Source: Bacteroidota bacterium (GTDB lineage: Bacteria > Bacteroidota > Bacteroidia > Bacteroidales > GCA-2748055). From it: 64,000 bases of DNA. The position numbers and the translations under genes were made by a program. The notes under the pieces were generated by a model that was not told the DNA's origin, made no database searches, and worked only from the letters and a program-made list of their open reading frames with translations. Positions 1 through 64,000 of the stretch are shown in pieces. Each line of letters begins with the position of its first letter. Positions within the stretch are counted from its first letter, which is position 1. The stretch lies in contig JBDLIQ010000007.1 of assembly GCA_039714775.1 (NCBI GenBank), positions 613 to 64,612 on the forward strand, written 5' to 3'.

Positions 1-257
1 CACTTAAGATCTGCAGGATTTCTTTCGGCTGTCACCCTGATGGCAGAACCATTCACAACCAGGTTTCCATCTTTTACCTCAACGGTTCCGTTAAAACGTC
101 CGTGAGTAGAGTCATATTTCAGCATATATGCAATATAGTCCACATCGATCAGGTCGTTAATACCCACAACTTCCACATTAGGCATGTCAGCTGCCGCCCT
201 AAAAACCAGTCTTCCGATTCGGCCGAATCCATTAATACCAACTTTAATTTTTCCCAT
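1..257 (-). CDS. gap: Type I glyceraldehyde-3-phosphate dehydrogenase (N-terminal part; runs off the window)
   Basis: Manual translation from ATG 257: [22 protein letters not shown]...[12 protein letters not shown], the GAPDH signature; not in ORF track. Confidence 0.97.
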
Positions 258-378
258 GTTTTTAATTATTAAATGATTACGATAAAATTTGTTTTTGAAA
301 TAACAGGAGTGCGAATTTACGGAATAATATCAAATTGACCAACACCGTTGCAGGCAATTTTTTTATATCAATGGAGTC

Positions 379-1209
379 CTAAAAAAAGGGGCTGGACAGC
401 GACGGTTGCGCACGCTTTCTCTCCTGCCTGCGTTCTCTCCACGATTTGGCCCTGGCCGCTTCACTGATATCAATGATCTTTCCAAACCTGTACCCGACTA
501 TCAGATTGAAAAACAGGAAGTTATTATCATCTGTGGCCATGATCGGGATCTTTTTTGGATAGAGGGTGAGGCTCACCCCGGCTTCCAGTGCATGAATTAT
601 GGCGTCACGCTGACTGTATTCGAAACTGAGGCCGGTTTTGGCAGTGATTCCGGGTACTACACCAAGCTCATTGAAACCCATAAAGAAGGGACCCCGCCCT
701 CCGATATCATCCAAATTGATGTGGGTTTCGAACTTTACGTATTCCCGGTTGGTAATCACGCCATTGGAGATATCAAGTATTTCGTAGTATATAGGTTTCA
801 GGAATCCGAGGGATACTCCGCCTGCATAGAAAAACCTGACAGAGATCCCGTTCAGGTCATATTTACGGTATAGCTCCTTTTGCCACCCCATGGTTCCTTT
901 CAATTCCCAAAAGAGGTTCTCTTTTCCGTAGACGTATTTGCGGGTTGAATACTCGTAAATCAACGCCGGGATTTTGACCTCCTTGGGGTGCTTTACATAG
1001 GTCAGGTCGGCATCAACGATAAGCTGGTTCCAGGCATTGCGGTAGAATCCATGGCGGTAGTTGAGGCCAAATCCATTGGAGGTGAGGAATGTCCCGAAAG
1101 TACTCTCATCACTGAAAAGGAGATGGGTCTGCTCATCGATCTCCCCCTGCCCAAACAGGGAGAGGGAGAATGAACCGCATATCATGATCAGTATCAGGCG
1201 CTTACTCAT
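379..1209 (-). CDS. Hypothetical exported protein, probable outer-membrane beta-barrel
   Basis: 276 aa; signal peptide ending SLFG-Q; alternating aromatic/Gly strands, FFNLIVGYRFG near the C-terminus. Confidence 0.6.
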   Translation of the reverse strand: MSKRLILIMICGSFSLSLFGQGEIDEQTHLLFSDESTFGTFLTSNGFGLNYRHGFYRNAWNQLIVDADLTYVKHPKEVKIPALIYEYSTRKYVYGKENLFWELKGTMGWQKELYRKYDLNGISVRFFYAGGVSLGFLKPIYYEILDISNGVITNREYVKFETHINLDDIGGRGPFFMGFNELGVVPGITAKTGLSFEYSQRDAIIHALEAGVSLTLYPKKIPIMATDDNNFLFFNLIVGYRFGKIIDISEAARAKSWRERRQERKRAQPSLSSPFF

Positions 1210-1327
1210 TGATGATCAGTGTTACCACATATGCAAAGTAACGAAATCTTCGGCAAAAAAAAAGATCTACCGCGTGGTAAATCTTCACCATGAACAACCA
1301 GGATCCCAACCGGATCCCAACCGGATA

Positions 1328-1453
1328 CTATCCGGTCTGCTCTGTCTGCTCAGTGTCAACCTGGGTGTATGCAGGGCAGGCATGCTTGTTACAGGAGGTC
1401 ATGAGAATTCCTGCTGCAAATACGACGGCTAGAATGATTGCTGCTCTTTTCAT
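1328..1453 (-). CDS. Small lipoprotein (41 aa) with C-x4-CPAY motif
   Basis: Manual translation MKRAAIILAVVFAAGILMTSCNKHACPAYTQVDTEQTEQTG*; type II signal peptide with lipobox MTS-C; below ORF-track cutoff. Confidence 0.7.
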   Translation of the reverse strand: MKRAAIILAVVFAAGILMTSCNKHACPAYTQVDTEQTEQTG

Positions 1454-1574
1454 GGGTTTGATTTTATCATCAAAACTGATCGATTACAAATATAGAATAT
1501 ATCTGATAAGAAAAAAATTTACCTTTTAATCTGAAATTGCGCTGCCTCTCAAATGTTTTACGAATCGCCCCTTT

Positions 1575-2324
1575 CTATTGATGATTCATAAACCCCTGTT
1601 CTTCGAGAACATTAAGTAATGAATTGGAGAACAGGATGTTATCAGATTTTTTGTAGCGTACATCAGTAAATACCTGCGCCAGGGTCTCTCTCTTATTCTC
1701 TTTGACGAATTCTTGATAACTCTTGATTGATTCCTTCTCCCGGTAATGGTTGTCAATCGCCTGATCGGAATAATCAGTATACTTTTCCCTGTGAATAACA
1801 GCCTCCAGCGGCAGCCGGTCGGTGAGCTCTGGCTGTTCATCCGGGTATCCCACCGTTACTGTTGTGATTGGCACAACCCCCCCTGGCAGATCCAGGATCT
1901 CGATGATTTTTCCGGCCATATAGGTTGTGGTACCCAGATAGCAGATCCCGAGCCCGGCATCCTCGGCGGCCACGCACACATTTTGAGCTACCAGCAGCGC
2001 ATCAATGGCAGCTGTAACAAAGGAGAGAAAATTGTCATAACCAGGCTCCGCCTTTCTCAGTCTGCACCACTTGTTAAACCGGTTGAAGTCGGCACAGAAG
2101 GTGAGCACCACAGGAGCCTCTTTGACCATGGGTTGGTTGAAATGGCAGGGGGATAGCTCCTCCCTGATGGTTTCGTCGGTGGTCACGATAATGGAATAGA
2201 GCTGCATGTTGCCGGTAGTGGAGGCGCGGGTGCCTGCCTCCAGGATGTAGTTCAGGATCTCATCAGGAATGGGGTCGGTACTATATTTCCGTATGGTGCG
2301 GTGGTTCAGAATGGTATCAAACAT
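1575..2324 (-). CDS. NfsA/NfrA-like nitroreductase family flavoprotein
   Basis: HRTIRKY, ASTTGNMQLYSII, GLGICYLG, GYP...RLP motifs. Confidence 0.9.
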   Translation of the reverse strand: MFDTILNHRTIRKYSTDPIPDEILNYILEAGTRASTTGNMQLYSIIVTTDETIREELSPCHFNQPMVKEAPVVLTFCADFNRFNKWCRLRKAEPGYDNFLSFVTAAIDALLVAQNVCVAAEDAGLGICYLGTTTYMAGKIIEILDLPGGVVPITTVTVGYPDEQPELTDRLPLEAVIHREKYTDYSDQAIDNHYREKESIKSYQEFVKENKRETLAQVFTDVRYKKSDNILFSNSLLNVLEEQGFMNHQ

Positions 2325-2428
2325 AACCTGGATTTTTTGTAAAAGTAGTCATTAAACATCAACTTTGGAACCGGGATTCTTGTCACAAATTACTATTTTC
2401 ACACTTTCAGAAATCAACTTTAACAATC

Positions 2429-5400
2429 ATGACATACACTGCAACCACAAGGACCATACTGGTTCTGTTGACGATATCGGGCCTGGTGTTTTCGACGCCC
2501 CGCTCTATCGATGCAAAGGAGAAGAAGAAAAATGAGACGAAGGAACAGACCGATGGGATCTCCTCGGAAACACTGAATGGCCTGAAGTGGAGAAGTATCG
2601 GGCCGGCCATGACTTCGGGACGGATCGCCGATTTTGCCGTGAATCCGGAAAACCACAGTGAGTGGTATGTGGCCGTTGCTTCGGGTAATGTGTGGAAGAC
2701 CACCAATAACGGAACCACTTTCAAACCGGTATTTGACAACTACGGCTCCTATTCCACCGGTGTAATCACCATCGATCCCGGCAATCCGAACCTGATCTGG
2801 CTCGGTACAGGTGAGAACAACCACCAGCGGGCGCTGGGATATGGTGACGGGGTCTACAAATCGGAAGACGGGGGAGCCTCATGGAAGAACATGGGACTGA
2901 AAGCCTCCCGGCACATTGGTGGGATCGTTGTGGATCCGCGCAATTCGAATACCCTGTTTGTGGCTGCTGAAGGATCGGCCTGGGGACCCGGCGGGGATCG
3001 TGGACTGTACAAGACTACAGATGGCGGGAGGAGCTGGAAAAAGGTGCTGGAGATCAGCGAACATACCGGGGTAAACAATGTGGTGATGGATCCCGTGGAC
3101 CCGGATGTGATGTATGCCACCAGCGAGCAGCGCAGAAGGCATGTCTTTACAAAGATTGGCGGAGGTCCCGAATCGGCCGTCTACAGGTCTGCCGACGGAG
3201 GAGAGAGCTGGGAGAAGTCGATGACAGGATTGCCAAAGGTGGATATCGGGGGCATGGGGATTGCCGTCTCCCCGGTTGACAGGAATGTGGTCTACCTGAT
3301 TATGGAGGCAGCTGAGGGGAAGGGTGGTTTCTACCGGTCAGTGAACCGGGGAGCTTCCTGGAAGAGGATGGGTAGCTACAGTGCCAGTGGCCAGTATTAT
3401 AACGAGATCTATTGCGATCCGGTGGATGTGAACAGGGTCTACTCCATGGAGACCTTTTCAAAGGTGACCCGTGATGGCGGCAAGACATGGCACTCCATCG
3501 GGAATGACAACCGCCATGTGGATGATCATGCTTTCTGGGTCGATCCGGATGATACAGATCATCAACTGATCGGTGGTGACGGGGGTGTTTATGAGACTTT
3601 CGACGGAGGAATGAACTGGCAGTTCAAAGCAAATCTGCCGGTTACCCAGTTCTACAGGGTCAATGTGGACAGTGAAAAACCATTTTACAATGTATATGGA
3701 GGTACCCAGGACAACAGAACCCTGACTGGCCCTTCGATGAACAGAAGCTCGGCCGGGGTGAGCAGTGACGAGTGGACCTTCATCAAAGGCGGCGATGGTT
3801 TCTGGGTGGCCATTGATCCTGAAGATCCCAATATAGTCTATTGCGAATCCCAGTACGGGAATGTACACAGGCATGACCGAAGGAGCGGAGAGGGTATCGT
3901 TATAAAACCGCGCCCCCGCAAAGGAGAGGATACCTACAAATGGAACTGGAATGCCCCACTGGTGATCAGTCACCACTCCAACAGACGCATCTACATGATG
4001 GCCAACAAGGTGTTCAGATCCAACGACCGGGGAGACTCCTGGGAGGTGATCAGCGGGGATGTGACCTCCGGAACCGACCGCAACAGCTGGCCGGTGATGG
4101 ATCATTACTGGAGCAGGGATGCGGTGGTGAAGGATGTCTCCACAAGCCTGTGGGGAACCGGGGTCTCCTTTTCCGAATCGCGTCTGGATGAAAACCTGCT
4201 CTATGCAGGTACCGATGACGGGGTGATCTCGATTACCGAAGACGGGGGAGAAAACTGGAGAAAGGTGAGCAGCTTTCCAGGGGTTCCTGAATACACCTAT
4301 GTAAGTGACCTGCTGACCGACCGGCAGGATGTCAATGTGGTCTATGCCACTTTTGATAACCGCAAAAGGGATGACTTCAAACCCTATGTGATGAAGAGTG
4401 CGGACCGTGGCAACAGCTGGGTCTCTATCGCTTCCAACCTGCCGGATAGTGGAACGGTGCATACCATTGAACAGGACCCTGAGGTGCCCGGATTGCTCTT
4501 TGTGGGTACCGAATTTGGATTCTGGTTCACTATTGATGGCGGGGGTGCATGGACCAGGCTAACTTCGGGCCTGCCCACCATCAGTGTACGCGATATGGTG
4601 ATCCAGGAGCGGGAAAATGACCTGGTGGTGGCCACATTCGGGCGCGGCTTCTATATTATGGATGATTATAACGCGTTGAGGGAGGTGGCAAAAGATGAGG
4701 CGATCATGGATCAGAAGGCCCATCTGTTCCAGGTAAAGGATGCATGGATGTATATACCCACCGGCGGAAAACCGGGACAGGGATCGTCGTTTTACACGTC
4801 GGAGAATCCCGATTTTGGTGCCACGTTCACCTATTTTGTAAAGGAGGTTCCCAACACGCTTAAGGAGGAGCGAAGGGAGAGGGAGAAGGCGCTTTTCAAG
4901 GAGAAGCAACCCATTGCGCAACCTACCCGTGAGCAGCTAAAGGCAGAGGAGTCGGAAGAGCCGCCACAGCTTGTTTTTACCATCTATGATGGTGCAGGAG
5001 ATGCCATCCGAAAGCTAACAAAGAAGGCGTCAAAAGGGGTGAGCCGCATCAACTGGGACCTGCGTTATCCATCCCCGAGGCCTGTCTCGGTCAGCGCCTC
5101 GGATAAGAGCAACGGAGGTTCTGACAGGAGCGGACTCCTGGCCATGCCAGGAAGTTACAGTGTGGGATTGCACATGGTTGCAGGCGGAGAGGTGACCACA
5201 CTATCAGATCCTGTTGCTTTTAAGGCAAACCTGCTGCAGCATGCCACCCTCCCTGCAGGGGATTACCATGCACTGGTCGCTTACCAGAGGGAGGTCTCGG
5301 AACTCACAAGGGTCATGACAGGTGCGCAAAGACTCATTGGGGAACAACTGGACAGACTGGCCTCTATGAAGGTGGCCCTTTTACAGACTCCTGAGGCTGG

Positions 5401-5734
5401 TGTTGAATTGAGTCAGCGTGTTGGGGAGATGGAGGAGGAGCTGAAGGAGATTGACTATCTCTTCGACGGACCTTCGGCAAGTGCCAGCCGGGAGGAGCTG
5501 CCCCCCATGACAATGCCTCTGAACCAGCGCCTCAGTGTGATGATCTACACCCATTGGTCCTCTACATCGGAGCTGACCAGGACGGAGACCGATCAGCTGG
5601 AGATCCTGAAAGAGGAGTTTCCACCCATCCTGGAGAAGCTTAAGATGGTAGTGGGTGAGATCGATGAACTGGACCGGCAGCTGGAGGTACTCAATGCACC
5701 CTGGACCCCGGGAAGGGTTCCGGAGTTGGACTGA
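2429..5734 (+). CDS. Secreted BNR/Asp-box (VPS10/sortilin-like) beta-propeller protein, putative glycosyl hydrolase
   Basis: 1101 aa; signal peptide; many SxDGGxxW repeats; WRSIGPAMTSGRI start; helical C-terminal tail. Confidence 0.85.
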   Translation: MTYTATTRTILVLLTISGLVFSTPRSIDAKEKKKNETKEQTDGISSETLNGLKWRSIGPAMTSGRIADFAVNPENHSEWYVAVASGNVWKTTNNGTTFKPVFDNYGSYSTGVITIDPGNPNLIWLGTGENNHQRALGYGDGVYKSEDGGASWKNMGLKASRHIGGIVVDPRNSNTLFVAAEGSAWGPGGDRGLYKTTDGGRSWKKVLEISEHTGVNNVVMDPVDPDVMYATSEQRRRHVFTKIGGGPESAVYRSADGGESWEKSMTGLPKVDIGGMGIAVSPVDRNVVYLIMEAAEGKGGFYRSVNRGASWKRMGSYSASGQYYNEIYCDPVDVNRVYSMETFSKVTRDGGKTWHSIGNDNRHVDDHAFWVDPDDTDHQLIGGDGGVYETFDGGMNWQFKANLPVTQFYRVNVDSEKPFYNVYGGTQDNRTLTGPSMNRSSAGVSSDEWTFIKGGDGFWVAIDPEDPNIVYCESQYGNVHRHDRRSGEGIVIKPRPRKGEDTYKWNWNAPLVISHHSNRRIYMMANKVFRSNDRGDSWEVISGDVTSGTDRNSWPVMDHYWSRDAVVKDVSTSLWGTGVSFSESRLDENLLYAGTDDGVISITEDGGENWRKVSSFPGVPEYTYVSDLLTDRQDVNVVYATFDNRKRDDFKPYVMKSADRGNSWVSIASNLPDSGTVHTIEQDPEVPGLLFVGTEFGFWFTIDGGGAWTRLTSGLPTISVRDMVIQERENDLVVATFGRGFYIMDDYNALREVAKDEAIMDQKAHLFQVKDAWMYIPTGGKPGQGSSFYTSENPDFGATFTYFVKEVPNTLKEERREREKALFKEKQPIAQPTREQLKAEESEEPPQLVFTIYDGAGDAIRKLTKKASKGVSRINWDLRYPSPRPVSVSASDKSNGGSDRSGLLAMPGSYSVGLHMVAGGEVTTLSDPVAFKANLLQHATLPAGDYHALVAYQREVSELTRVMTGAQRLIGEQLDRLASMKVALLQTPEAGVELSQRVGEMEEELKEIDYLFDGPSASASREELPPMTMPLNQRLSVMIYTHWSSTSELTRTETDQLEILKEEFPPILEKLKMVVGEIDELDRQLEVLNAPWTPGRVPELD

Positions 5735-5746
5735 AATCACAAAAAT

Positions 5747-5772
5747 GAGGGTTCCAGTGATCAGGAACCCTC
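5747..5772. terminator. Hairpin between convergent genes, probable bidirectional terminator
   Basis: GAGGGTTCC-N8-GGAACCCTC, A-run on the left. Confidence 0.6.
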
Positions 5773-5798
5773 TTCAAATTGCGCATCCGCAAGATGGG

Positions 5799-6857
5799 TT
5801 ATCTCATATCAAAACCGATACCCAGGAGGTCGGCGATCTCCTTCATCTCCTTCTGGATGGGTTCGATCACTTTGATCCCCTCTTTGGAGATGCGTTCATA
5901 GGTCTCCCGTTCTATGTCGCCGGGGATCAGCACCCTGTCATGGCCTTTGGCAGGCTTGGCACCCTTGTAGGTCTCGATCCAGAGGTCCATCTGTTCCAGG
6001 AAGGCATCCTTCTCCTGGAACGCATCCACACGCATGGCCCCGAAGAAGTGGCCGGTTCCCTCTCCAACCTTTTCGTCAAGTACCGGAAGGTAGGCCAGGG
6101 AGGGAGGACAGAACGGGCCAAAGTTGGCTCCTGACAGAACAGAGGAGAAGATGTCCACGATGGAACTCAGGGCATATCCTTTATGACCGCCAATCGGCAG
6201 GATGGATCCTCCCTCCTTCAGGATATCCGGATTGTCCGAAGGGACACCATCTTTGTCCTGGACAAATCCCAGCGGTACTTTTTCTCCCTTCTTGGCCATG
6301 ATGGCCAGTTTTCCCCTGGCAATGGAGGTGGTGGCAAAGTCGGCGGAGAAGGCTGGATGTTTTTTTGCCGGTACAGCCACGGCAATGGGATTGGTTCCCA
6401 GCATGGGGGTAACAGACCATGTGGGGGCCACCATCGGGTTGGCAATGGTCATGGATATTCCAATCATATCGTGTTCCAGGGCCATCCGGGTATAGTAGCT
6501 GGCCAGGCCGTAATGGTTGGAGCCCCTGGTTGAGACCCAACCGGTTCCTGCAGCTTTTGCCTTTTCAATGGCAATCTCCATAGACCTGGTTGCAGCAATC
6601 ATCCCGATGGCTCCATCTCCGTCTACCACTGCGGTGCTTGGTGATTCATGAACAATCCTGATGTTGGGTTTTACATTGATCCTTTTGGCTTGCCAGAGTT
6701 GAAAATAGTCTTTGATCCTGGTCAGTCCATGGGAGGGGAGTCCATACAATTCTGCCGCAATAAATACTTTGGTTGCAGCTGCAGCATCTTCAGGGCTGCA
6801 TCCCATTTTTTCAAATACTTTCCTGCTGAAGTCTTCCAGATAGTCTGCTGAGTACAT
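5799..6857 (-). CDS. Ldh_2 (AllD/ComC-type) malate/L-lactate dehydrogenase family oxidoreductase
   Basis: SHGL, SNHYG, GTNPIAVAVP, DFATT, GGHKGYAL, VLIPG motifs. Confidence 0.9.
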   Translation of the reverse strand: MYSADYLEDFSRKVFEKMGCSPEDAAAATKVFIAAELYGLPSHGLTRIKDYFQLWQAKRINVKPNIRIVHESPSTAVVDGDGAIGMIAATRSMEIAIEKAKAAGTGWVSTRGSNHYGLASYYTRMALEHDMIGISMTIANPMVAPTWSVTPMLGTNPIAVAVPAKKHPAFSADFATTSIARGKLAIMAKKGEKVPLGFVQDKDGVPSDNPDILKEGGSILPIGGHKGYALSSIVDIFSSVLSGANFGPFCPPSLAYLPVLDEKVGEGTGHFFGAMRVDAFQEKDAFLEQMDLWIETYKGAKPAKGHDRVLIPGDIERETYERISKEGIKVIEPIQKEMKEIADLLGIGFDMR

Positions 6858-6867
6858 TTGATTTAGT

Positions 6868-7629
6868 TTATTCGGTTTTTACAATTTTTCTTGTTCTGGC
6901 CTGTGCGGTGGCCATGATCAGCATCTCATCGATGTTCACATGGGGTGGCCGGGTCACCACGAACAGGATCGCCTGGGCCACATCTTCCGCGTTGAGCGGC
7001 CTGAATCCTTCATAGACCTGGTCGGCTTTTTCCTGGTCCCCCTTGAAACGGACCATGCTGAATTCGGTTTCGGCGGCCCCGGGGTTGATGACAGTTACCC
7101 TGATCCCGTGCTCTGCCAGATCGATGCGCATGGCCTGGGTGAGGCCGTCCACTGCAAATTTGGTGGCATTGTAGACATTGCCCTTTTCATAGGCCTCTTT
7201 TCCCGCAATGGATCCGATATTGACCACATGCCCTCCTCTTCGGGCCACCATGCCGGGAGTGATCTCTCTGGTGATGTAGAGCAACCCCTTCAGGTTGGTG
7301 TCGATCATCTGCTCCCAATCTTCGGCCACCCCCTCATGGATGTGGTCCAGTCCCGCTGCCAGACCGGCATTGTTGACCAGCAGATCCACATTTTCCCATC
7401 TCCCGGAGATCTGCTGACAGGCAGCTGTCACCTCCTGCGGATCCCTGATGTCGAAGGAGAGTGAAAGCACCTCAGCCGCTGTTTTTGACCGGATCTCCGT
7501 CTCGAGTGATTCAAGTCTCTCCTGCCGGCGACCTGTGGCAATAATGTCATACCCGTTTTCTGCCAGGAGGAGGGCTGTGGCCCTGCCAAATCCTGAAGAT
7601 GCACCTGTGATAAGCGCAATGCTGCTCAT
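6868..7629 (-). CDS. SDR family oxidoreductase, YdfG-like
   Basis: TGASSGFG, NNAGLAAG, YNATK, PGAAETEFS; probable start MSSIALITG at 7629. Confidence 0.88.
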   Translation of the reverse strand: MSSIALITGASSGFGRATALLLAENGYDIIATGRRQERLESLETEIRSKTAAEVLSLSFDIRDPQEVTAACQQISGRWENVDLLVNNAGLAAGLDHIHEGVAEDWEQMIDTNLKGLLYITREITPGMVARRGGHVVNIGSIAGKEAYEKGNVYNATKFAVDGLTQAMRIDLAEHGIRVTVINPGAAETEFSMVRFKGDQEKADQVYEGFRPLNAEDVAQAILFVVTRPPHVNIDEMLIMATAQARTRKIVKTE

Positions 7630-7724
7630 TGAACAAACGTACATAAAGTTTATTATAAAAACCATACAGAGGCTTTATTAAAAACTTATAGGAGTTCATT
7701 ATCTTTAGCTCAAATAATATATGT

Positions 7725-9941
7725 ATGGATCCGGATGAATCACAACTCAGGGAGCGTGCCCTCTCATATTTGACAGAGGATGAGGCATACTCCATTGAAT
7801 CGATGCTGGGGCGGGAACCCAACCCCTTTGAATGGAACATGTTTGCTGCCATGTGGTCGGAACACATCTCCTACAAAAGCTCCATCAAATGGCTGGAGGA
7901 GCTTCCGGTTAACGGGAATGATGTGTTTGTACCTGCGGGTGAAGAGAATGCCGGCGCGGTCCGGATCAATGACGAGCTGGCCTGTGTGGTGAAGATGGAA
8001 TCCCATAACCATCCCATTGCTGTGGATCCCCGCCAGGGTGCAGTGGGTGTGGGGAATGTGAACCGTGACCTGATTACCATGGGAGCCGACCCGGTGGGAC
8101 AGCTCAACATCCTGAGGTTCGGGGAGCCGAAAGAGAAACCGGTCCGCGAAATGGTCAATGCGGTGGTGACGGCACTGGGAAGTTACTCCAATAATTTTGG
8201 AGTGCCGGTAGTGGGGGGTGAGATACTTTTTGACAGCAGCTACAACTTCAACCCACTGATCAACCTGATGGGCGTGGGGATTGTGCCCCGAAATAAGATA
8301 ATAAAAGCCGCATTCACAGATCCATCCCAGGAGGTGGTTTTGTTGGGGAAGATGACCTCCGGGCGGGGGGTTCACGGGGCTGAATTTGCCTCCGGAGCCC
8401 TGAAAAACAGGGGTCAGATAGTTCCCTCCTCACAGGTAGCTGACCCTGCCAGTGGAAAGGTATTGATGGATTGTATTCATGAGTTAAACGGGAAGGGACT
8501 GATCGAAGGTATGCAGGATATCGGTGCCGGGGGCGTTCTGTGCGCTGCCGCCGAAATGGCCCACAGGGGCAGGAAAGGGGTGGAGTTGCACCTGGAACAG
8601 ATCCCGCTGCTCAAGGAGGATATTGAGTCGTTGGATGCATTGCTTTCCCAGACTCAGGAGCAGATGCTTCTGGCTGTAAACCAGGCGGATCTGGATGCCC
8701 TTGTTGAAGTGGCTGCCAGGTGGGAACTCCAGTGCACTGCTGTTGGAGCGGTTCTGGAGGAGGAGCGGATCAAGATTGTATCTAAGGAGGGTCCCCGGGG
8801 CGATCTGCCCGTAAACCTGCTTGTGAGGGGGGGAGGGGCCCCTGTATACATCAGGAATATAAAACCCAGGAAGAGCGATCCAAGAAGTGTTTCAGCCGAA
8901 GAGGTTCCCATGCCCGGAAACCTGAAAGATATTGCCCGGAAAATGGTATCACTTCCGAATATTGCCTCCCGCAGGTGGATCTACGAACAGTTTGATACCA
9001 TGGCGGGGCTCTCCAACCTGAGCAGTGGATATGCTTCCGATGCGGGGATTGTCAAGGTCAGGGAATATGATCTTGCCCTGGCCATGAGTGTGGACGGGAA
9101 CTCCAGGTATGGAAGGCTGGAGCCACGCAAAGGGGCCATGATTTCGGTGGCGGAAGCCTCCAGGAACATCATCTGTTCGGGAGGAAGGCCCCTGGCCCTG
9201 GCCGATTGCCTCAATTACGGCGATCCGTCCGACCCGCATGTCTACAGCGATTTCACCGAGAGTGTGAAGGGCATCAGTGAGGCGTGCAGGAAGATGGAGG
9301 TGCCGGTGATTGCCGGCAATGTAAGTTTCCATAACCTCACCCAAAGCGGGGAGGAGATTACAAGTGTAATCCCCACACCGGTCGTGGGTATGGTCGGAAT
9401 CCTGGAGAGCCACGAAGATGTGATGACGGTGAATTTCCGCAACAAGGGTGATGTGATCTTTTTGATTGGCCGGTCGGACAATGACATCTCCGCTTCAGAA
9501 TACCTCTCCATTGTCCACATGATCAATGAATCAGCTGCGCCAAAATTCGACCTGGATTATGAGATGAAAATGCAAGAGGTGGTCAGGGAGGTGATCGCCA
9601 GGGGACTTATAAGTTCGGCCCACGATGTCTCCCTGGGGGGACTGTTTGTGACCCTTGTTGAGAGTGCACTTCCCGGGGGATTGGGATTTGATGTGACCTC
9701 TCCTGCCGAGATCCGGGGAGATGCCTTTCTTTTCGGTGAATCACAGAGCCGTGTTGTGGTGAGTGTCTCATCGGAGCAGGAGACCTCCTTTTTGGATTAC
9801 ATGATGGAGACCGGACTCCATTTTTCCGCCCTGGGCCATGTGACCAGGGGTGAGCTCAGGATTGATGATGTATCCTTCGGATTTATAGCGGATTATGCAA
9901 GAGATTTTGAGAATTCGATGGAACGGCTTCTGGCAGATTGA
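7725..9941 (+). CDS. purL: Phosphoribosylformylglycinamidine synthase PurL (small type), divergent
   Basis: MWSEH, ESHNHP, GMQD, SAHDVSLGG, LFGESQSR; several consensus positions altered. Confidence 0.8.
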   Translation: MDPDESQLRERALSYLTEDEAYSIESMLGREPNPFEWNMFAAMWSEHISYKSSIKWLEELPVNGNDVFVPAGEENAGAVRINDELACVVKMESHNHPIAVDPRQGAVGVGNVNRDLITMGADPVGQLNILRFGEPKEKPVREMVNAVVTALGSYSNNFGVPVVGGEILFDSSYNFNPLINLMGVGIVPRNKIIKAAFTDPSQEVVLLGKMTSGRGVHGAEFASGALKNRGQIVPSSQVADPASGKVLMDCIHELNGKGLIEGMQDIGAGGVLCAAAEMAHRGRKGVELHLEQIPLLKEDIESLDALLSQTQEQMLLAVNQADLDALVEVAARWELQCTAVGAVLEEERIKIVSKEGPRGDLPVNLLVRGGGAPVYIRNIKPRKSDPRSVSAEEVPMPGNLKDIARKMVSLPNIASRRWIYEQFDTMAGLSNLSSGYASDAGIVKVREYDLALAMSVDGNSRYGRLEPRKGAMISVAEASRNIICSGGRPLALADCLNYGDPSDPHVYSDFTESVKGISEACRKMEVPVIAGNVSFHNLTQSGEEITSVIPTPVVGMVGILESHEDVMTVNFRNKGDVIFLIGRSDNDISASEYLSIVHMINESAAPKFDLDYEMKMQEVVREVIARGLISSAHDVSLGGLFVTLVESALPGGLGFDVTSPAEIRGDAFLFGESQSRVVVSVSSEQETSFLDYMMETGLHFSALGHVTRGELRIDDVSFGFIADYARDFENSMERLLAD

Positions 9942-9972
9942 GCCGGCCGTTTCAATCCATTATACTAATTCC

Positions 9973-9980
9973 TATATTTG
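9973..9980 (+). promoter_or_regulatory. Bacteroidota sigma-A -7 element of porT
   Basis: TATATTTG (TAnnTTTG) 18 nt before ATG 9999. Confidence 0.6.
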
Positions 9981-9998
9981 CACCGTTTAATAGCTGAC

Positions 9999-10733
9999 AT
10001 GAAACGGACCACCCTGCTTATTACCATCTTTCTAATCTCCCTCCAGGTATTCTCCCAGGAGGAGAGGCCCAGAAACCTTCCTGCATTTGATATGAAACGG
10101 CTCCATTTCGGATTTACCGTCGGATTCAATGCCATGGACCTGGGAATCAAGAGAAATTATGAGGCAGAGAATTTTCTCTATGCAGATGTGAGCAAGGTGC
10201 AGCCTGGGTTCCAGGTGAGCATTGTCTCCGACCTGAGACTGAGCCAGAACTGGACCCTCAGGTTTTTGCCGGGTATCAGTTTTGGATCCAGAGAGATCAG
10301 CTTTTACGATTATGAAGGGGGTGGACAGGGCAGCCTGACCTCTGACAGAGATGCGGTTAACCCGGTACCTTTGGGTCCCAGTTTTCTAGATTTCCCGCTG
10401 CTCTTTAAATACAGGGCCGACCGGGTGAATAACCACCGGCCCTACCTGGTGGGAGGGCTCAATTTCAGGTACGACATGTCTGCCAAAAAACGGGGAAAGT
10501 ACGACACCGAATCGGAGGAGTATGTGAAGCTGCTGCCAGGTGATCTCTACCTGGAGTTTGGTTTTGGGCTGGACAACTACCTGAGGTATTTTAAGTTTGC
10601 CCCGGAGATCAAGCTGGCTGTTGGTCTGATGAACCTGATCGACCCCACAGGCAGAGCTCCTCATCCTGAATATACCGCGTCCATTGAAAGGGTTACCTCC
10701 TACATCGTCATGCTCAACTTCCATTTTGAGTAG
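9999..10733 (+). CDS. porT: Type IX secretion system outer-membrane protein PorT/SprT
   Basis: Signal peptide; NLPAFDMKRLHFGFTVG, LRFLPG, PLLFKY, YFKFAPEIK; C-terminal FE; adjacent to trmH as usual in Bacteroidota. Confidence 0.8.
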   Translation: MKRTTLLITIFLISLQVFSQEERPRNLPAFDMKRLHFGFTVGFNAMDLGIKRNYEAENFLYADVSKVQPGFQVSIVSDLRLSQNWTLRFLPGISFGSREISFYDYEGGGQGSLTSDRDAVNPVPLGPSFLDFPLLFKYRADRVNNHRPYLVGGLNFRYDMSAKKRGKYDTESEEYVKLLPGDLYLEFGFGLDNYLRYFKFAPEIKLAVGLMNLIDPTGRAPHPEYTASIERVTSYIVMLNFHFE

Positions 10734-10806
10734 GCCGGTGCCCTGTCATTGACAGGGAGCTGGTGGATTTGCCGGCAATGCGGCATGTGTGCCAGATGAT
10801 GCGCCA

Positions 10807-11598
10807 CTATCCCCTTCTTCTCACTTCCGAACAGACCACGGCCACTGATGAGGCCAGGTTGAGTGACTCTGAACCGCGCATGTCGCCTGCAAACGAGGGG
10901 ATGGATATCCTTGTAGTGATGTAGGGGTCATACACTGAGGAGAGCCCCTTCGATTCGTTGCCGAAAAGGATCAGCGGATTTTGCCCCAGCTTGGTTTCGT
11001 AGATGTTCTCCCCTTTCAGGAAGGTCCCGTAGACCGGTTTTCCCTGCATGGGTTGCTCCTTTAACAGCTGCTCCAGTTCGGTATAGTGGACCTTCACCCT
11101 GAGCATGGCTCCCATGGTGGACTGGACCACCTTCGGATTGTAGAGGTCTACCGAATCGGGTGTGCAGAGAATCTGCCTGATGCCGAACCAGTCGGCCGTC
11201 CGGATGATGGTCCCCAGGTTTCCCGGGTCGCGCGCGGCTTCCAGTCCCAGCACAGTTTCGCCTGAGAGCACTGCCGGATCGAGGCCGGTTTCGGGAATGG
11301 TGGCAATGGCCACCACCGGCTGGGGGGTAACCAGGTTGCTTATACTCCTGACCTCCTTTTCGCCGGCCCGGGTAACTTCGGTATCTACTCCCTGCAACGA
11401 GGCAGCGTGGGTACTGATCCACGCTTCGGTGGCAATGAGCTCCCGTATGGATGGACGCTCCTTCGGATCCCCCCCCGGGTTCCCATGGAGCAGCTCCATA
11501 ACCATCTTTTCTCCCTCCACCAGGAACAATTTCTCATGCTCCCTGCTTTTTTTCCGGCCCAGGGAGCGGATCAGTTTTATTTTCGATTTTGAAATCAT
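10807..11598 (-). CDS. TrmH/SpoU family RNA methyltransferase
   Basis: DPGNLGTIIRTADWFG, FGNESKG, ESLNLA. Confidence 0.92.
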   Translation of the reverse strand: MISKSKIKLIRSLGRKKSREHEKLFLVEGEKMVMELLHGNPGGDPKERPSIRELIATEAWISTHAASLQGVDTEVTRAGEKEVRSISNLVTPQPVVAIATIPETGLDPAVLSGETVLGLEAARDPGNLGTIIRTADWFGIRQILCTPDSVDLYNPKVVQSTMGAMLRVKVHYTELEQLLKEQPMQGKPVYGTFLKGENIYETKLGQNPLILFGNESKGLSSVYDPYITTRISIPSFAGDMRGSESLNLASSVAVVCSEVRRRG

Positions 11599-11676
11599 GC
11601 GCGTTGTTGATTATATGCAAAGATGAAAAAAGTTTGGCTGCATTAAAATTCGTATTTTAGCAATTTTATTAGCGCA

Positions 11677-13989
11677 TTGAACCGCAGGATCCCATATATC
11701 ATATATTTTATCATCCCGTTACTTCTGTTTTCCTGCACTGCAACCAAGTATGTGGCTGACGATGAGTACCTGCTGAATAGTTACAAACTGGAGACCGGTG
11801 AAGGTGAATATGAAAAGAAGGCACTCAGCAATTACATCAAGCAGAAGCCCAACAAGCGCGTCATTTTATGGAAATTTTACCTCTCCCTCTATAACCTCTC
11901 TTCTCCCTCAAAGGATAACGGTTTTCATAACTGGCTGAGACGGATCGGGGAGCCCCCTGTGGTTTATGATGAAGGGCTGAAGATCAAATCTTCGGAGCAG
12001 TTAGAGCTCTACATGAAGAACAAGGGCTTTTATCAGGTGACGGTGACCGATACCACACTCTATAAGAAGAGAAGGGCTAAGGTGCTGTATAGGGTAGAAC
12101 CCAACCGTCCATACAGAATCGGGGAGATTACCTATTTCTTTCATGATGCCGGGCTTTCATCCATTGTACTTCCCGATACTGGAATGAACAATTTCAGAAG
12201 TGGAGAGCTGTTTGATGTGGATGTGTTTGAGCAGGAGCGGCTTCGCATTGAGCGGGTTCTCATGGACAGCGGTTATTACAGTTTTACCCGTGATTTTGTC
12301 TATTATGAGGTGGACAGCTCCCTGAGGAACTACCAGGTGAATGTCACCCTGGGGATCAGGAACTACCCGACAAAGGACAGGCTGGGCAACTCAGTTCATA
12401 CAGATCATCCGGTCTATCACATCCGGGATGTTTACATGGTGACTGACTATAGTGTAGCGACCTCCCTGGGAAAGGGAGATCCGGATGGCGAAGCAAAGGA
12501 TACACTGCTGTATGACAGTGTTCATGTGATCTATTCCGGTGAACCCAACATCCGTCCGGGTGTGGTTACCCAGAAGAACTACATCATTCCGGGTGCCCGG
12601 TACGATGCTTCCAATGCACTCAGAACCTACCGGAACCTCTCCTCCCTGAGTGCTTCGCGGATGGTGGATATCAAATTCAGGGAGGTGGATGGGCCGGCCC
12701 GGCTCCTGGATTGTGATCTGCTGGTCACCCCGGCTACCCTTCAGTCCTATACCATTAAGCTGGAGGGCACCAACTCGGCTGGGAATATTGGTGCTGCAGC
12801 AAACATCGGGTACCGGCACAGGAACCTGTTTGGTGGATCGGAGCAGTTTGATCTCTCTTTTCAGGGTGCTATTGAGAATTTAAAAGAGACCAAGAGTGAG
12901 ACGGACCCTGTTAACCAGGGAGGTTTAAACCTCCTGCAGGAGTTTGGAGTGGAGGCCCGTCTGCGGATCCCCAAATTTCTGCTACCGTTCAAATCGGACC
13001 AGTTTATACGCGAATATAATCCGCAGACCAACATCAGGCTCTCTTACAATTATCAGAAGCAGCCTTCATACACAAGGACCATGGCAAGTACCTCATTCGG
13101 ATATCACTGGAGAGGCTCTGAAAAGGTGGTTCACAGGGTCTATCCGGTAGAGGCCAGTCTGATCCTGACGCCCTATAAGGACTCGGCATTTAATGCCTGG
13201 CTGGAGGGAAAGTACCTCTATTACAGTTACGAGCCCCACCTGATCATTGACTCCAGGTATTCGGTCATCTGGTCCAATCAGAAGCTTCTGAAAAACCAGA
13301 GTTTCCAGGATGTGAGACTGAACCTGGAGACGGCTGGTAACCTGCTCTATGGAGGATATAACTGGATGGCTGCCGATCCCGATAGCGGAAACTATCAGTT
13401 GCTGGGGGTCGATTTTGCCCAATATATCAAAGCCGATATCGATCTCAGGAGCTATACCTTTCTGTATGAGGATATCAGCCTGATATTGCGTGGATTTGCA
13501 GGGGTTGGGTTCGCCTACCTGAACTCCAGTGCCATGCCCTTTGAAAAGCAATTCTTCTCCGGAGGGGCCAACTCCATCAGGGCATGGCAGGTGAAGAGCC
13601 TGGGTCCGGGCTCCTATGCTGATCCCGATACACTGGCTTTTCCAAACCAGACCGGTGATGTGAAGCTGGAGGCCAATATGGAGTACCGCTTTAAACTCTT
13701 CTGGAAACTGGAGGCCGCCCTCTTTTTGGATGTGGGAAACATCTGGTCACTCTCTGATGAGGACGACCGGCCCGGGGCGGGATTTGAATTCAACAGGTTC
13801 TACAAGGAGCTGGCTGTGGGTACCGGAGTGGGAACCCGGGCAGTCTTCAGCTTCTTCGTTTTCCGGTTTGACCTGGGAATCCCCTTGCGCTCACCCTTTC
13901 CCATTGATGGTGCCAACTGGCTTCCTGGAAATTCGGGAATTACAGGAAGGGATCTCACCTTCAACCTGGCCATCGGTTATCCGTTCTGA
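11677..13989 (+). CDS. BamA/TamA (Omp85) family outer-membrane lipoprotein, TamL-like
   Basis: Lipobox LFSC; POTRA-like N-terminus; FSGGANSIRAW; C-terminal FNLAIGYPF. Confidence 0.88.
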   Translation: MNRRIPYIIYFIIPLLLFSCTATKYVADDEYLLNSYKLETGEGEYEKKALSNYIKQKPNKRVILWKFYLSLYNLSSPSKDNGFHNWLRRIGEPPVVYDEGLKIKSSEQLELYMKNKGFYQVTVTDTTLYKKRRAKVLYRVEPNRPYRIGEITYFFHDAGLSSIVLPDTGMNNFRSGELFDVDVFEQERLRIERVLMDSGYYSFTRDFVYYEVDSSLRNYQVNVTLGIRNYPTKDRLGNSVHTDHPVYHIRDVYMVTDYSVATSLGKGDPDGEAKDTLLYDSVHVIYSGEPNIRPGVVTQKNYIIPGARYDASNALRTYRNLSSLSASRMVDIKFREVDGPARLLDCDLLVTPATLQSYTIKLEGTNSAGNIGAAANIGYRHRNLFGGSEQFDLSFQGAIENLKETKSETDPVNQGGLNLLQEFGVEARLRIPKFLLPFKSDQFIREYNPQTNIRLSYNYQKQPSYTRTMASTSFGYHWRGSEKVVHRVYPVEASLILTPYKDSAFNAWLEGKYLYYSYEPHLIIDSRYSVIWSNQKLLKNQSFQDVRLNLETAGNLLYGGYNWMAADPDSGNYQLLGVDFAQYIKADIDLRSYTFLYEDISLILRGFAGVGFAYLNSSAMPFEKQFFSGGANSIRAWQVKSLGPGSYADPDTLAFPNQTGDVKLEANMEYRFKLFWKLEAALFLDVGNIWSLSDEDDRPGAGFEFNRFYKELAVGTGVGTRAVFSFFVFRFDLGIPLRSPFPIDGANWLPGNSGITGRDLTFNLAIGYPF

Positions 13990-14039
13990 GCCTGTTGATT
14001 TTGCCAGAATTTATGTTAATTTTGTAGGCTCATTTTTAT

Positions 14040-14215
14040 ACCTGATCAATTCACAAATTGATCTATTATGAATCCAAAATACTGTGATTAAAGGCAATGC
14101 TCAATTCTCGATTCTTAATATAGCTACGGCTATATCTGCGAGTCTCAATTCTGCGCTTACCTTTATTCTTTGTATTTTGGTCTCTCATAACGAAAAACTT
14201 ATGAATAGATCAGGT
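14040..14215. repeat. ~176-bp nested imperfect inverted repeat, MITE/REP-like
   Basis: Termini ACCTGATCAATTCACAAATT and AACTTATGAATAGATCAGGT (17/20 complementary); inner arms CCAAAATAC/GTATTTTGG and TAAAGG/CCTTTA; apical ATATAGC-TACG-GCTATAT. Confidence 0.7.
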
Positions 14216-14243
14216 TAACCAATTCCAACTTAATTTATTGATC

Positions 14244-15323
14244 ATGTCCAATAAGATTTTAGATGTTGTGAAACCCGGTGTTCTTTCGGGTCAAGATGTT
14301 CAGAAAGTGCTGGCTGTTGCCAAGCAGAACGAATATGCCATCCCTGCTGTGAATGTGGTGGGAACCAACTCTGTGAATGCTGTCATTGAGGCTGCCAAAG
14401 ATGTAAGTGCCCCTGTAATGATCCAGTTCTCCAACGGCGGAGCAGTTTTCTTTGCCGGCAAGGGACTCTCCAATGAGGATCAGAAAGCTGCCATTGCCGG
14501 TGCGGTCAGTGGAGCCAATCATGTTCATGCAATGGCCGAGGCGTACGGTGTTCCTGTGATCCTGCATACAGACCACGCAGCCAAGAAACTGCTTCCGTGG
14601 ATCGATGGATTGCTGGATGCCGGTGAGAAGCATTATGAGCAATATGGCAAGCCCCTGTTCAGTTCCCATATGCTGGACCTGTCTGAAGAGCCGCTCGAGG
14701 AGAATATTGCGATATGTGTGAAGTACCTGGAGCGGATGAGCAAGATCGGAATGACCCTGGAGATTGAACTGGGTGTTACCGGTGGCGAGGAGGATGGTGT
14801 GGACAATACCGGAATGGACAGCTCCCTGCTCTATACACAGCCCGAAGATGTAGCTTATGCTTACGAAGAGCTTTCCAAGGTTAGCGACCAGTTTACCATT
14901 GCTGCTTCGTTTGGAAATGTGCACGGTGTATACAAGCCGGGTAATGTGAAGCTGACTCCCAAGATCCTGGACAATTCACAGAAATATGTTGAAGAGAAAT
15001 ACGGATTGGATGCCAAACCGCTGAATTTTGTATTTCATGGCGGTTCCGGTTCTTCACAGGAGGAGATTCGTGAAGCGATTGGTTACGGGGTGATCAAGAT
15101 GAATATCGACACAGATACCCAGTGGGCTGCATGGGATGGTGTCAGGAAATTTGAAGCCAAGAACCACGATTACCTGCAGGGTCAGATAGGGAATCCTGAA
15201 GGCGAAGACAAGCCCAACAAGAAGTTCTACGATCCCAGGGTCTGGCTCAGGGAGGGAGAGAAATCCCTGATTGAACGCATGAAAGTGGCGTTTGATGACC
15301 TGAACTGCATCGACAGGCTGTAA
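14244..15323 (+). CDS. fbaA: Class II fructose-bisphosphate aldolase
   Basis: LHTDH, SSHMLDLSEE, GGEEDG, GNVHGVY, FHGGSGS, KMNIDTD. Confidence 0.97.
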   Translation: MSNKILDVVKPGVLSGQDVQKVLAVAKQNEYAIPAVNVVGTNSVNAVIEAAKDVSAPVMIQFSNGGAVFFAGKGLSNEDQKAAIAGAVSGANHVHAMAEAYGVPVILHTDHAAKKLLPWIDGLLDAGEKHYEQYGKPLFSSHMLDLSEEPLEENIAICVKYLERMSKIGMTLEIELGVTGGEEDGVDNTGMDSSLLYTQPEDVAYAYEELSKVSDQFTIAASFGNVHGVYKPGNVKLTPKILDNSQKYVEEKYGLDAKPLNFVFHGGSGSSQEEIREAIGYGVIKMNIDTDTQWAAWDGVRKFEAKNHDYLQGQIGNPEGEDKPNKKFYDPRVWLREGEKSLIERMKVAFDDLNCIDRL

Positions 15324-15349
15324 CTATGAAAGCTGTAAAGTTGGTTTAG

Positions 15350-16735
15350 ATGCCTGTCGGAGGAGAGAGGGACAGTTTTAGCAGCAGGTTCGGTGTCCTG
15401 GCGGCATTGGCCGGATCGGCCATCGGACTGGGCAATATCTGGCGGTTTCCATATGTGGTCGGACAAAATGGGGGTGGAGCTTTTCTGCTGATCTATCTCC
15501 TTTTTGTCGCTGCAATTGGTATCCCGGTAATGATGTCGGAATTTGTGATCGGCCGGTCAGCACAGCTAAACCCGGTAGGTGCATTCAAAAAGATCCATAC
15601 AGGTAAAAGGTGGCATCTGGTTGGTATGCTGGGAGTTGTTTCAGTATTCATCATTTTTGCTTTCTATACAGTTGTTGCCGGCTGGACACTGGAGTACCTG
15701 GTCCAATCTGTAAGATGGATACTGTTTCCCGGCAAATTCGGTTTTGCCACCATGGATACCTCAGCCCTGAATGAGTTCTTTAGCAATCACTATGAATCTT
15801 TCACATCGGGCATTTGGAGGCCTGCTCTCTGGTTTGTGGTGATGATGGTCCTGACTGGATTGATTGTTATCTCCGGGGTGAAGAATGGTATTGAAAAATA
15901 TGCCAAGATCCTGATGCCCCTCTTTCTGGTTTTGTTACTGATCCTGGTTACCAGATCGCTCTCCCTGGAAGGGGCGGGGGATGGGTTGGTATTTCTCTTT
16001 AAACCCGATTTTTCTATCATTAAAGAGGCGCCGTTCAAAATCATTCTGGAAGCACTTGGACAGGCCTTCTTCTCTCTCTCAATTGGGATGGGTACGCTTA
16101 TCACCTATGGCTCCTATATCCGGAAGAATGAGAATCTTGCAGGTTCGGCTGTAAGTGTGGCTGTTGCTGATACTTTTGTTGCCATTATAGCCGGACTGGC
16201 TATCTTCCCTGCTGTATTTGCCTTTGGGATTGACCCGGGTGAAGGGCCTGAGCTGGTCTATATCACCCTTCCGGTTATCTTTCAGAATATGGCAGGCGGA
16301 CTTATCTGGGCATTTATGTTTTTCCTTTTGCTCTGCTTTGCTGCCATCACCTCCACCATATCGATGCTGGAGGTGATTGTGGCCTATTTTTCAGAGCAGT
16401 TGTCCATGACCCGGAAGCGTGCCGCTATCCTCTCCATGATCTCGGTGGGCTTTCTGGGGGGCATTAGCACGGTTTCATCCGATCTGTTTGACTTTTTAAA
16501 TGCCTCCCCGGACCTGATGCTGCCACTGGGGGGATTCTTCATCGTGGTTTTCATTGGCTGGTTTCTTGCAAAGGATACCACAAAGGGTGAATTGTCCAGC
16601 GACGGAGCCTATAAAGCAGGTTACTATCGCCTGTTCATGTTCCTGGTGAAATTCGTTGCTCCGCTGGCCATCGCTTTTCTGTTTGCCATGGGTGTCTACT
16701 CCAAGGTGATCTCACTCTTTCCTTCGGTAGGGTAA
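15350..16735 (+). CDS. Sodium-dependent transporter, NSS/SNF family
   Basis: GSAIGLGNIWRFPY, GGGAFL, QAFFSLSIGMG. Confidence 0.93.
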   Translation: MPVGGERDSFSSRFGVLAALAGSAIGLGNIWRFPYVVGQNGGGAFLLIYLLFVAAIGIPVMMSEFVIGRSAQLNPVGAFKKIHTGKRWHLVGMLGVVSVFIIFAFYTVVAGWTLEYLVQSVRWILFPGKFGFATMDTSALNEFFSNHYESFTSGIWRPALWFVVMMVLTGLIVISGVKNGIEKYAKILMPLFLVLLLILVTRSLSLEGAGDGLVFLFKPDFSIIKEAPFKIILEALGQAFFSLSIGMGTLITYGSYIRKNENLAGSAVSVAVADTFVAIIAGLAIFPAVFAFGIDPGEGPELVYITLPVIFQNMAGGLIWAFMFFLLLCFAAITSTISMLEVIVAYFSEQLSMTRKRAAILSMISVGFLGGISTVSSDLFDFLNASPDLMLPLGGFFIVVFIGWFLAKDTTKGELSSDGAYKAGYYRLFMFLVKFVAPLAIAFLFAMGVYSKVISLFPSVG

Positions 16736-16785
16736 AAACAATCACAGCTGAACGATAAATTCATCCCTGGCACATTAACCAGTGG

Positions 16786-17496
16786 ATGATCAACAAACTG
16801 TTAAGGGAGTTCTTTCTGCTTCCCAGGGGTGAACAGCGGGCCATGATCCTGGTATCCATGCTGCTGATCCTTAGCCTGGGAGTGAGAATCGCCGTGCCGA
16901 TGCTGCCCGCAAGGGATCCCTCGGGCATGGAGGAGTTTGTGGAGGTTTCCCGAAGGGTTATGGCTGAACTGGCCAAAGCGGACAGCCTGGCAGCAGACAG
17001 CCTGGCAGAGGTCAGGAAGCAATCTGCTGCGGCATACAAAGAGAAGAGTTCCTACAGGAATCCCCCTGTGCGACGTAACCCCACGCATCTCCTGGCGCAA
17101 GCATCCATCCCCCTTAACACCATCGATTCAGCCGGATTGTTGCCCCTGCCCGGGATCGGCCCAGTCTTTGCAGGCCGCATTGTTAAGTACCGCAACCTGC
17201 TGGGTGGATATGTAAGTTCAGATCAGTTAATGGAAGTGTATGGATTGGACAGGGAGCGGGTTCAACGCATCGCTCCACTGTTATATATTGACACTTCTGA
17301 TATCACTTTGCTCCATCTGAACACGGCTGGGTTCAGGGAGCTGCTCCGCCACCCCTATCTGGAGTATGAGGATGTAAAGGTGCTGGTGAATTACAGGGAT
17401 GAGATGGGTAAGTTCACCTCGCTCCGGGAGATCAGGGAGCATGCGCTGCTTCCGGACTCTAGCCTTGAGAGGGTTAGGGCCTACCTAAAGCTGTAG
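16786..17496 (+). CDS. ComEA-like helix-hairpin-helix DNA-binding membrane protein
   Basis: N-terminal TM; LPGIGPVFAGRIVKYR..LGGY..LMEVYGL; second HhH LNTA..LLRHPY. Confidence 0.85.
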   Translation: MINKLLREFFLLPRGEQRAMILVSMLLILSLGVRIAVPMLPARDPSGMEEFVEVSRRVMAELAKADSLAADSLAEVRKQSAAAYKEKSSYRNPPVRRNPTHLLAQASIPLNTIDSAGLLPLPGIGPVFAGRIVKYRNLLGGYVSSDQLMEVYGLDRERVQRIAPLLYIDTSDITLLHLNTAGFRELLRHPYLEYEDVKVLVNYRDEMGKFTSLREIREHALLPDSSLERVRAYLKL

Positions 17497-17516
17497 ATAT
17501 TAATAGTGAGGTAAAT

Positions 17517-17654
17517 ATGAAAGACGAAATAGTCATTTATCAAGCTGCCGGACTTTCTGTACGATTAGAAGAGTTGTCAACTGTTCGGTTTTTCCGAACA
17601 GTTCAAATCGAAGGTAGTATATGTCAAATTTATCTGAACAAACCGGGAATATGA
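17517..17654 (+). pseudogene. Internally deleted remnant of a RhuM/virulence-family gene
   Basis: Manual translation MKDEIVIYQAAGLSVRLEELSTVRFFRTVQIEG...; the EIVIYQ..VRLE and STVRxFRxVQxEG blocks are typical of RhuM proteins but are joined directly here. Confidence 0.55.
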
Positions 17655-17909
17655 CAGGATCAATGCGAAAACTATATAGAGATGGAGTTCAGGAGCTTTA
17701 GAATTTATATGCGTCGGCCCTGAAACAATTGGCTGTTATTCTTTTTTTTTATATTTTTATTGAATGAGGAAAGTTTTGCCAAAATTCCGGGGTTTTATCA
17801 TATAGTTTTACCGCTGTCATTTTCAGTCCAATTAAAAAAATGGTGAGTTTAGTTGAATATTAGGAATTGAATTTCTAAATTTGCGGCTCGAAATTAAAAA
17901 CAGATTGAA

Positions 17910-18101
17910 ATGATTGTAATTCCCATAAAAGAGGGTGAGAATATTGAAAGGGCATTGAAGAAGTTCAAACGGAAGTTTGAAAAGACTGGTGTAGTAAAGG
18001 AGCTTAGGAGCCGTCAGGCATTTATCAAGCCCTCTATTACCAAGCGCCAGCAGAAGCTCAAGGCCATCTATATTCAACAATTACAGCAAGAGGAAGACTA
18101 G
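17910..18101 (+). CDS. rpsU: 30S ribosomal protein S21
   Basis: KEGENIERALKKFKRKFEKTG..ELRSRQAFIKPS; TAAATTTG promoter at 17876-17883. Confidence 0.97.
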   Translation: MIVIPIKEGENIERALKKFKRKFEKTGVVKELRSRQAFIKPSITKRQQKLKAIYIQQLQQEED

Positions 18102-18137
18102 CCATCCGGGGTTCTGGCAGATGATGAAACGCTGCCC

Positions 18138-19019
18138 ATGACCAGGATCGACGAATTTCTGAACTACCTGCAGGCTGAGAAGCGGTATGCAACCCATACC
18201 ATCAAAGCTTACAACAGTGCGTTAAATCAATTTCATGCTTTCTGCCAGGAGAATGGCAACAAGGGCATGGATTTGCATTATAAGACCATCCGCTCCTGGG
18301 TGGTTTACCAGATGGATTCAGGGATCACCCCGCGCACGGTACATCGCAAGCTAACCACCCTGAGAACATATTGCAAGTACCTGATCAAAGTGGGAGAACT
18401 GGAAGCCAATCCGCTGGACAGGGTGCTTAAGCCAAAACTAAGCAGACGGACTCCTCTGTTTGTGGATGAGGGTAACATGGAGGTCCTTCTGGATGAATTT
18501 ACTTTCGGAGCAGATTTCGAAGGGGTGCGAAACAAGCTGATCATTGACCTGTTGTATCAGACCGGGATGAGGCGTAGTGAACTACTTGGCCTTAAAGTTG
18601 GATCAATAGATCCTCAGGTGAAAAGTCTGAAAGTAACAGGTAAAAGAGACAAAGAGAGGCTGATTCCCCTGAATGATGAGCTGATCCAATCAATGAATGA
18701 TTACATTCTCCTGCGGGCTGAAGTGGTTTCCGATCCGAATGTGGATGCTTTGATTGTTACCGCAAGAGGCGGTCCGGCCTATGAGTCGCTGATCTACCGG
18801 ATTGTAAAAAAGTACCTTACAATTGTAACCACCCTCGATAAGAGAAGCCCTCATGTGTTGCGGCACACCTTTGCCACCCACATGCTTAACCAGGGAGCTG
18901 ATCTGAATGCCATCAAGGAATTGCTGGGTCATGCAAACCTTTCGGCTACCCAGGTCTACACTCATAATACGTTCAAGAAGTTAAAGTCTATTTATAATCG
19001 GGCCCATCCCAGGGCCTAA
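18138..19019 (+). CDS. xerC: Tyrosine recombinase XerC
   Basis: TGMRRSEL, GKRDKER, PHVLRHTFATH, LLGHANLSATQVYTH; conserved rpsU-xerC-raiA synteny. Confidence 0.9.
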   Translation: MTRIDEFLNYLQAEKRYATHTIKAYNSALNQFHAFCQENGNKGMDLHYKTIRSWVVYQMDSGITPRTVHRKLTTLRTYCKYLIKVGELEANPLDRVLKPKLSRRTPLFVDEGNMEVLLDEFTFGADFEGVRNKLIIDLLYQTGMRRSELLGLKVGSIDPQVKSLKVTGKRDKERLIPLNDELIQSMNDYILLRAEVVSDPNVDALIVTARGGPAYESLIYRIVKKYLTIVTTLDKRSPHVLRHTFATHMLNQGADLNAIKELLGHANLSATQVYTHNTFKKLKSIYNRAHPRA

Positions 19020-19036
19020 AAAAGATGGAGGTGCCT

Positions 19037-19339
19037 ATGAATATTAAGATGCATTCTATTCGGTTTGATGCAGACCAGAAGTTGGTTGAGTTTATCAACA
19101 CAAAGGTCAAAAAATTGCCTGTTGTTTATGATGATATCATGGGAGCAGAGGTATTCCTTAGACTAAATAAGGACACGGCCGATCGTGAGAATAAACTGGT
19201 AGAGATTAAACTTGATGTAAAAGGTCAGAATGTTTTTGCAAAGAAGCAGTGCAAGACATTTGAAGAAGCAACCGATCTGGCCATTGATGCTTTAAAGAAA
19301 CAACTGGTAAAACGAAAGGAAAAAATCAGGAAGAAATAG
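19037..19339 (+). CDS. raiA: Ribosome hibernation factor RaiA/HPF
   Basis: SIRFDADQKL...FAKKQCKTFEEATD; position before the tRNA/tuf cluster. Confidence 0.9.
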   Translation: MNIKMHSIRFDADQKLVEFINTKVKKLPVVYDDIMGAEVFLRLNKDTADRENKLVEIKLDVKGQNVFAKKQCKTFEEATDLAIDALKKQLVKRKEKIRKK

Positions 19340-19355
19340 CCCTTAAAAACCTGTT

Positions 19356-19384
19356 AAAAAGGCTGCTTCGGCAGCTTTTTTTTT
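19356..19384 (+). terminator. Rho-independent terminator
   Basis: GCTGC-TTCG-GCAGC hairpin followed by T9, A-run upstream. Confidence 0.85.
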
Positions 19385-19484
19385 GCCCTTTAAAAAAGAG
19401 ACATTATTTTTTGTGTGCTAACTAAAATATTCATACATTTGCGAACCGATTTTGGAGGGTGTATTTCATTGAAGTTCTTTATAT

Positions 19485-19558
19485 GCCGATGTAGCTCAGT
19501 TGGTCAGAGCAGCTGATTTGTAATCAGCAGGTCGGGGGTTCGAATCCCTCCATCGGCT
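19485..19558 (+). tRNA. tRNA-Thr(TGT)
   Basis: GCCGATG acceptor; anticodon arm GCTGA-TTTGTAA-TCAGC; GGTTCGAATCC; promoter TACATTTG at 19434-19441. Confidence 0.96.
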
Positions 19559-19600
19559 CTGATCTTTTTTATAAAGGTGTACTTTGTTTATTGAAATTAT

Positions 19601-19683
19601 GGGGAGATACCAAAGTGGCCAACTGGGGCAGACTGTAAATCTGCTGTCGTACGACTTCGGAGGTTCGAATCCTTCTCTCCCCA
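19601..19683 (+). tRNA. tRNA-Tyr(GTA)
   Basis: GCAGA-CTGTAAA-TCTGC anticodon arm; long variable arm; GGTTCGAATCC. Confidence 0.96.
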
Positions 19684-19699
19684 CACTTGGAATACTCAA

Positions 19700-19772
19700 G
19701 CGGGAATAGCTCAGTTGGTAGAGCACAACCCTTCCAAGGTTGGGGTCGCGAGTTCGAGCCTCGTTTCCCGCT
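19700..19772 (+). tRNA. tRNA-Gly(TCC)
   Basis: GCGGGAA acceptor; CAACC-CTTCCAA-GGTTG; AGTTCGAGCC. Confidence 0.95.
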
Positions 19773-19787
19773 CAATACCTTGAGGTT

Positions 19788-19859
19788 GCCGATGTAGCTC
19801 AGGGGTAGAGCGCTTCCTTGGTAAGGAAGAGGTCAGGGGTTCAATTCCCCTCATTGGCT
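19788..19859 (+). tRNA. tRNA-Thr(GGT)
   Basis: CTTCC-TTGGTAA-GGAAG anticodon arm; GGTTCAATTCC. Confidence 0.95.
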
Positions 19860-19916
19860 CTGAATAAAATTAGAAGTAATAAACAGTAACAAGTATCAAA
19901 TTAATTAAATTAAGTT

Positions 19917-21104
19917 ATGGCTAAGGAAAAATTTGATAGGTCCAAACCGCACGTCAATATTGGTACCATTGGTCACGTTGACCACGGTAAAACCACTTTG
20001 ACCGCTGCTATTACACAGGTCCTTGCAAAAAAGGGTCTCTCTGAAATCAGGGATTTTGACTCTATTGACAATGCTCCGGAAGAGAAAGAGCGTGGTATAA
20101 CCATTAACACTGCTCACGTTGAGTACTCTACAGCGAGCCGCCACTATGCGCACGTTGACTGTCCCGGGCACGCTGACTACGTAAAAAACATGGTAACTGG
20201 TGCTGCCCAGATGGACGGTGCGATTATCGTGGTTGCAGGAACTGACGGTCCTATGCCCCAGACCAGGGAGCACATCCTCCTGGCCCGCCAGGTAAATGTT
20301 CCCAAGATCGTTGTTTTCCTGAACAAGGTGGACATGGTTGATGACGATGAGCTGCTGGAGCTGGTTGAGATGGAAGTTCGTGAATTGCTCGACTTCTATG
20401 AATTTGATGGTGACAATGTTCCCGTTATTCACGGTTCTGCTCTTGGAGCGCTGAATGGTGAAGATAAGTGGGAAGAGAAGGTGATGGAGCTGATGGATGC
20501 TGTGGATGAGTATATCCCCATTCCTCCCCGTGAAGTAGAGAAGGACTTCCTGATGCCTGTTGAGGATGTATTCTCAATTACAGGTCGTGGTACCGTAGCA
20601 ACCGGAAGGATTGAAACCGGTGTTGTGAATACCGGAGATGAGATGAACCTTATCGGATTGGGTGCTGAAGGTAGAAAGACTGTAGTAACCGGAGTTGAGA
20701 TGTTCCGTAAGATCCTTGACAGGGGTGAAGCCGGAGACAACGTTGGTCTGTTGCTTCGTGGTATTGATAAGAAGGAGATCAAGAGGGGTATGGTTATTGC
20801 CAAGCCCGGATCGATTACTCCACATACCCAGTTCACAGCCCAGGTTTACGTGTTGAAGAAAGAGGAAGGTGGACGCCATACTCCCTTCCACAACAACTAC
20901 CGTCCGCAGTTTTACCTGAGGACCCTTGACGTAACCGGTGAGATCCAGCTTCCTGAAGGAACTGAGATGGTAATGCCCGGTGATGACGTGGAGATCAAGG
21001 TGAACCTGATCTACCCTGTTGCTGTAAACGTAGGTCTTCGCTTCGCGATTCGTGAAGGTGGACGTACCGTTGGAGCAGGCCAGGTGATTAAACTTGTAGA
21101 CTAG
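19917..21104 (+). CDS. tuf: Elongation factor Tu
   Basis: [34 protein letters not shown]. Confidence 0.99.
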
Positions 21105-21181
21105 TATAATCAACCATTATAAATAGGGGGCTCGGGTCGTTTCAGATGATCCCGGCTTCTCTATTTTGATGCATATGGTAC

Positions 21182-21254
21182 ACGGGTGTAGCTCAGTTGG
21201 TAGAGCACTGGTCTCCAAAACCAGGTGTCGGGCGTTCGAGTCGCTCCTCCCGTG
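21182..21254 (+). tRNA. tRNA-Trp(CCA)
   Basis: CTGGT-CTCCAAA-ACCAG anticodon arm; GTTCGAG; usual tuf-tRNA-Trp-secE position. Confidence 0.95.
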
Positions 21255-21270
21255 CTAATTTAAGTCCGAA

Positions 21271-21462
21271 ATGAAGCGAATAGTAAATTACCTGAAGGAG
21301 TCCTATAACGAGCTGGTACACAAAGTAACCTGGCCTACCTGGAAAGAGCTCCAGAACAGTGCCCTGGTGGTCATGATTGCATCTTTGATCTTTGCTTTGA
21401 TTGTCTTCGCAATGGATTTTTCATTCCAGAAGATCCTTGAAGGCATATATAAACTGGTATAA
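21271..21462 (+). CDS. secE: Preprotein translocase SecE
   Basis: ELVHKVTWPTWKEL plus a single TM. Confidence 0.96.
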   Translation: MKRIVNYLKESYNELVHKVTWPTWKELQNSALVVMIASLIFALIVFAMDFSFQKILEGIYKLV

Positions 21463-21465
21463 TCC

Positions 21466-22017
21466 ATGAGTAATCTGGAAAAAAAATGGTACGTTCTCCG
21501 GGCCATTGGTGGCAAGGAGAAGAAGGCCAAAGAGTATATTGAAAGTGAAATCAGCAGGTTAAACCTGCAGGATTTTATTGCTCAGGTACTGATTCCTACC
21601 GAGAAGGTCTACCAGATCAGAAACGGTAAGAAGATCAGTAAGGAGCGTAACTACTTTCCCGGTTATGTGCTGGTTGAAGCAGTACTAACCGGTGAAATCC
21701 CCCATATTCTCAGGAATATTCCGAACATTATTGGTTTCCTGGGTTCTGAAGTAGATCAGATGCCCACACCGCTCCGACCCTCGGAGGTGAACAGGATCCT
21801 GGGTAAAGTGGATGAACTTTCCGCCAGTGATGAAGAGATCACTGTACCTTTCTTCGTCGGAGAATCTGTGAAGGTGATCGATGGTCCCTTCAACAGTTTT
21901 ACCGGAATTATCGAAGAGGTAAATGATGACAAGAAGAAGCTCAAGGTGATGGTGAAGATTTTTGGTCGCAAGACCCCGCTGGAACTGAGCTTTATGCAGG
22001 TGGAAAAAGAAGGATAA
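21466..22017 (+). CDS. nusG: Transcription termination/antitermination factor NusG
   Basis: WYVLR, FPGYVLV, KOW motif [21 protein letters not shown]. Confidence 0.98.
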
Positions 22018-22059
22018 TAGTTGGGTAGTTAGGTAGTTAAAAGTTGAAAAATTAAAGAA

Positions 22060-22125
22060 TTACAATTTCCAGACAATGATATGTCCCTTGAATGCTTCCT
22101 GTATGGTTGTCGTCGGATGTTGTAA
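22060..22125 (+). promoter_or_regulatory. Long hairpin in the rplK leader, candidate r-protein regulatory RNA
   Basis: TTACAA..TCC.GACAA pairs with TTGTC..GGA..TTGTAA; internal GCTTCC. Confidence 0.4.
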
Positions 22126-22154
22126 GCGGTAAGTATATAAACAATAAATTAAAA

Positions 22155-22598
22155 ATGGCAAAAGAAGTAGAAGGCTTAATCAAGTTGCAAATCAGGGGTG
22201 GAGCTGCTAATCCCTCCCCTCCCGTGGGACCCGCGCTGGGTGCCAAGGGCGTCAACATTATGGAGTTCTGCAAGCAGTTTAATGGCAGAACCCAGGAGCA
22301 GGCCGGGAAACTATTGCCAGTAATCATTACCGTCTATTCCGATAAGTCATTTGATTTTATCGTGAAGACACCCCCGGTAGCAGTTCAACTGCTGGAGAAG
22401 GCAAAGATCAAGAGTGGATCGGCCGAATCGAACCGGGTGAAGGTAGCCAACGTAACCTGGGATCAGGTGCGTGAGATTGCTGAAGCAAAGATGCCCGACC
22501 TGAACGCGTTTACCGTGGAGTCTGCTATGAAGATGGTTGCCGGTACCGCAAGGAGTATGGGAATTACTGTAACAGGTGCATTCCCGTCTAACAATTAA
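22155..22598 (+). CDS. rplK: 50S ribosomal protein L11
   Basis: [29 protein letters not shown]; start ATG 22155. Confidence 0.98.
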
Positions 22599-22610
22599 TT
22601 CGTTTGAAAG

Positions 22611-23306
22611 ATGAGTAAACTTACTAAAAACAGGAAGTTAGCTTTAGAGAAGTTAGACAAGGACAAACTATATACCATTGGTGAGGCTGCTGGACTTGTG
22701 AAGGAGATGACAAGCACCAAATTCGATGCATCGGTAGATATCGATGTTCGCCTGGGTGTGGATCCGAGGAAAGCCAACCAGATGGTACGTGGTATCGTTA
22801 CCCTTCCTAACGGAACGGGTAAGGATGTCAAAGTTCTGGTTCTGTGTACTCCTGAGAAGGAAGATGAGGCAAAAGAGGCTGGTGCCGATTACGTTGGGCT
22901 TGATGACTATATCGGGAAGATCGAAAAGGGTTGGACCGATATGGATGTGATCATTACCATGCCCCCTGTAATGGCAAAAATCGGGAAACTCGGCCGTGTG
23001 CTGGGTCCCAGGGGCCTGATGCCAAATCCCAAGAGTGGTACTGTCACCATGGATATCGGTAAAGCCGTCAAGGAAGTAAAGATGGGTAAGATCGATTTCA
23101 AAGTAGACAAATATGGTATCATCCATACCTCTATTGGTAAAGTATCCTTTTCCGCAGAGAAGATTGCTGAGAACGCTCGTGAGTTTATCAATACGATCGT
23201 TAAGCTAAAACCCTCTGCAGCTAAAGGAACCTATATCAAGAGTATCTATCTCTCCAGTACAATGAGTCCGGGAGTCAAGATAGATTCTAAAGCTATTGAA
23301 GAATAA
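22611..23306 (+). CDS. rplA: 50S ribosomal protein L1
   Basis: [30 protein letters not shown]. Confidence 0.98.
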
Positions 23307-23330
23307 TAATCGCTAAAGTGTCTCAATACG

Positions 23331-23852
23331 ATGAGAAGAGAAGAAAAAAATGTAATTATTGAAAACCTGGCACAAAGGCTGAACGACACAAGGCATTTCT
23401 ATCTCACCGATATCTCCGAGCTGAATGCAGAGGAGACATCGAACCTGAGAAGGAGATGTTTTGAGAAGGAGATCAGCCTGCTGGTTGTCAAGAATACATT
23501 ACTCCGTGAAGCAATGGAGAAGTCCGAAGGCGATTTTAATGATCTCTACGATACATTGAAGAACTCTACCTCCATCATGTTCTGTGAGACAGGAAATATT
23601 CCTGCCAAACTGATCAAGGAGTTTAGAAAAACCATGGAGAGACCGGTCCTGAAGGCCGCCTTCGTGGAGGAATCAATCTATATCGGAGACGATCAGCTGG
23701 AAGCACTCTCCAATATTAAATCGAAAGATGAGCTGCTGGGAGACCTGCTTATGCTGCTTCAGTCACCGGCTACAAGCCTGGTGTCTGCACTTGCATCGAG
23801 TGGATCAAAAATGGCCGGCGCTTTGAAAACTTTATCAGAAAAAGAAAATTAA
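23331..23852 (+). CDS. rplJ: 50S ribosomal protein L10
   Basis: VVKNTLL, LKAAFVEE, KSKDELL; synteny. Confidence 0.97.
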   Translation: MRREEKNVIIENLAQRLNDTRHFYLTDISELNAEETSNLRRRCFEKEISLLVVKNTLLREAMEKSEGDFNDLYDTLKNSTSIMFCETGNIPAKLIKEFRKTMERPVLKAAFVEESIYIGDDQLEALSNIKSKDELLGDLLMLLQSPATSLVSALASSGSKMAGALKTLSEKEN

Positions 23853-23873
23853 ACACATTAAAATTTAATAAAA

Positions 23874-24254
23874 ATGGCTGACGTTAAAAAAATTGCGGAT
23901 CAGTTGGTCGGACTGACCGTCAAAGAAGTGAATGAATTACTCGATGTCCTGAAAGAGGAGCACGGTATAGAGCCTGCAGCTGCTGCAGTAGCTGTAGCTG
24001 GTCCTGCTGCAGGTGGTGGTGAAGGCGGTGGTGCTGAAGAGCAGACCGAATTTGCCGTGATTCTGAAAGCTCCCGGTGGAGCCAAGCTGCAGATTGTGAA
24101 GCTTGTGAAGGAACTTACCGGACTTGGCCTGAAAGAAGCCAAAGGTGTTGTTGATTCTGCACCTGCACCTATTAAAGAAGGTATCAGCAAGGATGAAGCT
24201 GAGTCTCTTAAAACCCAGTTGGAAGAAGCCGGAGCCGAAGTTGAGCTTAAATAG
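23874..24254 (+). CDS. rplL: 50S ribosomal protein L7/L12
   Basis: Ala/Gly hinge, [19 protein letters not shown]. Confidence 0.98.
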
Positions 24255-24277
24255 AGGCAATCGCAACTCCACTTACA

Positions 24278-24329
24278 GGTTTAGATCCTTCCGTACGCCA
24301 CGGCGCACGGAAGAGGTCTAAGCCTTTTT
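24278..24329 (+). terminator. Hairpin plus T-run between rplL and rpoB (terminator/attenuator)
   Basis: GGTTTAGATC.CTTCCGT..ACGGAAG.GGTCTAAGCC followed by TTTTT. Confidence 0.65.
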
Positions 24330-24370
24330 GCACATATATATTATCACATTAATCTGCGGATTAAAAAGCG

Positions 24371-27300
24371 ATGTCAATGCCAAGCAAAAACCAAGATCGA
24401 ATAAGTTTCGCTTCCATTAAAAATCAGTTAGATTACCCTGATTTTCTGGAAGTTCAACTTAAGTCATTTCATGATTTCTTCCAAATGGAGACCACTCCTG
24501 AATTCAGGAAAGATGAGGGTCTCTACCAGGTATTTCATGATAATTTCCCAATAACCGACACAAGGAACAACTTTGTCCTGGAATTTCTGGATTACAACAT
24601 TGATCCACCCAGGTACTCCATCGATGAGTGTGTCGAGCGGGGACTCACTTACAGTGTTCCGCTGAAGGCCAAACTGAAACTTTATTGTACCGACCCAGAG
24701 CATGAGGATTTCGATACTGTAATTCAGGATGTATACCTGGGTACCGTTCCCTATATGACCGAACGGGGTGTTTTCATTATCAACGGAGCCGAGCGGGTCG
24801 TGGTATCCCAGCTTCATCGTTCACCCGGTGTATTTTTCGGACAGAGTGTCCATGCAAACGGAACCAAGCTCTATTCTGCCAGGATCATTCCTTTCAAGGG
24901 ATCGTGGATTGAGTTTGCTACCGACATTAACAACGTGATGTATGCTTACATCGACCGTAAAAAGAAATTACCTGTAACCACACTGCTCAGGGCCATTGGG
25001 TACGAGAGTGACAAGGATGTGCTGGAGATATTTGGTCTGGCCGACGAGGTGAAGGTATCGAAAACTGCTCTGAAAAAGCTGGTGGGACGCAAGCTTGCAG
25101 CCCGTGTGCTGAAGAGCTGGATCGAGGATTTCGTAGATGAAGACACCGGTGAGGTGGTCTCCATCGAGCGGAATGAAGTGATCATCGATCGTGAAACTGT
25201 CCTTGAGACAGAACACATTGATGAGATTATCGATTCGGGTGCCAAGACCATCCTCTTGCACAAGGATACAGCCAACATCACCGATTTTGCCATCATCTAC
25301 AACACCCTTCAGAAAGATCCGTGTAACTCGGAGAAAGAGGCGGTGATGCATATATACCGGCAATTAAGGAATGCAGAACCACCTGATGAGGCAACAGCGA
25401 GGGACGTGATCGACAAACTGTTCTTCTCTGACAAGCGGTATGACCTTGGTGAAGTGGGACGTTACAGGCTCAACAAGAAACTGGGTCTGGACACCGATTC
25501 CGAACATAAGGTACTTACCCGTGAAGACATTATACAGATCATCAAGTACCTTATCGAGCTGATCAACTCCAAAACTGATGTTGATGACATCGACCACCTG
25601 AGCAACAGGCGGGTACGTACAGTTGGAGAACAGCTGATGAACCAGTTCAGTGTGGGACTGGCCCGGATGGCCAGGACCATTCGTGAGCGAATGAATGTTC
25701 GTGACAACGAGGTGTTTACACCGACCGACCTGATCAATTCGAAGACCCTTTCTTCGGTGATCAACTCCTTCTTCGGGACCAACCAGTTGTCCCAGTTCAT
25801 GGACCAGACCAACCCGCTTGCCGAGATGACCCACAAGCGCCGTATGTCGGCACTCGGACCAGGAGGTCTTAGTCGTGAACGTGCCGGTTTTGAGGTGCGT
25901 GACGTTCATTATACACACTATGGAAGGCTCTGTCCCATCGAGACCCCTGAAGGTCCGAACATCGGACTGATCTCCTCGCTCTGTGTATTTGCCCGTATCA
26001 GCGACCTCGGGTTCATTGAGACTCCTTACAGGCAGACTGTAGCCGGAAAGGTGGAACTCGCCAACAAAGGGATTGTCTATCTGAGTGCAGAGGAGGAAGA
26101 GGATAAACTGATTGCACAGGCCAATGCACCGTTGAATGAGGACGGTACCTTTGTGAATCCAAAGGTGAAGGCCAGGTATGAGGCGGATTACCCGCTGGCA
26201 GAGAAAAATGACGTGGTGCTTATGGACGTGGCTCCCAACCAGATCGCTTCCATAGCAGCCTCGCTGATTCCCTTCCTGGAGCATGATGATGCCAACAGGG
26301 CGTTGATGGGTTCCAACATGATGCGCCAGGCCGTACCACTGGTCTACCCGGAAGCTCCGGTTGTGGGCACAGGAATCGAACTGAATGTGGTGCGTGACTC
26401 AAGGCTGCAGATCAGGGCCGAGGAGAGTGGTGTAATCGAGTTTGTGGATGCCAACGAGATCGTGGTTCGTTACGATCGCAGCGAAGAGGAAAAATTTGTC
26501 CGTTTTGAAGATGACGTGAAGCGCTACAAGCTTCCTAAGTTTAGAAAGACCAACCAGAATACCTGTGTAAACCTGACACCCATGGTGAGAAGGGGACAGA
26601 AGATGAAGAAGGGGGATATCCTTACACAGGGATATGGCACGCAGCATGGAGAACTGGCCCTGGGCCGGAACCTGATGGTGGCTTTTATGCCCTGGAAAGG
26701 GTACAATTTCGAGGATGCCATCGTTATCTCGGAAAGGCTGGTACGTGAAGATGTCTTCACTTCGATCCATGTGGATGAGTACGTCCAGGAGGTGCGTGAT
26801 ACCAAACGCGGACTTGAGGAGCTCACCTCCGATATTCCCAATGTAAGTGAGGAGGCAACCAAGAATTTGGATGAGAACGGGCTGATTCGCATTGGTGCAG
26901 AAGTAACACCAGGTGATATCCTGATCGGAAAGATCACCCCGAAAGGAGAATCAGATCCCTCACCGGAAGAGAAACTACTCAGGGCCATCTTCGGTGACAA
27001 AGCCGGTGATGTGAAGGATGCTTCACTCAAAGCCGGTCCGTCATTGTATGGCGTTGTGATCGATAAGAAGCTGTTTTCCAGAAATGTGAAGGAGCGAAAG
27101 TCAAGGCCTGCTACCAAGCAGATCCTTGAAAAAATCGATGATACCTATCACAAGGATATTGCCGATTTGAGGAGCCAGCTCATTGATAAACTGTTTGAAT
27201 TGGTGAACGGAAAGACCTCCCAGGGTGTGAAAGATTTCCTGAATGTGGATGTGATCCCCAAGGGAACCAAGTTTACCCAAAAGCAATTGATGGAGCTTGA

Positions 27301-28186
27301 CTTTCCCAATCTGAATCCGCTGAAGTGGACCACGGATAAACATAAGAATGACCTGATCCGTGACCTGCTTCATAACTACATCATTAGATTCAAGGAGACC
27401 GACGGTCTTTATAAGCGGAAGAAGCACAGTATCACCGCCGGTGATGAGCTTCCCACAGGGATCATCCAGATGGCCAAGGTTTACGTGGCCAAGAAACGGA
27501 AGATTACCGTGGGTGATAAGATGGCCGGACGCCATGGAAACAAAGGTATTGTGGCCAAGATCGTAAGATCGGAAGACATGCCCTTCCTGGAGGATGGAAC
27601 TCCCGTTGATATTGTTCTGAACCCACTGGGTGTACCTTCGAGGATGAACCTGGGTCAGATCTATGAAACAGTTCTGGGCTGGGCCGGTATCAAGCTGGAT
27701 ATGAAATTTGCCACTCCCATTTTTGACGGTGCCAAGATCGACCAGATCAACGAGCTGACTGATAAAGCGGGTGTGCCCAGGTATGGAAAGACCCACCTCT
27801 ACGACGGAGGAACCGGTGAAAGATTTGACCAGCCGGCTACCGTGGGTGTGATCTACATGCTGAAACTGGGACACATGGTTGAGGACAAGATGCACGCAAG
27901 GAGCATCGGACCTTACTCACTGATTACGCAGCAACCACTGGGCGGTAAGGCCCAATTCGGTGGTCAGCGATTTGGTGAGATGGAGGTTTGGGCACTGGAA
28001 GCATTCGGTGCAGCCAACATCCTGCAGGAGATCCTCACTGTGAAGTCCGACGATGTGGTCGGCAGGGCCAAGGCGTATGAAGCCATCGTGAAGGGCGAGC
28101 CCATGCCTACTCCCGGAATTCCCGAATCACTCAACGTGTTGCTGCATGAATTGCGCGGACTCGGACTGAGTGTGAACCTGGTTTAA
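24371..28186 (+). CDS. rpoB: RNA polymerase beta subunit
   Basis: [35 protein letters not shown]. Confidence 0.99.
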
Positions 28187-28256
28187 ACAACCTGCTATAT
28201 GGTCCGCTGCGGCGGCCTGTCAGAATTAGTTATAGAAACGATTAATATAATAATAT

Positions 28257-31200
28257 ATGTCATTCAGGAAAGACACTCAAGTAAAGAGCAGTAGTTTTAC
28301 GAAAATTTCCATTGGCCTGGCTTCCCCGGAAGAGATTCTGGAACGCTCCAGTGGAGAGGTCCTGAAACCTGAAACAATCAATTACCGAACCTACAAACCC
28401 GAAAGGGATGGTCTTTTTTGCGAAAGGATCTTTGGTCCGGTAAAAGATTATGAATGCCATTGTGGAAAATACAAGCGAATTCGTTATAAGGGAATCGTTT
28501 GTGACCGTTGTGGTGTTGAAGTGACCGAAAAGAAGGTCCGCCGTGAAAGGATGGGACACATCTCTCTGGTGGTACCGGTAGCACATATCTGGTATTTCCG
28601 TTCACTTCCCAACAAAATCGGGTACCTGTTGGGATTGCCTACCAAGAAGCTCGATTCCATTATCTATTACGAACGGTATGTGGTGATCAATGCGGGTATC
28701 AAGCAGGCTGACGATGTGAATTACCTCGATTTCCTCACCGAAGATGAGTACCTGGATATCCTTGACAGTCTGCCCAAGGAGAACCAGATGCTGGAGGATG
28801 ACCACCCCGATAAGTTTATTGCCGGGATGGGTGCTGAAGGATTGCACCAGTTGCTCTCAAGGATCGACCTTGATGAGCTCTCCTATTCGCTCAGGCACAA
28901 GGCCAGTACTGAAACTTCCCAGCAGAGGAAGAACGAGGCCCTGAAACGCCTGCAGGTGGTGGAGGCTTTCCGTGCATCAAAGGGTATCAACCGTCCCGAG
29001 TGGATGATCGTTAAGGTAGTACCGGTGATTCCGCCCGAATTGAGGCCATTGGTACCACTGGATGGAGGCCGTTTTGCCACCTCCGACCTGAACGATCTCT
29101 ACCGCAGGGTGATCATCAGAAACAACCGCCTGAAGCGGCTCATCGAGATCAAGGCACCTGAGGTGATCCTCCGCAACGAAAAGCGGATGCTCCAGGAGGC
29201 TGTTGACTCACTGTTCGACAACTCCAGGAAGGCCAATGCGGTGAAGACCGATGCCAACCGTCCGTTGAAATCACTCTCTGACAGCCTGAAAGGCAAGCAG
29301 GGAAGGTTCCGTCAGAACCTGCTGGGTAAGCGGGTGGACTATTCGGCCCGTTCGGTGATCGTGGTGGGTCCGGAGCTGCAGCTGCACGAGTGCGGAATTC
29401 CAAAGGATATGGCTGCTGAGCTTTACAAACCTTTTATCATCAGGAAACTGATTGAGCGCGGTATTGTAAAGACCGTGAAATCGGCCAAGAAGATTGTGGA
29501 TCGCAAGGATCCTGTTGTCTGGGACATCCTGGAGAACGTGCTAAAGGGTCATCCGGTGTTGCTGAACCGTGCGCCAACCCTGCACAGGCTTGGTATCCAG
29601 GCCTTCCAGCCCAAGATGATTGAAGGCAAGGCCATTCAGCTTCACCCGCTGGTATGTACAGCATTCAACGCTGACTTTGACGGTGACCAGATGGCAGTGC
29701 ACCTTCCCCTTGGAAATGCAGCTGTTCTGGAAGCACAGATCCTGATGCTTGCTTCGCACAACATCCTGAACCCTGCCAACGGAGCTCCTATTGCTGTTCC
29801 TTCCCAGGACATGGTGCTTGGACTTTATTATATTACCAAGGCCAAACGTGGTGTAAAGAAAGATCCGGTGAAGGGCGAAGGCATGACCTTCTACTCAGCC
29901 GAAGAGGTAACCATTGCTTACAATGAGAAGCGGGCCGACCTTCATGCCATTATCAAGGTTCGTATTCCGAAGAAGGGAAGCGAGAATGGAGAGACCGAAC
30001 TCATCGAGACCACAGTGGGCCGTGTGCTGTTCAACGAATTTGTTCCCGAGGAGATCGGTTATATCAACGAAGTGCTTACCAAAAAGTCACTGCGGGATAT
30101 TATTGGACACGTTCTGAAAATTACAGGAACAGCAACAACCGCCAAGTTCCTGGACGATATCAAGAGTCTTGGTTACGGGATGGCTTTTAAAGGAGGACTC
30201 TCCTTTAACCTGGATGATGTGATTATCCCTACAGAGAAGGAGACCTTTGTTGTGGATGGTTATAAGCAGGTTGACGATGTGGTTGGAAGTTATAACATGG
30301 GTGTGATCACCAACAATGAGCGTTACAACCAGATCATTGACATCTGGACACACACCAATGCCCGTCTGACACAGACGCTGATGAAGCAGCTGAGCTCAGA
30401 CAAGCAGGGTTTCAATCCTGTTTATATGATGCTTGACTCAGGTGCAAGGGGCTCCAAGGAGCAGATCCGCCAGCTCTCAGGTATGAGGGGACTGATGGCC
30501 AAGCCGCAGAAATCAGGCTCCACAGGTTCTGAGATTATCGAGAACCCGATCCTCTCCAATTTCAAGGAGGGACTTTCCGTACTTGAGTACTTTATCTCCA
30601 CCCACGGTGCCCGTAAGGGTCTTGCCGATACCGCCCTGAAGACAGCGGATGCGGGTTACCTGACGCGACGCCTTGTGGACGTTTCACAGGATGTGATCAT
30701 CCAGGAGCCCGATTGCGGAACCCTGCGCGGACTGGTGGCTTCTGCCATTAAGAAGAACGAGGAGGTTGTGGAGACCCTTTACGAAAGGATACTGGGACGA
30801 ACCACTGTTCATGATGTATATCATCCACTGACAGGTGACCTGATCATCGGATCCGGAGAGGAGATTACAGAGGACATCGCAGCAAAGATCGAAGAGTCTC
30901 CCGTCGAGCAGGTGGAGATCCGTTCGGTACTGACCTGTGAGTCGAAAAAGGGTGTATGTGCAAAGTGTTACGGACGTAACCTTGCCACCGGGAAGATGGT
31001 GCAGATGGGTGAAGCAACCGGTGTAATTGCAGCCCAGAGTATCGGTGAACCGGGAACACAGCTTACACTGCGGACCTTCCACGTGGGTGGTACCGCTTCC
31101 AATATCACATCGGAGTCCAACGTGGTCTCCAAATATGACGGTGTGGCAGAGATTGAGGAGCTGCGTACAGTAGCCTCCACCGATCCGGAAACGGGCAAAA

Positions 31201-32579
31201 AGCTGGATATCGTGATCGGACGACTGGCCGAACTGAGGGTGGTGGATAAGAACACCGGAATTGCGCTGACCACACATACCATTCCTTACGGTTCCAAACT
31301 CTATATTAAGAATGGAGCCAAGGTGAAAAAGGGAGACCTGGTTTGTGAGTGGGATCCATACAATGCGCTGATCATTAGCGAGGTGGCTGGTAAGATCAGC
31401 TTCGATAACGTGATCGAAGGGATTACTTTCCGTGATGAGTCTGATGAACAGACCGGATTTAAGGAGAAGGTTATTATTGAAACCAGGGACAGGACCAAGA
31501 ACCCGCTTGTTAAGGTGCTTGATGCCAAAGGTGAACTGGTGCGGAACTACAACCTGCCTGTGGGTTCCCACATTGCTGTGAGTGAAGGTGATAAGGTGAA
31601 AGCAGGAGAGATCCTGGTGAAGATCCCCAGGGCCGTTGGTAAATCAGGTGACATCACCGGTGGTCTTCCGAGGGTTACTGAGCTTTTCGAAGCCCGTAAC
31701 CCCTCCAACCCTGCTGTTGTTTCCGAGATCGACGGAGAGGTTGAGTTTGGAAAGATCAAGCGGGGCAACCGTGAGGTGATCATCACATCGAAAGCGGGTG
31801 AGGTGAAGAAATACCTGGTTCCGCTCTCCAAGCAGATACTGGTCCAGGAGAACGACTATGTAAGGGCTGGAATACCACTCTCTGACGGAGCCATTACCCC
31901 GGCCGATATTCTGGCCATCAAAGGGCCCACCAAAGTTCAGGAGTACATCGTGAACGAGGTTCAGGAGGTATACAGGATGCAGGGTGTGAAGATCAACGAC
32001 AAGCACTTTGAGATCATCGTAAGACAGATGATGCGCAAGGTGGAGATTGTAGATCCGGGCGATACCAAATTCCTTGAGAAGCAGGTGGTTGATAAGTGGG
32101 GATTCATGAATGAGAACGACTGGATCTACGGAAAAAAGGTGGTGGTTGAACCTGGTGATGCACAGGATTATAAAGCTGGACAGATCATTACTGCCCGTAA
32201 GCTGAGGGACGACAACTCAGTTCTGAGGCGTAAAGATCAGAAGTTGATCGAAGCCAGGGACGCAGTTCCGGCAACCTCATCACAGGTACTGCAGGGGATC
32301 ACCAAAGCAGCATTGCAGACCAATAGTTTCATCTCTGCTGCATCGTTCCAGGAGACCACCAAGGTGCTCAACGAAGCTGCCATTTTCGGTAAGATTGACA
32401 AGCTTGACGGACTCAAAGAGAATGTGATCGTAGGTCACCAGATTCCTGCGGGAACCGGATCAAGGATCTACAACAACCTGGTGGTTGGTTCACGTGAGGA
32501 GTATGAAAAGCTCACCTCGGGACAGTCCCTGACAGAGGCGACCGAGGAGGAGGAAGTTGCTGAACCTGCAAAGGATTAA
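28257..32579 (+). CDS. rpoC: RNA polymerase beta' subunit
   Basis: NADFDGD catalytic motif, Zn-finger cysteines, [11 protein letters not shown]. Confidence 0.99.
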
Positions 32580-32590
32580 GACCACGCTAT

Positions 32591-32911
32591 ATGGACGAGA
32601 AAGCCAAGAAGAGCCAGATCAACATTGAGTTGAAGGAGGATGTTGCCCAGGGCACCTACTCCAACCTGGCCATTATTACCCACTCAACTTCGGAGTTTGT
32701 ACTCGATTTTGTAAGGGTAATGCCCGGAATTCCCAAGGCGGAGGTGAAATCAAGGGTGATACTCACCCCTGAGCACGCCAAGCGTCTTCTGAACGCACTG
32801 AACGATAACATCGAGAAGTACGAGAAGATGCACGGGCCGGTGAAGAACATCGAACCAGCCGGCGGACCGCCGATACCGATGAACTTCGGGGGACCAACAG
32901 GACAGGCGTAG
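32591..32911 (+). CDS. DUF3467 family protein
   Basis: GTYSNLAIITHSTSEFVLDF..SRVILTPEHAKRL; usual position after rpoC in Bacteroidota. Confidence 0.88.
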   Translation: MDEKAKKSQINIELKEDVAQGTYSNLAIITHSTSEFVLDFVRVMPGIPKAEVKSRVILTPEHAKRLLNALNDNIEKYEKMHGPVKNIEPAGGPPIPMNFGGPTGQA

Positions 32912-32959
32912 ATAGTGTTCTGTGCCCAGCTCTTAGAAATTTCTTAGCTAGAAATAGAG

Positions 32960-32999
32960 AAACCATCCGTTCTGCTGTTGCAGACGGGTGGTTTTTTTT
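32960..32999. terminator. Bidirectional rho-independent terminator
   Basis: AACCATCCGTTCTGC-TGTT-GCAGACGGGTGGTT followed by T-run, between convergent genes. Confidence 0.85.
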
Positions 33000-34620
33000 A
33001 TCCAAAATAGAAATAGAGCATCACCATGATGACCAGGAGTATGAGTGCCCATATCCTGGGATCCCGGATGCTATGGATCCTGGATCTGTATCCCTTGAGA
33101 TGCTCCTTTGTAAAGATAAGGTTCTCTATTTCAGCCAGTGGCCTGGGCCTGGATGTCAGACTCAGTACATTGAATAAAACCACACACATCACAAACAACC
33201 ACCAGGCTTGCATCAGGAAGGGGATTCCCATCCCGTCCGTAATGAACTTGACACCCGAAATGGGTTCAAAATCGAAACAAAACACAACACTTCCTGCCAG
33301 GAGTCCGAATATCAGGGTTGACAGAGCCACCCTGTCATTTCCCCTTTTGGAGAGGATCCCCATAACAAATACAGCTGCAACCGGCGGGGAGAGCATGGAC
33401 AGCACAACGGATATGGCATCGAAGATGCTTTCAAACCGGCCGATCCAGGGGGACCAGGAGATCGCTAATAGAATGACAACGAGGCTGCTAATTCGTCCTG
33501 CCCTCAATACATTCCTGTCTGGTGTGGCGGGTCGCAACCTTTTGACAATATCGATGGAGACAAGTGTTCCCACACTGTTCAATGCTGCTGATATGGTACT
33601 CATCAGGGCTGCAAGCAGGGCTGCTGTCATCAGTCCCACCAATCCTTTGGGCAGCACATTGGAGATCAGCACCATAAGTGTATCATTGGGGTCGGTAATG
33701 ATATCCCGGAAAAGGACGTAGGCCAGTATACCCGGAAAAACCATAATAAATACCGGCAGGATCTTCAGAAATCCGGCAAAAAGTGGTCCGTTCTGGGCAT
33801 CTGACATCCTTTTTGCCCCCAATACCTTCTGTACGATGGTCTGATCGGCACACCAGTAATAGATCCCCAGTACAGGGTATCCGAGCAGGATGGAGTACCA
33901 TGGAAGTATTGAGTTCTCTCCAGACTGAAGCATATCGAGTTGACCTGGCTTCAGGGCTGCTTTCAAATCAGCCATGGTATGAATTCCCTGATCGGGAAGC
34001 ATGGCGATGGCAAGAATGGTTAGCAGGGTGGCCCCGCCAATGAGTATGACTGACTGAAATGATTCAATCACTACGATGGCCCGCAATCCACCCAGGATGC
34101 TATAGAGGGTTGTAATAAAAGCGATCACCAGGATGGATACCATTACATCCACCCCAAAGATGACCTTCATTACCACAGCGCCGGCATAAAGGCTGATCCC
34201 TATGTGTGAGAAGAGTGCAGTGATCACCACAATAAAGGCAAAGAAGGACCTGGATCGGGGGCCAAAGCGTTTCTCCAGGAATTCGGGCAGGGTGGATACC
34301 TTGTTCTTAAAGTAGAAGGGGGCAAAAAAGAGGGCGAGGATGATCAGCAGAAAAGTGGCCATCCACTCAAAATTTCCCCAGACGATTCCATCTTTGAATC
34401 CATTGGCTGCCAAACCCACCATATGGATGGTGGAGATGTTGGCAGCAAAAAGTGCAGCTCCGATCATCGCCCAGTTCAGGGACCGGCCAGCCAGAAAGAA
34501 TCCCTCACTGCTAATACTCTTTTTCCGGGCCGATAGTATGCCAATCAGAACAATGACCAGCAGGTAAGCCAGAATAATTCCTAAATCGATAATTGAGATA
34601 TTCTCTCTAACGGGTCCCAT
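32998..34620 (-). CDS. Sodium:solute symporter (SSS, SGLT-like)
   Basis: FFLAGRSL, FAANIST, TLPEFLEKRF, YWCADQTIVQK, LAALMST. Confidence 0.93.
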   Translation of the reverse strand: MGPVRENISIIDLGIILAYLLVIVLIGILSARKKSISSEGFFLAGRSLNWAMIGAALFAANISTIHMVGLAANGFKDGIVWGNFEWMATFLLIILALFFAPFYFKNKVSTLPEFLEKRFGPRSRSFFAFIVVITALFSHIGISLYAGAVVMKVIFGVDVMVSILVIAFITTLYSILGGLRAIVVIESFQSVILIGGATLLTILAIAMLPDQGIHTMADLKAALKPGQLDMLQSGENSILPWYSILLGYPVLGIYYWCADQTIVQKVLGAKRMSDAQNGPLFAGFLKILPVFIMVFPGILAYVLFRDIITDPNDTLMVLISNVLPKGLVGLMTAALLAALMSTISAALNSVGTLVSIDIVKRLRPATPDRNVLRAGRISSLVVILLAISWSPWIGRFESIFDAISVVLSMLSPPVAAVFVMGILSKRGNDRVALSTLIFGLLAGSVVFCFDFEPISGVKFITDGMGIPFLMQAWWLFVMCVVLFNVLSLTSRPRPLAEIENLIFTKEHLKGYRSRIHSIRDPRIWALILLVIMVMLYFYFG

Positions 34621-35914
34621 TTTGCATCACCTCCTCCATACAAATTTGCTGCCAGTCCCAGAGCCGGCGGGGATCATACCGTACGGTTGAAATATCTTTC
34701 ATAATCATCTCAATGTGGCACCTTCTGTCGGCTTGTTCCAGGAAATCCCTGATCTCATGTCTGGCACGGATTGAATCAAATTCCCTGTCGGCAAATATAG
34801 CAGGATTTGGTTTGCGGCTGATCACATAATCGTCGCCCAGACCCTCAATGGCCTTTCGGGTGTCATTCCAGGGACTGCAGGAGACCTTTCTGAGGTTTGG
34901 GATCCGTTTAAGCAGATGACTCTTGTCTGCCAGTGGTTCACAGCAACCATAATAGGTCATTTCCCATCTTTTCAGCCACTTCAGGTCATGTTCAATGGCG
35001 AACTCCCAGTGCATTTCAGGAGATACTTCAGAAAATATCTGGGCATTTGAACATCCCCACATATTGTGTGGTTTGACCCAATCAGGATCAAAGGGTTTGC
35101 CAGGCATCTCATTTGTATAACCATACCCTCCCGATCCTATCCGGGTGTTGTTGCAATCCAGGGAGAGCAGGTTCTGCTCTTCGAACTGATCCAGTTCGAC
35201 CATCCAGGCTTCCACCATTCTTTCGTAGAAGGCATGTACCATGTCGGGACGCATGATCAGGTCCATCATTGCTTCCTGTATGCCCCACCAGCGGATTAAG
35301 AAATCCCATGGGGTGAACCAGATATGGGACTGGCCCTGCTTTCTGACAGGCAGGATATCTCCAAATATCTCATTCATCAGGCGGAACCTTATTTCTGTGG
35401 CTTCCCGGTTATGGGTAATGGTTGGAATCTTTAGCTTCTCCAGGTCATCCATATCCTGAATCTGGATATTAAAATGGCGGGAGACAATGTCGCTGGATTC
35501 ATCAGTGATTGCCAGGTCCACATCCTCAATGACACCAAAATCAGTACTGTGTATGGAGAGAGGACAATCGAGCCAGGGATTGATAATCATATCTCCGGGC
35601 ATGTGTTTCCACTGGTAGATGGTCTTTCGCATGAGATCCTCCTGGGAGCGTGCCCACTCATTTGTACACTGAATGGTCAGCTCATCATTGAAATTCATTT
35701 CGTGCCATGGAATCTCATCGATCCAAACCATGGGCCGTTCTGATTCAAGGTCATTGAGCTTTTGCCACAAACGTGCCTTCTCCTTGTGGATGGGCAGGGA
35801 TGCAATGTGGGCCCACTCTTCTGCCAGAGCCCTTAAGAGATCGATCTCTCTCTGTTCAGGAACGATTTCATTGGCCACCTCTGGTACAGTCTTATGGCTG
35901 GGGTCATGTAACAT
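34607..35914 (-). CDS. Uroporphyrinogen decarboxylase/MtaA-CmuA-like TIM-barrel protein of unknown function
   Basis: WWGIQEAMMDLIMRPD, VSPEMHWEF, YYGCCEPL, IPNLRKVSCSPW resemble the URO-D/cobalamin methyltransferase superfamily. Confidence 0.55.
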   Translation of the reverse strand: MLHDPSHKTVPEVANEIVPEQREIDLLRALAEEWAHIASLPIHKEKARLWQKLNDLESERPMVWIDEIPWHEMNFNDELTIQCTNEWARSQEDLMRKTIYQWKHMPGDMIINPWLDCPLSIHSTDFGVIEDVDLAITDESSDIVSRHFNIQIQDMDDLEKLKIPTITHNREATEIRFRLMNEIFGDILPVRKQGQSHIWFTPWDFLIRWWGIQEAMMDLIMRPDMVHAFYERMVEAWMVELDQFEEQNLLSLDCNNTRIGSGGYGYTNEMPGKPFDPDWVKPHNMWGCSNAQIFSEVSPEMHWEFAIEHDLKWLKRWEMTYYGCCEPLADKSHLLKRIPNLRKVSCSPWNDTRKAIEGLGDDYVISRKPNPAIFADREFDSIRARHEIRDFLEQADRRCHIEMIMKDISTVRYDPRRLWDWQQICMEEVMQNGTR

Positions 35915-35959
35915 GTAATGCTGATATTGATAAATGCTTCAAAAAGGTGAGTTTGTATT

Positions 35960-37174
35960 TCAAAACTTTCTTCCGAATTTCACGGTAAAACTAACTGTGG
36001 GAAAGGCAATTATGTTGAAGTCGGTGCGGGCATTGGTGTCCCAGTATTGACTGTTTGCACCGATGGTATACTTATCCGGGATCTCTCCCGGGAAATTTGC
36101 AACGTAGGTCAGTCCCGCCTGCCAGCTGATCCAGTCCCTGCTCTTGGTAACGATCCGGATCCCTGCGATGCCGTACCAGAAGATGCTTCTCTGGGAGTAA
36201 TCTTCATTATAGTACTCATTGTCATCATAATTGTTAGGATCATGTTCGTTGTAGTAATATGCTCCCCTGTTGATGTTTACCCCAAGCACATAATTCTCCG
36301 TCAGGAAGTAGATATAGGGCGAGACCCTGGCCATGGCTGAGAAATTTGTTACCAACGAAGAGGTTTTTCTGGTGATCTCACTTTCGTTGGTGTAGAGGTG
36401 TCCTCCGCCCAGGCTGATGTTTCCGTTGGGTCCGCCTGTGCTGAAGCTGGCATAGGCAAGGTTGCCAATCGCATTGGAGCCCCACGTTCCAAAGAGAAGC
36501 ATGTCCCCGATTGCAATGGAAGAACTCTTGCCAATTGGAAATGAGACCTTGGGTGTGAGGTAGATAGGAATCCCGATCACCGATGTTCCGATACCGATAG
36601 AGAAGTTATCGTCTACACCATACTGGATGTCATGGAGCAGGAAGTAGACCGTGTTGTAGTAGAGCTCACCCTTCTTCAGGTTGTAAGCCGAGGGGGCAAA
36701 AAAATAGCGGGTGTTGTGGTCGCTGGTGATGGCACTGTCCGTTCTTACTACCACAGGCACAGCCCCTGTTGCTGGCTGGGGTGAGCCTGCAGTTGGAGGC
36801 GCCACATATTTCCCGGGAGCAGAGACAATATCAAGGATGGCATAGGAGATCAGGAGCCCCTGTTCCTGAGAGGGAGAGGAGAGGATCCGGCTCCCCAGTA
36901 TTTTACTCCCCAACAGTTTCTCATTGCAGTCGGTCACCGAAACCACCAGATCCTCTTCCGCCAGTTGGATTTTGGTAAAGTGATAGTTGCAGCGGTTGGT
37001 ATAATCCAGGGTGGTTGTATACACAATGTTCTCTTCAACCAGTTTGGCGGTGATCAGCTGTTCGAGTTCATCATTGAGAATTCCGCTGCGGTCATCGATC
37101 ACCAATTGATCCTGGGAGTAAGCAGAGAGGGTGAAGAGGATAGAGAGCAGGAGGGTGGATTTGAATTTAAGCAT
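35960..37174 (-). CDS. Hypothetical exported protein with probable C-terminal beta-barrel
   Basis: Signal peptide from ATG 37174; Pro-rich linker; RYFFAPSAYNLKKGE; ends FTVKFGRKF. Confidence 0.55.
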   Translation of the reverse strand: MLKFKSTLLLSILFTLSAYSQDQLVIDDRSGILNDELEQLITAKLVEENIVYTTTLDYTNRCNYHFTKIQLAEEDLVVSVTDCNEKLLGSKILGSRILSSPSQEQGLLISYAILDIVSAPGKYVAPPTAGSPQPATGAVPVVVRTDSAITSDHNTRYFFAPSAYNLKKGELYYNTVYFLLHDIQYGVDDNFSIGIGTSVIGIPIYLTPKVSFPIGKSSSIAIGDMLLFGTWGSNAIGNLAYASFSTGGPNGNISLGGGHLYTNESEITRKTSSLVTNFSAMARVSPYIYFLTENYVLGVNINRGAYYYNEHDPNNYDDNEYYNEDYSQRSIFWYGIAGIRIVTKSRDWISWQAGLTYVANFPGEIPDKYTIGANSQYWDTNARTDFNIIAFPTVSFTVKFGRKF

Positions 37175-37220
37175 ATGGGTCAAATTTTGACTAAAATAGT
37201 ATTTTTGTGAATTCATTCTG

Positions 37221-38441
37221 ATGCAAACTGTAAACAAAGCGATATCACGTAAGAATTTTTACGCCTTCATATGGCACGCTCTCCTGTTGGCGGTGGCCAA
37301 GAATGCCATGGATGTGGATACTGTTATTCCCTCCATGCTTATCAACGCCGGGGGAACACAGCTCCATGTGGGGATCCTTACGGCCATCATGATTGGTGTT
37401 TCCCGCTTCTCCCAGCTCTTTTTTGCGCCCATGGTATCGGGGGCAAAAAGGAAGAAACCCTTTCTGCTGGGTGGCATTAACATGCGCATTCTCTCACTGG
37501 TTGCTATTGGTTTCCTCTTCCTGGGGATGCAATCCATTGGTCATGTTACGCTTATTGCACTGATCTTCATTATTTTTACCATCTTTTCCATAAGCGGGGC
37601 CTTTGCGAACCTCCCCTATACCGACATCCTGGGAAAATCGATCAGGGAGAGCAGGCGCAAACAGTTCTTTTCACTCAAGCAGATCATATCAAGCTCCGGG
37701 ATACTGGCCTCTGCCTTTTTTGTGCGCATTATCCTTGCCAGGTATGACTATCCTGACAACTATTCACGCCTCTTCTTCTATGCTGCCGGTTTTCTTTTTC
37801 TGGCCAGTCTTGGATTCTGGGCCATCAGGGAGTTTATGCCCAAAGATTTTACCCCGGTAAAACAGTCCTTCAGGGATTCATTTGTTGAACTGGGGCGTAA
37901 CAGGCGGCTGCAATATTTCCTGATCAGCATCAACACCCTGGGGCTGGGAATCGGGATCCTCCCCTTTGTTCTGCTTTATGCCGGCGAAACCAGGGAGCTG
38001 AACAGTGAGTTTGTCGGCAACCTGCTGATTGCCAAAACTGTTGGGCTTATTGTAGCGGGACTCTGGTTGTTTTACCGTTCCAAGAAGGTAAGGTACCACC
38101 GCATGATGCAGTCGATGGTTGTACTGGGTATAGGTGCCGTTGCCATTGCCTGGGCTTTTCCGGGGATCATGGTCTCCTACCTTGTGAGCCTCTTTACCGG
38201 GGGACTTTTTCTCAGCCTTTACCAGATTATTCAGAGCGGGGTTCTGCTTGAGATCAGCAATATTCACAACCGCAGCCTCTATACAGCCATTTCAGGTGCA
38301 GGGAGTATCTTGCCGGTCCTCTTTCCCCTCTTTGGCGGAGCCATTATCGGACTTATCGGGTATCACGCCTTTTTTGCCATCTACGCCATATTGATGGCCA
38401 CCAGCATCATCTTCATCCAGAAACTCAATTGTCAGAAATAG
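37221..38441 (+). CDS. MFS transporter
   Basis: 406 aa with about 12 hydrophobic segments in a 6+6 arrangement. Confidence 0.8.
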   Translation: MQTVNKAISRKNFYAFIWHALLLAVAKNAMDVDTVIPSMLINAGGTQLHVGILTAIMIGVSRFSQLFFAPMVSGAKRKKPFLLGGINMRILSLVAIGFLFLGMQSIGHVTLIALIFIIFTIFSISGAFANLPYTDILGKSIRESRRKQFFSLKQIISSSGILASAFFVRIILARYDYPDNYSRLFFYAAGFLFLASLGFWAIREFMPKDFTPVKQSFRDSFVELGRNRRLQYFLISINTLGLGIGILPFVLLYAGETRELNSEFVGNLLIAKTVGLIVAGLWLFYRSKKVRYHRMMQSMVVLGIGAVAIAWAFPGIMVSYLVSLFTGGLFLSLYQIIQSGVLLEISNIHNRSLYTAISGAGSILPVLFPLFGGAIIGLIGYHAFFAIYAILMATSIIFIQKLNCQK

Positions 38442-38448
38442 GTTTAAC

Positions 38449-39255
38449 GTGAAAATGAGATCGATCTTTATCAGTGGAGCCACAAGTGGTATAGGAAAGG
38501 CGACCGCATTGCTGCTTGCAGAGAGAGGATACCGGATCCTGGCCCATGGCCGGGAGAGGGCAAAGCTTGATGGACTGAAGCGTGCGTTGGACAGGGGGAA
38601 GCCGGGTGCTGAGCACCGCACCTACCAGGCAGACCTTACCTCATTTGAGGAGATTGACAGGATGATTGGAGAGGTGAAGAGCGAAAACCACAGTCTGTTT
38701 GGGATCATCAGCAACGCTGCGCTCTTTTCCCATGAAAAGGTGTTGGTGCCGGGCAGACAGATTGAGCAGACATTTATGGTTAACCAGCTGGCGGCATATA
38801 AGCTCATCAATGGTCTGATGGATTTGCTGAAAACGGAGCAGGGGGAGAAGCATATCCTGCAGGTCTCCTCCATGGCGCATACTAACTCCATAGACCTTGA
38901 GCAGGTGGTGAATCCTGAAGATTATGATGGTTACAGGGCATATGGTGAATCGAAACTGTGCAATATTCTGATGGTGAAATACCTGGCGCCACGTGTGGCA
39001 GCGCATGGGATCCTGGTCAACGCCCTGCACCCCGGAGTGATCGATACTGCTATTTTACGTGAAGGGTGGGGGGATTTTGGCGCCCCGGTTACTGTGGCTG
39101 CAAAGACCATACTGCAAAGCCTGGAGAACCAGGTGCCGGAAAACAGCGGTGACTATTTCGTGAATGCCCTGCCTGTATCTCCCGCATCCATTGCAGAGAA
39201 CCATGATATTCAGGAGGCGTGCTGGAGGTTGCAAACAGCACTTGATGCAGGATGA
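38449..39255 (+). CDS. SDR family oxidoreductase (retinol dehydrogenase-like)
   Basis: SGATSGIG, SNAA, YGESKLCN, ALHPGVIDT. Confidence 0.88.
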   Translation: MKMRSIFISGATSGIGKATALLLAERGYRILAHGRERAKLDGLKRALDRGKPGAEHRTYQADLTSFEEIDRMIGEVKSENHSLFGIISNAALFSHEKVLVPGRQIEQTFMVNQLAAYKLINGLMDLLKTEQGEKHILQVSSMAHTNSIDLEQVVNPEDYDGYRAYGESKLCNILMVKYLAPRVAAHGILVNALHPGVIDTAILREGWGDFGAPVTVAAKTILQSLENQVPENSGDYFVNALPVSPASIAENHDIQEACWRLQTALDAG

Positions 39256-39293
39256 GCCTGAATAGTATGCTCAGATCCTCTGTGAATTGCCAT

Positions 39294-39324
39294 TTTGATA
39301 ATGAGAATATTCTCATTATATTTG
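39294..39324 (+). promoter_or_regulatory. Promoter (-33 TTTG, -7 TATATTTG) with a perfect 22-bp palindrome ATAATGAGAATATTCTCATTAT
   Basis: Palindrome at 39298-39319 lies between TTTG 39294-39297 and TATATTTG 39317-39324; its core recurs at 61557. Confidence 0.8.
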
Positions 39325-39365
39325 CGCTCTCGATACCGTAATACTGTATCTCTTAATAACCATAT

Positions 39366-40982
39366 ATGCAATATATAAAGAAGTCAAAAAGAGAGTTCCT
39401 GAAGTTACTGTTACTTTTCATTGCAGTGGTACTTCCCTGGATCATCGGGTTCCTGCTGGTAAGAAAAACCGATGAGCAGGTCAGGGAGAGATCCATTCCC
39501 CTTGTAAACTTCAGCAGAGATACCACCCTGAAGGCCGATCACAGCCAGTTTCCCGTTCTTCAGCAAGAGTTTAATGAGCCACAGGAGGTGACCGAAGCTT
39601 GTCTCTCCTGTCACAACAAAACCGCACAGGATGTGATGCGTTCTTCACACTGGACATGGACCAAGGATTACGTGATGGACAGTGGCGATACCATGCAACT
39701 GGGCAAGCAAAACATCATCAACAACTTCTGCATCGGGGTCTCTTCCAATGAATCGCGCTGTACCAGCTGTCACATAGGATACGGGTGGGAGGATGACCGG
39801 TTTGATTTCAATGAAAGCAGGAATATCGATTGTATCATTTGTCATGACCGGACCGGCACCTATAAAAAGTTCCCCACGGGAGCAGGATACCCGGTGACTG
39901 AAGAGAAGAAGTTTGGGGGTCAAACTTTCCTGCCTCCCGATTATTCTAAGATCGCTCAACAGGTAGGAAGTCCAGGCAGGGAGAATTGCGGAGCCTGTCA
40001 CTTTGTGGGAGGGGGAGGAAACAACGTGAAGCACGGGGATATCGCCAACGACCTTGTTGAGATCACCCGAAACGTTGATGTGCATATGGCCGTGGATGGT
40101 GCCAACATGACCTGCACCGAGTGTCACCGGACCGAGCACCACAACATCACCGGGAACCTCTACTCTATTGCATCTGTTAACAACAACAGGGTGACCTGTG
40201 ACCAGTGCCACACAAGCAAACCCCATCAAAACAGCACCCTGAACAAACATGTAAGCAGGGTGGCGTGCCAGACCTGCCATATTCCTGAGTTTGCCAAACG
40301 AACTGCTACAAAGATGTACTGGGACTGGTCCACCGCAGGGAGGCTGGATGAGACCGGGAAACCGCTGGAGGAGCATGACAGCCTGGGTAATGTAACCTAC
40401 CTGGGAAAGAAAGGGTCATTTGTTTGGGAAAACAGTGTGGAGCCTGAGTACTACTGGTTTAATGGACAGGCCAGGCACCACCTGCTGGGAGATCAGGTGG
40501 ATCCGGACAGTCCGGTCCAGTTAAACACCCTGGTGGGGGATTATCAGGACAAGCACTCCCGGATCGTGCCGGTAAAGGTGCACCGCGGAAGGCAGATCTA
40601 TGACCCGGTAAACAAAACCCTGGTATTGCCCCACCTGTACGGCAAGGACAGTACCGCCTACTGGAAGGGATTTGACTGGGACCGGTCAGCAGAAGCGGGC
40701 ATGAAAAGTGCCGGTATGCCATACAGCGGAGAGCATGGTTTCATTGCCACAGAGATGTACTGGCCCATCAACCATATGGTGGCACCGGCTGAGGAATCCC
40801 TGCATTGTTCGGACTGTCACTCCCGTGAGGGACGTTTGAGCAACCTGGCCGGTTTCTATCTTTCAGGAAGGGATCATCATCCACTTATGGACCTGGCCGG
40901 TTTTGCCATGATCATCGCTGCATTTATCGGGGTGATCATTCATTCGATGATCAGGATTAATTCGAACAGGAGGTCATCATAA
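39366..40982 (+). CDS. otr: Octaheme tetrathionate reductase (OTR) family c-type cytochrome
   Basis: Eight CxxCH motifs (CLSCH, CTSCH, CIICH, CGACH, CTECH, CDQCH, CQTCH, CSDCH); ADHSQF, INNFC, GGGGNNVKHGD, WPINHMVAP; N- and C-terminal TM anchors. Confidence 0.9.
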   Translation: MQYIKKSKREFLKLLLLFIAVVLPWIIGFLLVRKTDEQVRERSIPLVNFSRDTTLKADHSQFPVLQQEFNEPQEVTEACLSCHNKTAQDVMRSSHWTWTKDYVMDSGDTMQLGKQNIINNFCIGVSSNESRCTSCHIGYGWEDDRFDFNESRNIDCIICHDRTGTYKKFPTGAGYPVTEEKKFGGQTFLPPDYSKIAQQVGSPGRENCGACHFVGGGGNNVKHGDIANDLVEITRNVDVHMAVDGANMTCTECHRTEHHNITGNLYSIASVNNNRVTCDQCHTSKPHQNSTLNKHVSRVACQTCHIPEFAKRTATKMYWDWSTAGRLDETGKPLEEHDSLGNVTYLGKKGSFVWENSVEPEYYWFNGQARHHLLGDQVDPDSPVQLNTLVGDYQDKHSRIVPVKVHRGRQIYDPVNKTLVLPHLYGKDSTAYWKGFDWDRSAEAGMKSAGMPYSGEHGFIATEMYWPINHMVAPAEESLHCSDCHSREGRLSNLAGFYLSGRDHHPLMDLAGFAMIIAAFIGVIIHSMIRINSNRRSS

Positions 40983-40994
40983 CAAGGAAGGAAA

Positions 40995-42320
40995 ATGAAG
41001 AGAAGAACATATATATACAGGGGGTTTGAACGTTTCTGGCACTGGAGCCAGGCACTGCTCATCTTCTTCCTGGGGTTGACAGGTCTGGAGATCCACGGAA
41101 CCTATACAATCTTTGGTTTTGAGAATGTGGTTAACTGGCACAACTCGGCTGCCTGGGCTCTGCTGGTATTGATCGTTTTTACGATATTCTGGCATTTTGT
41201 GACCGGAGAATGGAAACAGTATATTCCCACCACGAAGTTTCTGAAAGCACAGTTTGAATATTACGTATCGGGTATTTTCAAAGGTGCTCCACACCCCACC
41301 CATAAAACGGTCTATAACAAATTCAATCCGCTTCAAAGGTTCATTTACCTGGGATTGAAGCTGCTGGTTATCCCTGTGATGGTGGCAACCGGGTTTATCT
41401 ACATGTTCTATCTCTATCCCAACAATCCGGTTCAGCTGACGGGACTCACCACGGTTGCTACCGTGCACACCCTGGGGGCCTTTATCCTTCTGGCTTTTGT
41501 GATTGCCCATGTCTACCTAACCACCACAGGTGATAAACCGTTGACGAGCATTAAAGCGATGGTTACCGGGTGGGAGGTACTGGATATAGATGAAAAAGAG
41601 GAGCGGAACAGGCGCCTGGTAGATGCTGTAAACGACAGTGCTGCGGGGTACTACAGAATCGGCAGAGAGGGGGAGATCATGGATGTAAATGAAGCCTGGT
41701 TGCGCCTTTACAAATGCAAGGATTCCAAAAAGATCATCGGACAGCACTTTTCGGTAACGCGGGATGAAAGGCACCGGACCGCGTTGGAAGAGCTGGTTCA
41801 AAAGGTGCTCCGGGGAGAACTGATCACCGGGGTCCCGGTCACTAGAAGATGCATGGATGGCTCCACGGGAAACCACCTGCTCTCAATGAACCCTGTTTAT
41901 GAAGAGGAGCAGATTACCGGGATCGAAGGATTTGTGATTGATATTGATGAATCGGAACCGCCAACCACACACCTGAACTATATTGTGAAAAACAGCAGTG
42001 CCGGGTATTACCGGATCGATTCGGATGGTTTCATTGCGGATGTAAATGATGCCTGGCTGAAGTTGTACAAATATGATGATCGCGGGGAGGTTGTTGGAAA
42101 ACACTACTCCATTACCAGGAACCAGACCGAAACCCGCAAGCTGGATGATACTTTTCATCAGGTGATGCAGGGCGAATTGGTGCCCGGCAAAAGGGTAATT
42201 CGCCTGTGCAGGGACGGGTCGGAAGGCAAGCACCTGCTATCTGCCAATCCGGTCTATGTGGGAAACAGGATTACCGGTATGGAGGGTTTTATTCTGGATA
42301 TTACCGGACTGGATGAATAG
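40995..42320 (+). CDS. PhsC/HyaC-type cytochrome b fused to two tandem PAS domains
   Basis: FERFWHW, TGLEIH, KFNPLQR, HTLGAF..AHVYL heme-b motifs in the first ~200 aa; two ~105-aa repeats with DVN.AW..LY and PAC-like DGS..NPVY..EGF.LDI. Confidence 0.85.
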   Translation: MKRRTYIYRGFERFWHWSQALLIFFLGLTGLEIHGTYTIFGFENVVNWHNSAAWALLVLIVFTIFWHFVTGEWKQYIPTTKFLKAQFEYYVSGIFKGAPHPTHKTVYNKFNPLQRFIYLGLKLLVIPVMVATGFIYMFYLYPNNPVQLTGLTTVATVHTLGAFILLAFVIAHVYLTTTGDKPLTSIKAMVTGWEVLDIDEKEERNRRLVDAVNDSAAGYYRIGREGEIMDVNEAWLRLYKCKDSKKIIGQHFSVTRDERHRTALEELVQKVLRGELITGVPVTRRCMDGSTGNHLLSMNPVYEEEQITGIEGFVIDIDESEPPTTHLNYIVKNSSAGYYRIDSDGFIADVNDAWLKLYKYDDRGEVVGKHYSITRNQTETRKLDDTFHQVMQGELVPGKRVIRLCRDGSEGKHLLSANPVYVGNRITGMEGFILDITGLDE

Positions 42321-42322
42321 TG

Positions 42323-42625
42323 TCAGCCGGTTGAGTCATCCATGCGTGATTCGATCTCTTTGATATGATCGACCAGGAAAGAGGAGTCGCTTCCCGATAC
42401 CGCCCTGATCCACGATTTTAGCCGGAGGTTCTGTTCATATACCTTCTGGCAGCTTTTAGCTTCCTCTTTGTCAGTAATTGTTTCGTTCTGATCATATACG
42501 GATTTTAGCTTATCCAGCAGACGGTCCTTCTCCCGGCACCACTCGGAGTTGCGGTCATCACAACCGCACCGGGCATCTTCAATCCACTTGAACAGACCCT
42601 CGGGAATATATACCCTGTGACTCAT
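42323..42625 (-). CDS. Hypothetical 100-aa protein with four Cys
   Basis: ORF 3 nt downstream of the preceding gene; RCGCDD..WC...SC. Confidence 0.55.
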   Translation of the reverse strand: MSHRVYIPEGLFKWIEDARCGCDDRNSEWCREKDRLLDKLKSVYDQNETITDKEEAKSCQKVYEQNLRLKSWIRAVSGSDSSFLVDHIKEIESRMDDSTG

Positions 42626-42628
42626 GGC

Positions 42629-43339
42629 TTAGAATCTATTATGTATCTCCTCTTTCAGATCATTAAACCTGCTCTGATCGCAGTGCTTGGAGTAGATCCC
42701 AATAAAATCGGTTACCTCCTCTTTTACAAACAGATAGCTTAAAAAGGAGTCAAACAGGTTGAAATCACAGCTCAGCTTAATTTGATCCATGACTGCCTTG
42801 AACTGATCGAAATCTATCCGGTGCGGTGCAGAGAAAAAGTACCTGTTCCTGTTGTTGGCATCCCGGAAAACCCCCTCCTCCACCTTATCGTATTCAATAT
42901 ATTTCTTGTACACCACATGGGCGTTGTCAGCCGGCACTTTTTTATCATTCAGAAATTTGATTCCGGCAGATTCAAATTCTGAGATAAGCAGTGGCAGATC
43001 CTTGCGGTTGTTCACATTGACCCGGATGCACTGGTAGGTGTGTTTGTTAAAGCTGATCTGTCCCGGAAACACTTTGATTGCCAGGCTCTGTTTCTGTCTC
43101 AGGTTGGCTGTTAATCTCAGTACCAGGTCCTGAAAACAGATCACCTGGTTTTTCACAAGCAGGTAAAGGTGCCTGTCTGTCAGATGTTTTTGATTGGGGG
43201 GGAAGTTGTTTTTGGCATAGTAATCGGGCGAAGCGGATGATTCGAGAACCAGTCGGTCGAGTGAACCACTCACTGGTGAACGTGATACATCGGCATCAAA
43301 TTCAAAGCAGGTAAAACCTTCAATTTCATTTTCTTTCAT
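42629..43339 (-). CDS. Hypothetical protein, paralog of 55087..55809
   Basis: 236 aa; shares PxYY, (I/F)RV, (D/W)xxF, NxFD and DF(I/L)xIY blocks with the first gene of the operon. Confidence 0.7.
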   Translation of the reverse strand: MKENEIEGFTCFEFDADVSRSPVSGSLDRLVLESSASPDYYAKNNFPPNQKHLTDRHLYLLVKNQVICFQDLVLRLTANLRQKQSLAIKVFPGQISFNKHTYQCIRVNVNNRKDLPLLISEFESAGIKFLNDKKVPADNAHVVYKKYIEYDKVEEGVFRDANNRNRYFFSAPHRIDFDQFKAVMDQIKLSCDFNLFDSFLSYLFVKEEVTDFIGIYSKHCDQSRFNDLKEEIHNRF

Positions 43340-43403
43340 GGCAATTGTTGTTAGTGTGCAATCTCTGTTTTGAGTCCCGGAGTTGAATTCCCGGGATTTG
43401 CTT

Positions 43404-44387
43404 CTAATACCCGGCGTCTGAAAAGTATTTCATGAACTGGGTTCGTTCGTAGAGTACAGGCTGTTTGATGTTGTGCTGGCTGGCGTGTCCCCGGAAGTCG
43501 GCAATGGCATCATACTCGTGCCGTTTCATCCACTCTTTCAGGGTGTTGAGCATCTCTTCGATCACCTTTGGGCCCTCTTTATAAATGGCGGAAACCGTCT
43601 GTACCACCTGCGCTCCCACCAGCAGGTTCTTGATGACAGTCTCTCCGTCATAGACCCCCCTGGAGGCAGCCATGTCCATGCGGATCTTTTCGTAGAGGAT
43701 CCCGATCCAGCGAATGGTCATCACATTCAGCTCTTTGCAGCTATAGATATCCCCGGGGACTATCTTTTCGCGTTCGATGTCCACATCGGGACTGTAGAAC
43801 CTGTTGAACAGGACCACGGCCGATGCTTTGGTCTGTGACAGTTTATGGACAAAGTTGGCCAGCCCCGAGAAGTAGTAGCTGATCTTCAGTGCAAAGGGGA
43901 TGTTGATGGCATCGCTGATCTGCTCGATGATGTCAAAGTAGACCTGCTCCTTCTTCTCGCCGGTCTGGTCGATTTCGGCCGGCAGCAAGAAGAGGTTGAT
44001 CTCCAGTGCATCGGCTCCCGCCTCCTCGATCATCTTGGCATAGTTGGTCCACCCCTCGGCAGAGACGCAGTTAACACTGGCAATAACCGGTATGCTGAGT
44101 GCCTCCTTGTTCTCCTTGATAAGCTTTACGTACTGCGTCAGGTTGTGCTTTTTGGAGTAGTACATGGCATAGTACTCCTGGTCGGAAAATGAACCGTACA
44201 TGTTGTTGAGCCGCTGCTCGTCTACATCATGCAGGATCTGCTCCTCAAAAAGGGATTTAAGCACGATGGCTCCTGCACCCGCTTTTTCGTAAGCGATGGA
44301 GTTTTCAATGTTCTCTGTCAGTCCCGAGCTTCCCACAATGATGGGGCTCTTTAACTGCAATCCCATGTAGCTGGTTGAAAGGTCCAT
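43404..44387 (-). CDS. Dihydroorotate dehydrogenase-like FMN protein lacking the catalytic Cys
   Basis: LSTSYMGLQLKSPIIVGSS, GAIVLKSLFEEQI, LFNRFYSPD, ERTQFMK; ALEINLF in place of ELNxSCP. Confidence 0.88.
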   Translation of the reverse strand: MDLSTSYMGLQLKSPIIVGSSGLTENIENSIAYEKAGAGAIVLKSLFEEQILHDVDEQRLNNMYGSFSDQEYYAMYYSKKHNLTQYVKLIKENKEALSIPVIASVNCVSAEGWTNYAKMIEEAGADALEINLFLLPAEIDQTGEKKEQVYFDIIEQISDAINIPFALKISYYFSGLANFVHKLSQTKASAVVLFNRFYSPDVDIEREKIVPGDIYSCKELNVMTIRWIGILYEKIRMDMAASRGVYDGETVIKNLLVGAQVVQTVSAIYKEGPKVIEEMLNTLKEWMKRHEYDAIADFRGHASQHNIKQPVLYERTQFMKYFSDAGY

Positions 44388-44400
44388 AATAGTTAGGTAG

Positions 44401-46215
44401 TTAGGTAGTTGTTTTTTTTGAATCTTCAAAAAGGAATTCATCAATCCCCCTGGCTGCCTTGTGTCCGTTGGCGATGCCGTGGATCACATCGGGCCCCTGG
44501 ATGATATCACCTCCCAGGAAGAGCCAGGGCACACCGCTCTGGAAATCCTCGTTCACCTTGATCCGTCCCCGCTTGTCGATCTCCAGCTCATGTTTGAGAT
44601 CTTCGGAGAGGTAGGAGAGGTCCATCCCCTGTCCGATCGATTCAACCACCATGCTCCCCTCAAAGAACTTCAGGTTATCCATGTTGCACTGGGGATTGAA
44701 CTTTCCTTCTTCATCAAAGAGGGAGTGGCACTGGGCCACATGCAACCCCTTGATCTTATCGTTTTCGATCTCGATGCGCTGGGGTGCCCATCCGGGATTA
44801 ACCACTGCATCCTCTTCCCTTGCCTCAACCACCTCTTCGCGGTCGGCAGGCATCTTATCTTCGGTCTCAAGGCTGGTGGCAATGATCCCCGCCTTTCCAT
44901 ACTTCTGCTTCTGCAGCCGGGCCAGTGAACGGGTGATGTCCATGGCCACGTTACCACCTCCGATCACCACGATCTTCTCGGCAAGCGGTACCTCTTTGCC
45001 CAGGGTGATGTCGCGGAGCAGGTCGATGGACTGGTGAACATCTTTGTGGTCGCTTCCTTCGATCCGGGTACTGCGTCCCAGGTGGAGACCCGTTCCGGAA
45101 AATACCGCATCATACTGCTCACCCAGCTCCTCGAGTGTAATATCACTGCCCACGTTGGTGTTGTACCTGATCTCCACGCCCAGGGACTCAATGTAGTTGA
45201 TGTCCTTGTCAATCTGGTCGTAGGGAAGACGGTATTCGGGGATCCCGAACCGCATCATCCCACCGGCTTCGGAGAGTTTTTCAAATATGGTGCATTCGTA
45301 ACCCATCAGTGCTAAATAGTGGGCCGCTGACAGTCCGCTGGGGCCTGAACCAATAATAGCGATTTTTTTCCCATTCTTCTCAATGAACTCCGAATTAAGT
45401 ATCTTCTTATACCTGTCTGAGGGGTTCTGATCGGCAATGTATCTCTTCAGCCAGCGAATGGAGAGGGCCTCGCCCCTGTGTCCCAATGTGCAGACTGTCT
45501 CGCACTTATGGGTGCAAATTCGTCCGCATATCTCGGGCAGCGGGTTGGTGTCATACAAGATGCGCAACCCCTCTTCCAGGTCATCGTTGCGGATGGCCTT
45601 GATGTATTCGGGGATGCCCATGTGTGCCGGACAGGTGGCGGTACAGATGCCGCACTCCACACAGCGGTCGGCCTCTTTCTCTGCCTGCTCTTTAGAGTAT
45701 CCCGTTACCATCTCTACGAATGAATCTCCCCGCTTTTCGGGCGAAAGGTGGTCCATGGAGACCCGCTCCAGGTTGTAGAACTCATAATTGGGTTCCGGTT
45801 TTTTCCACCCCTTCTCTTCGCTGTCCCACGGTTTTTCATCCACGCCCGGAATAAACCTGTACTGTTCGGGATCCTCCTCCACCCAGGTATAGGCGTTGGT
45901 GAGGCTGAGTGAGCCTGTGGTACAGATATCGACGCAGAGTCCGCACCAGCAGCAACGGCCATAGTCTACCAGGGGCCTCAGTCCGCTGTCCCCCTCTTTT
46001 GTCTCCACACCCTCTACCGGGACCAGGTCGATGGCCTCATTTTCACAGATGGTTTCGCAGGTGCCACAACCAATGCAAGTCTCAATGTCGTTTTTGTGAA
46101 AACCCCTGTACCTGTCAGCCCCCGGCCTTTCGCCGATGGGATCTTTCAGGGCTACCGGTTTTTCAAAGGCCTTTCTCCAGGCTGTAAAGGGGGAGAATAT
46201 ATCTTTCAGGCTCAT
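44401..46215 (-). CDS. MbsN/NuoI-like 2x[4Fe-4S] domain fused to a GltD-like FAD/Fe-S oxidoreductase
   Basis: YRGFH, CIGCGTCETIC, CCWCGLCVDIC; then RCVECGICTATCP, ICGRICTHKCETVC, GSGPSGL, GGMMRFGIPEYRLP, GGGNVAMD. Confidence 0.9.
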   Translation of the reverse strand: MSLKDIFSPFTAWRKAFEKPVALKDPIGERPGADRYRGFHKNDIETCIGCGTCETICENEAIDLVPVEGVETKEGDSGLRPLVDYGRCCWCGLCVDICTTGSLSLTNAYTWVEEDPEQYRFIPGVDEKPWDSEEKGWKKPEPNYEFYNLERVSMDHLSPEKRGDSFVEMVTGYSKEQAEKEADRCVECGICTATCPAHMGIPEYIKAIRNDDLEEGLRILYDTNPLPEICGRICTHKCETVCTLGHRGEALSIRWLKRYIADQNPSDRYKKILNSEFIEKNGKKIAIIGSGPSGLSAAHYLALMGYECTIFEKLSEAGGMMRFGIPEYRLPYDQIDKDINYIESLGVEIRYNTNVGSDITLEELGEQYDAVFSGTGLHLGRSTRIEGSDHKDVHQSIDLLRDITLGKEVPLAEKIVVIGGGNVAMDITRSLARLQKQKYGKAGIIATSLETEDKMPADREEVVEAREEDAVVNPGWAPQRIEIENDKIKGLHVAQCHSLFDEEGKFNPQCNMDNLKFFEGSMVVESIGQGMDLSYLSEDLKHELEIDKRGRIKVNEDFQSGVPWLFLGGDIIQGPDVIHGIANGHKAARGIDEFLFEDSKKTTT

Positions 46216-46235
46216 GATCGCTCTGTTTAATGTTG

Positions 46236-47426
46236 TTATCGTTCAATTTCCGGTGGACAGGTGGCCAGGGAGACCATGATGGAGGAGACATCTGAGATGT
46301 TCGCTCCCTCCAACAGTTTCTCCAGCAGTGCCATTGCATGGGTATAGCTGGGTCCGCGCAGGTTGATCCTTCTTGGATAGATGGAGCCGTCGGCCACCAT
46401 GTAGAAGAGGTACTCTCCCCGGCTCGATTCGCTCCGTACCAGGGTCTCTCCTTTGGGTACTTTCCAGTGCAATACGTTGGGTGTTTCGGCCCTGATGTCT
46501 CCCTTTTCGGGCATCTTTGCCATGATCTGCCTGAGCAGGTCGATGGTGGTATCCACATCCCTTCGGCGAACATGGAAGCGGGCAAAAACATCCGATTCCT
46601 GTGCGGTGTTAACCCCGAAGTCGAGCTGGTCATAGTAGAGGTAGGGGTAGTCCTTGCGAACATCCCTTTCATAGCCTGCAGCACGTGCAACCGGTCCGGT
46701 GGCACCATAGCGATCGATCCAGTCGGCCGGAACAATCCCGATCCCTTTGGTCCGCTTCTTAAATACTGCGTTTGCATAGACCACCCTGTCCACATCCTTC
46801 ATAAAGGATTCGATCTTCACAAGGTTCTCCTCCAGCCGCGTTTTGAAGCCATCGGGCAGCAGTCCCCTCACCCCGCCAGGCAGGATGTACATGTGGTAAA
46901 CGCGTCCTCCGGTGAGCTCCTCGAACCGGTCCAGAATCAGCTCCCTGTAGTAGAGACCCCACGTTCCCGGCAGTCCGAGCCCGATGGTACCTCCCTGGCC
47001 GGGTACGCTTCTGAGCAGAACCTGCAGTCTTGCCAGTTCCAGTGCCATCATCCTGAGCCATTGGGCCATCTCAGGAACTTCGATCCCCGACAAAATTTCG
47101 GTACCCCGTGCCAGATTGTATTCGTTGGAGTCCGGTTCGGGGACACACATGCGGATGGAGGTGGGGAAGCACTGCATGTACCTGCGGCGCTCGAACAGTT
47201 TTTCAAATCCACGGTGCAGGTAGCCCACATGGGTTTTGGACTCCATGATCTCATCTCCGCTGATGGTCAGCTCGAGCGCCATGTTCCCGGTTATCCCGGG
47301 ATGGTTGGGACCCTGCCACACCTTGATGTACTTCTGTGATTCGAGGTCCACATCCGGTTTCCCATCCTCGTTGAGCCCGGGAAACAGGTTTCTTTCATTC
47401 TTCCAGTTAAATATCTTATTGCTCAT
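46236..47426 (-). CDS. mbxL: MbsL/MbxL (NuoD-like large subunit without NiFe CxxC motifs)
   Basis: GPNHPG, GYLHRGFEKL, RMCVPEPD, C-terminal TCPPEIER. Confidence 0.85.
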   Translation of the reverse strand: MSNKIFNWKNERNLFPGLNEDGKPDVDLESQKYIKVWQGPNHPGITGNMALELTISGDEIMESKTHVGYLHRGFEKLFERRRYMQCFPTSIRMCVPEPDSNEYNLARGTEILSGIEVPEMAQWLRMMALELARLQVLLRSVPGQGGTIGLGLPGTWGLYYRELILDRFEELTGGRVYHMYILPGGVRGLLPDGFKTRLEENLVKIESFMKDVDRVVYANAVFKKRTKGIGIVPADWIDRYGATGPVARAAGYERDVRKDYPYLYYDQLDFGVNTAQESDVFARFHVRRRDVDTTIDLLRQIMAKMPEKGDIRAETPNVLHWKVPKGETLVRSESSRGEYLFYMVADGSIYPRRINLRGPSYTHAMALLEKLLEGANISDVSSIMVSLATCPPEIER

Positions 47427-47946
47427 CCGGGTAAAGCTTTTGTTTCATGTACTGGGCAGGGTCGTTGGTCTCTCTGCCCGGTCTCGGGAAAAAGGTATCC
47501 TCCGAATACTGCTTTGTGTCGAAATCCCTGCGCATGGGAGGAGTGTTGTCCCACCCTTCGAGCAGAAATGGTTCATCCACACGGGGACTTCCGGGGAAGT
47601 CGATGCCAAACATCTCTTTGATCTCCCGCTGGAAAGTGGCAGCATGCTCCCAGAGCTCATGAATGGAGTCCATGGTGGCACTGTCGCGGTCGATAAAGAC
47701 CCTGATTCCCAGGTCGCTCTTTTCGGCCGGGTTGTTGACCGCATAGGTGAGCTGGAATTTTCCCTCTTCGAGCCAGTCCACCGCGGAGAGGATCACCAGG
47801 ATGGTGTATCCATGGTTCTCCTTCAGGCTGGTGATCATGGGGATCAGCTTTGGAGCCTCCAGCGAAACAAATGTTTGCCCGTCTGGCGTCTCCTTTATCT
47901 CGGTGATGGAGAATTGCTCCTTTAAATGACTTATCATCTCGTTCAT
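47416..47946 (-). CDS. mbxK: MbsK/MbxK (NuoC-like)
   Basis: LSAVDW, FQREIKEMFGIDFPG, PPMRRDF; probable start ATG 47946. Confidence 0.85.
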   Translation of the reverse strand: MNEMISHLKEQFSITEIKETPDGQTFVSLEAPKLIPMITSLKENHGYTILVILSAVDWLEEGKFQLTYAVNNPAEKSDLGIRVFIDRDSATMDSIHELWEHAATFQREIKEMFGIDFPGSPRVDEPFLLEGWDNTPPMRRDFDTKQYSEDTFFPRPGRETNDPAQYMKQKLYPDEQ

Positions 47947-47956
47947 GATCTCTGTT

Positions 47957-48631
47957 TTACCAGTTATAGGTGGGCATGTTCCAGTCCTTGATGATCTTTT
48001 TCTGGTTGGCCTTGTACCAGTCCAGGTTCTCTGCATAGTGGTTGGCGCCCTCGGCGTTGCCGCTTTTGATCCGCTCCTTCAGTTTGTTAAATCCTGCAAG
48101 AATGGCTTCGGGCCGTGGCATGCATCCTGCAATGTAGGTGTCAACGGGCAGATAGTGATCCAGCCTGTTGATGGTGTTGTAGCTGTCCCAGTACATGCCT
48201 CCGTTGATGGTGCAGCTGCCCAGGGCAATCACATACTTTGGATTCTGCATCTGTTCATAGCTTCGGATGGCCCGTTTCAGGGTCTTTACCGCCAGGTAAC
48301 CCGAGATGATCAGAACACCCGACTGGCGTGGTGTAGGGCGCATCGCCACCCCGTAGCGGTAGGCATCGAACCGGGGAGAGAAGAGGGGAGGAAGTTCAAT
48401 ACTTCCACAACCGGTTCCATAGGCCAGTACCCAGAGTGATTCGGCACGTGCCCAGTTCAGGAATTTCTCCAGGACCCCCTTATAGGGCGCCTCCACCTTG
48501 GGCAGATCCTGGCAGAAGTAATCGTTCAACGGATCCACCTGGATCTGTTCCCCATCAGGTCCGGTGACCACATGCTTCCTGTTTTCAGGAGCCAGGAACT
48601 TATCAGTAGGTATATCTTTTTTATCAGGCAT
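47957..48631 (-). CDS. mbxJ: MbsJ/MbxJ (NuoB-like [4Fe-4S] subunit with three Cys ligands)
   Basis: GTGCGSIE, TPRQS, PKYVIALGSC, PVDTYIAGCMPRPE. Confidence 0.87.
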   Translation of the reverse strand: MPDKKDIPTDKFLAPENRKHVVTGPDGEQIQVDPLNDYFCQDLPKVEAPYKGVLEKFLNWARAESLWVLAYGTGCGSIELPPLFSPRFDAYRYGVAMRPTPRQSGVLIISGYLAVKTLKRAIRSYEQMQNPKYVIALGSCTINGGMYWDSYNTINRLDHYLPVDTYIAGCMPRPEAILAGFNKLKERIKSGNAEGANHYAENLDWYKANQKKIIKDWNMPTYNW

Positions 48632-48635
48632 ATCT

Positions 48636-49544
48636 CTAAATAATAAATATTACAATAGCTGCGACCCCGATTACAAGCGGGATCTTAAGCAACCAGGGAA
48701 TGGATTGATCCACACGGAAGCGGGGAAATACCATCCCCACAAACACCGACCAGAAATAGATCAGGAAGGTCTTCAGGATCAGCATGCCCCAGTTGGTGGC
48801 TCCTCCGAAAAAGAGATTCATATAGAGGACCGCCTCCACCACGTGGAGAATGGCCCGGTTGGTCTGCAGCACACCCAGGAAGGTGCCATGGTATTCGGTG
48901 GGTGGTCCGATGGGATTCTCCTGTGGAGCCATCACCACATTGAAGGGTGAGTGTCCCATGGCACCCAGGAATGATAGCATGGCAGCAGCGGTTGCCAGGG
49001 GATTGGTGAACAGGGTCCAGTGCAGGATCCCGCCCTGCTGTGCTGCAACGATCTCTGTAAGCGACAGTGTGTTGTACTGGATGGCTATGGAGAGGATCGC
49101 CAGTGTTAATGGCAATTCAATGGCAGTAAATTGTGCCAGTCCGCGGGAGATCCCGATGGCAGAGTAGGGGTGACCACCCTCTCCGGCACCCAGGGCCATC
49201 CCCAGCATTCCGAAGAACATGAAGTAGGCGATCAGGATCAGGTCACCGGTAAAGGAGAAATTGCTCCAGTACTCGGAGCCGAAGATCATCGGCATAAAGA
49301 GGAAGATCCCTACACCACCCGATAGCCTGAACACAGGTCCCAGGTAGAACATCACCCCGTGCGTCAGCTGGGTGCGGATGCTGTAGTTCTTCACCAGGTT
49401 GATATAGGGCTGGTAGATCTTGATTCCCCGGCGCATACCTACCCTGGCGATAATTTTCCGGATGATCCCCGACATGATAAGACCCCAGTTCAACACAATG
49501 AACAGGCCTGCCAGGACAAATACTATTCTTAAAAAGAGACTCAT
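48636..49544 (-). CDS. mbxM: MbsM/MbxM (NuoH-like membrane anchor)
   Basis: RKIIARV..R.G..IYQP, PFNV..APQE..GPPTEY, FPRFRVDQ. Confidence 0.87.
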   Translation of the reverse strand: MSLFLRIVFVLAGLFIVLNWGLIMSGIIRKIIARVGMRRGIKIYQPYINLVKNYSIRTQLTHGVMFYLGPVFRLSGGVGIFLFMPMIFGSEYWSNFSFTGDLILIAYFMFFGMLGMALGAGEGGHPYSAIGISRGLAQFTAIELPLTLAILSIAIQYNTLSLTEIVAAQQGGILHWTLFTNPLATAAAMLSFLGAMGHSPFNVVMAPQENPIGPPTEYHGTFLGVLQTNRAILHVVEAVLYMNLFFGGATNWGMLILKTFLIYFWSVFVGMVFPRFRVDQSIPWLLKIPLVIGVAAIVIFII

Positions 49545-52500
49545 AATGAAAACATTAGCATATAAATTACAACCATATAGATCAGGATATGCACCACGTA
49601 GGTCTGCCCGTTCCCTGAGTAGATCCTGCGAACGTTGTCAGCCACCTGGTGGGAGAGTGAATGAACCCCGTTCCAGAATCCAGTGGCAACCGGGATTGAA
49701 AGGAACCCGACGGCCCTGAAATAGTGTGAGAACATGTTGTGCGAAAAGTGGGTGGTTTCTGGCTTAAAGGGCCTCTCTCCTGCATATACGATATTGAACT
49801 GCTTAACTTTTTGTGCTTTACGGCTCATGATCCAGAGCCATGATGCCAGGATAACGAACATGATCATGATGACCGACATGATCTTCCATCCACTCCAGGT
49901 TCCCAGGTTGGTGGTGGCGGTGACATTTTCCCAGGTCAGCGGATCGGAGGGGAAGTAGCTGCTCTGTGCCAGCATACTCCCTATCGGTTTCAGCACCAGG
50001 TCGGGCCGGGCCGAAAACAGCAGTATGCCAACGATCAGGATGGCCTGTGGGATGATGTACCACACCGGAACCTCCCTGACCTTTCGGAACCTGTCCTTGG
50101 GTTGTCCCAGAAAGACCGAATGGATCAGTTTAAATGCATACAAAAAGGCGATGGTTCCTGAAAAGAAGACCAATGCCCCCTGGAAGTACCATCCTTTGGA
50201 GAGCACTGCATTGTAAAAGAGCCATTTTCCTGCAAAACCGGCCAGGGGCGGAATTCCTGCCAGGGTAATGATCCCTATCAGGACTGCAATGAAGCTCCAG
50301 GGCATCTGTTTGATCAGTCCGCCCATCTCATACATTTTATGTGTTTTTACCCGCATCACCACCCCGCCAATGGCAAGGAAGAGCAGGGTCTTAAAGAGAA
50401 AGTGGTTGATGGAGTAGGTGAGTGCGGTGAGCCAGCCAACGTTGGTCATAAAAGCCAGTGCGAAGAGGATGTAACCCAGGTTACCCACACTGGAGTAAGC
50501 CAGCAGGCGCTTGGCATCCTCCTGGAACACGGCCATCAGGTTTCCTCCCAGGGCAGTAATGGCACCCAGCCATCCAAGCATATAGAGGAGGCCATGCTGT
50601 TCGGACTGCTCGGCCCCCATGTAGAGGAAGAGCAGGATCAGACCGAAGGCGCCTCCTTTCAGCAGGATCCCCGATACCATGGGAGATACATCCGATTCAG
50701 CCTCGGCATGTGCACCCGGCAACCAGATGTGGAGTCCCAGGGCAGCTGTTTTGGTCAGGAATCCAATGGCCAGCAGGGTGTAGCTCCAGCCCGGGAAATG
50801 GCTTCCCGAGAGGATGAACATATCCAGTGAGGTTTGCCCAAAGTGGGAGAGTGCGATCCCCGCAAAGATCAGGTAGGCACCTCCCAGGGAGAAGAGCATG
50901 TAGTTAAATGCATGCTTCATGCTCCGTTTTCCTCTGAGAATCAGGATATAGGACCCAAGTGTCATCAGCTCCCATGCAAAGAAGAACTGGAACAGGTTTT
51001 CGGCTTCGACCAGGCCAATGAGCCCGGCATACATCATCACCGCAAAGGGGAAGAACCCTTCCCGCTTGCCCTTTACCGAATAGCCGGCAAAGAGGGTCAG
51101 GATACCACCGATCATGAAGATCCCGGAAAATATCAACCGCAGTGTGTCGCCCTCAATGGAGGGGTAGAGCCATATGGAGTAGGCGGCCATGCCCGCGATC
51201 ACCAGGGTGTTTTTGATCCATGCAGGCAGGAAGTCTACCATAAACAGCAGGATGATGAAGAGGATGGGGAGCAGGTTCAGTGTGCCTCCCAATTCAGACA
51301 TGCTGTTTACATAGTAGGAGACTGCAAGTACAAGAATGGTGAACACCAGGGGAGGAAGGATCTTTTCCCACCTGATCTCGAGGCTGCTCCCGGTCTCCTG
51401 TTCGCCCTTCATGGCATAACCGAACCACCTGAAGAGGTAGAGTCCCTCAAACAATGAGCCAACAAGGATCACAGCGATCCAGATGAACATCTGTTGCTGC
51501 GAGAGCTCCATGATGAGCTGCCATTTTCCGTAGAAAGAGGGAAAAGGAGGGAAGCCCATGAGCGTCAGAAGAAACAGTCCGAACATAAAGATCATCAGCC
51601 TGCTTTTTCGAAGCACGGACCACTCAGTGATGGACTCTTTCTTTACAATTCCGGAGATCCAGAAGAGGCCCGCTTTGGCAAGAAAATGGCTGATAAATAT
51701 TGAGAGGAACACAAAATTAAAGTGTTCCCCCAGCTTGGGTGCAAGGCCCAGGATCACCAGCATCAGTCCGATCTGACCGATGGATGAGTATCCCAGTAAA
51801 CGGTTGCTGTTCTTCTGCGCAATGCCCAGGATGTTGGAACCTACGAAGGTGATGGCTCCGATCACCATCAGGTAAGGCAGCCAGCTGATCTGGCTCATGG
51901 GCAACAGTTTATATAATACAAAGATCGATGCAGTGGCGGTCCCCGAAGAGATCATGGCACTGACACCCGGGTGTGCAGCCTGGTACAGATCCAGGGCCCA
52001 TCCGTTGGCAGGAAAGGGTTTTAGTTCCAGCAGAATGGCCATCAGGATCAGAAACAGGGCCAGGGAGACCCCCTTGATGGCAGCAGGGTTGCTCTCTATG
52101 AATGTGTCGATGTTCAGCGTTCCGGTATGGAGGTAGAAAAAACCGATGCCAATCAGAAGAAATGCGGAGACCACACCCACTGCAATCAGGTATTTGAACC
52201 CGGCTGCAAATGGTTCATGGCCCTTTTTCAGATAGAGGAGTCCGGCCGTGGCAATGGAGACCACCTCAAGAAAAACAAAGAGGTTGAACATATCCCTCGA
52301 CATGACCAGCACATTCATCGCCATAACCAGTACAAGGAACAGCACGCTACCTTTGGTCCCCTGCTCCCTGAAATCCCTGTAGAGGTAGGTGAATCCAAGC
52401 AATCCAAGCAGGTTGATAAAGAGGGTGAAAAGCGACTCTTCCAACCCCATTCTCAGGTTGATCGAAAAGGGTGGTGTGGCACCGCCGGTAAAAATTTGTT

Positions 52501-52675
52501 GCGTCTCCTTCAGTCCGGAAGAGAGCAGATAGAGCCAGTCGGCCGAGACAAAAACCGCAAAGGCCAGGGAGAGCATGGATAGAATTCCGGCAAATCCTTG
52601 TTCATTCTTTCTAAATACTCCAAGCAGGAATGCTGAACCCAGCAGCACTGCGATAATATAGATGGGATTTACCAT
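49541..52675 (-). CDS. Fused MbsH-MbsH' (two MrpD/NuoN-type antiporter modules)
   Basis: 1044 aa with two modules: DMFNLFVFLEV..FKYL..LLGYSSIGQIG and FFFAWELM..HIWLPGAHAEA..LLAYSSVGNLG..GIPPLAGF. Confidence 0.88.
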   Translation of the reverse strand: MVNPIYIIAVLLGSAFLLGVFRKNEQGFAGILSMLSLAFAVFVSADWLYLLSSGLKETQQIFTGGATPPFSINLRMGLEESLFTLFINLLGLLGFTYLYRDFREQGTKGSVLFLVLVMAMNVLVMSRDMFNLFVFLEVVSIATAGLLYLKKGHEPFAAGFKYLIAVGVVSAFLLIGIGFFYLHTGTLNIDTFIESNPAAIKGVSLALFLILMAILLELKPFPANGWALDLYQAAHPGVSAMISSGTATASIFVLYKLLPMSQISWLPYLMVIGAITFVGSNILGIAQKNSNRLLGYSSIGQIGLMLVILGLAPKLGEHFNFVFLSIFISHFLAKAGLFWISGIVKKESITEWSVLRKSRLMIFMFGLFLLTLMGFPPFPSFYGKWQLIMELSQQQMFIWIAVILVGSLFEGLYLFRWFGYAMKGEQETGSSLEIRWEKILPPLVFTILVLAVSYYVNSMSELGGTLNLLPILFIILLFMVDFLPAWIKNTLVIAGMAAYSIWLYPSIEGDTLRLIFSGIFMIGGILTLFAGYSVKGKREGFFPFAVMMYAGLIGLVEAENLFQFFFAWELMTLGSYILILRGKRSMKHAFNYMLFSLGGAYLIFAGIALSHFGQTSLDMFILSGSHFPGWSYTLLAIGFLTKTAALGLHIWLPGAHAEAESDVSPMVSGILLKGGAFGLILLFLYMGAEQSEQHGLLYMLGWLGAITALGGNLMAVFQEDAKRLLAYSSVGNLGYILFALAFMTNVGWLTALTYSINHFLFKTLLFLAIGGVVMRVKTHKMYEMGGLIKQMPWSFIAVLIGIITLAGIPPLAGFAGKWLFYNAVLSKGWYFQGALVFFSGTIAFLYAFKLIHSVFLGQPKDRFRKVREVPVWYIIPQAILIVGILLFSARPDLVLKPIGSMLAQSSYFPSDPLTWENVTATTNLGTWSGWKIMSVIMIMFVILASWLWIMSRKAQKVKQFNIVYAGERPFKPETTHFSHNMFSHYFRAVGFLSIPVATGFWNGVHSLSHQVADNVRRIYSGNGQTYVVHILIYMVVIYMLMFSL

Positions 52676-53040
52676 TTCAGCGATTTGTATTGATTGATTT
52701 CCAGAGATTTATTTTGCCTGTGTAGCTTCAGGGCAAAGGTGAGCATCAACGCAGTGATCCCCACGCCGATCACAATGGCTGTGAGCACCAGCGCCTGGGG
52801 AACAGGATCTGTGACCAGTTCTGCGGCCCCGCCTGCAGGCACTGCATCATCAATGATTGGAGCGGTGCGGCCCCGGATGTACCCGATTGCCACAAGCAGG
52901 AGGTGGATGCTGGTGTCGATGATGCTGAAGCTGATGATCATCTTAATGATGTTCTTCTGGGAGATAATGCCCCACAGACCAGCAATCAGCAGCAAAAAAC
53001 CGGCTATTACAGCGATATATTCAATGCTAAAGTTGTTCAT
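52669..53040 (-). CDS. MbsG (MrpC/MnhC-like)
   Basis: NIIKMII, DPVPQALVLTAIVIG. Confidence 0.92.
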   Translation of the reverse strand: MNNFSIEYIAVIAGFLLLIAGLWGIISQKNIIKMIISFSIIDTSIHLLLVAIGYIRGRTAPIIDDAVPAGGAAELVTDPVPQALVLTAIVIGVGITALMLTFALKLHRQNKSLEINQYKSLKW

Positions 53041-53740
53041 CTTTCTTACCCTGTATTTGGTTCAGTTCAAGTATGATTGTTGATAATTCGGCCCCCACCT
53101 TGAGTCCGATCAGGCTGTATATGATGGGGATGGCTCCTGCACTGAGCAGTCTGCCCATTGTTCCGACAGGCAGGATCTTGTTGTCGAGGAAACCGGCAGC
53201 CAGGAGCACGCCAAGGATACCAATCAGCACGAAAGTAAAGCCCGACAGAGATTCTGTGAGTTCAAGCAGGCGGTGACCGGTTTTGGAGTGGGTGACAGAG
53301 ATCAGCAGGAGGATGAAGGTGGAGGCCAGGATGGCTCCTCCCTGGAACCCCCCTCCCGGGGTGAGGTGTCCGTTGATAAAGATGTATACACCAATCAGGG
53401 CGATCATGGGCATCAGCACTTTCGCTGCGGTGACCATAAATTCACTCGATTCCCTTACGAATTCTGTTCCTCTCCCTTTTTCGGTTTTCAGCAGCAGGCC
53501 GATGATGGCAGCAGTGAGGAAAAGGATGGTAACCTCCCCCAGGGTGTCGAGCCCGCGATATGTAACCACCACTGCAGTGACCAGGTTGGCTGCACCTGTT
53601 TCAGCGGGCCCCTGTTCTGCATAGTAGCGGGCCGTATCGTTGAGTTCGGTCCGGCTGTTGAAATCTGTATAGAGACTGTACATCATCCAGGTCACCAACC
53701 CGATGATGACAAGGAGAAGGCTATTTTTCAGGATCTTCAT
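53027..53740 (-). CDS. MbsE/F (MrpB/MnhB-like)
   Basis: NLVTAVVVTYRGLDTLGEV, GHLTPGGGFQGG; probable start ATG 53740. Confidence 0.9.
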   Translation of the reverse strand: MKILKNSLLLVIIGLVTWMMYSLYTDFNSRTELNDTARYYAEQGPAETGAANLVTAVVVTYRGLDTLGEVTILFLTAAIIGLLLKTEKGRGTEFVRESSEFMVTAAKVLMPMIALIGVYIFINGHLTPGGGFQGGAILASTFILLLISVTHSKTGHRLLELTESLSGFTFVLIGILGVLLAAGFLDNKILPVGTMGRLLSAGAIPIIYSLIGLKVGAELSTIILELNQIQGKKDEQL

Positions 53741-53972
53741 GGCGGATCTTGTTAAGAACATAAAAGAATATGGCAACGGTCAGCACGCTTCCGATGGAAG
53801 CTTCAGTAATGGCCACATCAGGCGCTGACATGAAGATGTAGACCACTGAGGCAAACAGGCTGATGATACCCGATGCAATAACGGCTACCTGCAGGTTCTT
53901 ATGGTGGATGGCAACCAGGGCCATCGACAGCATAACCACAGCGAGCAGGAGAACGAGGATGGTTTGGATCAT
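53721..53972 (-). CDS. MbsD (DUF4040/MrpA C-terminal-like)
   Basis: APDVAITEASIG. Confidence 0.88.
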   Translation of the reverse strand: MIQTILVLLLAVVMLSMALVAIHHKNLQVAVIASGIISLFASVVYIFMSAPDVAITEASIGSVLTVAIFFYVLNKIRHEDPEK

Positions 53973-53976
53973 GACG

Positions 53977-54324
53977 CTATTTCTTAGATTTTTGGCTTTC
54001 CCTGCGATCGGCCTTCAGGGCATCGATATGGGTTTTGTCCGACAGCGGGAGTCCTGTAAAATGGGCTACCCTTCCCAGAACGTGTGATGAAACCGGGTTT
54101 GATATTAATATAAAGACGATCAGCAGGATGATCTTCAGCAACCAGTCGGGATGCACCAACCCGATACCCAGCAGGGTTAGCATAGAGCCGAGGGTGGTGG
54201 CTTTGGTTCCTGCCTGGATCCGGTTGAAAATGTCAGGCATTCGAAGCAACCCGATGGCTGCAAACAGTATAAAAAGGGAGCCTATAAGGCTTAATATGGC
54301 TCCTGAAATGGTTAAGAAATCCAT
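53977..54324 (-). CDS. MbsC (MrpG/MnhG-like)
   Basis: GLLRMPDIFNRIQAGTKATTLG, NPVSSH; probable start ATG 54324. Confidence 0.9.
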   Translation of the reverse strand: MDFLTISGAILSLIGSLFILFAAIGLLRMPDIFNRIQAGTKATTLGSMLTLLGIGLVHPDWLLKIILLIVFILISNPVSSHVLGRVAHFTGLPLSDKTHIDALKADRRESQKSKK

Positions 54325-54325
54325 G

Positions 54326-54586
54326 TTACAAGCTTTTTTCAAGATATTTGGCAACCACAATGACACCGATAAAACTGAGAATGGCATAGACGATCGATAC
54401 GTCCAGAATGATCTTCCTTCCCAGGAAATGGGCAAGCAGGACAATCAGTCCGATGCTGCTGATGGTAAGTACATCGAGAGCCACCACCCGGTCCGCAACC
54501 GAACTGCCTTTGAGAAACCGTACAATGACCAGCAGGAATGAGATTCCGATGATCAATAGCGAAATTGATAGAATTGTATTAACCAT
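54326..54586 (-). CDS. MbsB (MrpF/MnhF-like)
   Basis: RFLKGSSVADRVVALD, LSFIG. Confidence 0.9.
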   Translation of the reverse strand: MVNTILSISLLIIGISFLLVIVRFLKGSSVADRVVALDVLTISSIGLIVLLAHFLGRKIILDVSIVYAILSFIGVIVVAKYLEKSL

Positions 54587-55073
54587 AAATTACCTCCAGA
54601 TATTTTTCAAATTTCCTGATAACCTCTTTTCCGTACTGCTCCGGATCCGTTGCATCGACATATACACAATGAATGTACAGGGTGTCGTCAATGATGTCGA
54701 TGGTGAAGGTGCCCGGTGTAAGGGTAATCGAATTGGCCAGGATCAACCTTGCCATTTTCGATTGAAGGGTGGTGGTGGCCTTGATGATGCCCGGTTTGAT
54801 GGGCAGGGAGGGGCTCAATACCCTTTTTGCCATATCGAAGTTGGCTTTGACCAGCTCACCCAGAAAAGTTCCAAGGAACAGCAGGGTGTAGAGGAGGGAT
54901 TTGAGGGAGAGGTTCAATTCATCGAAGACCGAACAATTCCGGCAAACCGCAAATGAAATGGCAAGAGCGACCAGGGCTCCCGACAGAAGATACTCTGTTG
55001 CGGCCGATTGGTTCAGTATGAGCCATGCTGCAAACAGAATAACAAAAATGATACTAATGGCTTTAAACTTCAT
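54579..55073 (-). CDS. MbsA (MrpE/MnhE-like)
   Basis: KANFDMA, PGII, LANSITLTPGT, LYIH. Confidence 0.92.
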   Translation of the reverse strand: MKFKAISIIFVILFAAWLILNQSAATEYLLSGALVALAISFAVCRNCSVFDELNLSLKSLLYTLLFLGTFLGELVKANFDMAKRVLSPSLPIKPGIIKATTTLQSKMARLILANSITLTPGTFTIDIIDDTLYIHCVYVDATDPEQYGKEVIRKFEKYLEVIYG

Positions 55074-55086
55074 AACAATGGACGTT

Positions 55087-55809
55087 TCATAGTAATGGAC
55101 GTTTCATATTTTTAAGAAACTCTTTATGGATCTTTTTCAGTTGCTCCACATCCAGACCGGTTCCGTAAATCCTCAGGAAATCGTGAAAGGCGGGTTTGTC
55201 CAGCCAGTATCCTATGGCGGCATCGAAGTTTCTGAACTTGCTGTTTGATTTCTGATAGGTGATCAGTTTTTCAAAAGTGCTCCAATCCAGATGCTCCGGA
55301 ATCATCAGGTAGTACAGTCCGTTGGAGGTGCTGTTCTGATAGATATCCTGCGCAATTTGACGAATCTCAAAAAATGATTTCAGGTGGATATGAGCAAAAA
55401 AACTATTGGGGGTTTTCTCCTTCAGGAGTTTGAATTTGAGCTGGTTGAGCGACTCAATGACCCCCGGTAGCTGTTCGGGATCAACCTCTTTCACCCTGAA
55501 TGCATTCAGATGCTCACCTTTCATGCGGATTACCGACGGACAGATGTTTACAGAGAGCTTTGACTGAAGCTCCAGGCTGATCCTGCAAAGGTTCTCTGCC
55601 TCCAGGTGGTCCGGGGTTTGAAAAGGAATGTAGTAGGAGAGCTCTTTGCAGCTGTTGTCGGCCGGCTCCTCTTCATTACAGTAATACCCGGGGAAGGGAT
55701 CCGGTGAATAGAGAACCTGCTGTTTGGTAGCAAATGGCAAGGGGGCAGCTGAAAGGGTCTCCCTTTTCAATATGGAACCAAACCTGAGTGTTGATTGTTT
55801 CAAATTCAT
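55087..55809 (-). CDS. Hypothetical protein, first gene of the mbs operon; paralog of 42629..43339
   Basis: About 240 aa; PFPGYY, LDWSTFEKL, RNFDAAIG, DFLRIY; ATG 55809 lies downstream of a minus-strand promoter. Confidence 0.7.
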   Translation of the reverse strand: MNLKQSTLRFGSILKRETLSAAPLPFATKQQVLYSPDPFPGYYCNEEEPADNSCKELSYYIPFQTPDHLEAENLCRISLELQSKLSVNICPSVIRMKGEHLNAFRVKEVDPEQLPGVIESLNQLKFKLLKEKTPNSFFAHIHLKSFFEIRQIAQDIYQNSTSNGLYYLMIPEHLDWSTFEKLITYQKSNSKFRNFDAAIGYWLDKPAFHDFLRIYGTGLDVEQLKKIHKEFLKNMKRPLL

Positions 55810-55829
55810 TAGCTTTGTCAATCAGGATG

Positions 55830-55837
55830 CAAATATA
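55830..55837 (-). promoter_or_regulatory. -7 promoter element of the mbs operon
   Basis: TATATTTG on the minus strand, 20 nt before ATG 55809. Confidence 0.6.
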
Positions 55838-55891
55838 TTTCCTGTTGCGTTTGTTTTTTCACAATTCGTTATGAGATGTTGACGGCTTTAA

Positions 55892-55907
55892 ATTGAGATA
55901 TCTCACA
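55892..55907. promoter_or_regulatory. Candidate Crp/Fnr binding site
   Basis: ATTGA-GATATC-TCACA matches TGTGA/TTGA-N6-TCACA spacing, in the divergent region next to a crp/fnr gene. Confidence 0.55.
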
Positions 55908-55920
55908 TTTCCAGTTTTGC

Positions 55921-56619
55921 ATGCAGAGTTTTAACCGTAAATTGAATTGTTCACAGTGTTCGCATCGAACCCAATGTTTTTTCAACGGCCTGTCCGATCC
56001 TGAATATGAATTTCTCTATTCGAACAAGAAGGAGGTGGATTTCAAGGCTGGTGAAACTATTTACAAGCAGGGTACCGAATCAAAATACCTGGTCTTCCTG
56101 CTTTCGGGGATGGCAAAAATTTATGTGGAGGGGGACAGTGGAAAGAATTTTATCCTCGAGTTGGTCAAACCTTTCCAGTTTCTCGATATCCCGGCCATTT
56201 TTGAGGATGACATGCTCTACCGTTCCAGTGCTGCCGTGGTAGATTCCAGGGCATGCCTTGTGGATATCGAGGCATTTAAGTCGTTCATCCTGGGTAGTAA
56301 TAAAAACATTCCCAAGCTGATAAAACATTTTAACCATGCACAGTCCAGGTATTCGGTCCGGGTCACCAATGTAATCTATAAGAACATGGATGCGCGGATT
56401 GCCGATGCCATTCTCTACCTGGTAAATGAGGTCTATTTTAGCAGGGAGTTCGACATGACCATCAGCAGGAGCGATCTGGCCGACCTGGCCGGTATGTCGC
56501 GTGAGAGTACAAGCCGCATTTTAAGCCAGTTCAAGGCCCAGGATATTCTGACGGTGAAGGGCCGCCGGGTGGAGGTGCTCAACAAGAAGCAGCTGGAGCA
56601 GATTGCCCGGTATGGGTAG
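55921..56619 (+). CDS. Crp/Fnr family regulator with an N-terminal Cys cluster
   Basis: CSQCSHRTQC; cNMP-type domain; HTH SRSDLADLAGMSRESTSRILS. Confidence 0.92.
   Translation: MQSFNRKLNCSQCSHRTQCFFNGLSDPEYEFLYSNKKEVDFKAGETIYKQGTESKYLVFLLSGMAKIYVEGDSGKNFILELVKPFQFLDIPAIFEDDMLYRSSAAVVDSRACLVDIEAFKSFILGSNKNIPKLIKHFNHAQSRYSVRVTNVIYKNMDARIADAILYLVNEVYFSREFDMTISRSDLADLAGMSRESTSRILSQFKAQDILTVKGRRVEVLNKKQLEQIARYG
56561..56619 (+). repeat. Direct repeat copy 1 (3' end of the crp gene)
   Basis: 59 bp, 53/59 identical to 57273-57331. Confidence 0.9.
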
Positions 56620-56650
56620 GAGCTGTTGGTTTTGCATTTGAACCGAATTC

Positions 56651-56671
56651 TGTATATCTTTGCAATATACA
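56651..56671 (+). promoter_or_regulatory. TA promoter with an inverted repeat (probable antitoxin operator)
   Basis: TGTATAT-N7-ATATACA overlapping TATCTTTG (-7 element). Confidence 0.55.
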
Positions 56672-56674
56672 ATT

Positions 56675-56974
56675 ATGAAAACAGTATTCTCAGATTGTAT
56701 TGGTTTTGATTGGGATGAAGGAAACTCAGAAAAGAACTGGATTCTCCATCAGGTGAGTAGAAATGAGTGTGAGCAGGTTTTTTTCAATGCTCCCATTGCA
56801 GTGGCTGATGATCTGTTTCATTCACAATCAGAGAAGCGATGGTTTATATTGGGTAAGACTGATAGTGATCGCCTGCTGTTTCTGGTTTTTACGATTAGAA
56901 AAAATTTGATTCGTATTATCTCAGCAAGAGATATGAGTAAAAAGGAGAGGAGGTTTTATAATGAAAAAAGTTAA
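56675..56974 (+). CDS. brnT: BrnT family toxin
   Basis: GFDWDEGNSEKNW..H.VS..ECEQVF, HSQSEKRW, IRIISARDM. Confidence 0.9.
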   Translation: MKTVFSDCIGFDWDEGNSEKNWILHQVSRNECEQVFFNAPIAVADDLFHSQSEKRWFILGKTDSDRLLFLVFTIRKNLIRIISARDMSKKERRFYNEKS

Positions 56975-57239
56975 GAAGATACCTGTTTTTAAAAATAGTG
57001 ATGAAGAACGTGCGTTCTGGAGAGATCATGATTCTTCTGATTATGTGGATTGGGAGTCCTCGGAAAGAATACTCTTCAGTAATCTTAAACCAACCACGAA
57101 AACCATCTCACTTCGTCTGCCTGAATACATTATAGATGAACTAAAACTGCTTGCACACAAGAAAGATGTTCCTTACCAGTCACTGATAAAGATCTTCCTG
57201 AAGGATAGAATAGACCGGGAATTGCGTCAGGCTCTCTAA
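56961..57239 (+). CDS. brnA: BrnA/CopG-type antitoxin
   Basis: IPVFKNSDEERAFW..HDS, KTISLRLP, VPYQSLIK; overlaps the toxin gene. Confidence 0.88.
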   Translation: MKKVKKIPVFKNSDEERAFWRDHDSSDYVDWESSERILFSNLKPTTKTISLRLPEYIIDELKLLAHKKDVPYQSLIKIFLKDRIDRELRQAL

Positions 57240-57272
57240 CCTCACCTGTTTTGGCATCCTCTTAAATCTAGA

Positions 57273-57331
57273 GCCGCCGGGTTGAGGTGCTCAATAAGAA
57301 GCAGCTGGAGCAGATTGCCCGCTACGGGTGA
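57273..57331 (+). repeat. Direct repeat copy 2 (orphan crp 3' fragment)
   Basis: Encodes the same RRVEVLNKKQLEQIARYG* with only synonymous differences. Confidence 0.9.
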
Positions 57332-57344
57332 TGCCAAATGGATC

Positions 57345-57779
57345 TTAATTTGCCGGTTTCAGAACAATCTCGGAGGTAATCTCCAGTGCCTTTTTATAGA
57401 CCTCGCTTACACCACAGTAACGGTCTTCGGAGAGTGAAACAGCCTTTTTGATCTTCTCCATGGGGAGGTCATCGCCTTCAATCTCATAGGTCACATGCAT
57501 TTTATGAAAATGCCTGGGGTGTTCGGTGGTGAGTCCACCCTCTACCTTCACATTGAGGCCCTTGATGTCGACCCTCATCTTCTTCAGGATGGAGACCACA
57601 TCCATACCGGTGCAGCCACCCAGGGCGGCCAGCATGAACGGTTTGGGCCTGGGACCCAGGTCTTCACCTCCCACATCGGTATCTGCATCGATGATGATCT
57701 TATGTCCGTTGATATCTGTTTCAAAGGACATGTTCTCACGCCATGTGGTGGTTACCACCTCTTTCTCTTTCACTGCCAT
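57345..57779 (-). CDS. OsmC/YhfA family protein
   Basis: GPRPK..LAALGGCTGMDVVSILKKMR, SEDRYCGVS. Confidence 0.9.
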   Translation of the reverse strand: MAVKEKEVVTTTWRENMSFETDINGHKIIIDADTDVGGEDLGPRPKPFMLAALGGCTGMDVVSILKKMRVDIKGLNVKVEGGLTTEHPRHFHKMHVTYEIEGDDLPMEKIKKAVSLSEDRYCGVSEVYKKALEITSEIVLKPAN

Positions 57780-57869
57780 TTTTATCAATTTTAATGCTAT
57801 CCTGATCTATTAACTTCGTTGAGCCCCATGTGGTTCATTTAAATAGTTGAGGCTATGTAAATTTACATT

Positions 57870-58376
57870 TTAAAACAATGTGAACTTCAGGTTCATAAAA
57901 CGCATCATATCCTCCACTTCGAGCGATACTTTTTCAATGATCGTCTCAACCTCGCCACCGAATATTTTTCCCATGACGGCTCCGTTCATTGTGGATACAT
58001 AGACCTGTCCGTCAGATTTTTCATAGACGGCAAATGTTTTGGGCATCATGTTCCCGATCTGTTTGCGGTCATCGGCGCTCAGCATATCTGAAGAATAGCT
58101 TCCCGAACAATATTTAATGATCTTAAAATTCCCGATGGGATATCCTCCATTCTCGGAGACCTCCCTGTTCTGGTCGATGATCCCTGTGACGTGCCAGCCA
58201 TCTTTGGCATTGATCCGGTCAGACATGACCGTGACGGTCTTTTCGAAATCGTAAGGGCTCTTAATCTCCTTGATCATCATCTCTTTGGAGGAGATACTGA
58301 CAACGATACCAGAGAAGATGATTCCGGCAATAAATCCGAAAATGAGGTAAATAACAGTGCTGATTTTAGTTTTCAT
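57870..58376 (-). CDS. DUF302 family protein with an N-terminal anchor
   Basis: SPYDFEKTV, IIKYC, MMPKTFAVYEKSDGQVYVS. Confidence 0.75.
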   Translation of the reverse strand: MKTKISTVIYLIFGFIAGIIFSGIVVSISSKEMMIKEIKSPYDFEKTVTVMSDRINAKDGWHVTGIIDQNREVSENGGYPIGNFKIIKYCSGSYSSDMLSADDRKQIGNMMPKTFAVYEKSDGQVYVSTMNGAVMGKIFGGEVETIIEKVSLEVEDMMRFMNLKFTLF

Positions 58377-58386
58377 AACGGTATAA

Positions 58387-59337
58387 TTAATCTTCATTTA
58401 CACAAATTTCACCCTGTCTGATCTTTCCCAGGGTTTTCCATGTTACAAAGCCGATGGTGAGAATGGCCAGGGTAAACATGACAAATGATAAGTATTTATA
58501 TATAGGCTGTGCTGTGATCTGGTAAGCAACAACCGAGGCCAGGGTAATGGCGTCGAGTGGAAAGGTAAATGCCCACCAGGAGATAAAGAACTTGAGGTTC
58601 TTAAAGCTTTTATAGAGGAAAAAGAGCAGCACCACGAAAAAATAGGCCAGGAAGAGCATGAAATATGCAAAGGTGTCCAGGCTCTGTCCGATCCTGATGT
58701 ATGCAATAAATCCTATGGCCGGTGGTGCGATCAGTATGAAAAGGGTGGGGATAAACTTCTGGGGTAGCTGGTGGTGGAAGATGGCCCGGTTCAGAAAAAT
58801 GATAAACAGAACCACCCAAAAGAAGAATCCCACGGCGAAATAGAAAAAGGAGAATGCCTTTGGCATAAATTCCACTCCCACTACAGGGATCAGGATGTTT
58901 CCTACCACCGGGATGAACCATGCCGGGTTCATAAACTGGATCTCAAAGTTATGTCTGATCCAGAAGCTGATGGTGTAGAACATGAGCACCGTGTGCAACA
59001 AAATCCCCACCCACCAGAAAATCATGGAGAGAAAGGGCCAGTATCCCAGGAAGGCTATGGATTGCAGCAGGAACGAAATGGATATGGCCGAAAAGAAGTT
59101 GATCCGGATCCTGTGGTTGAAGTCCGCCTTCACCTCATCAAAGTGTTTGATGGCCTTGCGGCCGTACAGGAAGCTGATAACCAGGAAAAGCCCCAGTGTA
59201 AAAAACAGCAATCCGTCAAACAGAATTTTGGGCATCCATTGCATGTGATAGAACTTGCCAAACACAATGGCCAGTCCTGTTAACCCCATGATGATTGCAT
59301 AGGCTGTGATTGGAAAAAATTGTATGCGCTCTTTCAT
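58387..59337 (-). CDS. SLAC1/TehA (TDT family) anion channel
   Basis: IMGLTGL, NPAWFIPVVGN, PTLFILIAPP, SWWAFTFP. Confidence 0.9.
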   Translation of the reverse strand: MKERIQFFPITAYAIIMGLTGLAIVFGKFYHMQWMPKILFDGLLFFTLGLFLVISFLYGRKAIKHFDEVKADFNHRIRINFFSAISISFLLQSIAFLGYWPFLSMIFWWVGILLHTVLMFYTISFWIRHNFEIQFMNPAWFIPVVGNILIPVVGVEFMPKAFSFFYFAVGFFFWVVLFIIFLNRAIFHHQLPQKFIPTLFILIAPPAIGFIAYIRIGQSLDTFAYFMLFLAYFFVVLLFFLYKSFKNLKFFISWWAFTFPLDAITLASVVAYQITAQPIYKYLSFVMFTLAILTIGFVTWKTLGKIRQGEICVNED

Positions 59338-59348
59338 CCGTTTAAAAT

Positions 59349-60275
59349 TTAAGATCTGATGTATTCGGCAGCCCCCAGGGAGGCGATGGTCCCGTCGGCT
59401 ACTGCAGTGGTTACCTGGCGGTATTTTTTTGCAATGCAGTCTCCTGCAGCAAATACCCCCGGAACACTGGTTTTCATCTCACCATCAGCGACGATCTCTT
59501 TCCGCTCGTTGAGGGCAATGATCCCCTCCAGATCGGTCGTATTGGGCATATAACCCACGAAAATGAATGCACCATCGATTCTCTTTGATGTGACATCTCC
59601 CGTAGGAAGGTGTTCGATGGTTACCTCCTGCAAACCGCCTTCACCTGTAAATGAACGAAGCTCCGATTCCATGATGAACTCAATCTTCGGATTCTGTTTT
59701 GCCTGATCAATGGCATGCTGAAATGCCTGGAAATGGTCGAACTGGTGTACGATGGTCACCTTCTCAGCATGGTTGGTGAGTGCGACTGCCTCTTCCAGGG
59801 CCGAGTTTCCGCCTCCAACAACAATGATCTCCTTTCCGGTGAAGAATTCACCATCACAGGTGGCGCAGTAGGAGATCCCGCTTCCCTTAAAGGTCTCTTC
59901 ACCCGGAATATTAAGCGGGCGGGGTCTTCCGCCCGGGGTGAGGATCACAGTGCTTGATTCGAACTCCCTGCCATCTTCCAGTACAATGCGCTTTACCTCC
60001 CCCTCCAGCTCATAGGATTTCACCTTGATGTTTGATTTGATCTTGCAGCCAAAGGTTTTAGCCTGTGTTTTCATGGTGTTGGCAAGCATGTACCCGTGGG
60101 TCTTCTCTACACCAGGGTAATTTGCAATCTCTTCGGTGAGCACCATCTGGCCTCCCACTGCTCCCTCGTTGAGGATCAGTGTTGAAAGGCGGGCACGGGA
60201 GGTGTATATTCCCGCTGTAAGGCCGGCAGCTCCTGCACCCACGATGATGACATCGTATCTTTCGTTCATGTTCAT
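59349..60275 (-). CDS. Thioredoxin reductase-family flavoprotein, HQF type
   Basis: GAGAAGL, SYCATCDG, GGGNSA, VHQFDHFQA in place of HRRxxxR, FAAGD..RQVTTA. Confidence 0.9.
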   Translation of the reverse strand: MNMNERYDVIIVGAGAAGLTAGIYTSRARLSTLILNEGAVGGQMVLTEEIANYPGVEKTHGYMLANTMKTQAKTFGCKIKSNIKVKSYELEGEVKRIVLEDGREFESSTVILTPGGRPRPLNIPGEETFKGSGISYCATCDGEFFTGKEIIVVGGGNSALEEAVALTNHAEKVTIVHQFDHFQAFQHAIDQAKQNPKIEFIMESELRSFTGEGGLQEVTIEHLPTGDVTSKRIDGAFIFVGYMPNTTDLEGIIALNERKEIVADGEMKTSVPGVFAAGDCIAKKYRQVTTAVADGTIASLGAAEYIRS

Positions 60276-60281
60276 GCCAGA

Positions 60282-60644
60282 CTATTTTGCAACCTCGGCA
60301 ACAAATTGTTCATCCAGGATGGAGGTGATCTGGGCCATGTTTTGAATGCTGCTGGTGGCTTTAGCAACCTGGCCATTCTTATAATACATGGTGAAGGGCA
60401 GTCCCATAAATCCCCTGCATTCGGGTGCATTGCGGATAATGTGTGCTTCTGGTGTGTCAAAAGCCATTACGGCAAATTTTATATTGGTGCGCTCCTCTTC
60501 AAGCTCTTCCATTACGTCATATACCGGGATACACATGGGACCCATCCGGCCACAGCAGACCATTACGTTTTCGTTTTCTGCAATCAGCTTCTCAAGTTCA
60601 GCTGCTGTTTCAATCTCCTGTAAATTCGTGTGTAACATCTTCAT
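60282..60644 (-). CDS. Atypical thioredoxin-fold protein
   Basis: CCGRMGPMCIPV active-site region, GLPFTMYYKNG cis-Pro loop; directly upstream of the reductase. Confidence 0.8.
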   Translation of the reverse strand: MKMLHTNLQEIETAAELEKLIAENENVMVCCGRMGPMCIPVYDVMEELEEERTNIKFAVMAFDTPEAHIIRNAPECRGFMGLPFTMYYKNGQVAKATSSIQNMAQITSILDEQFVAEVAK

Positions 60645-60819
60645 TTTTTTACTTTTTTATGGTTATAGAATTCGTTGTTTTCAAATGAGCTGCAAAAGTC
60701 TGCTATTTTCCTCAGGCCGCCATCAAAACAGGGGTGGAACTCCATAGGTTTTTTTCTATCATTTTACAGGTTTTGAATTATCTTTGGGTGATTTATTACG
60801 TTTTTTGACCATCCATTTA

Positions 60820-61515
60820 ATGACGAATCACAATAGCAATCAAGGAGATAACGGAAAAAAGAATGAGCCGGATTGTTTTCAGTTAATCTCCCGGGAAGAT
60901 TTGGAGTTACTGAGCGAAAACAGAACCCAGCTTACCTATCTGAAGGGGGATACTATTTTTATACAGGGTGCATTTGCCCCCCATGTGCTGTTTATCCAGT
61001 CGGGATTGGTCAAGGTCTATCTCAGGACCGGTCCCACCAAGCAGCAGAATCTCTGGCTGGCCAGAAGTGGTGATTTTCTGGCCTTTGCTTCCATGTTTGG
61101 AGAGAAAGTCTATCCCTATTCGGCCGTGGCCCTGAAAGATGCGGAGCTACTGATGATCGAGATGGAGAGTCTCAGGACACTGCTTAAATCAAATCCGGAG
61201 TTTTCTCTCAGGATCACCTCCAAGAACCATGGGACACAGGCACATCTGCTCGATATCATCACCAATCTCTCTTACAAACAGATGCGCGGTAAACTCGCAT
61301 CGTGCCTGACCTACCTCAATTCCGAACCCTTTCAGCAGGATCAGGCATTCAGGTATCTCTCGCGTCAGGATATTGCCGATTTTGCCTCCATATCGGTCGA
61401 AAGCGTGATCAGGTTTCTGAAAGAGTTTGAGAAGGAGGGGATGATTGCGCTGGAAGGCAAGAACATTACCCTGACCGATCCTCAAAGACTTTCAGAGATC
61501 AGCAAGACCGGATAG
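60820..61515 (+). CDS. Crp/Fnr family regulator
   Basis: KGDTIFIQG, SGLVKV, YSAVAL, HTH SRQDIADFASISVESVIRFL. Confidence 0.92.
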   Translation: MTNHNSNQGDNGKKNEPDCFQLISREDLELLSENRTQLTYLKGDTIFIQGAFAPHVLFIQSGLVKVYLRTGPTKQQNLWLARSGDFLAFASMFGEKVYPYSAVALKDAELLMIEMESLRTLLKSNPEFSLRITSKNHGTQAHLLDIITNLSYKQMRGKLASCLTYLNSEPFQQDQAFRYLSRQDIADFASISVESVIRFLKEFEKEGMIALEGKNITLTDPQRLSEISKTG

Positions 61516-61550
61516 TTGTTCCAGTCATTCCCACATTAAAAAAATATATT

Positions 61551-61580
61551 TTTGATATGAGAATATTCTCATTATCTTTG
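61551..61580 (+). promoter_or_regulatory. Promoter with palindrome ATGAGAATATTCTCAT (second copy)
   Basis: TTTG 61551-61554, palindrome 61557-61572, TATCTTTG 61573-61580. Confidence 0.8.
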
Positions 61581-61610
61581 TCCCGGTTTTAACACATCAA
61601 AAGAGAACAG

Positions 61611-61928
61611 ATGAAGACAGTGATTACATCAACAGGAAATTCCCTGAAGTCAGATTTCGATGAAAGATTTGGCAGGGCGGATTGGTTTTGTATCCTTGAA
61701 GAGAAGGGAAAAAAAGCAGCCTTTATTAAGAATGAGATGGCCGATGCCACCGGCGGAGCCGGCGTAAAGGCAGCAGAGACGATGGCGGAACTTGGGGTCA
61801 AGAGAGTGATCTCGGGCGATTTTGGACCAAAGGCGAAAGATCTGCTGGAAAAACTGAATATCGAGATGGTGCTCCAGAAAGAGAGCAATGTGACCATTGG
61901 TGATGTCATTTCCGGCATGGATGAGTAA
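61611..61928 (+). CDS. NifB/NifX (dinitrogenase FeMo-cofactor domain) family protein
   Basis: RFGRADWF, GGAGVKAAE, VISGDFGPKA. Confidence 0.88.
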   Translation: MKTVITSTGNSLKSDFDERFGRADWFCILEEKGKKAAFIKNEMADATGGAGVKAAETMAELGVKRVISGDFGPKAKDLLEKLNIEMVLQKESNVTIGDVISGMDE

Positions 61929-61940
61929 TCCGCAAGGATC

Positions 61941-62816
61941 ATGAAAAAAATTGCAGTAGCAAGTGGAAAAGGGGGGACAGGCAAAACTACGGTGGCAGTT
62001 AACCTGTTTCACCAGATAGCAAATGATCACACCGCGAAGGTGGAGCTGGTGGATTGTGATGTGGAAGAGCCAAACGATCATCTCTTCTTTGAAGGGCTGG
62101 AGGTTCGTAAGGAGAAACAGGCCACCCAGTTGATCCCCACCATCGATAACGACAAATGCACCTATTGCAGAAAATGCGCTGAGTGGTGTGAATTTAATGC
62201 CATTGTTGTGATCCCCCCTGCAAAATTTGCAGAGGTGAACCCAAGTCTCTGTCACTCGTGTGGTGCCTGTATTGTTGCCTGTGAACATGGAGCCATCTCG
62301 GAAAACCCGGAGGAGATCGGTGTCATGCGAACCTGTAACACAGGGAACAATGGCATCCTGACCGATGGTTCGCTTAAGATCGGTTCTGCCATGCAGACCA
62401 TGTTGATCAAGCAGGTGAAGGAGCAGGTTTCGGACGATAACGAGGTGGTCATTTTCGATGCACCTCCCGGCACCAGTTGTCCTGTCGTTGAAACAGTTTC
62501 CGATTCGGATTATGTGATCCTGGTAACCGAGCCCACACCTTTTGGATTGCACGATCTCAAACTGACAGTTGAACTGCTCAAAGAGATCAACAAACCGTTT
62601 GGTGTGGTTGTCAACAAAGCCGGACTGGGTGACCGGAAGGTCTATGATTATCTCGAAGAGGAGCAGATCGAAATGTTGGGGGAGATCCCTTTTCAGCTCG
62701 ATTATGCCTCGCTCTATGCAAAGGGGGAGCTTCTGAAACATATTCCGGAAGATGTTGAACCTGTCTACAGGGCGATCGCAGAGAAAGTGTTAAACAGTAA
62801 CAATGCTCATTCATGA
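61941..62816 (+). CDS. MinD/ParA-family P-loop ATPase with an inserted 2x[4Fe-4S] domain
   Basis: ASGKGGTGKTT, DCDVEEPN, CTYCRKCAEWC, CHSCGACIVAC, DAPPGTSCP, TEPTPFGLHDL. Confidence 0.9.
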   Translation: MKKIAVASGKGGTGKTTVAVNLFHQIANDHTAKVELVDCDVEEPNDHLFFEGLEVRKEKQATQLIPTIDNDKCTYCRKCAEWCEFNAIVVIPPAKFAEVNPSLCHSCGACIVACEHGAISENPEEIGVMRTCNTGNNGILTDGSLKIGSAMQTMLIKQVKEQVSDDNEVVIFDAPPGTSCPVVETVSDSDYVILVTEPTPFGLHDLKLTVELLKEINKPFGVVVNKAGLGDRKVYDYLEEEQIEMLGEIPFQLDYASLYAKGELLKHIPEDVEPVYRAIAEKVLNSNNAHS

Positions 62817-63679
62817 AGGAGATAACCATACTTAGCGGCAAGGGGGGGACTGGTAAGACAACCATCACAGCGGCCATCGCATCCATTGCATCCGATGCTG
62901 TTTTTTGCGACAACGATGTGGATGCTGCAGACCTTCATCTGATCCTCGAACCCTCAATCCGGGAGGAGAACCATTACCTGGGATCCTGGGTCGCATCCAT
63001 CGATGAATCTCAATGCAACGGGTGTAACATTTGTCAGGATCAGTGCCGTTTTGATGCCATTCATACCAACGAGAACGGTTTCCCGGAGATCAATCCCCTC
63101 CAGTGTGAAGGGTGCCGCCTCTGTGAAAGACTCTGTCCGGTTGATGCCATCTCCTCGGAGCGCAGTGACCGCAATTTCTGGTATGTTTCAGACACCCGGT
63201 TCGGCACCCTGGTCCATGCACATATGGGACCGGGTGAAGATAATTCGGGGAAGCTTGTGTCGGAAGTGCGAAAAAAGGCCAAAGAGCTGGCTGTGGAGCA
63301 GAACGCAAAATATGTGATTAATGACGGTCCTCCCGGGATCGGTTGTTCCGCCATCTCTTCCGTGACAGGAACCGACCAGGTTCTGATGGTGATCGAGCCC
63401 ACTGTGTCGGGACTGCATGATGCAAGCCGGCTGGTTGAGTTGATCGATAGCTTCTCTATCCCCATGGCTGCCCTGATCAATAAATATGACATCAATCTGG
63501 AGATGACCACCGAAATCGAAAACTTCCTTGAGGAGAAGAAGATACCGCTGGTTGGAAGGATTCCCTTTGATCAGCACATGGTGGAGTCCATGGTGGAAGG
63601 CAAATCAATCGTGGAGTTTGACAGGGAGTCGGAGGCCTCGCAGATCATCATCAATGCATGGAAAGCAGTTAAAAGTTGA
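62813..63679 (+). CDS. MinD/ParA-family P-loop ATPase with 2x[4Fe-4S] (paralog)
   Basis: SGKGGTGKTT, DVDAADL, CNGCNICQDQC, CEGCRLCERLC, NSGKLV, DGPPGIGC. Confidence 0.9.
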   Translation: MKEITILSGKGGTGKTTITAAIASIASDAVFCDNDVDAADLHLILEPSIREENHYLGSWVASIDESQCNGCNICQDQCRFDAIHTNENGFPEINPLQCEGCRLCERLCPVDAISSERSDRNFWYVSDTRFGTLVHAHMGPGEDNSGKLVSEVRKKAKELAVEQNAKYVINDGPPGIGCSAISSVTGTDQVLMVIEPTVSGLHDASRLVELIDSFSIPMAALINKYDINLEMTTEIENFLEEKKIPLVGRIPFDQHMVESMVEGKSIVEFDRESEASQIIINAWKAVKS

Positions 63680-63710
63680 AAGTGGACATGTTAATGAACA
63701 ACCATAAGAT

Positions 63711-64000
63711 ATGAGTAAGAAAGAGAGAATATTTCCCGAATCGGGCGTTGAGTTATCCCCATTCATGTCGAAGCACTATGACAGGGTCCTTTCCCTGGCT
63801 ACCATGGGCCGGTACCCCCGGATCATCAAACAGGCAATCAAAGATATGGAGATACAGCCCGATGACAGGATCCTGGACCTGGGATGCGGAACGGGGTATA
63901 ATGCCAGCCTTATGGCCCACTACCTGGGGGCGAAGGGACGCATCCAGGGGATCGACATCTCAGATGAGATGGCCGGGCAGTTTCAGGAGCGCTTCCATGA
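63711..64000 (+). CDS. Class I SAM-dependent methyltransferase, UbiE-like (runs off the window)
   Basis: Manual translation MSKKERIFPESG...HYDRVLSLATMG...ILDLGCGTG..GIDIS. Confidence 0.8.
   Translation, partial: MSKKERIFPESGVELSPFMSKHYDRVLSLATMGRYPRIIKQAIKDMEIQPDDRILDLGCGTGYNASLMAHYLGAKGRIQGIDISDEMAGQFQERFH

What the first reader, a model, noticed from the sequence alone, without database searches (positions are those of the whole stretch)
39294..64000. A ~25-kb putative sulfur-respiration/sulfur-response island in a Bacteroidota genome
Seen: one contiguous block holds an MBS-type ion-translocating complex, an octaheme OTR cytochrome with a cytochrome b partner, a thioredoxin/reductase pair, OsmC, DUF302, a TDT anion channel, two Crp/Fnr regulators, a NifX plus Fe-S ATPase cluster, and an identical palindrome in promoters near both ends. 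Known: MBS reduces polysulfide sulfane sulfur in Thermococcales, OTR reduces tetrathionate (and nitrite) in vitro, and TDT members include sulfite exporters. Inference: the block is an integrated system for energy-conserving reduction of polysulfide/tetrathionate in a phylum regarded mainly as fermentative. I know of no characterised Bacteroidota equivalent but could not search.
Basis: partly seen in the sequence, partly recalled or inferred. Interest (0 to 1): 0.88.

Follow-up and report, generated by a model that had tools for sequence, protein, structure and literature searches.

The report
Recurring sulfur-respiration gene neighbourhood in Bacteroidales
A marine Bacteroidales genome carries, side by side, an ion-pumping complex of the archaeal sulfur-reducing (MBS) type, an eight-heme tetrathionate-type reductase and several sulfur-handling genes, and the same mix turns up together in several distant relatives, so it is probably a loosely linked tool kit for breathing sulfur compounds.

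Summary
All named families are at the stated places, and the 16-nt palindrome occurs exactly twice in the 4.06-Mb genome, before the OTR gene and before the NifX/ATPase operon.

The block is made of separable modules. In congeners the MBS-like operon and OTR lie apart, or a Phs-like thiosulfate/polysulfide reductase module sits in the block instead. Still, the association recurs. In 301 evenly drawn genomes of the order, OTR was found in 20 of 44 fusion carriers against 44 of 257 others. The MBS-like operon lies within 25 kb of OTR and/or a Phs module in eight species-level genomes.

The catalytic subunits carry MBS hallmarks: a three-Cys proximal cluster, two vestigial NiFe cysteines and no quinone His/Tyr. 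The electron-input subunit, however, is an NAD(P)H-type flavoprotein. Its regulator is FNR-like, so likely senses O2 or redox state, not sulfur.

Verdict: partly supported. This is a new variant and association of known parts, and function is untested.

The parts
39294..39324 (+). OTR promoter: TTTG (-33-like), the 16-nt palindrome 39301-39316, then TATATTTG (-7-like)
   Evidence: Sequence read. The palindrome is unique to two sites in the genome. The Bacteroidetes -33/-7 consensus is recalled, not tested.
39366..40982 (+). Octaheme cytochrome c of the OTR family, with an N-terminal and a C-terminal hydrophobic helix
   Evidence: TIGR04315 scores 637 bits. The 1SP3 match has E 1.3e-135. There are 8 CxxCH motifs and TM-like segments at 14-32 and 507-525.
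40995..42320 (+). Cytochrome b561 (PhsC/Ni_hydr_CYTB-like) fused to two PAS domains
   Evidence: PF01292 plus PAS domains. NF011582, thiosulfate reductase cytochrome b, scores 104.9 bits, below its cut-off. The gene is kept next to OTR in G001, G032, G152, G322, G336 and G389.
42323..42625 (-). Hypothetical 100-aa protein
   Evidence: No family found. Homologs lie in G006 and G010.
42629..43339 (-). hyp236, an unknown protein and paralog of hyp244
   Evidence: blastp E 4e-14 against hyp244. The family lies beside MBS-like operons or OTR in 14 of 80 loci and in G322 and G336.
43404..44384 (-). DHOD-like FMN TIM-barrel protein (PRK07565 family)
   Evidence: NF005741 scores 402 bits against a cut-off of 303. 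It follows the fusion gene in 54 of 80 loci.
44401..46215 (-). MbsN/NuoI-like di-cluster domain fused to a GltD/NfnB-like FAD/NAD(P)H flavoprotein (PRK13984 family)
   Evidence: Fer4, Fer4_20 and Pyr_redox_2. NF010590 scores 882.6 bits (cut-off 946), and NuoI models match residues 7-146.
46236..47426 (-). MbsL-like (NuoD-type) subunit
   Evidence: 6U8Y_L 274 bits, Nqo4 189 and MbhL 119. The C85 and C385 equivalents are kept. The H38 and Y87 positions are Thr46 and Val95 (alignment).
47416..47946 (-). MbsK-like (NuoC-type) subunit
   Evidence: PF00329. The start is inferred from the G001 alignment.
47957..48631 (-). MbsJ-like (NuoB-type) subunit with three cysteines for the proximal cluster
   Evidence: 6U8Y_J scores 214.8 bits, aligned over 163 residues without a gap. 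The C28, C93 and C123 equivalents are kept, and the C25 position is Gly.
48636..49544 (-). MbsM-like (NuoH-type) membrane anchor
   Evidence: PF00146.
49541..52675 (-). Fused MbsH-MbsH' (two antiporter-like modules, 1044 aa)
   Evidence: PF00361 occurs twice. NF006241 matches residues 4-460 and NF006419 matches 441-1040.
52669..55073 (-). Mrp-type small subunits: NuoK/MbsG, MnhB/MbhE, MbhD, MnhG, MrpF and MnhE
   Evidence: PF00420, PF04039 with PF20501, PF13244, PF03334, PF04066 and PF01899.
55087..55803 (-). hyp244, an unknown protein and the first gene of the MBS-like operon
   Evidence: No family found. The model has pLDDT 86 and pTM 0.83. No clear fold match: best Foldseek E 0.017, best VIA Z 6.3.
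55892..55908 (.). FNR-like box ATTGAGATATCTCACAT in the hyp244/Crp1 divergent region
   Evidence: This block is invariant in G000, G001 and G006, within a region of 81% mean identity.
55921..56619 (+). Crp1, an FNR-type regulator with N-terminal CxxCx5C and a central Cys
   Evidence: Pfam families. Cys10, Cys13, Cys19 and Cys111 are present, and the N-terminal motif shows in most of the 12 homologs printed. Homologs stand beside 33 of 80 MBS-like loci.
56660..57239 (+). BrnT/BrnA type II toxin-antitoxin pair, an insertion and not part of the system
   Evidence: PF04365 and PF12441. It is absent between Crp1 and OsmC in G006.
57345..60644 (-). OsmC, DUF302 (with signal/anchor), TDT/TehA-like anion channel, TrxR-like (CATC motif) and a thioredoxin-like protein
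   Evidence: In G001 the same genes bracket a Phs-like, YeeE and rhodanese module on one strand.
60784..61515 (+). Crp2, a Crp/Fnr-family regulator without the N-terminal Cys motif
   Evidence: It stands directly before the second palindrome, as in G001.
61551..61583 (+). NifX-operon promoter with the second copy of the palindrome (61557-61572)
   Evidence: The same palindrome precedes DUF134-NifX or ATPase operons in G001, G006 and G034.
61611..64000 (+). Orp-like operon: NifX-like protein, two MinD/Fer4 ATPases and the start of a methyltransferase (cut by the contig end)
   Evidence: PF02579, ATPases and methyltransferase, contig end.

Best explanation
The block is not one operon or one machine. 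It is a recurrent, loosely linked neighbourhood of separable modules that together equip an anaerobic marine Bacteroidales bacterium to respire and handle intermediate-oxidation-state sulfur compounds.

1. **OTR with its cytochrome b/PAS partner.** This is a menaquinol-linked periplasmic reductase. Tetrathionate to thiosulfate is the most likely reaction.

2. **The 17-gene MBS-like operon.** It encodes a complex-I-type ion pump whose catalytic pocket is of the MBS kind: a proximal [4Fe-4S] cluster with only three Cys ligands, two vestigial NiFe cysteines, and no quinone His/Tyr. It therefore most likely reduces sulfane sulfur (polysulfide or persulfide) that enters from the membrane. Unlike archaeal MBS, electrons enter or leave through a GltD/NfnB-like FAD/NAD(P)H flavoprotein fused to the MbsN domain. 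An FMN DHOD-like protein is a probable extra subunit. The operon is switched by its own FNR-type [4Fe-4S] regulator, that is by anoxia or redox state rather than by sulfur.

3. **OsmC, DUF302, TDT, TrxR and the Trx-like protein.** These handle thiol, sulfite or polythionate by-products.

4. **The orp-like NifX/ATPase operon.** It is co-regulated with OTR through the shared palindrome. Its role is unknown.

**Shown here:** gene identities, motifs, the palindrome, and the co-occurrence and co-localisation across genomes.
**Inferred:** all substrates, the direction of electron flow, ion pumping, and which protein binds the palindrome.
For: **Identity**
- establish the gene families.
- The MBS hallmarks are taken from passages of Yu et al. 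2020 (PMC7684303): the C28/C93/C123 ligands, non-ligand C25, MbsL C85/C385, and absence of Nqo4 H38/Y87. In the window the three ligands and both MbsL cysteines are kept, the C25 position is Gly, and the H38/Y87 positions are Thr/Val.

**Recurrence**
- In 301 evenly drawn genomes of the order, the fusion was found in 44, OTR in 64 and PhsA-like in 90.
- Fusion with OTR: 20 of 44 against 44 of 257 (odds ratio 4.0).
- Fusion with Phs: 23 of 44 against 67 of 257 (odds ratio 3.1).
- MBS-like operon and OTR-CytB/PAS on one contig: G000 (5 kb), G152 (a lipoprotein rhodanese lies between them), G322, G336 and G389.
- A Phs-FeS-NrfD-YeeE-YeeE-rhodanese module lies within 10 kb downstream in 4 of 80 loci.
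- G336 and G322 carry Phs, YeeE, rhodanese, hyp236-like, CytB, OTR, Crp and MBS in about 35 kb.
- G389 carries DUF134, NifX, TDT, DUF302, ATPases, NifX, OTR and CytB, then Crp, a multiheme cytochrome, rhodanese and MBS.
- OTR and PhsA are adjacent (under 7 kb apart) in at least 7 genomes (coordinates).
- OTR is followed by YeeE/TsuA-like genes and a rhodanese in G034 and G035.

**Regulation**
- Crp1 has the CxxCx5C motif plus Cys111 and an invariant box.
- The palindrome precedes OTR (two tandem copies) and the DUF134-NifX operon in G001, and precedes NifX or ATPase operons in G006 and G034.

**Literature**
- T. maritima mbxA rose 4.36-fold after S0 addition (PMC9431562, passages).
- DUF302 sits in sox clusters of sulfur oxidisers (PMC5037610, passages).
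Against: - More than half of the fusion carriers had no OTR found (24 of 44), and 44 of 64 OTR carriers had no fusion.
- In the nearest relative, G001, the two are on different contigs. They are 150 kb, 318 kb and 567 kb apart in G335, G283 and G337, and on different long contigs in G259 and G339.
- Within the 10-kb flanks, 0 of 80 loci showed OTR.
- Kin are not independent, and all three traits may simply mark anoxic sulfidic habitats.
- NAD(P)H to polysulfide gives little free energy for a pump with two antiporter modules.
- The rhodaneses next to the operons have signal or lipoprotein leaders. They serve the periplasm, not a cytoplasmic MBS site.
- The regulators look O2/redox-sensing, not sulfur-sensing.
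- In G000 the Phs-like module is on another contig.
- OTR of Shewanella also reduces nitrite and hydroxylamine in vitro (recalled).
- No expression or activity data exist for this organism.
Confidence: 0.5

Rival explanations
1. The MBS-like complex is an Rnf-like, ion-translocating ferredoxin:NAD(P)+ oxidoreductase. This was the original 'Mbx' reading. Its closeness to the sulfur genes would only reflect shared anaerobic regulation and habitat.
For: - The NuoI-like domain is fused to a GltD-like NAD(P)-binding flavoprotein.
- Degli Esposti 2015 (PMC4758237, passages) reads the gltD-type subunit of Thermotoga and proteobacterial mbx-like operons as the NAD(P)+ reduction site.
- The Mesotoga preprint models Mbx in this way (10.1101/322537, passages).
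- The regulator is FNR-type.
- Most carriers lack a linked sulfur module.
Against: - No ferredoxin docking site is evident once MbsN is capped by the flavoprotein.
- In this enzyme family, coupling needs chemistry at the NuoB/NuoD pocket, and that pocket keeps the MBS-type three-Cys cluster.
- Linkage to OTR or Phs recurs in 8 genomes.
- T. maritima mbxA is induced by S0.
Confidence: 0.18
2. The MBS-like complex is the electron-input module of the chain. It would be an NAD(P)H:menaquinone oxidoreductase that pumps ions and feeds the quinol-dependent periplasmic reductases OTR-CytB and PhsABC encoded nearby.
For: - It co-localises with quinol-linked reductases: the cytochrome b partner of OTR and the NrfD-type subunit of Phs.
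- It has an NAD(P)H-type input domain.
- Yu et al. describe the MBS chamber as wide and hydrophobic, like the quinone chamber of complex I.
Against: - The two residues that bind the quinone head group in complex I (Nqo4 H38 and Y87) are Thr and Val here.
- The proximal cluster has three Cys ligands, as in MBS, and lacks the tandem CC motif of complex I.
Confidence: 0.15
3. The right half of the block (OsmC, Trx/TrxR, TDT, DUF302, NifX/ATPases), and perhaps OTR, is a stress or detoxification cluster. It would act against oxidants, nitrite/hydroxylamine, tellurite/selenite or metals, not in sulfur respiration.
For: - OsmC and TrxR/AhpF-like hits.
- The best TDT models are TehA and tellurite-resistance models, below their cut-offs.
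- In G389 a peroxiredoxin, a ferritin-like protein and a ZIP transporter lie in the same run.
- OTR has nitrite and hydroxylamine reductase activity in vitro (recalled).
Against: - In G001 the same genes bracket a Phs-like, YeeE and rhodanese module on one strand.
- OTR is adjacent to PhsA in at least 7 genomes, and to YeeE and a rhodanese in G034 and G035.
- DUF302 is linked to sox clusters.
Confidence: 0.1
4. The juxtaposition of the MBS-like operon with the other modules in this genome is a chance product of rearrangement in a variable region. It would carry no functional meaning.
For: - The order and content differ among the three congeners G000, G001 and G006.
- A toxin-antitoxin pair is inserted in G000 only.
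- No palindrome is shared with the MBS promoter.
Against: For two genes placed at random on a 4-Mb genome, the chance of lying within 25 kb is about 1% (my estimate). Five independent families show MBS-OTR linkage, and three more loci show MBS-Phs linkage.
Confidence: 0.07

Closest known systems
Membrane-bound sulfane reductase (MBS) of Pyrococcus furiosus (PDB 6U8Y; Yu et al. 2020, PMC7684303, passages read)
   Same: - The subunit set is Mrp-type plus NuoH/B/C/D/I-type.
- The MbsL-like and MbsJ-like subunits are the best PDB matches.
- The three Cys ligands of the proximal cluster are kept, with the same loop length.
- The MbsL C85/C385 equivalents are kept.
- The quinone His/Tyr are absent.
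   Different: - MbsH and MbsH' are fused.
- The non-ligand Cys25 is Gly.
- MbsN is fused to a GltD-like flavoprotein and followed by a DHOD-like protein, so the donor is probably not free ferredoxin.
- The host is bacterial and mesophilic.
- The regulator is FNR-type instead of SurR.
- Two extra unknown proteins flank the operon.
Bacterial 'mbx-like' operons with a gltD-type subunit (Thermotoga and proteobacteria; Degli Esposti 2015, PMC4758237; T. maritima MBX, PMC9431562; passages read)
   Same: A NuoI-type subunit is replaced by, or fused to, a GltD-like flavoprotein in an mrp-nuo operon. NCBIfam PRK13984 covers the whole fusion. An S0-responsive transcript is reported in T. maritima.
   Different: I did not compare sequences with Thermotoga directly. 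The papers I read mention neither the DHOD-like partner, the FNR-type regulator, the hyp236/244 proteins, nor linkage to OTR or Phs.
Octaheme tetrathionate reductase of Shewanella oneidensis (PDB 1SP3) and Otr-cytochrome b561 clusters (Ignavibacteriae MAG, PMC7509429, passages read)
   Same: There are eight CxxCH motifs, and the alignment to 1SP3 covers residues 64-492. The Lys in the GK(K/Q)N motif that aligns with Lys56 is kept (the role of that Lys is recalled). A cytochrome b gene lies next to it.
   Different: - The protein has an extra C-terminal hydrophobic helix.
- The cytochrome b carries two cytoplasmic PAS domains.
- The promoter carries a palindrome shared with an orp-like operon.
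PhsABC/PsrABC with Sud-type rhodanese (Salmonella, Wolinella; recalled)
   Same: A PhsA-like, Fe-S and NrfD module with secreted rhodaneses and YeeE/TsuA-like genes is part of the recurring neighbourhood in G001, G322, G336, G389, L078, L085 and L087.
   Different: In the window's own genome this module is on another contig (C8). The PhsA model score of 472 bits is below its cut-off of 694.
Orange-protein (Orp) gene clusters of Desulfovibrio: DUF134, NifX-like proteins and MinD-type Fe-S ATPases (recalled, not read)
   Same: A NifX-like PF02579 protein and two MinD/Fer4 ATPases are present. A DUF134 gene heads the operon in G001, G034 and G389.
   Different: The DUF134 gene is missing at this place in the window. 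The operon shares its operator with OTR. No function is known.
NfnAB and dihydropyrimidine dehydrogenase PreT/PreA (a GltD-like Fe-S flavoprotein with a second flavoprotein; recalled)
   Same: A GltD-like domain with two [4Fe-4S] motifs, FAD and NAD(P)H Rossmann motifs sits next to a PyrD-like FMN barrel.
   Different: Here the pair is attached to a membrane complex. The DHOD-like protein has only two Cys and no ferredoxin domain. Binding between the two was not tested, because the job was not folded.

Membership tests
MBS (membrane-bound sulfane reductase) | An Mrp-type module plus NuoH/B/C/D/I-type subunits in one operon, with two antiporter-like MbsH/H' modules | tested here: met
   H and H' are fused in one 1044-aa protein.
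MBS (membrane-bound sulfane reductase) | The catalytic subunits are closer to MbsL/MbsJ than to complex I or MBH | tested here: met
   MbsL 274 bits against Nqo4 189 and MbhL 119. MbsJ 215 bits against NdhK 137 and MbhJ 89.
MBS (membrane-bound sulfane reductase) | The proximal [4Fe-4S] cluster has only three Cys ligands (MbsJ C28, C93, C123) in a shortened loop | tested here: met
   The alignment to 6U8Y_J is gap-free. The three Cys are kept and the fourth (C25) position is Gly. The feature is defined.
MBS (membrane-bound sulfane reductase) | MbsL keeps two of the four NiFe cysteines and lacks the quinone His38/Tyr87 equivalents | tested here: met
   Cys94 and the C-terminal CPPEIER motif are kept. 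Thr46 and Val95 stand at the H38 and Y87 positions.
MBS (membrane-bound sulfane reductase) | A stand-alone MbsN takes electrons from ferredoxin | tested here: not met
   The MbsN-like domain (residues about 7-146) is fused to a GltD-like flavoprotein.
MBS (membrane-bound sulfane reductase) | Polysulfide or dimethyltrisulfide reductase activity coupled to ion translocation | not testable with these tools
   This needs enzyme assays.
Bacterial mbx-like complex with a GltD-type subunit (PRK13984) | A full-length NuoI-GltD fusion inside an mrp-nuo operon | tested here: met
   NF010590 covers 2-598 of 604 residues at 882.6 bits, just under the curated cut-off of 946. MbsL is adjacent in 75 of 80 related loci.
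OTR (TIGR04315 octaheme tetrathionate reductase family) | Score over the curated cut-off, eight CxxCH motifs and the conserved Lys aligned to 1SP3 Lys56 | tested here: met
   637 bits against 375, 8 motifs, alignment. The role of the Lys is recalled.
OTR (TIGR04315 octaheme tetrathionate reductase family) | Tetrathionate is the physiological substrate | not testable with these tools
   There is only neighbourhood support: PhsA, YeeE and rhodanese lie next to OTR in relatives.
FNR-type regulators (Crp1) | An N-terminal CxxCx5C motif plus a central Cys for a [4Fe-4S] cluster (motif recalled from E. coli FNR) | tested here: met
   Cys10, Cys13, Cys19 and Cys111 are present. The N-terminal motif shows in most of the 12 homologs printed.
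FNR-type regulators (Crp1) | A TTGAT-N4-ATCAA operator | tested here: inconclusive
   TTGAG-ATAT-CTCAC is invariant in three congeners. Binding was not tested.
Orp-like cluster | DUF134, NifX-like (PF02579) and MinD/Fer4 ATPase genes | tested here: inconclusive
   NifX and two ATPases are present. DUF134 is absent at this place in the window, and the only copy found in the genome is a 32%-identical paralog elsewhere. It is present in G001, G034 and G389.
Thioredoxin / thioredoxin reductase pair | A CxxC thioredoxin (PF00085) and a TrxR with a CATC motif | tested here: inconclusive
   The TrxR model TIGR01292 scores 330.5 bits against a cut-off of 343.45, and CATC is present. The 120-aa partner has no Pfam hit and no WCGPC motif. 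Only language-model likeness at 0.99 supports it.
Mobile genomic island | A flanking tRNA gene, an integrase, direct repeats or a sharp composition break | tested here: not met
   tRNA genes lie only at 19.5-21.3 kb. GC varies between 0.44 and 0.54 without a clear border. Integrases were not searched for. The right end is cut by the contig end.

The most novel reading that the evidence does not exclude
In marine and sulfidic-sediment Bacteroidales, an MBS-type complex has swapped free ferredoxin for a built-in NfnB/GltD-like flavoprotein plus a DHOD-like FMN subunit. This input module would bifurcate NAD(P)H electrons. The low-potential electron would drive ion-pumping reduction of membrane-dissolved sulfane sulfur at the three-Cys cluster, and the other electron would go to a high-potential acceptor at the FMN site. 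Together with OTR-CytB/PAS, PhsABC, secreted rhodaneses, YeeE/TsuA and a TDT sulfite channel, it would form a complete tetrathionate to thiosulfate to polysulfide to sulfide respiratory network. That would be an MBS-based sulfur respiration outside thermophiles.
Probability: 0.18. Interest if true: 0.8.

Novelty: new variant of a known kind. Interest (0 to 1): 0.6.

Why it matters
MBS is known as an enzyme of hyperthermophilic archaea and as a step in the evolution of complex I. Its bacterial relatives have been read either as ferredoxin:NAD(P)+ oxidoreductases or as sulfur reductases, and the question is open.

Three findings here give a concrete, testable handle on that question:
- The MBS-type catalytic pocket is kept in 44 of 301 sampled genomes of a mesophilic order.
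- It is wired to an NAD(P)H-type flavoprotein.
- It repeatedly sits beside periplasmic tetrathionate-type and thiosulfate/polysulfide-type reductases.

If the reading holds, it also bears on how abundant sediment Bacteroidales conserve energy and take part in the cryptic sulfur cycle.

Tried and rejected
**Readings revised or dropped**
1. **Early 'not co-conserved' conclusion.** After I judged the modules not co-conserved: 0 of 80 loci had OTR, and G001 had them on separate contigs. I revised this when the order-wide sample and longer stretches showed linkage. The 10-kb upstream flank ends at the start of the operon, so upstream neighbours had been invisible.
2. **Apparent natural fusion in L025.** A script suggested a fusion of the flavoprotein and the DHOD-like protein. 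Translation shows a stop codon between them, so I rejected it.
3. **Palindrome as a Fur-type box.** This resemblance was recalled only. I did not pursue it, for three reasons: there are only two sites in the genome, the site precedes DUF134-NifX operons in relatives, and the half-sites look Crp/Fnr-like. The binding protein remains unknown. The palindrome is not found near OTR or MBS in G152, G322, G336, G389, G032, G039 or G035.
4. **Scan for 5-N4-5 palindromes.** I scanned 32 regulator-operon spacers and many had one. I ran no shuffled control, so I do not use this as evidence.

**Searches that gave nothing usable**
5. **hyp244.** The Atlas gave no usable hit. The best Foldseek match has E 0.017 with TM below 0.31. 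The best VIA-wide Z is 6.3, a generic alpha+beta arrangement. This gives no call on fold or function.
6. **Complex prediction.** The fusion plus the DHOD-like protein came back NOT FOLDED, so there is no verdict on binding.
8. **Sequencing runs.** No RNA holder was listed. Two DNA holders from one study of a marine metagenome were listed.
9. **Paper search** was badly framed and useless.

**Limits of the literature check**
- Searches found no paper describing an MBS/Mbx complex in Bacteroidota. For one search I saw only the listing.
- The paper of Leng et al. 2022 on 'Ca. Sulfidibacteriales' is not in the library. I saw only citations of it, and it may bear on novelty.
- Supplements were closed. 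Examples that may list such complexes are the MbsL distribution in PMC10356935 and the gene tables of the Zodletone study.

Full report
**What is in the block**

ORF listing and family scans give this map.

| Coordinates | Strand | Gene |
|---|---|---|
| 39366-40982 | + | OTR-family octaheme cytochrome |
| 40995-42320 | + | cytochrome b561 fused to two PAS domains |
| 42323-43339 | - | two unknown proteins, hyp100 and hyp236 |
| 43404-55803 | - | one long operon (below) |
| 55921-56619 | + | Crp1 |
| 56660-57239 | + | BrnT/BrnA toxin-antitoxin pair |
| 57345-60644 | - | OsmC, DUF302, TDT/SLAC1 channel, TrxR-like protein, 120-aa thioredoxin-like protein |
| 60784-61515 | + | Crp2 |
| 61611 to window end | + | NifX-like protein, two MinD/Fer4 ATPases, start of a methyltransferase |

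- In transcription order the long operon encodes hyp244, MnhE, MrpF, MnhG, MbhD, MnhB/MbhE, NuoK-type MbsG, a fused MbsH-MbsH' of 1044 aa, and the MbsM, MbsJ, MbsK and MbsL homologs. It ends with an MbsN(NuoI)-GltD fusion of 604 aa and a DHOD-like protein.
- The contig ends 208 nt beyond the window, so the right border is not known.
It omitted the toxin-antitoxin pair, the flavoprotein fusion, the DHOD-like gene and the two paralogous unknown proteins. hyp236 and hyp244 match each other at blastp E 4e-14.
- The 'thioredoxin' has no Pfam match and is supported only by language-model likeness.
- The genome has three fused CcsBA-type cytochrome c biogenesis genes.

**The palindrome**

- ATGAGAATATTCTCAT stands at 39301-39316 and 61557-61572. 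These are the only exact copies in the 4.06-Mb assembly. The two sites with 2 mismatches lie inside long ORFs.
- In both places it fills the space between a TTTG and a TAnnTTTG. I recall these as the Bacteroidetes -33 and -7 promoter elements.
- In G001 (same genus) it precedes OTR in two tandem copies and also precedes a DUF134-NifX-ATPase operon.
- In G006 it precedes NifX and ATPase genes. In G034 (another family) it precedes DUF134-NifX.
- It therefore links OTR to the orp-like operon, not to the MBS-like operon. It was not found in the more distant linked loci.
- The binding protein is unknown. Candidates are Crp2, which is adjacent in G000 and G001, and the DUF134 protein, whose ortholog is missing at this place in G000.

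**The MBS-like complex**

- Among solved structures, the NuoD-type subunit is closest to P. furiosus MbsL: 274 bits, against 189 for Thermus Nqo4 and 119 for MbhL.
- The NuoB-type subunit is closest to MbsJ: 215 bits, aligned over 163 residues without a gap.
- I took the diagnostic features from passages of Yu et al. 2020. The three cysteines that hold the proximal cluster in MBS (C28, C93, C123) are kept. The non-ligand C25 is Gly here.
- The two vestigial NiFe cysteines of MbsL (C85, C385) are kept. The quinone-binding His38 and Tyr87 of Nqo4 are Thr46 and Val95.
- The pocket is therefore of the MBS kind.
- The input side differs. The MbsN-like di-cluster domain is fused to a GltD/NfnB-like protein. 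That protein has two further [4Fe-4S] motifs and both FAD and NAD(P)H Rossmann motifs (NCBIfam PRK13984, 882.6 bits).
- The next gene is a DHOD-like FMN barrel (PRK07565, 402 bits). It follows the fusion in 54 of 80 related loci.
- A gltD-type subunit in bacterial mbx-like operons is already in print for Thermotoga and proteobacteria (Degli Esposti 2015).
- A test of binding between the fusion and the DHOD-like protein gave no result, because the job was not folded.

**Regulation of the operon**

- Crp1 has an FNR-type CxxCx5C motif (Cys10, Cys13, Cys19) plus Cys111. Crp-family regulator genes stand next to 33 of 80 related operons, and most of the 12 printed keep the N-terminal motif.
- A box ATTGAGATATCTCACAT in the divergent promoter region is invariant in three congeners.
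- This points to control by O2 or redox state.

**Is it an island? First pass**

- The full-length fusion was found in 5 of 41 relatives and OTR in 17 of 41.
- In G001 the Crp1-MBS unit is on contig C37. OTR, OsmC, DUF302-TDT-TrxR-Trx, Crp2 and the NifX operon are on C61.
- In G006 the MBS unit, Crp1, OsmC, TrxR-Trx and Crp2 are together, but the orthologous OTR was not found.
- Among 80 loci from species-representative genomes, none had OTR within the 10-kb flanks. All 80 are labelled MAGs, mostly Bacteroidales, with a few from Chlorobiota, Spirochaetia, Delongbacteria, Cloacimonadota and Aminicenantes.
- The conserved neighbours were a Crp-family regulator (33 loci), a CBS-pair protein just downstream (28 loci by clustering, 31 by tblastn) and the hyp236/244 family (14 loci).

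**Second pass changed the picture**

Counts in 301 genomes drawn evenly from the order:

| Marker | Genomes with it | In the 44 fusion carriers | In the 257 without the fusion | Odds ratio | Fisher p |
|---|---|---|---|---|---|
| NuoI-GltD fusion | 44 | - | - | - | - |
| OTR | 64 | 20 | 44 | 4.0 | 9e-5 |
| PhsA-like | 90 | 23 | 67 | 3.1 | 0.001 |

Kin are not independent, so these p values overstate the case.

Physical linkage also recurs.
- **G152 (another family).** The MBS operon and DHOD-like gene are followed by a lipoprotein rhodanese, then OTR and CytB/PAS, all on one strand.
- **G322.** The order is MBS operon, a hyp236-like gene, CytB-OTR and then PhsA-FeS-NrfD-YeeE-YeeE-rhodanese-rhodanese.
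- **G336 (labelled an uncultured Draconibacterium).** The order is MobA, the Phs module, YeeE, rhodaneses, a hyp236-like gene, CytB, OTR, two Crp genes and the MBS operon, in about 35 kb.
- **G389.** The order is DUF134, NifX, a ferritin-like gene, NifX, a ZIP transporter, TDT, DUF302, Fer4, CGGC, two ATPases, NifX, OTR, CytB, a peroxiredoxin and others. Then come Crp, a ten-heme cytochrome, a rhodanese, a TetR gene and the MBS operon. A Phs module lies downstream.
- **Further loci.** Three more (L078, L085, L087) have the Phs module within 10 kb.
- **The 77 genomes behind the 80 loci.** OTR was found in 34 (21 of 50 and 13 of 27). In 3 of these it is on the same contig within 25 kb.
- **Cases against linkage.** On long contigs the two are 150 kb (G335), 318 kb (G283) and 567 kb (G337) apart. 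They lie on different large contigs in G259 and G339.
- **OTR and PhsA.** They lie less than 7 kb apart in at least seven genomes (G046, G049, G189, G228, G272, G306, G322; coordinates). OTR is followed by YeeE/TsuA-like genes and a rhodanese in G034 and G035.
- **G001.** OsmC on one side and DUF302-TDT-TrxR-Trx on the other bracket a Phs-like, YeeE and rhodanese module on one strand.
- **G000.** It has the same eight-gene module at 86% identity, but on contig C8.

**Reading**

The MBS-like operon joins it in a minority of carriers, which is still far more often than chance placement would give. My rough estimate is about 1% per genome for a distance of 25 kb or less.
- This supports a common theme of sulfur-compound respiration. 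It does not show one integrated machine.
- For the MBS-like complex I favour sulfane reduction, because of the conserved three-Cys pocket and the S0-induced mbxA of T. maritima (4.36-fold).
- The NAD(P)H-type input, the small driving force from NAD(P)H to polysulfide, the FNR-type control and the secreted nature of the neighbouring rhodaneses keep two rivals alive. One is an Rnf-like ferredoxin:NAD(P)+ oxidoreductase. The other is an NAD(P)H:quinone donor module for the nearby quinol-dependent reductases.
- A bifurcating role of the NfnB-like flavoprotein would solve the energetics, but that is speculation.

**Novelty**

- OTR is already reported as common in Bacteroidota MAGs: 30 of 73 OTR-encoding genomes at Zodletone (preprint 10.1101/2021.07.05.451135, passages).
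- An Otr-cytochrome b561 cluster is described in an Ignavibacteriae MAG (PMC7509429).
- DUF302 is linked to sox clusters (PMC5037610).
- My searches found no paper on an MBS/Mbx complex in Bacteroidota, or on its linkage to OTR or Phs. Supplements were closed and Leng et al. 2022 is not held.
- I therefore rate this a new variant and a new association of known kinds.

**Limits**

- All relatives are draft genomes or MAGs.
- Absence calls depend on completeness.
- No expression data were found.
- No activity was tested.

Noticed in passing
window 56660-57239: A BrnT/BrnA type II toxin-antitoxin pair is inserted between Crp1 and OsmC. In G006, Crp1 is followed directly by OsmC.
   Followed up: partly
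window 42629-43339 and 55087-55803: Two paralogous unknown proteins flank the MBS-like operon. Relatives lie beside MBS-like operons or OTR in other families. The model is confident (pLDDT 86, pTM 0.83) and looks like two alpha+beta halves, but it has no clear match in the PDB (best Z 6.3).
   Followed up: yes
L054 (record PKTB01000024.1), match 10001-11785 and the next gene: The NuoI-GltD fusion gene has three in-frame TAA codons and the DHOD-like gene has one. This could be a pseudogene, an assembly error or recoding. I did not examine it.
   Followed up: no
L116 (G032:C158), about 250 nt upstream of OTR at 4790: About five tandem copies of a unit of about 33-36 nt (TTTTTTGAAAAAATAAAACCTTTTCGGAAAAAC-like) fill the OTR upstream region.
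   Followed up: no
The genome search: A second tier of full-length NuoI-GltD fusion homologs at 43-45% identity occurs in 16 of the 301 genomes. It is the only fusion in 13 of them, and G145, G189 and G209 carry both tiers. Its operon context was not examined.
   Followed up: no
window 59349-60275: The TrxR-like protein keeps the CATC redox motif. It has HQF where I recall the HRR NADPH-binding motif of E. coli TrxR, so it may use another donor such as ferredoxin or flavodoxin.
   Followed up: no
window 39366-40982: This OTR has a C-terminal hydrophobic helix (residues 507-525). The helix lies beyond the end of the 1SP3 alignment (query residue 492). Hits in the same genus of about 447-477 aa (43-51% identical) align only up to about residue 490.
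   Followed up: partly
80 related loci (e.g. L053:11970-12440): A CBS-pair protein of about 156 aa is encoded directly downstream of the DHOD-like gene in 28-31 of 80 loci, but not in the window.
   Followed up: partly
G000:C8 about 33.2-40.7 kb (L115): The window's genome carries a Phs/Psr-like module on another contig: MobA, a 395-aa membrane protein, PhsA-like, Fe-S, NrfD, two YeeE/TsuA-like half genes and a secreted rhodanese.
   Followed up: yes
window 19485-21255 and 24371-32579: There is a cluster of five tRNA genes, and two very long ORFs (1271 and 1440 aa) that by size and position look like rpoB and rpoC. I did not scan them against any family.
   Followed up: no

What the first reader, a model, noticed from the sequence alone, without database searches (positions are those of the whole stretch)
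40995..42320. Cytochrome b fused to tandem PAS domains with no output domain, partnered with an octaheme cytochrome
Seen: a 4-TM PhsC-like cytochrome b (~200 aa) is followed by two clearly duplicated PAS/PAC repeats, and the protein then ends with no kinase, cyclase or HTH domain. Both repeats conserve GxH(F/Y)S and R(R/L)CxDGSxGxHLLS, placing a Cys and His where PAC motifs usually read RKDG..W. Known: OTR genes often pair with a plain cytochrome b quinol dehydrogenase. Inference: the PAS pair may bind heme or flavin, or sense persulfide through the Cys, and so gate electron flow or signal in trans, making this a respiratory subunit with its own sensor.
Basis: partly seen in the sequence, partly recalled or inferred. 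Interest (0 to 1): 0.75.

Follow-up and report, generated by a model that had tools for sequence, protein, structure and literature searches.

The report
Respiratory cytochrome b carrying PAS sensors
The membrane cytochrome b that feeds electrons to an eight-haem periplasmic reductase carries two cytoplasmic PAS sensor domains and no output domain, a conserved but unstudied design suggesting that this respiratory branch is switched directly by a cellular signal.

Summary
ORF 40995-42320 (+, 441 aa) is a Ni_hydr_CYTB cytochrome b (residues 8-192) followed by two PAS domains that are 51% identical to each other. It ends with no output domain. It lies 12 nt after a TIGR04315 octahaem (OTR) gene.

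The design is a conserved family. 119 of the 120 best database clusters have the same architecture, at 55-83% identity. In 80 genomic loci the OTR-cytochrome b pair is constant, but the cytochrome b carries 0 (54 loci), 1 (12), 2 (13) or 3 (1) PAS domains. On a quick tree, PAS-bearing forms fall almost entirely in one clade.

The His/Cys signature is conserved (Cys 86-92%, His 90-100%). It is not special to this protein: the same H-C-H PAS subtype is an input module of many histidine kinases and other signalling proteins. Profile alignment to LOV structures places the signature residues at cofactor-contacting positions, but the LOV motif itself is absent.

Best reading: a quinol-dehydrogenase subunit with a built-in cytoplasmic ligand sensor whose output is the cytochrome b itself. 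The ligand and the gating are inferred, not shown. No structure model could be obtained. I found no description in print. It is a new variant of a known kind, of moderate interest.

The parts
39298..39319 (.). Perfect 22-bp palindrome (core TGAGAATATTCTCA) in the promoter region of the OTR-cytochrome b operon; candidate operator
   Evidence: There is a second exact copy at 61558, and these are the only two exact copies in the genome. The core is conserved upstream of OTR in the two nearest relatives, L003 and L004.
39366..40982 (+). Octahaem c-type cytochrome of the OTR family, with an N-terminal and a C-terminal membrane helix
   Evidence: TIGR04315 637 bits against a cut-off of 375; PF11783 E 2e-74. 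Eight CxxCH motifs; hydrophobic segments at 14-32 and 507-525.
40995..41582 (+). Cytochrome b domain (residues 1-196), four-helix HydC/FdnI/PhsC superfamily; probable quinol dehydrogenase
   Evidence: PF01292 92.4 bits. H16, H49, H158 and H172 are invariant in 62 relatives and align with His residues of E. coli HyaC, 4gd3.
41583..41636 (+). Short linker and N-cap of PAS1 (residues 197-214)
   Evidence: Mean identity 0.48-0.51 in the family, against 0.72 for the cytochrome b domain.
41637..41951 (+). PAS1 (residues 215-319), with H251, R256, R284, C286 and H294
41970..42302 (+). PAS2 (residues 326-436), with H370, R375, R403, C405 and H413; the protein ends 5 residues later

Best explanation
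The gene encodes the membrane quinol-dehydrogenase subunit (a cytochrome b of the HydC/FdnI/PhsC superfamily) of a two-gene, membrane-anchored OTR-type octahaem reductase. Electrons pass from menaquinol through the b haems to the eight c haems. From there they reach a periplasmic acceptor, probably an inorganic sulfur compound, with nitrite or hydroxylamine not excluded. Fused to its cytoplasmic C-terminus is a tandem of ligand-binding PAS domains of a widespread sensor subtype. There is no output domain and no C-terminal signalling helix. I therefore propose that the output is the cytochrome b itself: ligand or redox state in the PAS pocket changes how the tandem packs against the cytoplasmic face of the cytochrome b, and so opens or closes quinol oxidation. 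This would be a post-translational valve added to transcriptional control.

Shown: the architecture, the conservation, the operon partner, and the cytoplasmic side (by the positive-inside rule and family topology). Inferred: ligand binding, the identity of the ligand (unknown; the pocket is polar and basic) and the gating itself.
For: 1. Identity of the two genes and their tight linkage. An OTR gene lies directly upstream of the cytochrome b in 78 of 80 loci; the other two lack upstream DNA. Natural OTR-cytochrome b fusion proteins exist: P0271, 777 aa, carries PF11783 and PF01292.

2. The PAS extension is native and under selection. 119 of the 120 best clusters share the architecture. Mean identity is 0.55-0.56 for the PAS domains and 0.72 for the cytochrome b.

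3. Copy number varies (0, 1, 2 or 3) on a constant OTR-cytochrome b core. One clade with 99% SH-aLRT support holds 25 of the 27 PAS-bearing rows. This marks the PAS tandem as an accessory regulatory module, not part of the electron path.

4. The same H-C-H PAS subtype serves as input in signalling proteins. 108 of 198 domains in the top 150 representative proteins carry the triad. Of 50 proteins scanned, 29 are histidine-kinase type, 2 GerE, 1 SpoIIE and 1 HD-GYP.

5. Profile alignment to LOV structures (YtvA 2pr5, E 4.7e-5; 8c05, E 4e-5) puts H251, S253, R256, R284 and H294 on the positions of the LOV motif Asn, Arg and Gln and of the two strand Asn. That these LOV residues contact the flavin is recalled.

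6. 0 of 132 two-PAS family members and 0 of 11 longer relatives carry a kinase or other output domain. The protein ends 5 residues after the last PAS strand.

7. The three cytochrome b positions that distinguish the PAS clade from plain forms (Y107, N108, F110) all lie in the cytoplasmic loop before helix 3.

8. The genome has no other PAS of this subtype with which to pair.

9. MerR genes lie directly upstream of OTR in most of the 15 plain loci (of 54) that carry one, and are found in 0 of 13 two-PAS loci.
Against: There is no structural model, so which residues face the pocket rests on a weak profile alignment (E about 5e-5) and on recalled LOV structure. No experiment exists on any family member. 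PAS-only proteins can signal in trans, and nothing here excludes that. The three clade-specific loop changes could be lineage drift. The genome is a 96%-complete, 217-contig assembly, so a partner gene could be unassembled. In a phylum-wide sample, 0 of 400 other genomes had the PAS form, while 54 had the plain cytochrome b. The module is therefore dispensable for the core function. The operon also has its own conserved operator, so regulation need not be post-translational.
Confidence: 0.4

Rival explanations
1. Trans-signalling co-sensor. The PAS tandem reports the state of the respiratory complex, or a cytoplasmic ligand, to a separate regulator such as a Crp/Fnr-type factor or a histidine kinase, by protein-protein contact. 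This would resemble transporters that act as co-sensors for kinases.
For: The PAS subtype is otherwise an input of signalling proteins. There is no output domain. Crp/Fnr genes lie near the pair, mostly divergent from OTR, in 7 of 12 one-PAS loci. In this genome the operon has a conserved palindromic operator, shared with an operon that follows a Crp/Fnr gene.
Against: No gene is conserved next to the two-PAS forms: the first downstream ORF differs in all 13 loci. The genome has no second PAS of this subtype for heterodimerisation. No partner has been identified.
Confidence: 0.25
2. Thiol or quinone redox switch. The conserved Cys of each PAS is oxidised by quinones, or persulfidated by sulfane sulfur, as in the PAS cysteines of ArcB and EvgS. 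This locks or releases the complex.
For: Cys is kept in 113 of 132 PAS1 and 121 of 132 PAS2 copies, and no two-PAS protein lacks both. The protein has only three Cys. The tandem sits at the cytoplasmic face of a quinol-handling protein. Relatives lie in sulfur gene contexts. ArcB C180/C241 and EvgS C671/C683 are quinone-dependent PAS switches (PMC8174306, passages read).
Against: Cys is replaced by Asn, Lys, Thr, Gly, Met, Arg or His in 30 of 264 family PAS domains, by Gly in both Calditrichia forms, and by Arg in 44 of 198 domains of the wider subtype. 'No protein lacks both' is about what chance gives (roughly 1.6 expected). By the LOV alignment the Cys lies on the pocket face, not on the outer surface where ArcB-type intermolecular disulfides form. 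That placement is an inference.
Confidence: 0.15
3. Structural role only. The PAS tandem dimerises or anchors the complex and senses nothing.
For: PAS domains commonly dimerise (general knowledge). Related cytochrome b subunits work in oligomers (recalled). Plain forms function without PAS (54 of 80 loci).
Against: The most conserved PAS residues are polar or charged (R284 132 of 132, H294 132 of 132, N232, W235, R256). They align with cofactor-contacting positions of LOV domains and are shared with sensor modules of kinases. A mere scaffold would not need this.
Confidence: 0.1
4. Electron-transfer extension. Each PAS holds a redox cofactor (haem b with His/Cys ligation, flavin, or an Fe-S cluster) that links a cytoplasmic donor to the b haems.
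For: His and Cys are conserved in the pocket. PAS domains can hold haem, flavin or Fe-S. NreB [2Fe-2S] sulfide sensing: abstract of PMC13478379 seen in the listing.
Against: The LOV flavin motif is absent and both flavin-binding Asn are replaced. There is only one Cys per PAS, and it is replaceable. PAS copy number varies from 0 to 3, which suits a regulator better than a wire. The pocket is polar and basic rather than hydrophobic.
Confidence: 0.05

Closest known systems
OTR (octahaem tetrathionate reductase) with an adjacent plain cytochrome b, as found in Bacteroidota, Ignavibacteriota, Acidobacteriota and others
   Same: Same two-gene core. The OTR is 44-73% identical and the cytochrome b domain 56-88% identical across 80 loci, and the OTR gene is directly upstream in 78 of 80.
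   Different: The plain forms end after about 203-247 aa (54 of 80 loci). They are usually followed by Sulf_transp halves (28) or rhodanese (14). The window's form adds two PAS domains and has none of these neighbours; the sulfur genes lie on another contig.
Shewanella oneidensis OTR
   Same: Same enzyme family (TIGR04315). It reduces tetrathionate, nitrite and hydroxylamine in vitro (PMC4484225, passages read).
   Different: The Shewanella enzyme was purified with the periplasmic cytochromes and interacts with the CymA-fed shuttle STC (PMC4484225, passages read). The window's OTR has membrane helices at both ends and its own cytochrome b.
PhsC / FdnI / HyaC cytochrome b subunits
   Same: Pfam PF01292. 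The four His align with His residues of HyaC. Four helices with both termini cytoplasmic (the family topology is recalled).
   Different: Below the equivalog cut-offs for PhsC, the hydrogenase cytochrome b and the formate dehydrogenase gamma subunit. No PAS extension is known to me in those subunits (recalled).
ArcB and EvgS cytoplasmic PAS redox switches
   Same: A cytoplasmic PAS next to the membrane, carrying Cys residues that respond to the quinone pool (PMC8174306, passages read).
   Different: Those PAS domains drive a histidine kinase. Here there is no kinase, and the Cys is replaceable.
LOV / YtvA-type PAS domains
   Same: The best solved-structure matches for the PAS subtype (E 4e-5 to 5e-5), aligned over the full domain.
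   Different: The photoactive Cys is replaced by Phe/Tyr. The motif Asn, Arg and Gln are replaced by His, Ser and Arg, and the two strand Asn by Arg and His. It is not a LOV domain.
PAS (eag) domain of EAG/hERG potassium channels (recalled, not tested)
   Same: A PAS domain with no enzymatic output that regulates the membrane protein it is fused to.
   Different: Eukaryotic, N-terminal, and on an ion channel. It is an analogy of logic only.

Membership tests
Prokaryotic cytochrome b561 / Ni_hydr_CYTB (HydC-FdnI-PhsC superfamily) | Match to PF01292 above the gathering score | tested here: met
   92.4 bits against 30.1, residues 8-192.
Prokaryotic cytochrome b561 / Ni_hydr_CYTB (HydC-FdnI-PhsC superfamily) | Four conserved His as bis-His ligands of b haem(s) | tested here: met
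   H16, H49, H158 and H172 are invariant in 62 sequences and align with His of HyaC 4gd3. Actual haem binding was not tested.
Prokaryotic cytochrome b561 / Ni_hydr_CYTB (HydC-FdnI-PhsC superfamily) | Four transmembrane helices with N- and C-termini in the cytoplasm | tested here: inconclusive
   The hydropathy scan finds helices 2-4 clearly; helix 1 falls below the threshold. The K/R distribution fits an N-in, C-in topology.
PhsC (thiosulfate reductase cytochrome b, NF011582 equivalog) | Score above the equivalog cut-off | tested here: not met
   104.9 bits against 204. 'PhsC-like' holds only at superfamily level.
OTR family (TIGR04315) - the partner gene | Score above the cut-off and eight CxxCH motifs | tested here: met
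   637 bits against 375; eight CxxCH.
PAS domain (PF00989 / TIGR00229) | Two matches above the cut-off | tested here: met
   PF00989 48.1 bits against 22.6 and TIGR00229 70.4 bits against 22.9, two stretches each.
LOV (flavin-binding PAS) | GXNCRFLQ-type motif with the photoactive Cys, and the two flavin-binding Asn on strands G and H (motif recalled) | tested here: not met
   In the alignment to YtvA and 8c05 these positions read His, Phe/Tyr, Ser, Arg, Arg and His.
Haem-PAS (FixL / DosP type) | Proximal His on helix F and a hydrophobic haem pocket | tested here: inconclusive
   The profile search gave only weak matches (FixL 8js5 E 0.0047 over a partial stretch; DosP 9cdr E 0.66). H260 on the predicted helix F of PAS1 has no counterpart in PAS2. 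No model was available.
Sensor histidine kinase or other one-component sensor | HisKA/HATPase, GGDEF, EAL, HD-GYP or HTH output domain | tested here: not met
   None at E<=0.1. None in the family or in the 11 longer relatives.
ArcB-type quinone-sensitive PAS | Redox-active Cys forming interprotomer disulfides | not testable with these tools
   Cys is present (C286, C405) but replaceable. The chemistry needs an experiment.

The most novel reading that the evidence does not exclude
The PAS tandem is a direct ligand or redox sensor (of the quinone pool, or of a cytoplasmic sulfur or anionic metabolite) that opens and closes quinol oxidation by its own cytochrome b. That would make this the first ligand-gated respiratory quinol dehydrogenase. 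It would also make the H-C-H PAS subtype, shared with hundreds of kinases, a new sensor class with a defined ligand.
Probability: 0.3. Interest if true: 0.8.

Novelty: new variant of a known kind. Interest (0 to 1): 0.55.

Why it matters
Respiratory branches are normally regulated by transcription. A sensor domain built into the quinol-oxidising subunit would allow a branch to be switched within seconds, without new protein synthesis.

The family offers natural controls for testing this. The same OTR-cytochrome b core occurs with 0, 1, 2 or 3 PAS domains.

The H-C-H PAS subtype is also an input module of many uncharacterised kinases. Finding its ligand on this small, output-free protein would annotate a large set of sensors.

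Finally, the physiological role of OTR enzymes is still unsettled. A sensor attached to the complex could point to the relevant substrate or signal.

Tried and rejected
- Structure prediction was asked for 16 times. There is therefore no model, no fold search and no geometry of the pocket.
- Complex prediction with the cytochrome b (1-200) against the PAS tandem (201-441) gave 'no answer', score 0.00. It counts neither for nor against docking.
- The look-up of sequencing runs listed no RNA holder, so there is no information on expression.
- A direct sequence search of the PAS tandem against solved structures found nothing at E<=1. The full-length family profile gave only weak hits.
- The protein atlas returned only generic PAS clusters and holds no model.
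- I looked for cytochrome b-PAS-kinase fusions and found none among 11 longer relatives.
- I looked for a separate PAS gene next to the plain forms nested in the PAS clade (L016, L017, L019) and found none.
- I looked for a second H-C-H PAS in the genome and found none.
- 'At least one Cys per protein' is not significant: about 1.6 proteins lacking both are expected by chance and 0 were seen.
- The loose quinone-motif (aliphatic-X3-H-X2/3-L/T/S, from PMC8174306) fits around H251 and H370 by eye. It is too permissive to count as evidence.
- Four literature searches and one on PAS with persulfide found no paper on this fusion. Subscription journals and supplements were not searched.
Full report
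**The observation.** The ORF at 40995-42320 (+) encodes 441 aa. Pfam finds Ni_hydr_CYTB over residues 8-192 (E 3.8e-26) and two PAS stretches at 215-319 and 326-436. NCBIfam finds the PAS S-box twice. The PhsC equivalog matches only below its cut-off, 104.9 bits against 204. So 'PhsC-like' is right at superfamily level only. No kinase, cyclase, phosphodiesterase or HTH family matches. The gene ends in TAG, and the next two ORFs lie on the other strand and match no family.

The two PAS units are 51% identical over 106 residues, E 1e-41.

The gene 12 nt upstream (39366-40982) is an OTR-family octahaem cytochrome: TIGR04315 scores 637 bits against a cut-off of 375. It has eight CxxCH motifs and a hydrophobic helix at each end.

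**A conserved family.** A search of about 5.8 billion proteins gave 599 hits at E<=0.001. Of the best 120, 119 are 422-465 aa long and carry cytochrome b plus PAS families, at 55-83% identity. The remaining hit is a 323-aa cytochrome b fragment. Source names are only 'cytochrome b/b6 domain-containing protein' or 'PAS domain S-box protein', from Bacteroidota and Chlorobi MAGs.

Within the family, mean pairwise identity is 0.72 for the cytochrome b and 0.55-0.56 for each PAS. The PAS part is therefore under selection, though less tightly than the cytochrome b.

In an even sample of 400 other genomes of the phylum, 54 have the cytochrome b, but none of their cytochrome b matches extends into the PAS part. 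The fusion is thus uncommon among species representatives, although it is well represented in metagenomes.

**The genomic core and the variable PAS number.** A scan of species genomes found at least 585 related loci, and I examined the best 80. An OTR gene lies directly upstream of the cytochrome b in 78 of them. The other two loci begin too close to the match to tell.

The cytochrome b carries different numbers of PAS domains:

| PAS domains | Loci | Length |
|---|---|---|
| 0 (plain) | 54 | about 203-247 aa |
| 1 | 12 | 329-388 aa |
| 2 | 13 | 438-466 aa |
| 3 | 1 | 641 aa (L073) |

A quick maximum-likelihood tree of the cytochrome b domain was built from 81 rows, with SH-aLRT support only because the careful search did not finish. 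It splits at 99% support into two sets:
- 28 rows: 14 two-PAS, 10 one-PAS, 1 three-PAS and 3 plain.
- 53 rows: 51 plain and 2 one-PAS from Calditrichia.

The simplest history is one main acquisition in Bacteroidota followed by duplication, a few losses, and a second acquisition or transfer in Calditrichia. The root is not established. No separate PAS gene lies next to the plain forms nested in the PAS clade.

Among 11 longer relatives of the cytochrome b part, all are fusions to multihaem cytochromes c, one of them to an OTR C-terminal domain. None has a kinase or a PAS domain. These fusions support a physical OTR-cytochrome b complex.

**Neighbours point to sulfur.** Downstream of plain forms, the first gene is a Sulf_transp (YeeE/YedE-type) half in 28 loci and a rhodanese in 14. 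Downstream of one-PAS forms it is a rhodanese in 7 of 12. MerR genes occur in 15 plain loci, in most of them directly upstream of OTR, and in no two-PAS locus.

Psr-like molybdopterin, 4Fe-4S and NrfD genes occur in 5 of 13 two-PAS loci. Crp/Fnr genes lie near the pair, mostly divergent from OTR, in 7 of 12 one-PAS loci. Two-PAS loci have no recurrent downstream gene.

In the window's genome the NrfD, Sulf_transp and rhodanese genes lie together on another contig, C8 at 37.9-40.5 kb. The otr-cytochrome b pair sits near rpoB and rpoC, an SDR, an MFS transporter and a symporter.

OTR of Shewanella reduces tetrathionate, nitrite and hydroxylamine. It was purified with the periplasmic cytochromes and interacts with the CymA-fed shuttle STC (PMC4484225, passages read). 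The membrane-anchored form with its own cytochrome b is a different wiring.

**Topology.** The N-terminus is rich in Lys and Arg, the 71-112 loop has six Lys/Arg, and the 142-147 loop is short. Together with the recalled topology of FdnI and HyaC, both termini are cytoplasmic. The PAS tandem therefore sits in the cytoplasm, within about 20 residues of the last helix.

H16, H49, H158 and H172 are invariant in 62 relatives and align with His of E. coli HyaC.

**The PAS subtype.** A full HMMER scan of 1.84 billion representatives with residues 201-441 gave 2594 hits at E<=0.001 and 543 at E<=1e-10. In the best 150 proteins my PAS-unit HMM found 198 full domains. At the positions of H251, C286 and H294, 108 read H-C-H and 13 read H-R-H.

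I scanned 50 of these proteins against Pfam:

| Architecture | Proteins |
|---|---|
| Histidine-kinase type | 29 |
| GerE (LuxR-type) | 2 |
| SpoIIE | 1 |
| HD-GYP | 1 |
| Cytochrome b-PAS | 2 |
| PAS with or without PocR, GAF or receiver only (some are fragments) | 15 |

The signature is therefore that of a widespread sensor module, not an invention of this respiratory subunit.

Conservation inside the cytochrome b family, in 132 two-PAS proteins:

| Residue | PAS1 | PAS2 equivalent |
|---|---|---|
| R284 | 132/132 | 132/132 |
| H294 | 132/132 | 119/132 (Gln in 12) |
| H251 | 125/132 | 129/132 |
| C286 | 113/132 | 121/132 |

N232 and W235 are invariant. 82 of 132 proteins have the complete H-R-C-H set in both PAS domains, and none lacks Cys in both. 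Chance would give only about 1.6 such proteins, so this is not significant.

**Where the signature sits.** A 13-sequence profile of the subtype finds LOV domains as the best full-domain solved relatives: 8c05 at E 4e-5 and YtvA 2pr5 at E 4.7e-5. In that alignment:
- H251 falls on the Asn before the photoactive Cys.
- Phe/Tyr252 falls on the photoactive Cys itself.
- S253 falls on the motif Arg, and R256 on the motif Gln.
- R284 and H294 fall on the two Asn of strands G and H.
- G312 falls on the conserved Gly of strand I.

That those LOV residues contact the flavin is recalled knowledge of LOV structures. It follows, by inference, that the signature lines the ligand pocket. C286 lies two residues along the same strand from R284, so on the same face. 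The pocket has been rebuilt with basic and polar residues, so this is not a LOV domain.

The replaceability of Cys by Arg, Lys or Asn suggests a contact to a polar or anionic ligand. It argues against an obligatory thiolate or thiol switch.

**How it most likely works.** The tandem has no output domain, and the chain ends five residues after the last strand motif. The only covalent route for a signal is therefore back to the cytochrome b.

The three positions that separate the PAS clade from plain cytochromes b (Y107, N108, F110) all lie in the cytoplasmic loop before helix 3. This is where a membrane-proximal PAS1 could dock.

The genome holds no other PAS of this subtype. It has only four other ORFs with PAS matches.

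I therefore favour a built-in sensor that modulates quinol oxidation or assembly of its own complex (0.4). The rivals are:
- trans-signalling to a partner (0.25);
- a Cys-based quinone or sulfane-sulfur switch of the ArcB/EvgS kind (0.15; PMC8174306, passages read);
- a purely structural role (0.1);
- a cofactor-bearing electron extension (0.05).

**Comparison with what is known.** The OTR-plus-cytochrome b pair is the common form. The PAS extension is the difference. Four full-text searches found no paper describing it. The Caldithrix genome paper only names its Otr gene (PMC5317091, passages read).

Two earlier notes of this scan (e1-3057278, e1-4305943) describe the same design in other genomes and agree with this reading. 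They are not independent evidence.

- the 0-to-3 copy series on one core;
- the near-single clade of PAS-bearing forms;
- the finding that the H-C-H PAS is a general sensor subtype;
- its mapping onto LOV pocket positions;
- the clade-specific loop changes;
- the limits of Cys conservation.

**Verdict.** The feature is real and conserved, and I found no description of it in print. It is a new variant of a known kind. Its mechanism is inferred only, and no structural or experimental support could be obtained here. Interest is 0.55.

Noticed in passing
window 39298-39319 and 61553-61581; L003 4150-4200; L004 6285-6310: A perfect 22-bp palindrome (core TGAGAATATTCTCA, 5-N4-5 geometry) sits between -33-like TTTG and -7-like TAnnTTTG elements upstream of the OTR gene. 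The only other exact copy in the 4.06-Mb genome lies upstream of a NifX-like gene plus two MinD/ParA-4Fe4S ATPase genes (61611-63679), directly after a Crp/Fnr-family gene (60784-61515). The core is kept upstream of OTR in the two nearest relatives (twice in L003) but not in the other 69 loci scanned (3 or more mismatches). It is a likely lineage-specific operator linking two operons.
   Followed up: partly
G000 contig C2:49000-61000 (L083): A second, plain cytochrome b (207 aa, 32% identical) lies in a cluster with a DUF5777 beta-barrel, a multihaem cytochrome c (323 aa) and a 934-aa multihaem-cytochrome b fusion. The cluster also holds a double rhodanese, another multihaem protein and a Crp/Fnr regulator. 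It may be an outer-membrane electron conduit.
   Followed up: partly
G000 contig C8:37921-40484: NrfD (PsrC-like), two Sulf_transp halves and a rhodanese lie in a row, away from the OTR pair that they flank in relatives. The second Sulf_transp match contains one in-frame TGA.
   Followed up: no
P0271 (777 aa) and P0272-P0281: Natural fusions of this cytochrome b with multihaem cytochromes c exist. One carries the OTR C-terminal domain PF11783. These are Rosetta-stone support for an OTR-cytochrome b complex.
   Followed up: no
L073 3095-5020: One Bacteroidales MAG has a 641-aa cytochrome b with three PAS domains, all carrying the H-R-C-H set. It sits on a long branch of the tree.
   Followed up: no
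window 42323-42625 (-) and 42629-43339 (-): Two convergent ORFs (100 and 236 aa) directly downstream have no Pfam or NCBIfam family above noise. The first downstream ORF in the 13 two-PAS relatives belongs to no recurrent cluster, so no counterpart of them showed up there.
   Followed up: partly
window 43404-47426 (-): A DHODH-like gene and a 604-aa Fer4_20/Pyr_redox_2 protein (dihydropyrimidine or sulfide dehydrogenase-like) sit next to a complex I 49-kDa-like gene.
   Followed up: no
window 41715-41717 (C241): A third Cys, C241 in helix C of PAS1, is kept in at least 80% of 119 relatives. PAS2 has Tyr at the same place.
   Followed up: no

What the first reader, a model, noticed from the sequence alone, without database searches (positions are those of the whole stretch)
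44401..55073. Complete MBS/MBX-type respiratory complex (neither hydrogenase nor complex I) in archaeal gene order
Seen: the order MrpE-F-G, DUF4040, MrpB, MrpC, double MrpD, NuoH, NuoB, NuoC, NuoD, NuoI-like equals A-B-C-D-E/F-G-H-H'-M-J-K-L-N. The large subunit has lost both NiFe CxxC pairs and keeps single cysteines (RMCVPEPD and TCPPEIER). The small subunit has GTGCGSIE, one Cys where NuoB has CC and hydrogenases have CxxC, leaving three Cys ligands. Known: this order and motif pattern characterise the Pyrococcus furiosus membrane-bound sulfane reductase, and related operons occur in Thermotogae. Inference: this is a bacterial Na+/H+-translocating sulfane reductase that automatic pipelines would label Nuo/Mrp.
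Basis: partly seen in the sequence, partly recalled or inferred. Interest (0 to 1): 0.85.

Follow-up and report, generated by a model that had tools for sequence, protein, structure and literature searches.

The report
Bacterial MBS-type complex with built-in NAD(P)H module
An anaerobic marine Bacteroidota genome carries a full copy of the archaeal sulfur-reducing, ion-pumping membrane complex, but its last subunit is fused to an NAD(P)H-binding flavoprotein, so it probably uses NADH rather than only ferredoxin.

Summary
On the minus strand, 55073 to 44401 encodes MnhE, MrpF, MrpG, MbhD, MbhE/MnhB, NuoK-like, a fused double MrpD, NuoH-, NuoB-, NuoC- and NuoD-like proteins and a final Fe-S subunit. 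All seven subunits I tested (L, J, K, M, H, H', N-terminal part of N) match P. furiosus MBS (PDB 6U8Y) best among solved structures. The cysteine pattern equals that of MBS: two vestigial Cys in L and three cluster ligands in J.

Its C-terminal ~450 aa are an NfnB/GltD-type module with two [4Fe-4S] clusters, FAD and an NAD(P)H site. This fusion is one open frame in 76 of 77 related loci. A DHOD-like FMN protein follows N in 49 of 68 loci, and an FNR-like regulator lies upstream in 41 of 80 loci.

The genome has no other NuoD gene, so no complex I was found. It does have Rnf, Nqr, PFOR and [FeFe]-hydrogenase genes.

Best reading: an NAD(H)-fed, ion-translocating MBS/MBX-type reductase whose 3-Cys cluster reduces sulfane sulfur. 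The acceptor is inferred, not shown.

A gltD-fused "mbx-like" operon was already described for Thermotoga and proteobacteria in 2015. This is therefore a new member of a known but biochemically uncharacterised kind.

The parts
55921..56619 (+). Divergent Crp/Fnr-family regulator with an FNR-like Cys pattern (CxxCx5C near the N-terminus plus a central Cys)
   Evidence: Pfam HTH_Crp_2 and cNMP_binding. Translation. Homologues lie divergently upstream in 41 of 80 loci plus the window. That the Cys pattern resembles E. coli FNR is recalled.
55894..55905 (.). Perfect 12-bp palindrome TGAGATATCTCA between the regulator and the operon; candidate operator
   Evidence: Read. The same palindrome sits at the same offset in 4 close relatives (L001, L002, L004, L005). 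Other loci have other palindromes. Function not tested.
55087..55821 (-). Unknown 244-aa protein, 13 nt upstream of the first Mrp gene; paralogue of 42629-43339
   Evidence: No Pfam or NCBIfam match. BLASTP against the downstream paralogue gives E 4e-14. The family is present in 17 loci plus the window.
54579..55073 (-). MnhE/MrpE-like (MbsA position)
   Evidence: PF01899, E 2.6e-37
54326..54586 (-). MrpF-like (MbsB position)
   Evidence: PF04066, E 7.5e-18
53977..54324 (-). MrpG-like (MbsC position); start taken at the ATG of MDFLTISG
   Evidence: PF03334, E 4.4e-25; ORF
53721..53972 (-). MbhD/DUF4040-type (MbsD position)
   Evidence: PF13244, E 3.8e-19
53027..53740 (-). MbhE + MnhB domain protein (MbsE position)
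   Evidence: PF20501 E 1.8e-8 and PF04039 E 2e-21
52669..53040 (-). NuoK/MrpC-like (MbsG position)
   Evidence: PF00420, E 4.1e-23
49541..52675 (-). Fused antiporter-like subunits H (about residues 1-440) and H' (about 441-1044)
   Evidence: Two Proton_antipo_M stretches. The N-terminal half matches 6u8y_H (E 1.9e-42) and the C-terminal half matches 6u8y_X, MbsH' (E 3.4e-56). It forms one contiguous tblastn hit in the related loci.
48636..49544 (-). NuoH-like membrane anchor (MbsM)
   Evidence: 6u8y_M at E 2.8e-40; next best hit 3.3e-13
47957..48631 (-). NuoB-like subunit J carrying the proximal [4Fe-4S] cluster with three Cys ligands (C75, C140, C170) and Gly at the MbsJ C25 position
   Evidence: 6u8y_J at E 1.1e-62, against NdhK 5.4e-39 and MbhJ 2.3e-24. 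G72 and C75 are present in 76 of 76 aligned sequences, C140 in 76 of 76 and C170 in 75 of 76.
47416..47946 (-). NuoC-like subunit K
   Evidence: PF00329. 6u8y_K at E 1.3e-13 is the best PDB hit.
46236..47426 (-). NuoD/[NiFe]-large-subunit-like subunit L with two vestigial Cys (C94, C390)
   Evidence: 6u8y_L at E 1.3e-80, against Nqo4 9e-55 and MbhL 2.2e-33. C94 is present in 79 of 81 sequences, C390 in 78 of 81 and V95 in 81 of 81.
44401..46215 (-). Subunit N fusion. Residues ~1-150 are an MbsN/NuoI-like 2x[4Fe-4S] domain. Residues ~150-604 are an NfnB/GltD-type domain (2x[4Fe-4S], FAD, NAD(P)H site).
   Evidence: Pfam Fer4_9/Fer4_7, Fer4_20 and Pyr_redox_2. NF010590 scores 882.6 bits against a cut-off of 946. 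Residues 7-173 match 6u8y_N (E 2e-22) and residues 152-597 match NfnB 4ylf_B and 5jca_L (E ~1e-71). It is a single open frame in 76 of 77 loci. All 16 cluster Cys are invariant in 67 sequences.
43404..44387 (-). DHOD-like FMN TIM-barrel protein (NCBIfam 'dihydroorotate dehydrogenase-like protein'); a frequent but not universal operon member
   Evidence: NF005741 scores 402 bits against a cut-off of 303. The model has pLDDT 83.7. Foldseek finds DHOD-A at TM 0.71 and DPD at TM 0.61-0.67. It lies directly after N in 49 of 68 loci with room.
42629..43339 (-). Unknown 236-aa protein, paralogue of 55087-55821
   Evidence: The atlas search gave no lead.
42323..42625 (-). Small Cys-containing ORF of 100 aa, 3 nt after the previous gene; possibly the last gene of the unit
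   Evidence: ORF. No Pfam match. tblastn finds it in only 3 loci.

Best explanation
The locus encodes a bacterial MBS/MBX-type membrane oxidoreductase. It has an Mrp-derived ion-translocating arm (A-B-C-D-E-G plus fused H-H' and M) and a peripheral arm (J, K, L, N).

Unlike archaeal MBS, subunit N carries its own electron-input module. This is an NfnB-type flavoprotein domain with FAD, two [4Fe-4S] clusters and a nicotinamide site that looks NADH-type rather than NADPH-type.

The inferred electron path runs from NAD(H) to FAD, through the two NfnB-type clusters and the two N clusters, to the 3-Cys proximal cluster of J. There, as proposed for MBS, the free iron reduces a sulfane-sulfur (polysulfide) bond in the chamber formed by L, J and M. 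This drives H+/Na+ export.

Expression is probably anaerobic, under the divergent FNR-like regulator. The DHOD-like FMN protein is an accessory redox partner of unknown substrate.

Shown: gene content, domain architecture, motif conservation, nearest solved relatives and genomic context. Inferred: donor, acceptor, direction and ion coupling.
For: 1. All 7 subunits tested hit 6U8Y best: L 1.3e-80, J 1.1e-62, N(1-173) 2e-22, M 2.8e-40, H' 3.4e-56, H 1.9e-42, K 1.3e-13.
2. J aligns to MbsJ without gaps, and the three MBS ligand Cys are conserved in 76/76, 76/76 and 75/76 sequences. The non-ligand C25 is Gly in 76/76. The MBS paper reports that C25A and C85A/C385A mutants keep activity and that the 3-Cys cluster is the catalyst (passages of PMC7684303).
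3. The N fusion is conserved: 76 of 77 loci have one open frame. All eight Cys of the NuoI-like part and all eight of the NfnB-like part are invariant in 67 sequences. The electron wire from the flavin to J is therefore under selection as a unit.
4. The host's own NfnB paralogue has YRR where N has the invariant T-S/A-L-E. An acidic residue there is the classical NADH signature (established Rossmann-fold knowledge; inference).
5. Quinone is unlikely. The Nqo4 H38 and Y87 positions are I/T and V, and V95 is present in 81/81 sequences.
6. In T. maritima, whose mbx-like operon is reported to have the gltD-type subunit (PMC4758237), mbxA rose 4.36-fold after S0 addition (PMC9431562).
7. The host is a fermentative anaerobe with PFOR, Rnf, Nqr, NfnAB-like genes and 3-4 [FeFe]-hydrogenase-like genes. 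No cytochrome bd and no second NuoD were found in a 96%-complete genome.
Against: - No activity, expression or structure data exist for this or any bacterial homologue. The sulfane acceptor rests on homology to one archaeal enzyme.
- NADH to polysulfide has a small standard driving force of roughly 60 mV (recalled potentials). This is about the size quoted for MBH (12 kJ/mol per 2e-, PMC8165549) and would pay for little pumping.
- The flavoprotein domain is closest to bifurcating NfnB proteins (245 bits) rather than GltD (about 160 bits). A plain NADH-input role may therefore be too simple.
- The NAD(P) module could be an output rather than an input.
- The L tree is not decisive. The clade with MBS-type sequences has SH-aLRT 90 without a star, and the AU test does not reject the Nuo-side placement (p 0.41).
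- The DHOD-like gene is missing after N in 19 of 68 loci and has 3 paralogues elsewhere in the genome. Its role in the complex is uncertain.
- The NADH-versus-NADPH call rests on one motif.
Confidence: 0.45

Rival explanations
1. Ferredoxin:NAD(P)+ oxidoreductase with ion pumping (Rnf-like), the original proposal for MBX. Reduced ferredoxin from PFOR enters at N, and the fused flavoprotein reduces NAD(P)+.
For: Degli Esposti 2015 proposes exactly this for gltD-type mbx-like operons (passages of PMC4758237). The host makes reduced ferredoxin, having a 1181-aa PFOR. The NAD(P) module is fused to the subunit that accepts ferredoxin electrons in MBS.
Against: On this route electrons would bypass J and L. 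Yet the J cluster ligands and the L pocket residues are nearly invariant. In complex-I-type machines coupling is tied to chemistry at that site (established knowledge). The host already has a six-gene Rnf cluster and an NfnAB-like pair. P. furiosus MBX itself turned out to be a sulfane reductase (PMC7684303).
Confidence: 0.15
2. NADH:menaquinone oxidoreductase. This would be a complex I substitute in which one NfnB-type domain replaces NuoEFG.
For: No other NuoD-family gene was found in the host or in 5 of 5 relatives searched. In contrast, 398 of 401 sampled Bacteroidota lack this L type at E <= 1e-100, which is compatible with replacement. The host has an Nqr-like cluster, which implies quinone use (inference). 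The architecture parallels complex I.
Against: L lacks the quinone head-group ligands; the Nqo4 H38 and Y87 positions are I/T and V, with V95 in 81/81. J has one Cys where complex I has the tandem CC. T. maritima, which has a homologous operon, is described as having no quinone found to be required for its electron transport chain (PMC9431562). The six genomes are kin, not independent.
Confidence: 0.15
3. Flavin-based electron-bifurcating membrane complex. The NfnB-type FAD splits NAD(P)H electrons between the low-potential Fe-S chain leading to J and a high-potential branch ending in the DHOD-like FMN protein and its unknown substrate.
For: The domain is nearest to bifurcating NfnB proteins: 4ylf_B, 5jca_L and 5vj7_A at 238-245 bits, against GltD at about 160 bits. 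A second flavoprotein gene follows N in 49 of 68 loci. Another DHOD-like paralogue lies next to the host's NfnAB-like genes.
Against: There is no NfnA-type [2Fe-2S]/FAD partner in the operon. The DHOD-like gene is absent after N in 19 of 68 loci. By phmmer alignment the DHOD/DPD catalytic Cys position (NLSCPN) reads NLFLLP here, so no substrate can be named. Binding of the two proteins could not be tested.
Confidence: 0.1
4. A faithful copy of archaeal MBS. It would be a ferredoxin-driven sulfane reductase, with the flavoprotein domain only an auxiliary or regulatory appendage.
For: The same evidence that ties the core to MBS. S0 induction in T. maritima.
Against: The appendage is 450 aa. Its 8 cluster Cys, FAD and nucleotide motifs are invariant across 67 sequences at 64-92% identity to the window's N. 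That is hard to reconcile with a dispensable role.
Confidence: 0.1

Closest known systems
Pyrococcus furiosus membrane-bound sulfane reductase MBS (formerly MBX), PDB 6U8Y
   Same: Same subunit set and order: A-B-C-D-E-G-H-H'-M-J-K-L-N. It is the best solved match for all 7 subunits tested. L keeps the same two vestigial Cys. J keeps the same three cluster ligands in an ungapped alignment.
   Different: H and H' are fused into one 1044-aa protein. MbsJ C25 is Gly here. N carries a ~450-aa NfnB-type flavoprotein domain that MbsN (208 aa) lacks. A DHOD-like gene follows N. The host is a bacterium from marine metagenome data, not a hyperthermophilic archaeon. L is only moderately similar to MbsL (274 bits over ~365 aligned residues).
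[quoted passage not shown]
   Same: An Mrp module plus NuoH/B/C/D homologues, with the NuoI position occupied by a gltD-related flavoprotein. L keeps vestigial Cys. The host is fermentative with Rnf, Nfn and [FeFe] hydrogenases.
   Different: The paper says such operons often end with rubrerythrin. Here and in 49 of 68 relatives the next gene is DHOD-like, and in 31 loci a CBS-pair protein is present. I could not fetch the Thermotoga locus to compare it directly. The only indirect sign is that NF010590 passes its cut-off in 1 of 14 control genomes, and the output does not say which.
Respiratory complex I / NDH-1 (Nuo, NUO11)
   Same: Homologous Q-module-like subunits (B, C, D, I, H) and antiporter-like subunits. 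NCBIfam would name J as NuoB.
   Different: No NuoE/F/G genes in the operon. No tandem CC in J. The quinone ligands H38 and Y87 are absent. Mrp E/F/G/B subunits are present. The NADH module is a single NfnB-type domain.
NfnB / SudA large subunit of NADH-dependent ferredoxin:NADP+ oxidoreductase (PDB 4YLF, 5JCA)
   Same: Residues 152-597 align over the full length at E ~1e-71. Both 4-Cys groups, the FAD site and the GGGNxAMD nucleotide site are present.
   Different: No NfnA partner gene in the operon. It is fused to a NuoI-like domain. The YRR motif of the host's own NfnB is replaced by T-S-L-E, with a 5-residue insertion just before it.
Dihydropyrimidine dehydrogenase / PreT-PreA
   Same: A GltD-type Fe-S flavoprotein followed by a DHOD-fold FMN protein. 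Foldseek finds DPD at TM 0.61-0.67.
   Different: The DHOD-like protein lacks PreA's C-terminal 2x[4Fe-4S] domain (326 aa, DHO_dh only). It has no Cys at the catalytic-base position in the phmmer alignment.
Membrane-bound hydrogenase MBH (PDB 6CFW) and other group 4 [NiFe] hydrogenases
   Same: Same superfamily. In the tree, L lies within a starred 37-row set that contains all 17 four-Cys sequences.
   Different: Both CxxC pairs are reduced to single Cys. Scores are far lower: MbhL 2.2e-33 and MbhJ 2.3e-24.

Membership tests
MBS/MBX (P. furiosus type) | Thirteen-subunit set A-B-C-D-E-G-H-H'-M-J-K-L-N in one operon | tested here: met
   All are present in that order, with H and H' fused in one ORF.
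MBS/MBX (P. furiosus type) | L retains only two of the four [NiFe] Cys (MbsL C85, C385) | tested here: met
   C94 and C390 align to C85 and C385. They are conserved in 79/81 and 78/81 sequences.
MBS/MBX (P. furiosus type) | Proximal [4Fe-4S] cluster of J held by three Cys (C28, C93, C123) in a shortened loop | tested here: met
   The alignment to 6u8y_J is ungapped. C75, C140 and C170 are conserved in 76/76, 76/76 and 75/76 sequences, and the C25 position is Gly in 76/76. Loop length relative to MBH was not measured directly. Supplementary Fig. 6c of PMC7684303 was not seen.
MBS/MBX (P. furiosus type) | N is a small two-cluster subunit that takes electrons from ferredoxin | tested here: inconclusive
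   The N-terminal domain matches MbsN (E 2e-22) with both 4-Cys motifs. However, it is fused to an NfnB-type NAD(P)H domain. Ferredoxin use is not testable here.
MBS/MBX (P. furiosus type) | Phylogenetic placement of L with MbsL | tested here: inconclusive
   L falls in a clade of 6 two-Cys sequences (SH-aLRT 90). Two of them, P0005 and P0006, also hit 6u8y_L best at 363 and 347 bits. The AU test does not reject the Nuo-side placement (p 0.41). No named reference sequences could be placed in the tree.
MBS/MBX (P. furiosus type) | Polysulfide/DMTS reduction coupled to H+/Na+ translocation | not testable with these tools
   Needs biochemistry.
Complex I (Nuo) | Quinone head-group ligands in NuoD (Nqo4 H38, Y87) and tandem Cys-Cys in NuoB | tested here: not met
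   The H38 position is I/T and the Y87 position is V95, present in 81/81 sequences. J has GTGC, not CC.
Complex I (Nuo) | NuoE/F/G NADH-dehydrogenase module | tested here: not met
   No such genes lie between 42323 and 55821. No second NuoD-family gene is found in the genome.
Group 4 [NiFe] hydrogenase | Two CxxC pairs in the large subunit | tested here: not met
   L has RMCVPE and TCPPE. The 17 four-Cys sequences form a separate group in the tree.
Bacterial mbx-like operon with gltD-type subunit (Degli Esposti 2015) | NuoI position occupied by a gltD-related NAD(P)-binding flavoprotein next to Mrp and NuoH/B/C/D homologues | tested here: met
   The description comes from passages of PMC4758237.
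NfnAB | NfnB with an adjacent NfnA (FAD/[2Fe-2S]) partner and an NADPH site | tested here: not met
   No NfnA-like gene lies in the operon. The host's own NfnB-like paralogue has YRR where N has TSLE. That YRR binds the 2'-phosphate is recalled.
Dihydroorotate / dihydropyrimidine dehydrogenase | Catalytic Cys (or Ser) base in the NLSCPN loop; for PreA, a C-terminal 2x[4Fe-4S] domain | tested here: not met
   The phmmer alignment puts NLFLLP opposite NLSCPN. Only the DHO_dh domain is found, in 326 aa. A true PyrD lies elsewhere in the genome at 282 bits. That this Cys is the catalytic base is recalled.

The most novel reading that the evidence does not exclude
Anaerobic marine Bacteroidota that lack complex I may run a 'sulfur complex I'. 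This would be an energy-conserving NADH:sulfane-sulfur oxidoreductase in which a single NfnB-type domain replaces the three-subunit NADH module. The catalyst would be a naturally 3-Cys [4Fe-4S] cluster. Together with the DHOD-like flavoprotein it might work as a membrane-bound electron-bifurcating machine. That would extend iron-sulfur-cluster-catalysed sulfur respiration from hyperthermophilic archaea to mesophilic bacteria of sulfidic sediments.
Probability: 0.25. Interest if true: 0.75.

Novelty: new member of a known kind. Interest (0 to 1): 0.5.

Why it matters
MBS is the only complex-I relative for which catalysis by a bare iron-sulfur cluster has been proposed, and it has been studied in one hyperthermophilic archaeon.

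The bacterial relatives found here fix Gly at the spare Cys (76 of 76). They keep the three ligands and add a built-in NAD(P)H module. This is a natural experiment that supports the 3-Cys catalytic cluster idea.

The scan behind these relatives confirmed 297 encoding stretches among one genome each of 185,579 species. Several record titles point to sulfidic or anoxic sources. These mesophilic bacteria offer a possible route to test donor, acceptor and ion coupling.

In annotation these genes appear as Nuo and Mrp. Metabolic reconstructions of such MAGs will therefore wrongly infer complex I and a separate antiporter.

If NADH is the donor, the complex would let fermenters conserve energy from NADH re-oxidation with sulfur compounds.

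Tried and rejected
- Hydrogenase and complex I readings were rejected on motifs.
- A named-reference phylogeny could not be built. Instead I used 124 of the 150 unnamed 50%-identity representatives, those spanning query residues <=60 to >=375, plus the window's L. I classed them by motif and anchored two by PDB search. The tree is a quick LG+G4 search. The AU test used a group defined after seeing the tree and did not reject the rival placement.
- Promoter and terminator scans of 42000-56200 gave no more sites than shuffles: 11 against 12.3 and 15 against 14.1.
- No RNA holder was listed for 44401-49544.
- The atlas search for the DHOD-like protein only returned DHO_dh clusters. For the 236-aa unknown it returned nothing above 0.76.
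- Complex prediction gave no verdict. The complex-prediction job (subunit N with the DHOD-like protein) was not folded, so binding remains untested.
- Literature searches, each giving a listing only unless stated:
  - 'Mbx-like': 1 paper
  - 'Mbx' + 'Ignavibacteria': 0
  - 'dihydroorotate dehydrogenase-like' + 'Mrp': 0
  - 'MbxN': 3 irrelevant papers
  - 'Mbx/Bacteroidetes/ferredoxin/NuoD': 11 papers, none on a Bacteroidota complex by title or abstract
  - 'Mbx/Mbh/Bacteroidota' from 2019: 37 papers, 25 listed, none on it by title or abstract
  - The 'Ehr' search was swamped by unrelated uses of the word.
- Subscription reviews that I recall as discussing bacterial Mbx (Schut et al. 2013; Marreiros et al. 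2013) are not in the library and were not seen.
- Supplements are closed. Supplementary figures of PMC7684303 (J-loop alignment) and of PMC4758237 may bear on the loop-length and Thermotoga claims.
- Papers read as passages only (find mode): PMC7684303, PMC4758237, PMC9431562, PMC8165549, PMC6085437, PMC6349859, PMC10451490.

Full report
**What is there**

Twelve genes lie on the minus strand between 55073 and 44401. The gaps between them are short or they overlap. The Pfam families, in order, are as follows.
- MNHE
- MrpF_PhaF
- PhaG_MnhG
- MbhD
- MbhE+MnhB
- Oxidored_q2
- one 1044-aa protein with two Proton_antipo_M stretches
- NADHdh
- Oxidored_q6
- Complex1_30kDa
- Complex1_49kDa
- a 604-aa Fe-S protein

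This is the MBS order A-B-C-D-E-G-H-H'-M-J-K-L-N, with H and H' fused.

**Which family**

I searched seven subunits against all PDB chains by sequence. Each finds P. furiosus MBS (6U8Y) first, by a wide margin.

| Subunit | MBS (6U8Y) | Other hits |
|---|---|---|
| L | 1.3e-80 | Nqo4 9e-55; MbhL 2.2e-33 |
| J | 1.1e-62 | NdhK 5.4e-39; MbhJ 2.3e-24 |
| M | 2.8e-40 | 3.3e-13 |
| H' half | 3.4e-56 | - |
| H half | 1.9e-42 | - |
| K | 1.3e-13 | 5.2e-10 |
| N, residues 7-173 | MbsN 2e-22 | a bacterial NuoI 3.4e-10 |

The J alignment to MbsJ is ungapped. C75, C140 and C170 therefore fall on MbsJ C28, C93 and C123. According to passages of PMC7684303, these are the only three ligands of the proximal cluster. 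G72 falls on C25, which the paper says is too far away to ligate and is dispensable, since the C25A mutant is active. L C94 and C390 fall on MbsL C85 and C385, which are also dispensable in that paper.

Two further signatures separate the locus from complex I.
- At the positions of the complex I quinone ligands (Nqo4 H38 and Y87), L has I/T and V.
- J has GTGC where complex I has a tandem CC.

**Relatives**

A pattern scan of one genome per species confirmed 297 encoding stretches, and 80 loci were fetched. By their record titles, most are Bacteroidales, Draconibacterium, Lentimicrobiaceae, Flavobacteriales or 'Chlorobiota' MAGs. A few are labelled Aminicenantes or Delongbacteria. Their L proteins are 62-91% identical to the window's L.

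Conservation in the alignments:
- J: G72 76/76, C75 76/76, C140 76/76, C170 75/76.
- L: C94 79/81, V95 81/81, C390 78/81.

The complex is rare in an even sample of the phylum. Only 3 of 401 genomes, including the window's own, have an L match at E <= 1e-100.

Subunit N is a fusion. Residues ~1-150 are the MbsN/NuoI-like two-cluster domain. Residues ~150-604 are Fer4_20 plus Pyr_redox_2.

The C-terminal part aligns over its full length with NfnB of T. maritima and P. furiosus (4ylf_B, 5jca_L, E ~1e-71). It matches GltD and DPD less well. NCBIfam NF010590 'putative oxidoreductase' covers the whole fusion at 882.6 bits, just under its cut-off of 946.

Both parts are present in 77 of the 80 loci. 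In 76 of those 77 they form a single open frame, and L077 is frameshifted. In an alignment of 67 sequences, all eight Cys of the N-terminal domain and all eight of the NfnB-like domain are invariant. The FAD and GGGNVAMD motifs are invariant too.

The host's own NfnB-like paralogue (contig C90, next to an NfnA-like gene and PntAB-like genes) has YRR at one position. There N has T-S-L-E, and T447, L449 and E450 are invariant. An acidic residue at that position is the usual mark of NADH rather than NADPH binding. This is an inference from general Rossmann-fold knowledge. That YRR binds the 2'-phosphate is recalled, not shown here.

**Accessory genes**

A DHOD-like gene (43404-44387) follows N. 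It passes the NCBIfam cut-off for 'dihydroorotate dehydrogenase-like protein' (402 against 303 bits).
- Distribution: it lies within 400 nt after N in 49 of the 68 loci that have at least 1200 nt of sequence there.
- The 19 others: most have a ~155-aa CBS-pair protein instead (Pfam). That CBS family occurs in 31 loci.
- Structure: the AlphaFold model has pLDDT 83.7. It resembles class 1A DHOD (TM 0.71) and the FMN domain of DPD (TM 0.61-0.67).
- Active site: in the phmmer alignment the NLSCPN loop of L. lactis DHOD-A is NLFLLP here. The usual Cys base, as I recall it, is therefore absent.
- Paralogues: the genome has three further paralogues above the cut-off and a separate true PyrD.

A Crp/Fnr-family regulator lies divergently upstream. 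It has an N-terminal CxxCx5C motif plus a central Cys. Homologues are present upstream in 41 loci and the window. A 12-bp perfect palindrome lies between it and the operon. Only the four closest relatives share it.

Two paralogous proteins of unknown family flank the operon on the same strand.

**Host**

The genome is 4.06 Mb and 96% complete.
- It has only this NuoD-family gene. The same holds for 5 of 5 relatives searched.
- It has two RnfD/NqrB homologues. By gene order and size they sit in an RnfBCDGEA-like cluster and an Nqr-like cluster (inferred).
- It has PFOR, four [FeFe]-hydrogenase-domain matches and two NrfD-family genes.
- No cytochrome bd match was found.

This is the profile of a fermentative anaerobe, much like T. 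maritima.

**Phylogeny**

HMMER against 1.84 billion representatives found 6938 relatives of L, and the best 150 were listed. I kept the 124 representatives that span L and added the window's L, giving 125 rows. I classed them by motif: 17 four-Cys (hydrogenase type), 18 two-Cys (MBS type), 61 no-Cys/Tyr87 (Nuo type) and 29 other.

In the quick IQ-TREE tree:
- L and its 67%-identical representative group with four other two-Cys sequences (SH-aLRT 90).
- This group lies inside a starred 37-row set that holds all 17 hydrogenase-type rows.
- It is separated from the 86-row Nuo side.

Two of the neighbours (P0005, P0006) also hit 6u8y_L best, at 363 and 347 bits against at most 259 bits for any complex I chain.

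Against this, an AU test does not reject a tree in which L joins the Nuo side (delta lnL 12.7, p 0.41). The tree alone is therefore weak evidence. The case for MBS type rests on the seven-subunit score pattern, the gene order and the motifs.

**How it probably works**

The conserved wire runs from a nicotinamide site through FAD and four [4Fe-4S] clusters to the 3-Cys cluster of J. It points to a built-in dehydrogenase module feeding the MBS-type catalytic site. This is analogous to NuoEFG feeding N2 in complex I.

The acceptor is most likely sulfane sulfur, for three reasons.
- The site is that of MBS, residue for residue.
- The quinone ligands are absent.
- mbxA of T. maritima rose 4.36-fold on S0 addition (PMC9431562). 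The T. maritima operon is reported to have the same gltD-type subunit (PMC4758237).

The Mrp-type arm implies H+/Na+ export.

The weak point is energetics. The standard NADH-to-polysulfide span is about 60 mV by recalled potentials. That is similar to the 12 kJ/mol per 2e- quoted for MBH (PMC8165549). Only a low pumping stoichiometry would be expected unless sulfide is kept low.

Three rivals remain open:
- a ferredoxin:NAD(P)+ oxidoreductase (the 2015 proposal);
- a menaquinone reductase replacing the missing complex I;
- a bifurcating complex that uses the DHOD-like flavoprotein.

**Novelty**

The gltD-fused 'mbx-like' operon is in print for Thermotoga and proteobacteria (PMC4758237). The idea that T. 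maritima MBX is a sulfur reductase is also in print (PMC9431562).

My searches of the open library found none of the following described:
- its spread in Bacteroidota;
- the invariant Gly at the C25 position;
- the NADH-type motif;
- the DHOD-like, CBS-pair and FNR-like companions;
- the absence of complex I in carriers.

Subscription reviews were not searchable. I therefore file this as a new member of a known, biochemically untested kind.

Noticed in passing
window 55087-55821 and 42629-43339 (minus strand): Two paralogous proteins (22% identity, E 4e-14) with no Pfam or NCBIfam match bracket the operon on the same strand. The family recurs next to the operon in 17 other loci. No structural or atlas lead was found.
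   Followed up: partly
window 39366-40982 and 40995-42320 (plus strand): A multihaem cytochrome c (PF11783 Cytochrome_cB, E 2.1e-74, plus c7/c3-like haem motifs) is followed by a cytochrome b561 (Ni_hydr_CYTB) fused to two PAS domains. The pair is convergent with the operon. The b561-PAS fusion is unusual. I recall PF11783 as the octahaem tetrathionate-reductase type.
   Followed up: no
window 57345-60275 (minus strand) and 60784-61515 (plus strand): A cluster of OsmC-like, DUF302, SLAC1/TehA-type anion channel and thioredoxin-reductase-like (Pyr_redox_2) genes lies here, with a second Crp-family regulator nearby. It may be a redox or sulfur/tellurite stress unit.
   Followed up: no
window 55894-55905: A perfect palindrome TGAGATATCTCA lies 16 nt upstream of the FNR-like regulator's start codon. 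It is kept at the same offset in L001, L002, L004 and L005. More distant loci show other palindromes instead, including TTGAT-N4-ATCAA (2 loci) and TAACA-N2-TGTTA (5 occurrences).
   Followed up: partly
own genome G000: C52:2177-3154, C90:10543-11535, C146:5231-6214: There are three more paralogues of the DHOD-like family NF005741 (342-420 bits). The one on C90 lies divergently next to NfnA-like and NfnB-like genes and PntAB-like genes, and upstream of 2-oxoglutarate dehydrogenase-like genes. The family's function is unknown.
   Followed up: partly
loci L012, L013, L014, L017, L019 and others (31 loci), directly after N or after the DHOD-like gene: A ~155-aa CBS-pair protein is a frequent last gene of the operon in relatives but is absent from the window. 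It may be a nucleotide-sensing regulator of the complex.
   Followed up: partly
window 42323-42625 (minus strand): A 100-aa ORF with several Cys lies 3 nt after the 236-aa unknown gene. It was found in only 3 related loci.
   Followed up: no
window 1-2000 versus the rest: GC content varies between 0.44 and 0.55 along the window. The operon (0.51-0.54) is richer than its flanks at 54-62 kb (0.44-0.47). I did not examine whether this reflects membrane-protein codon use or transfer.
   Followed up: no
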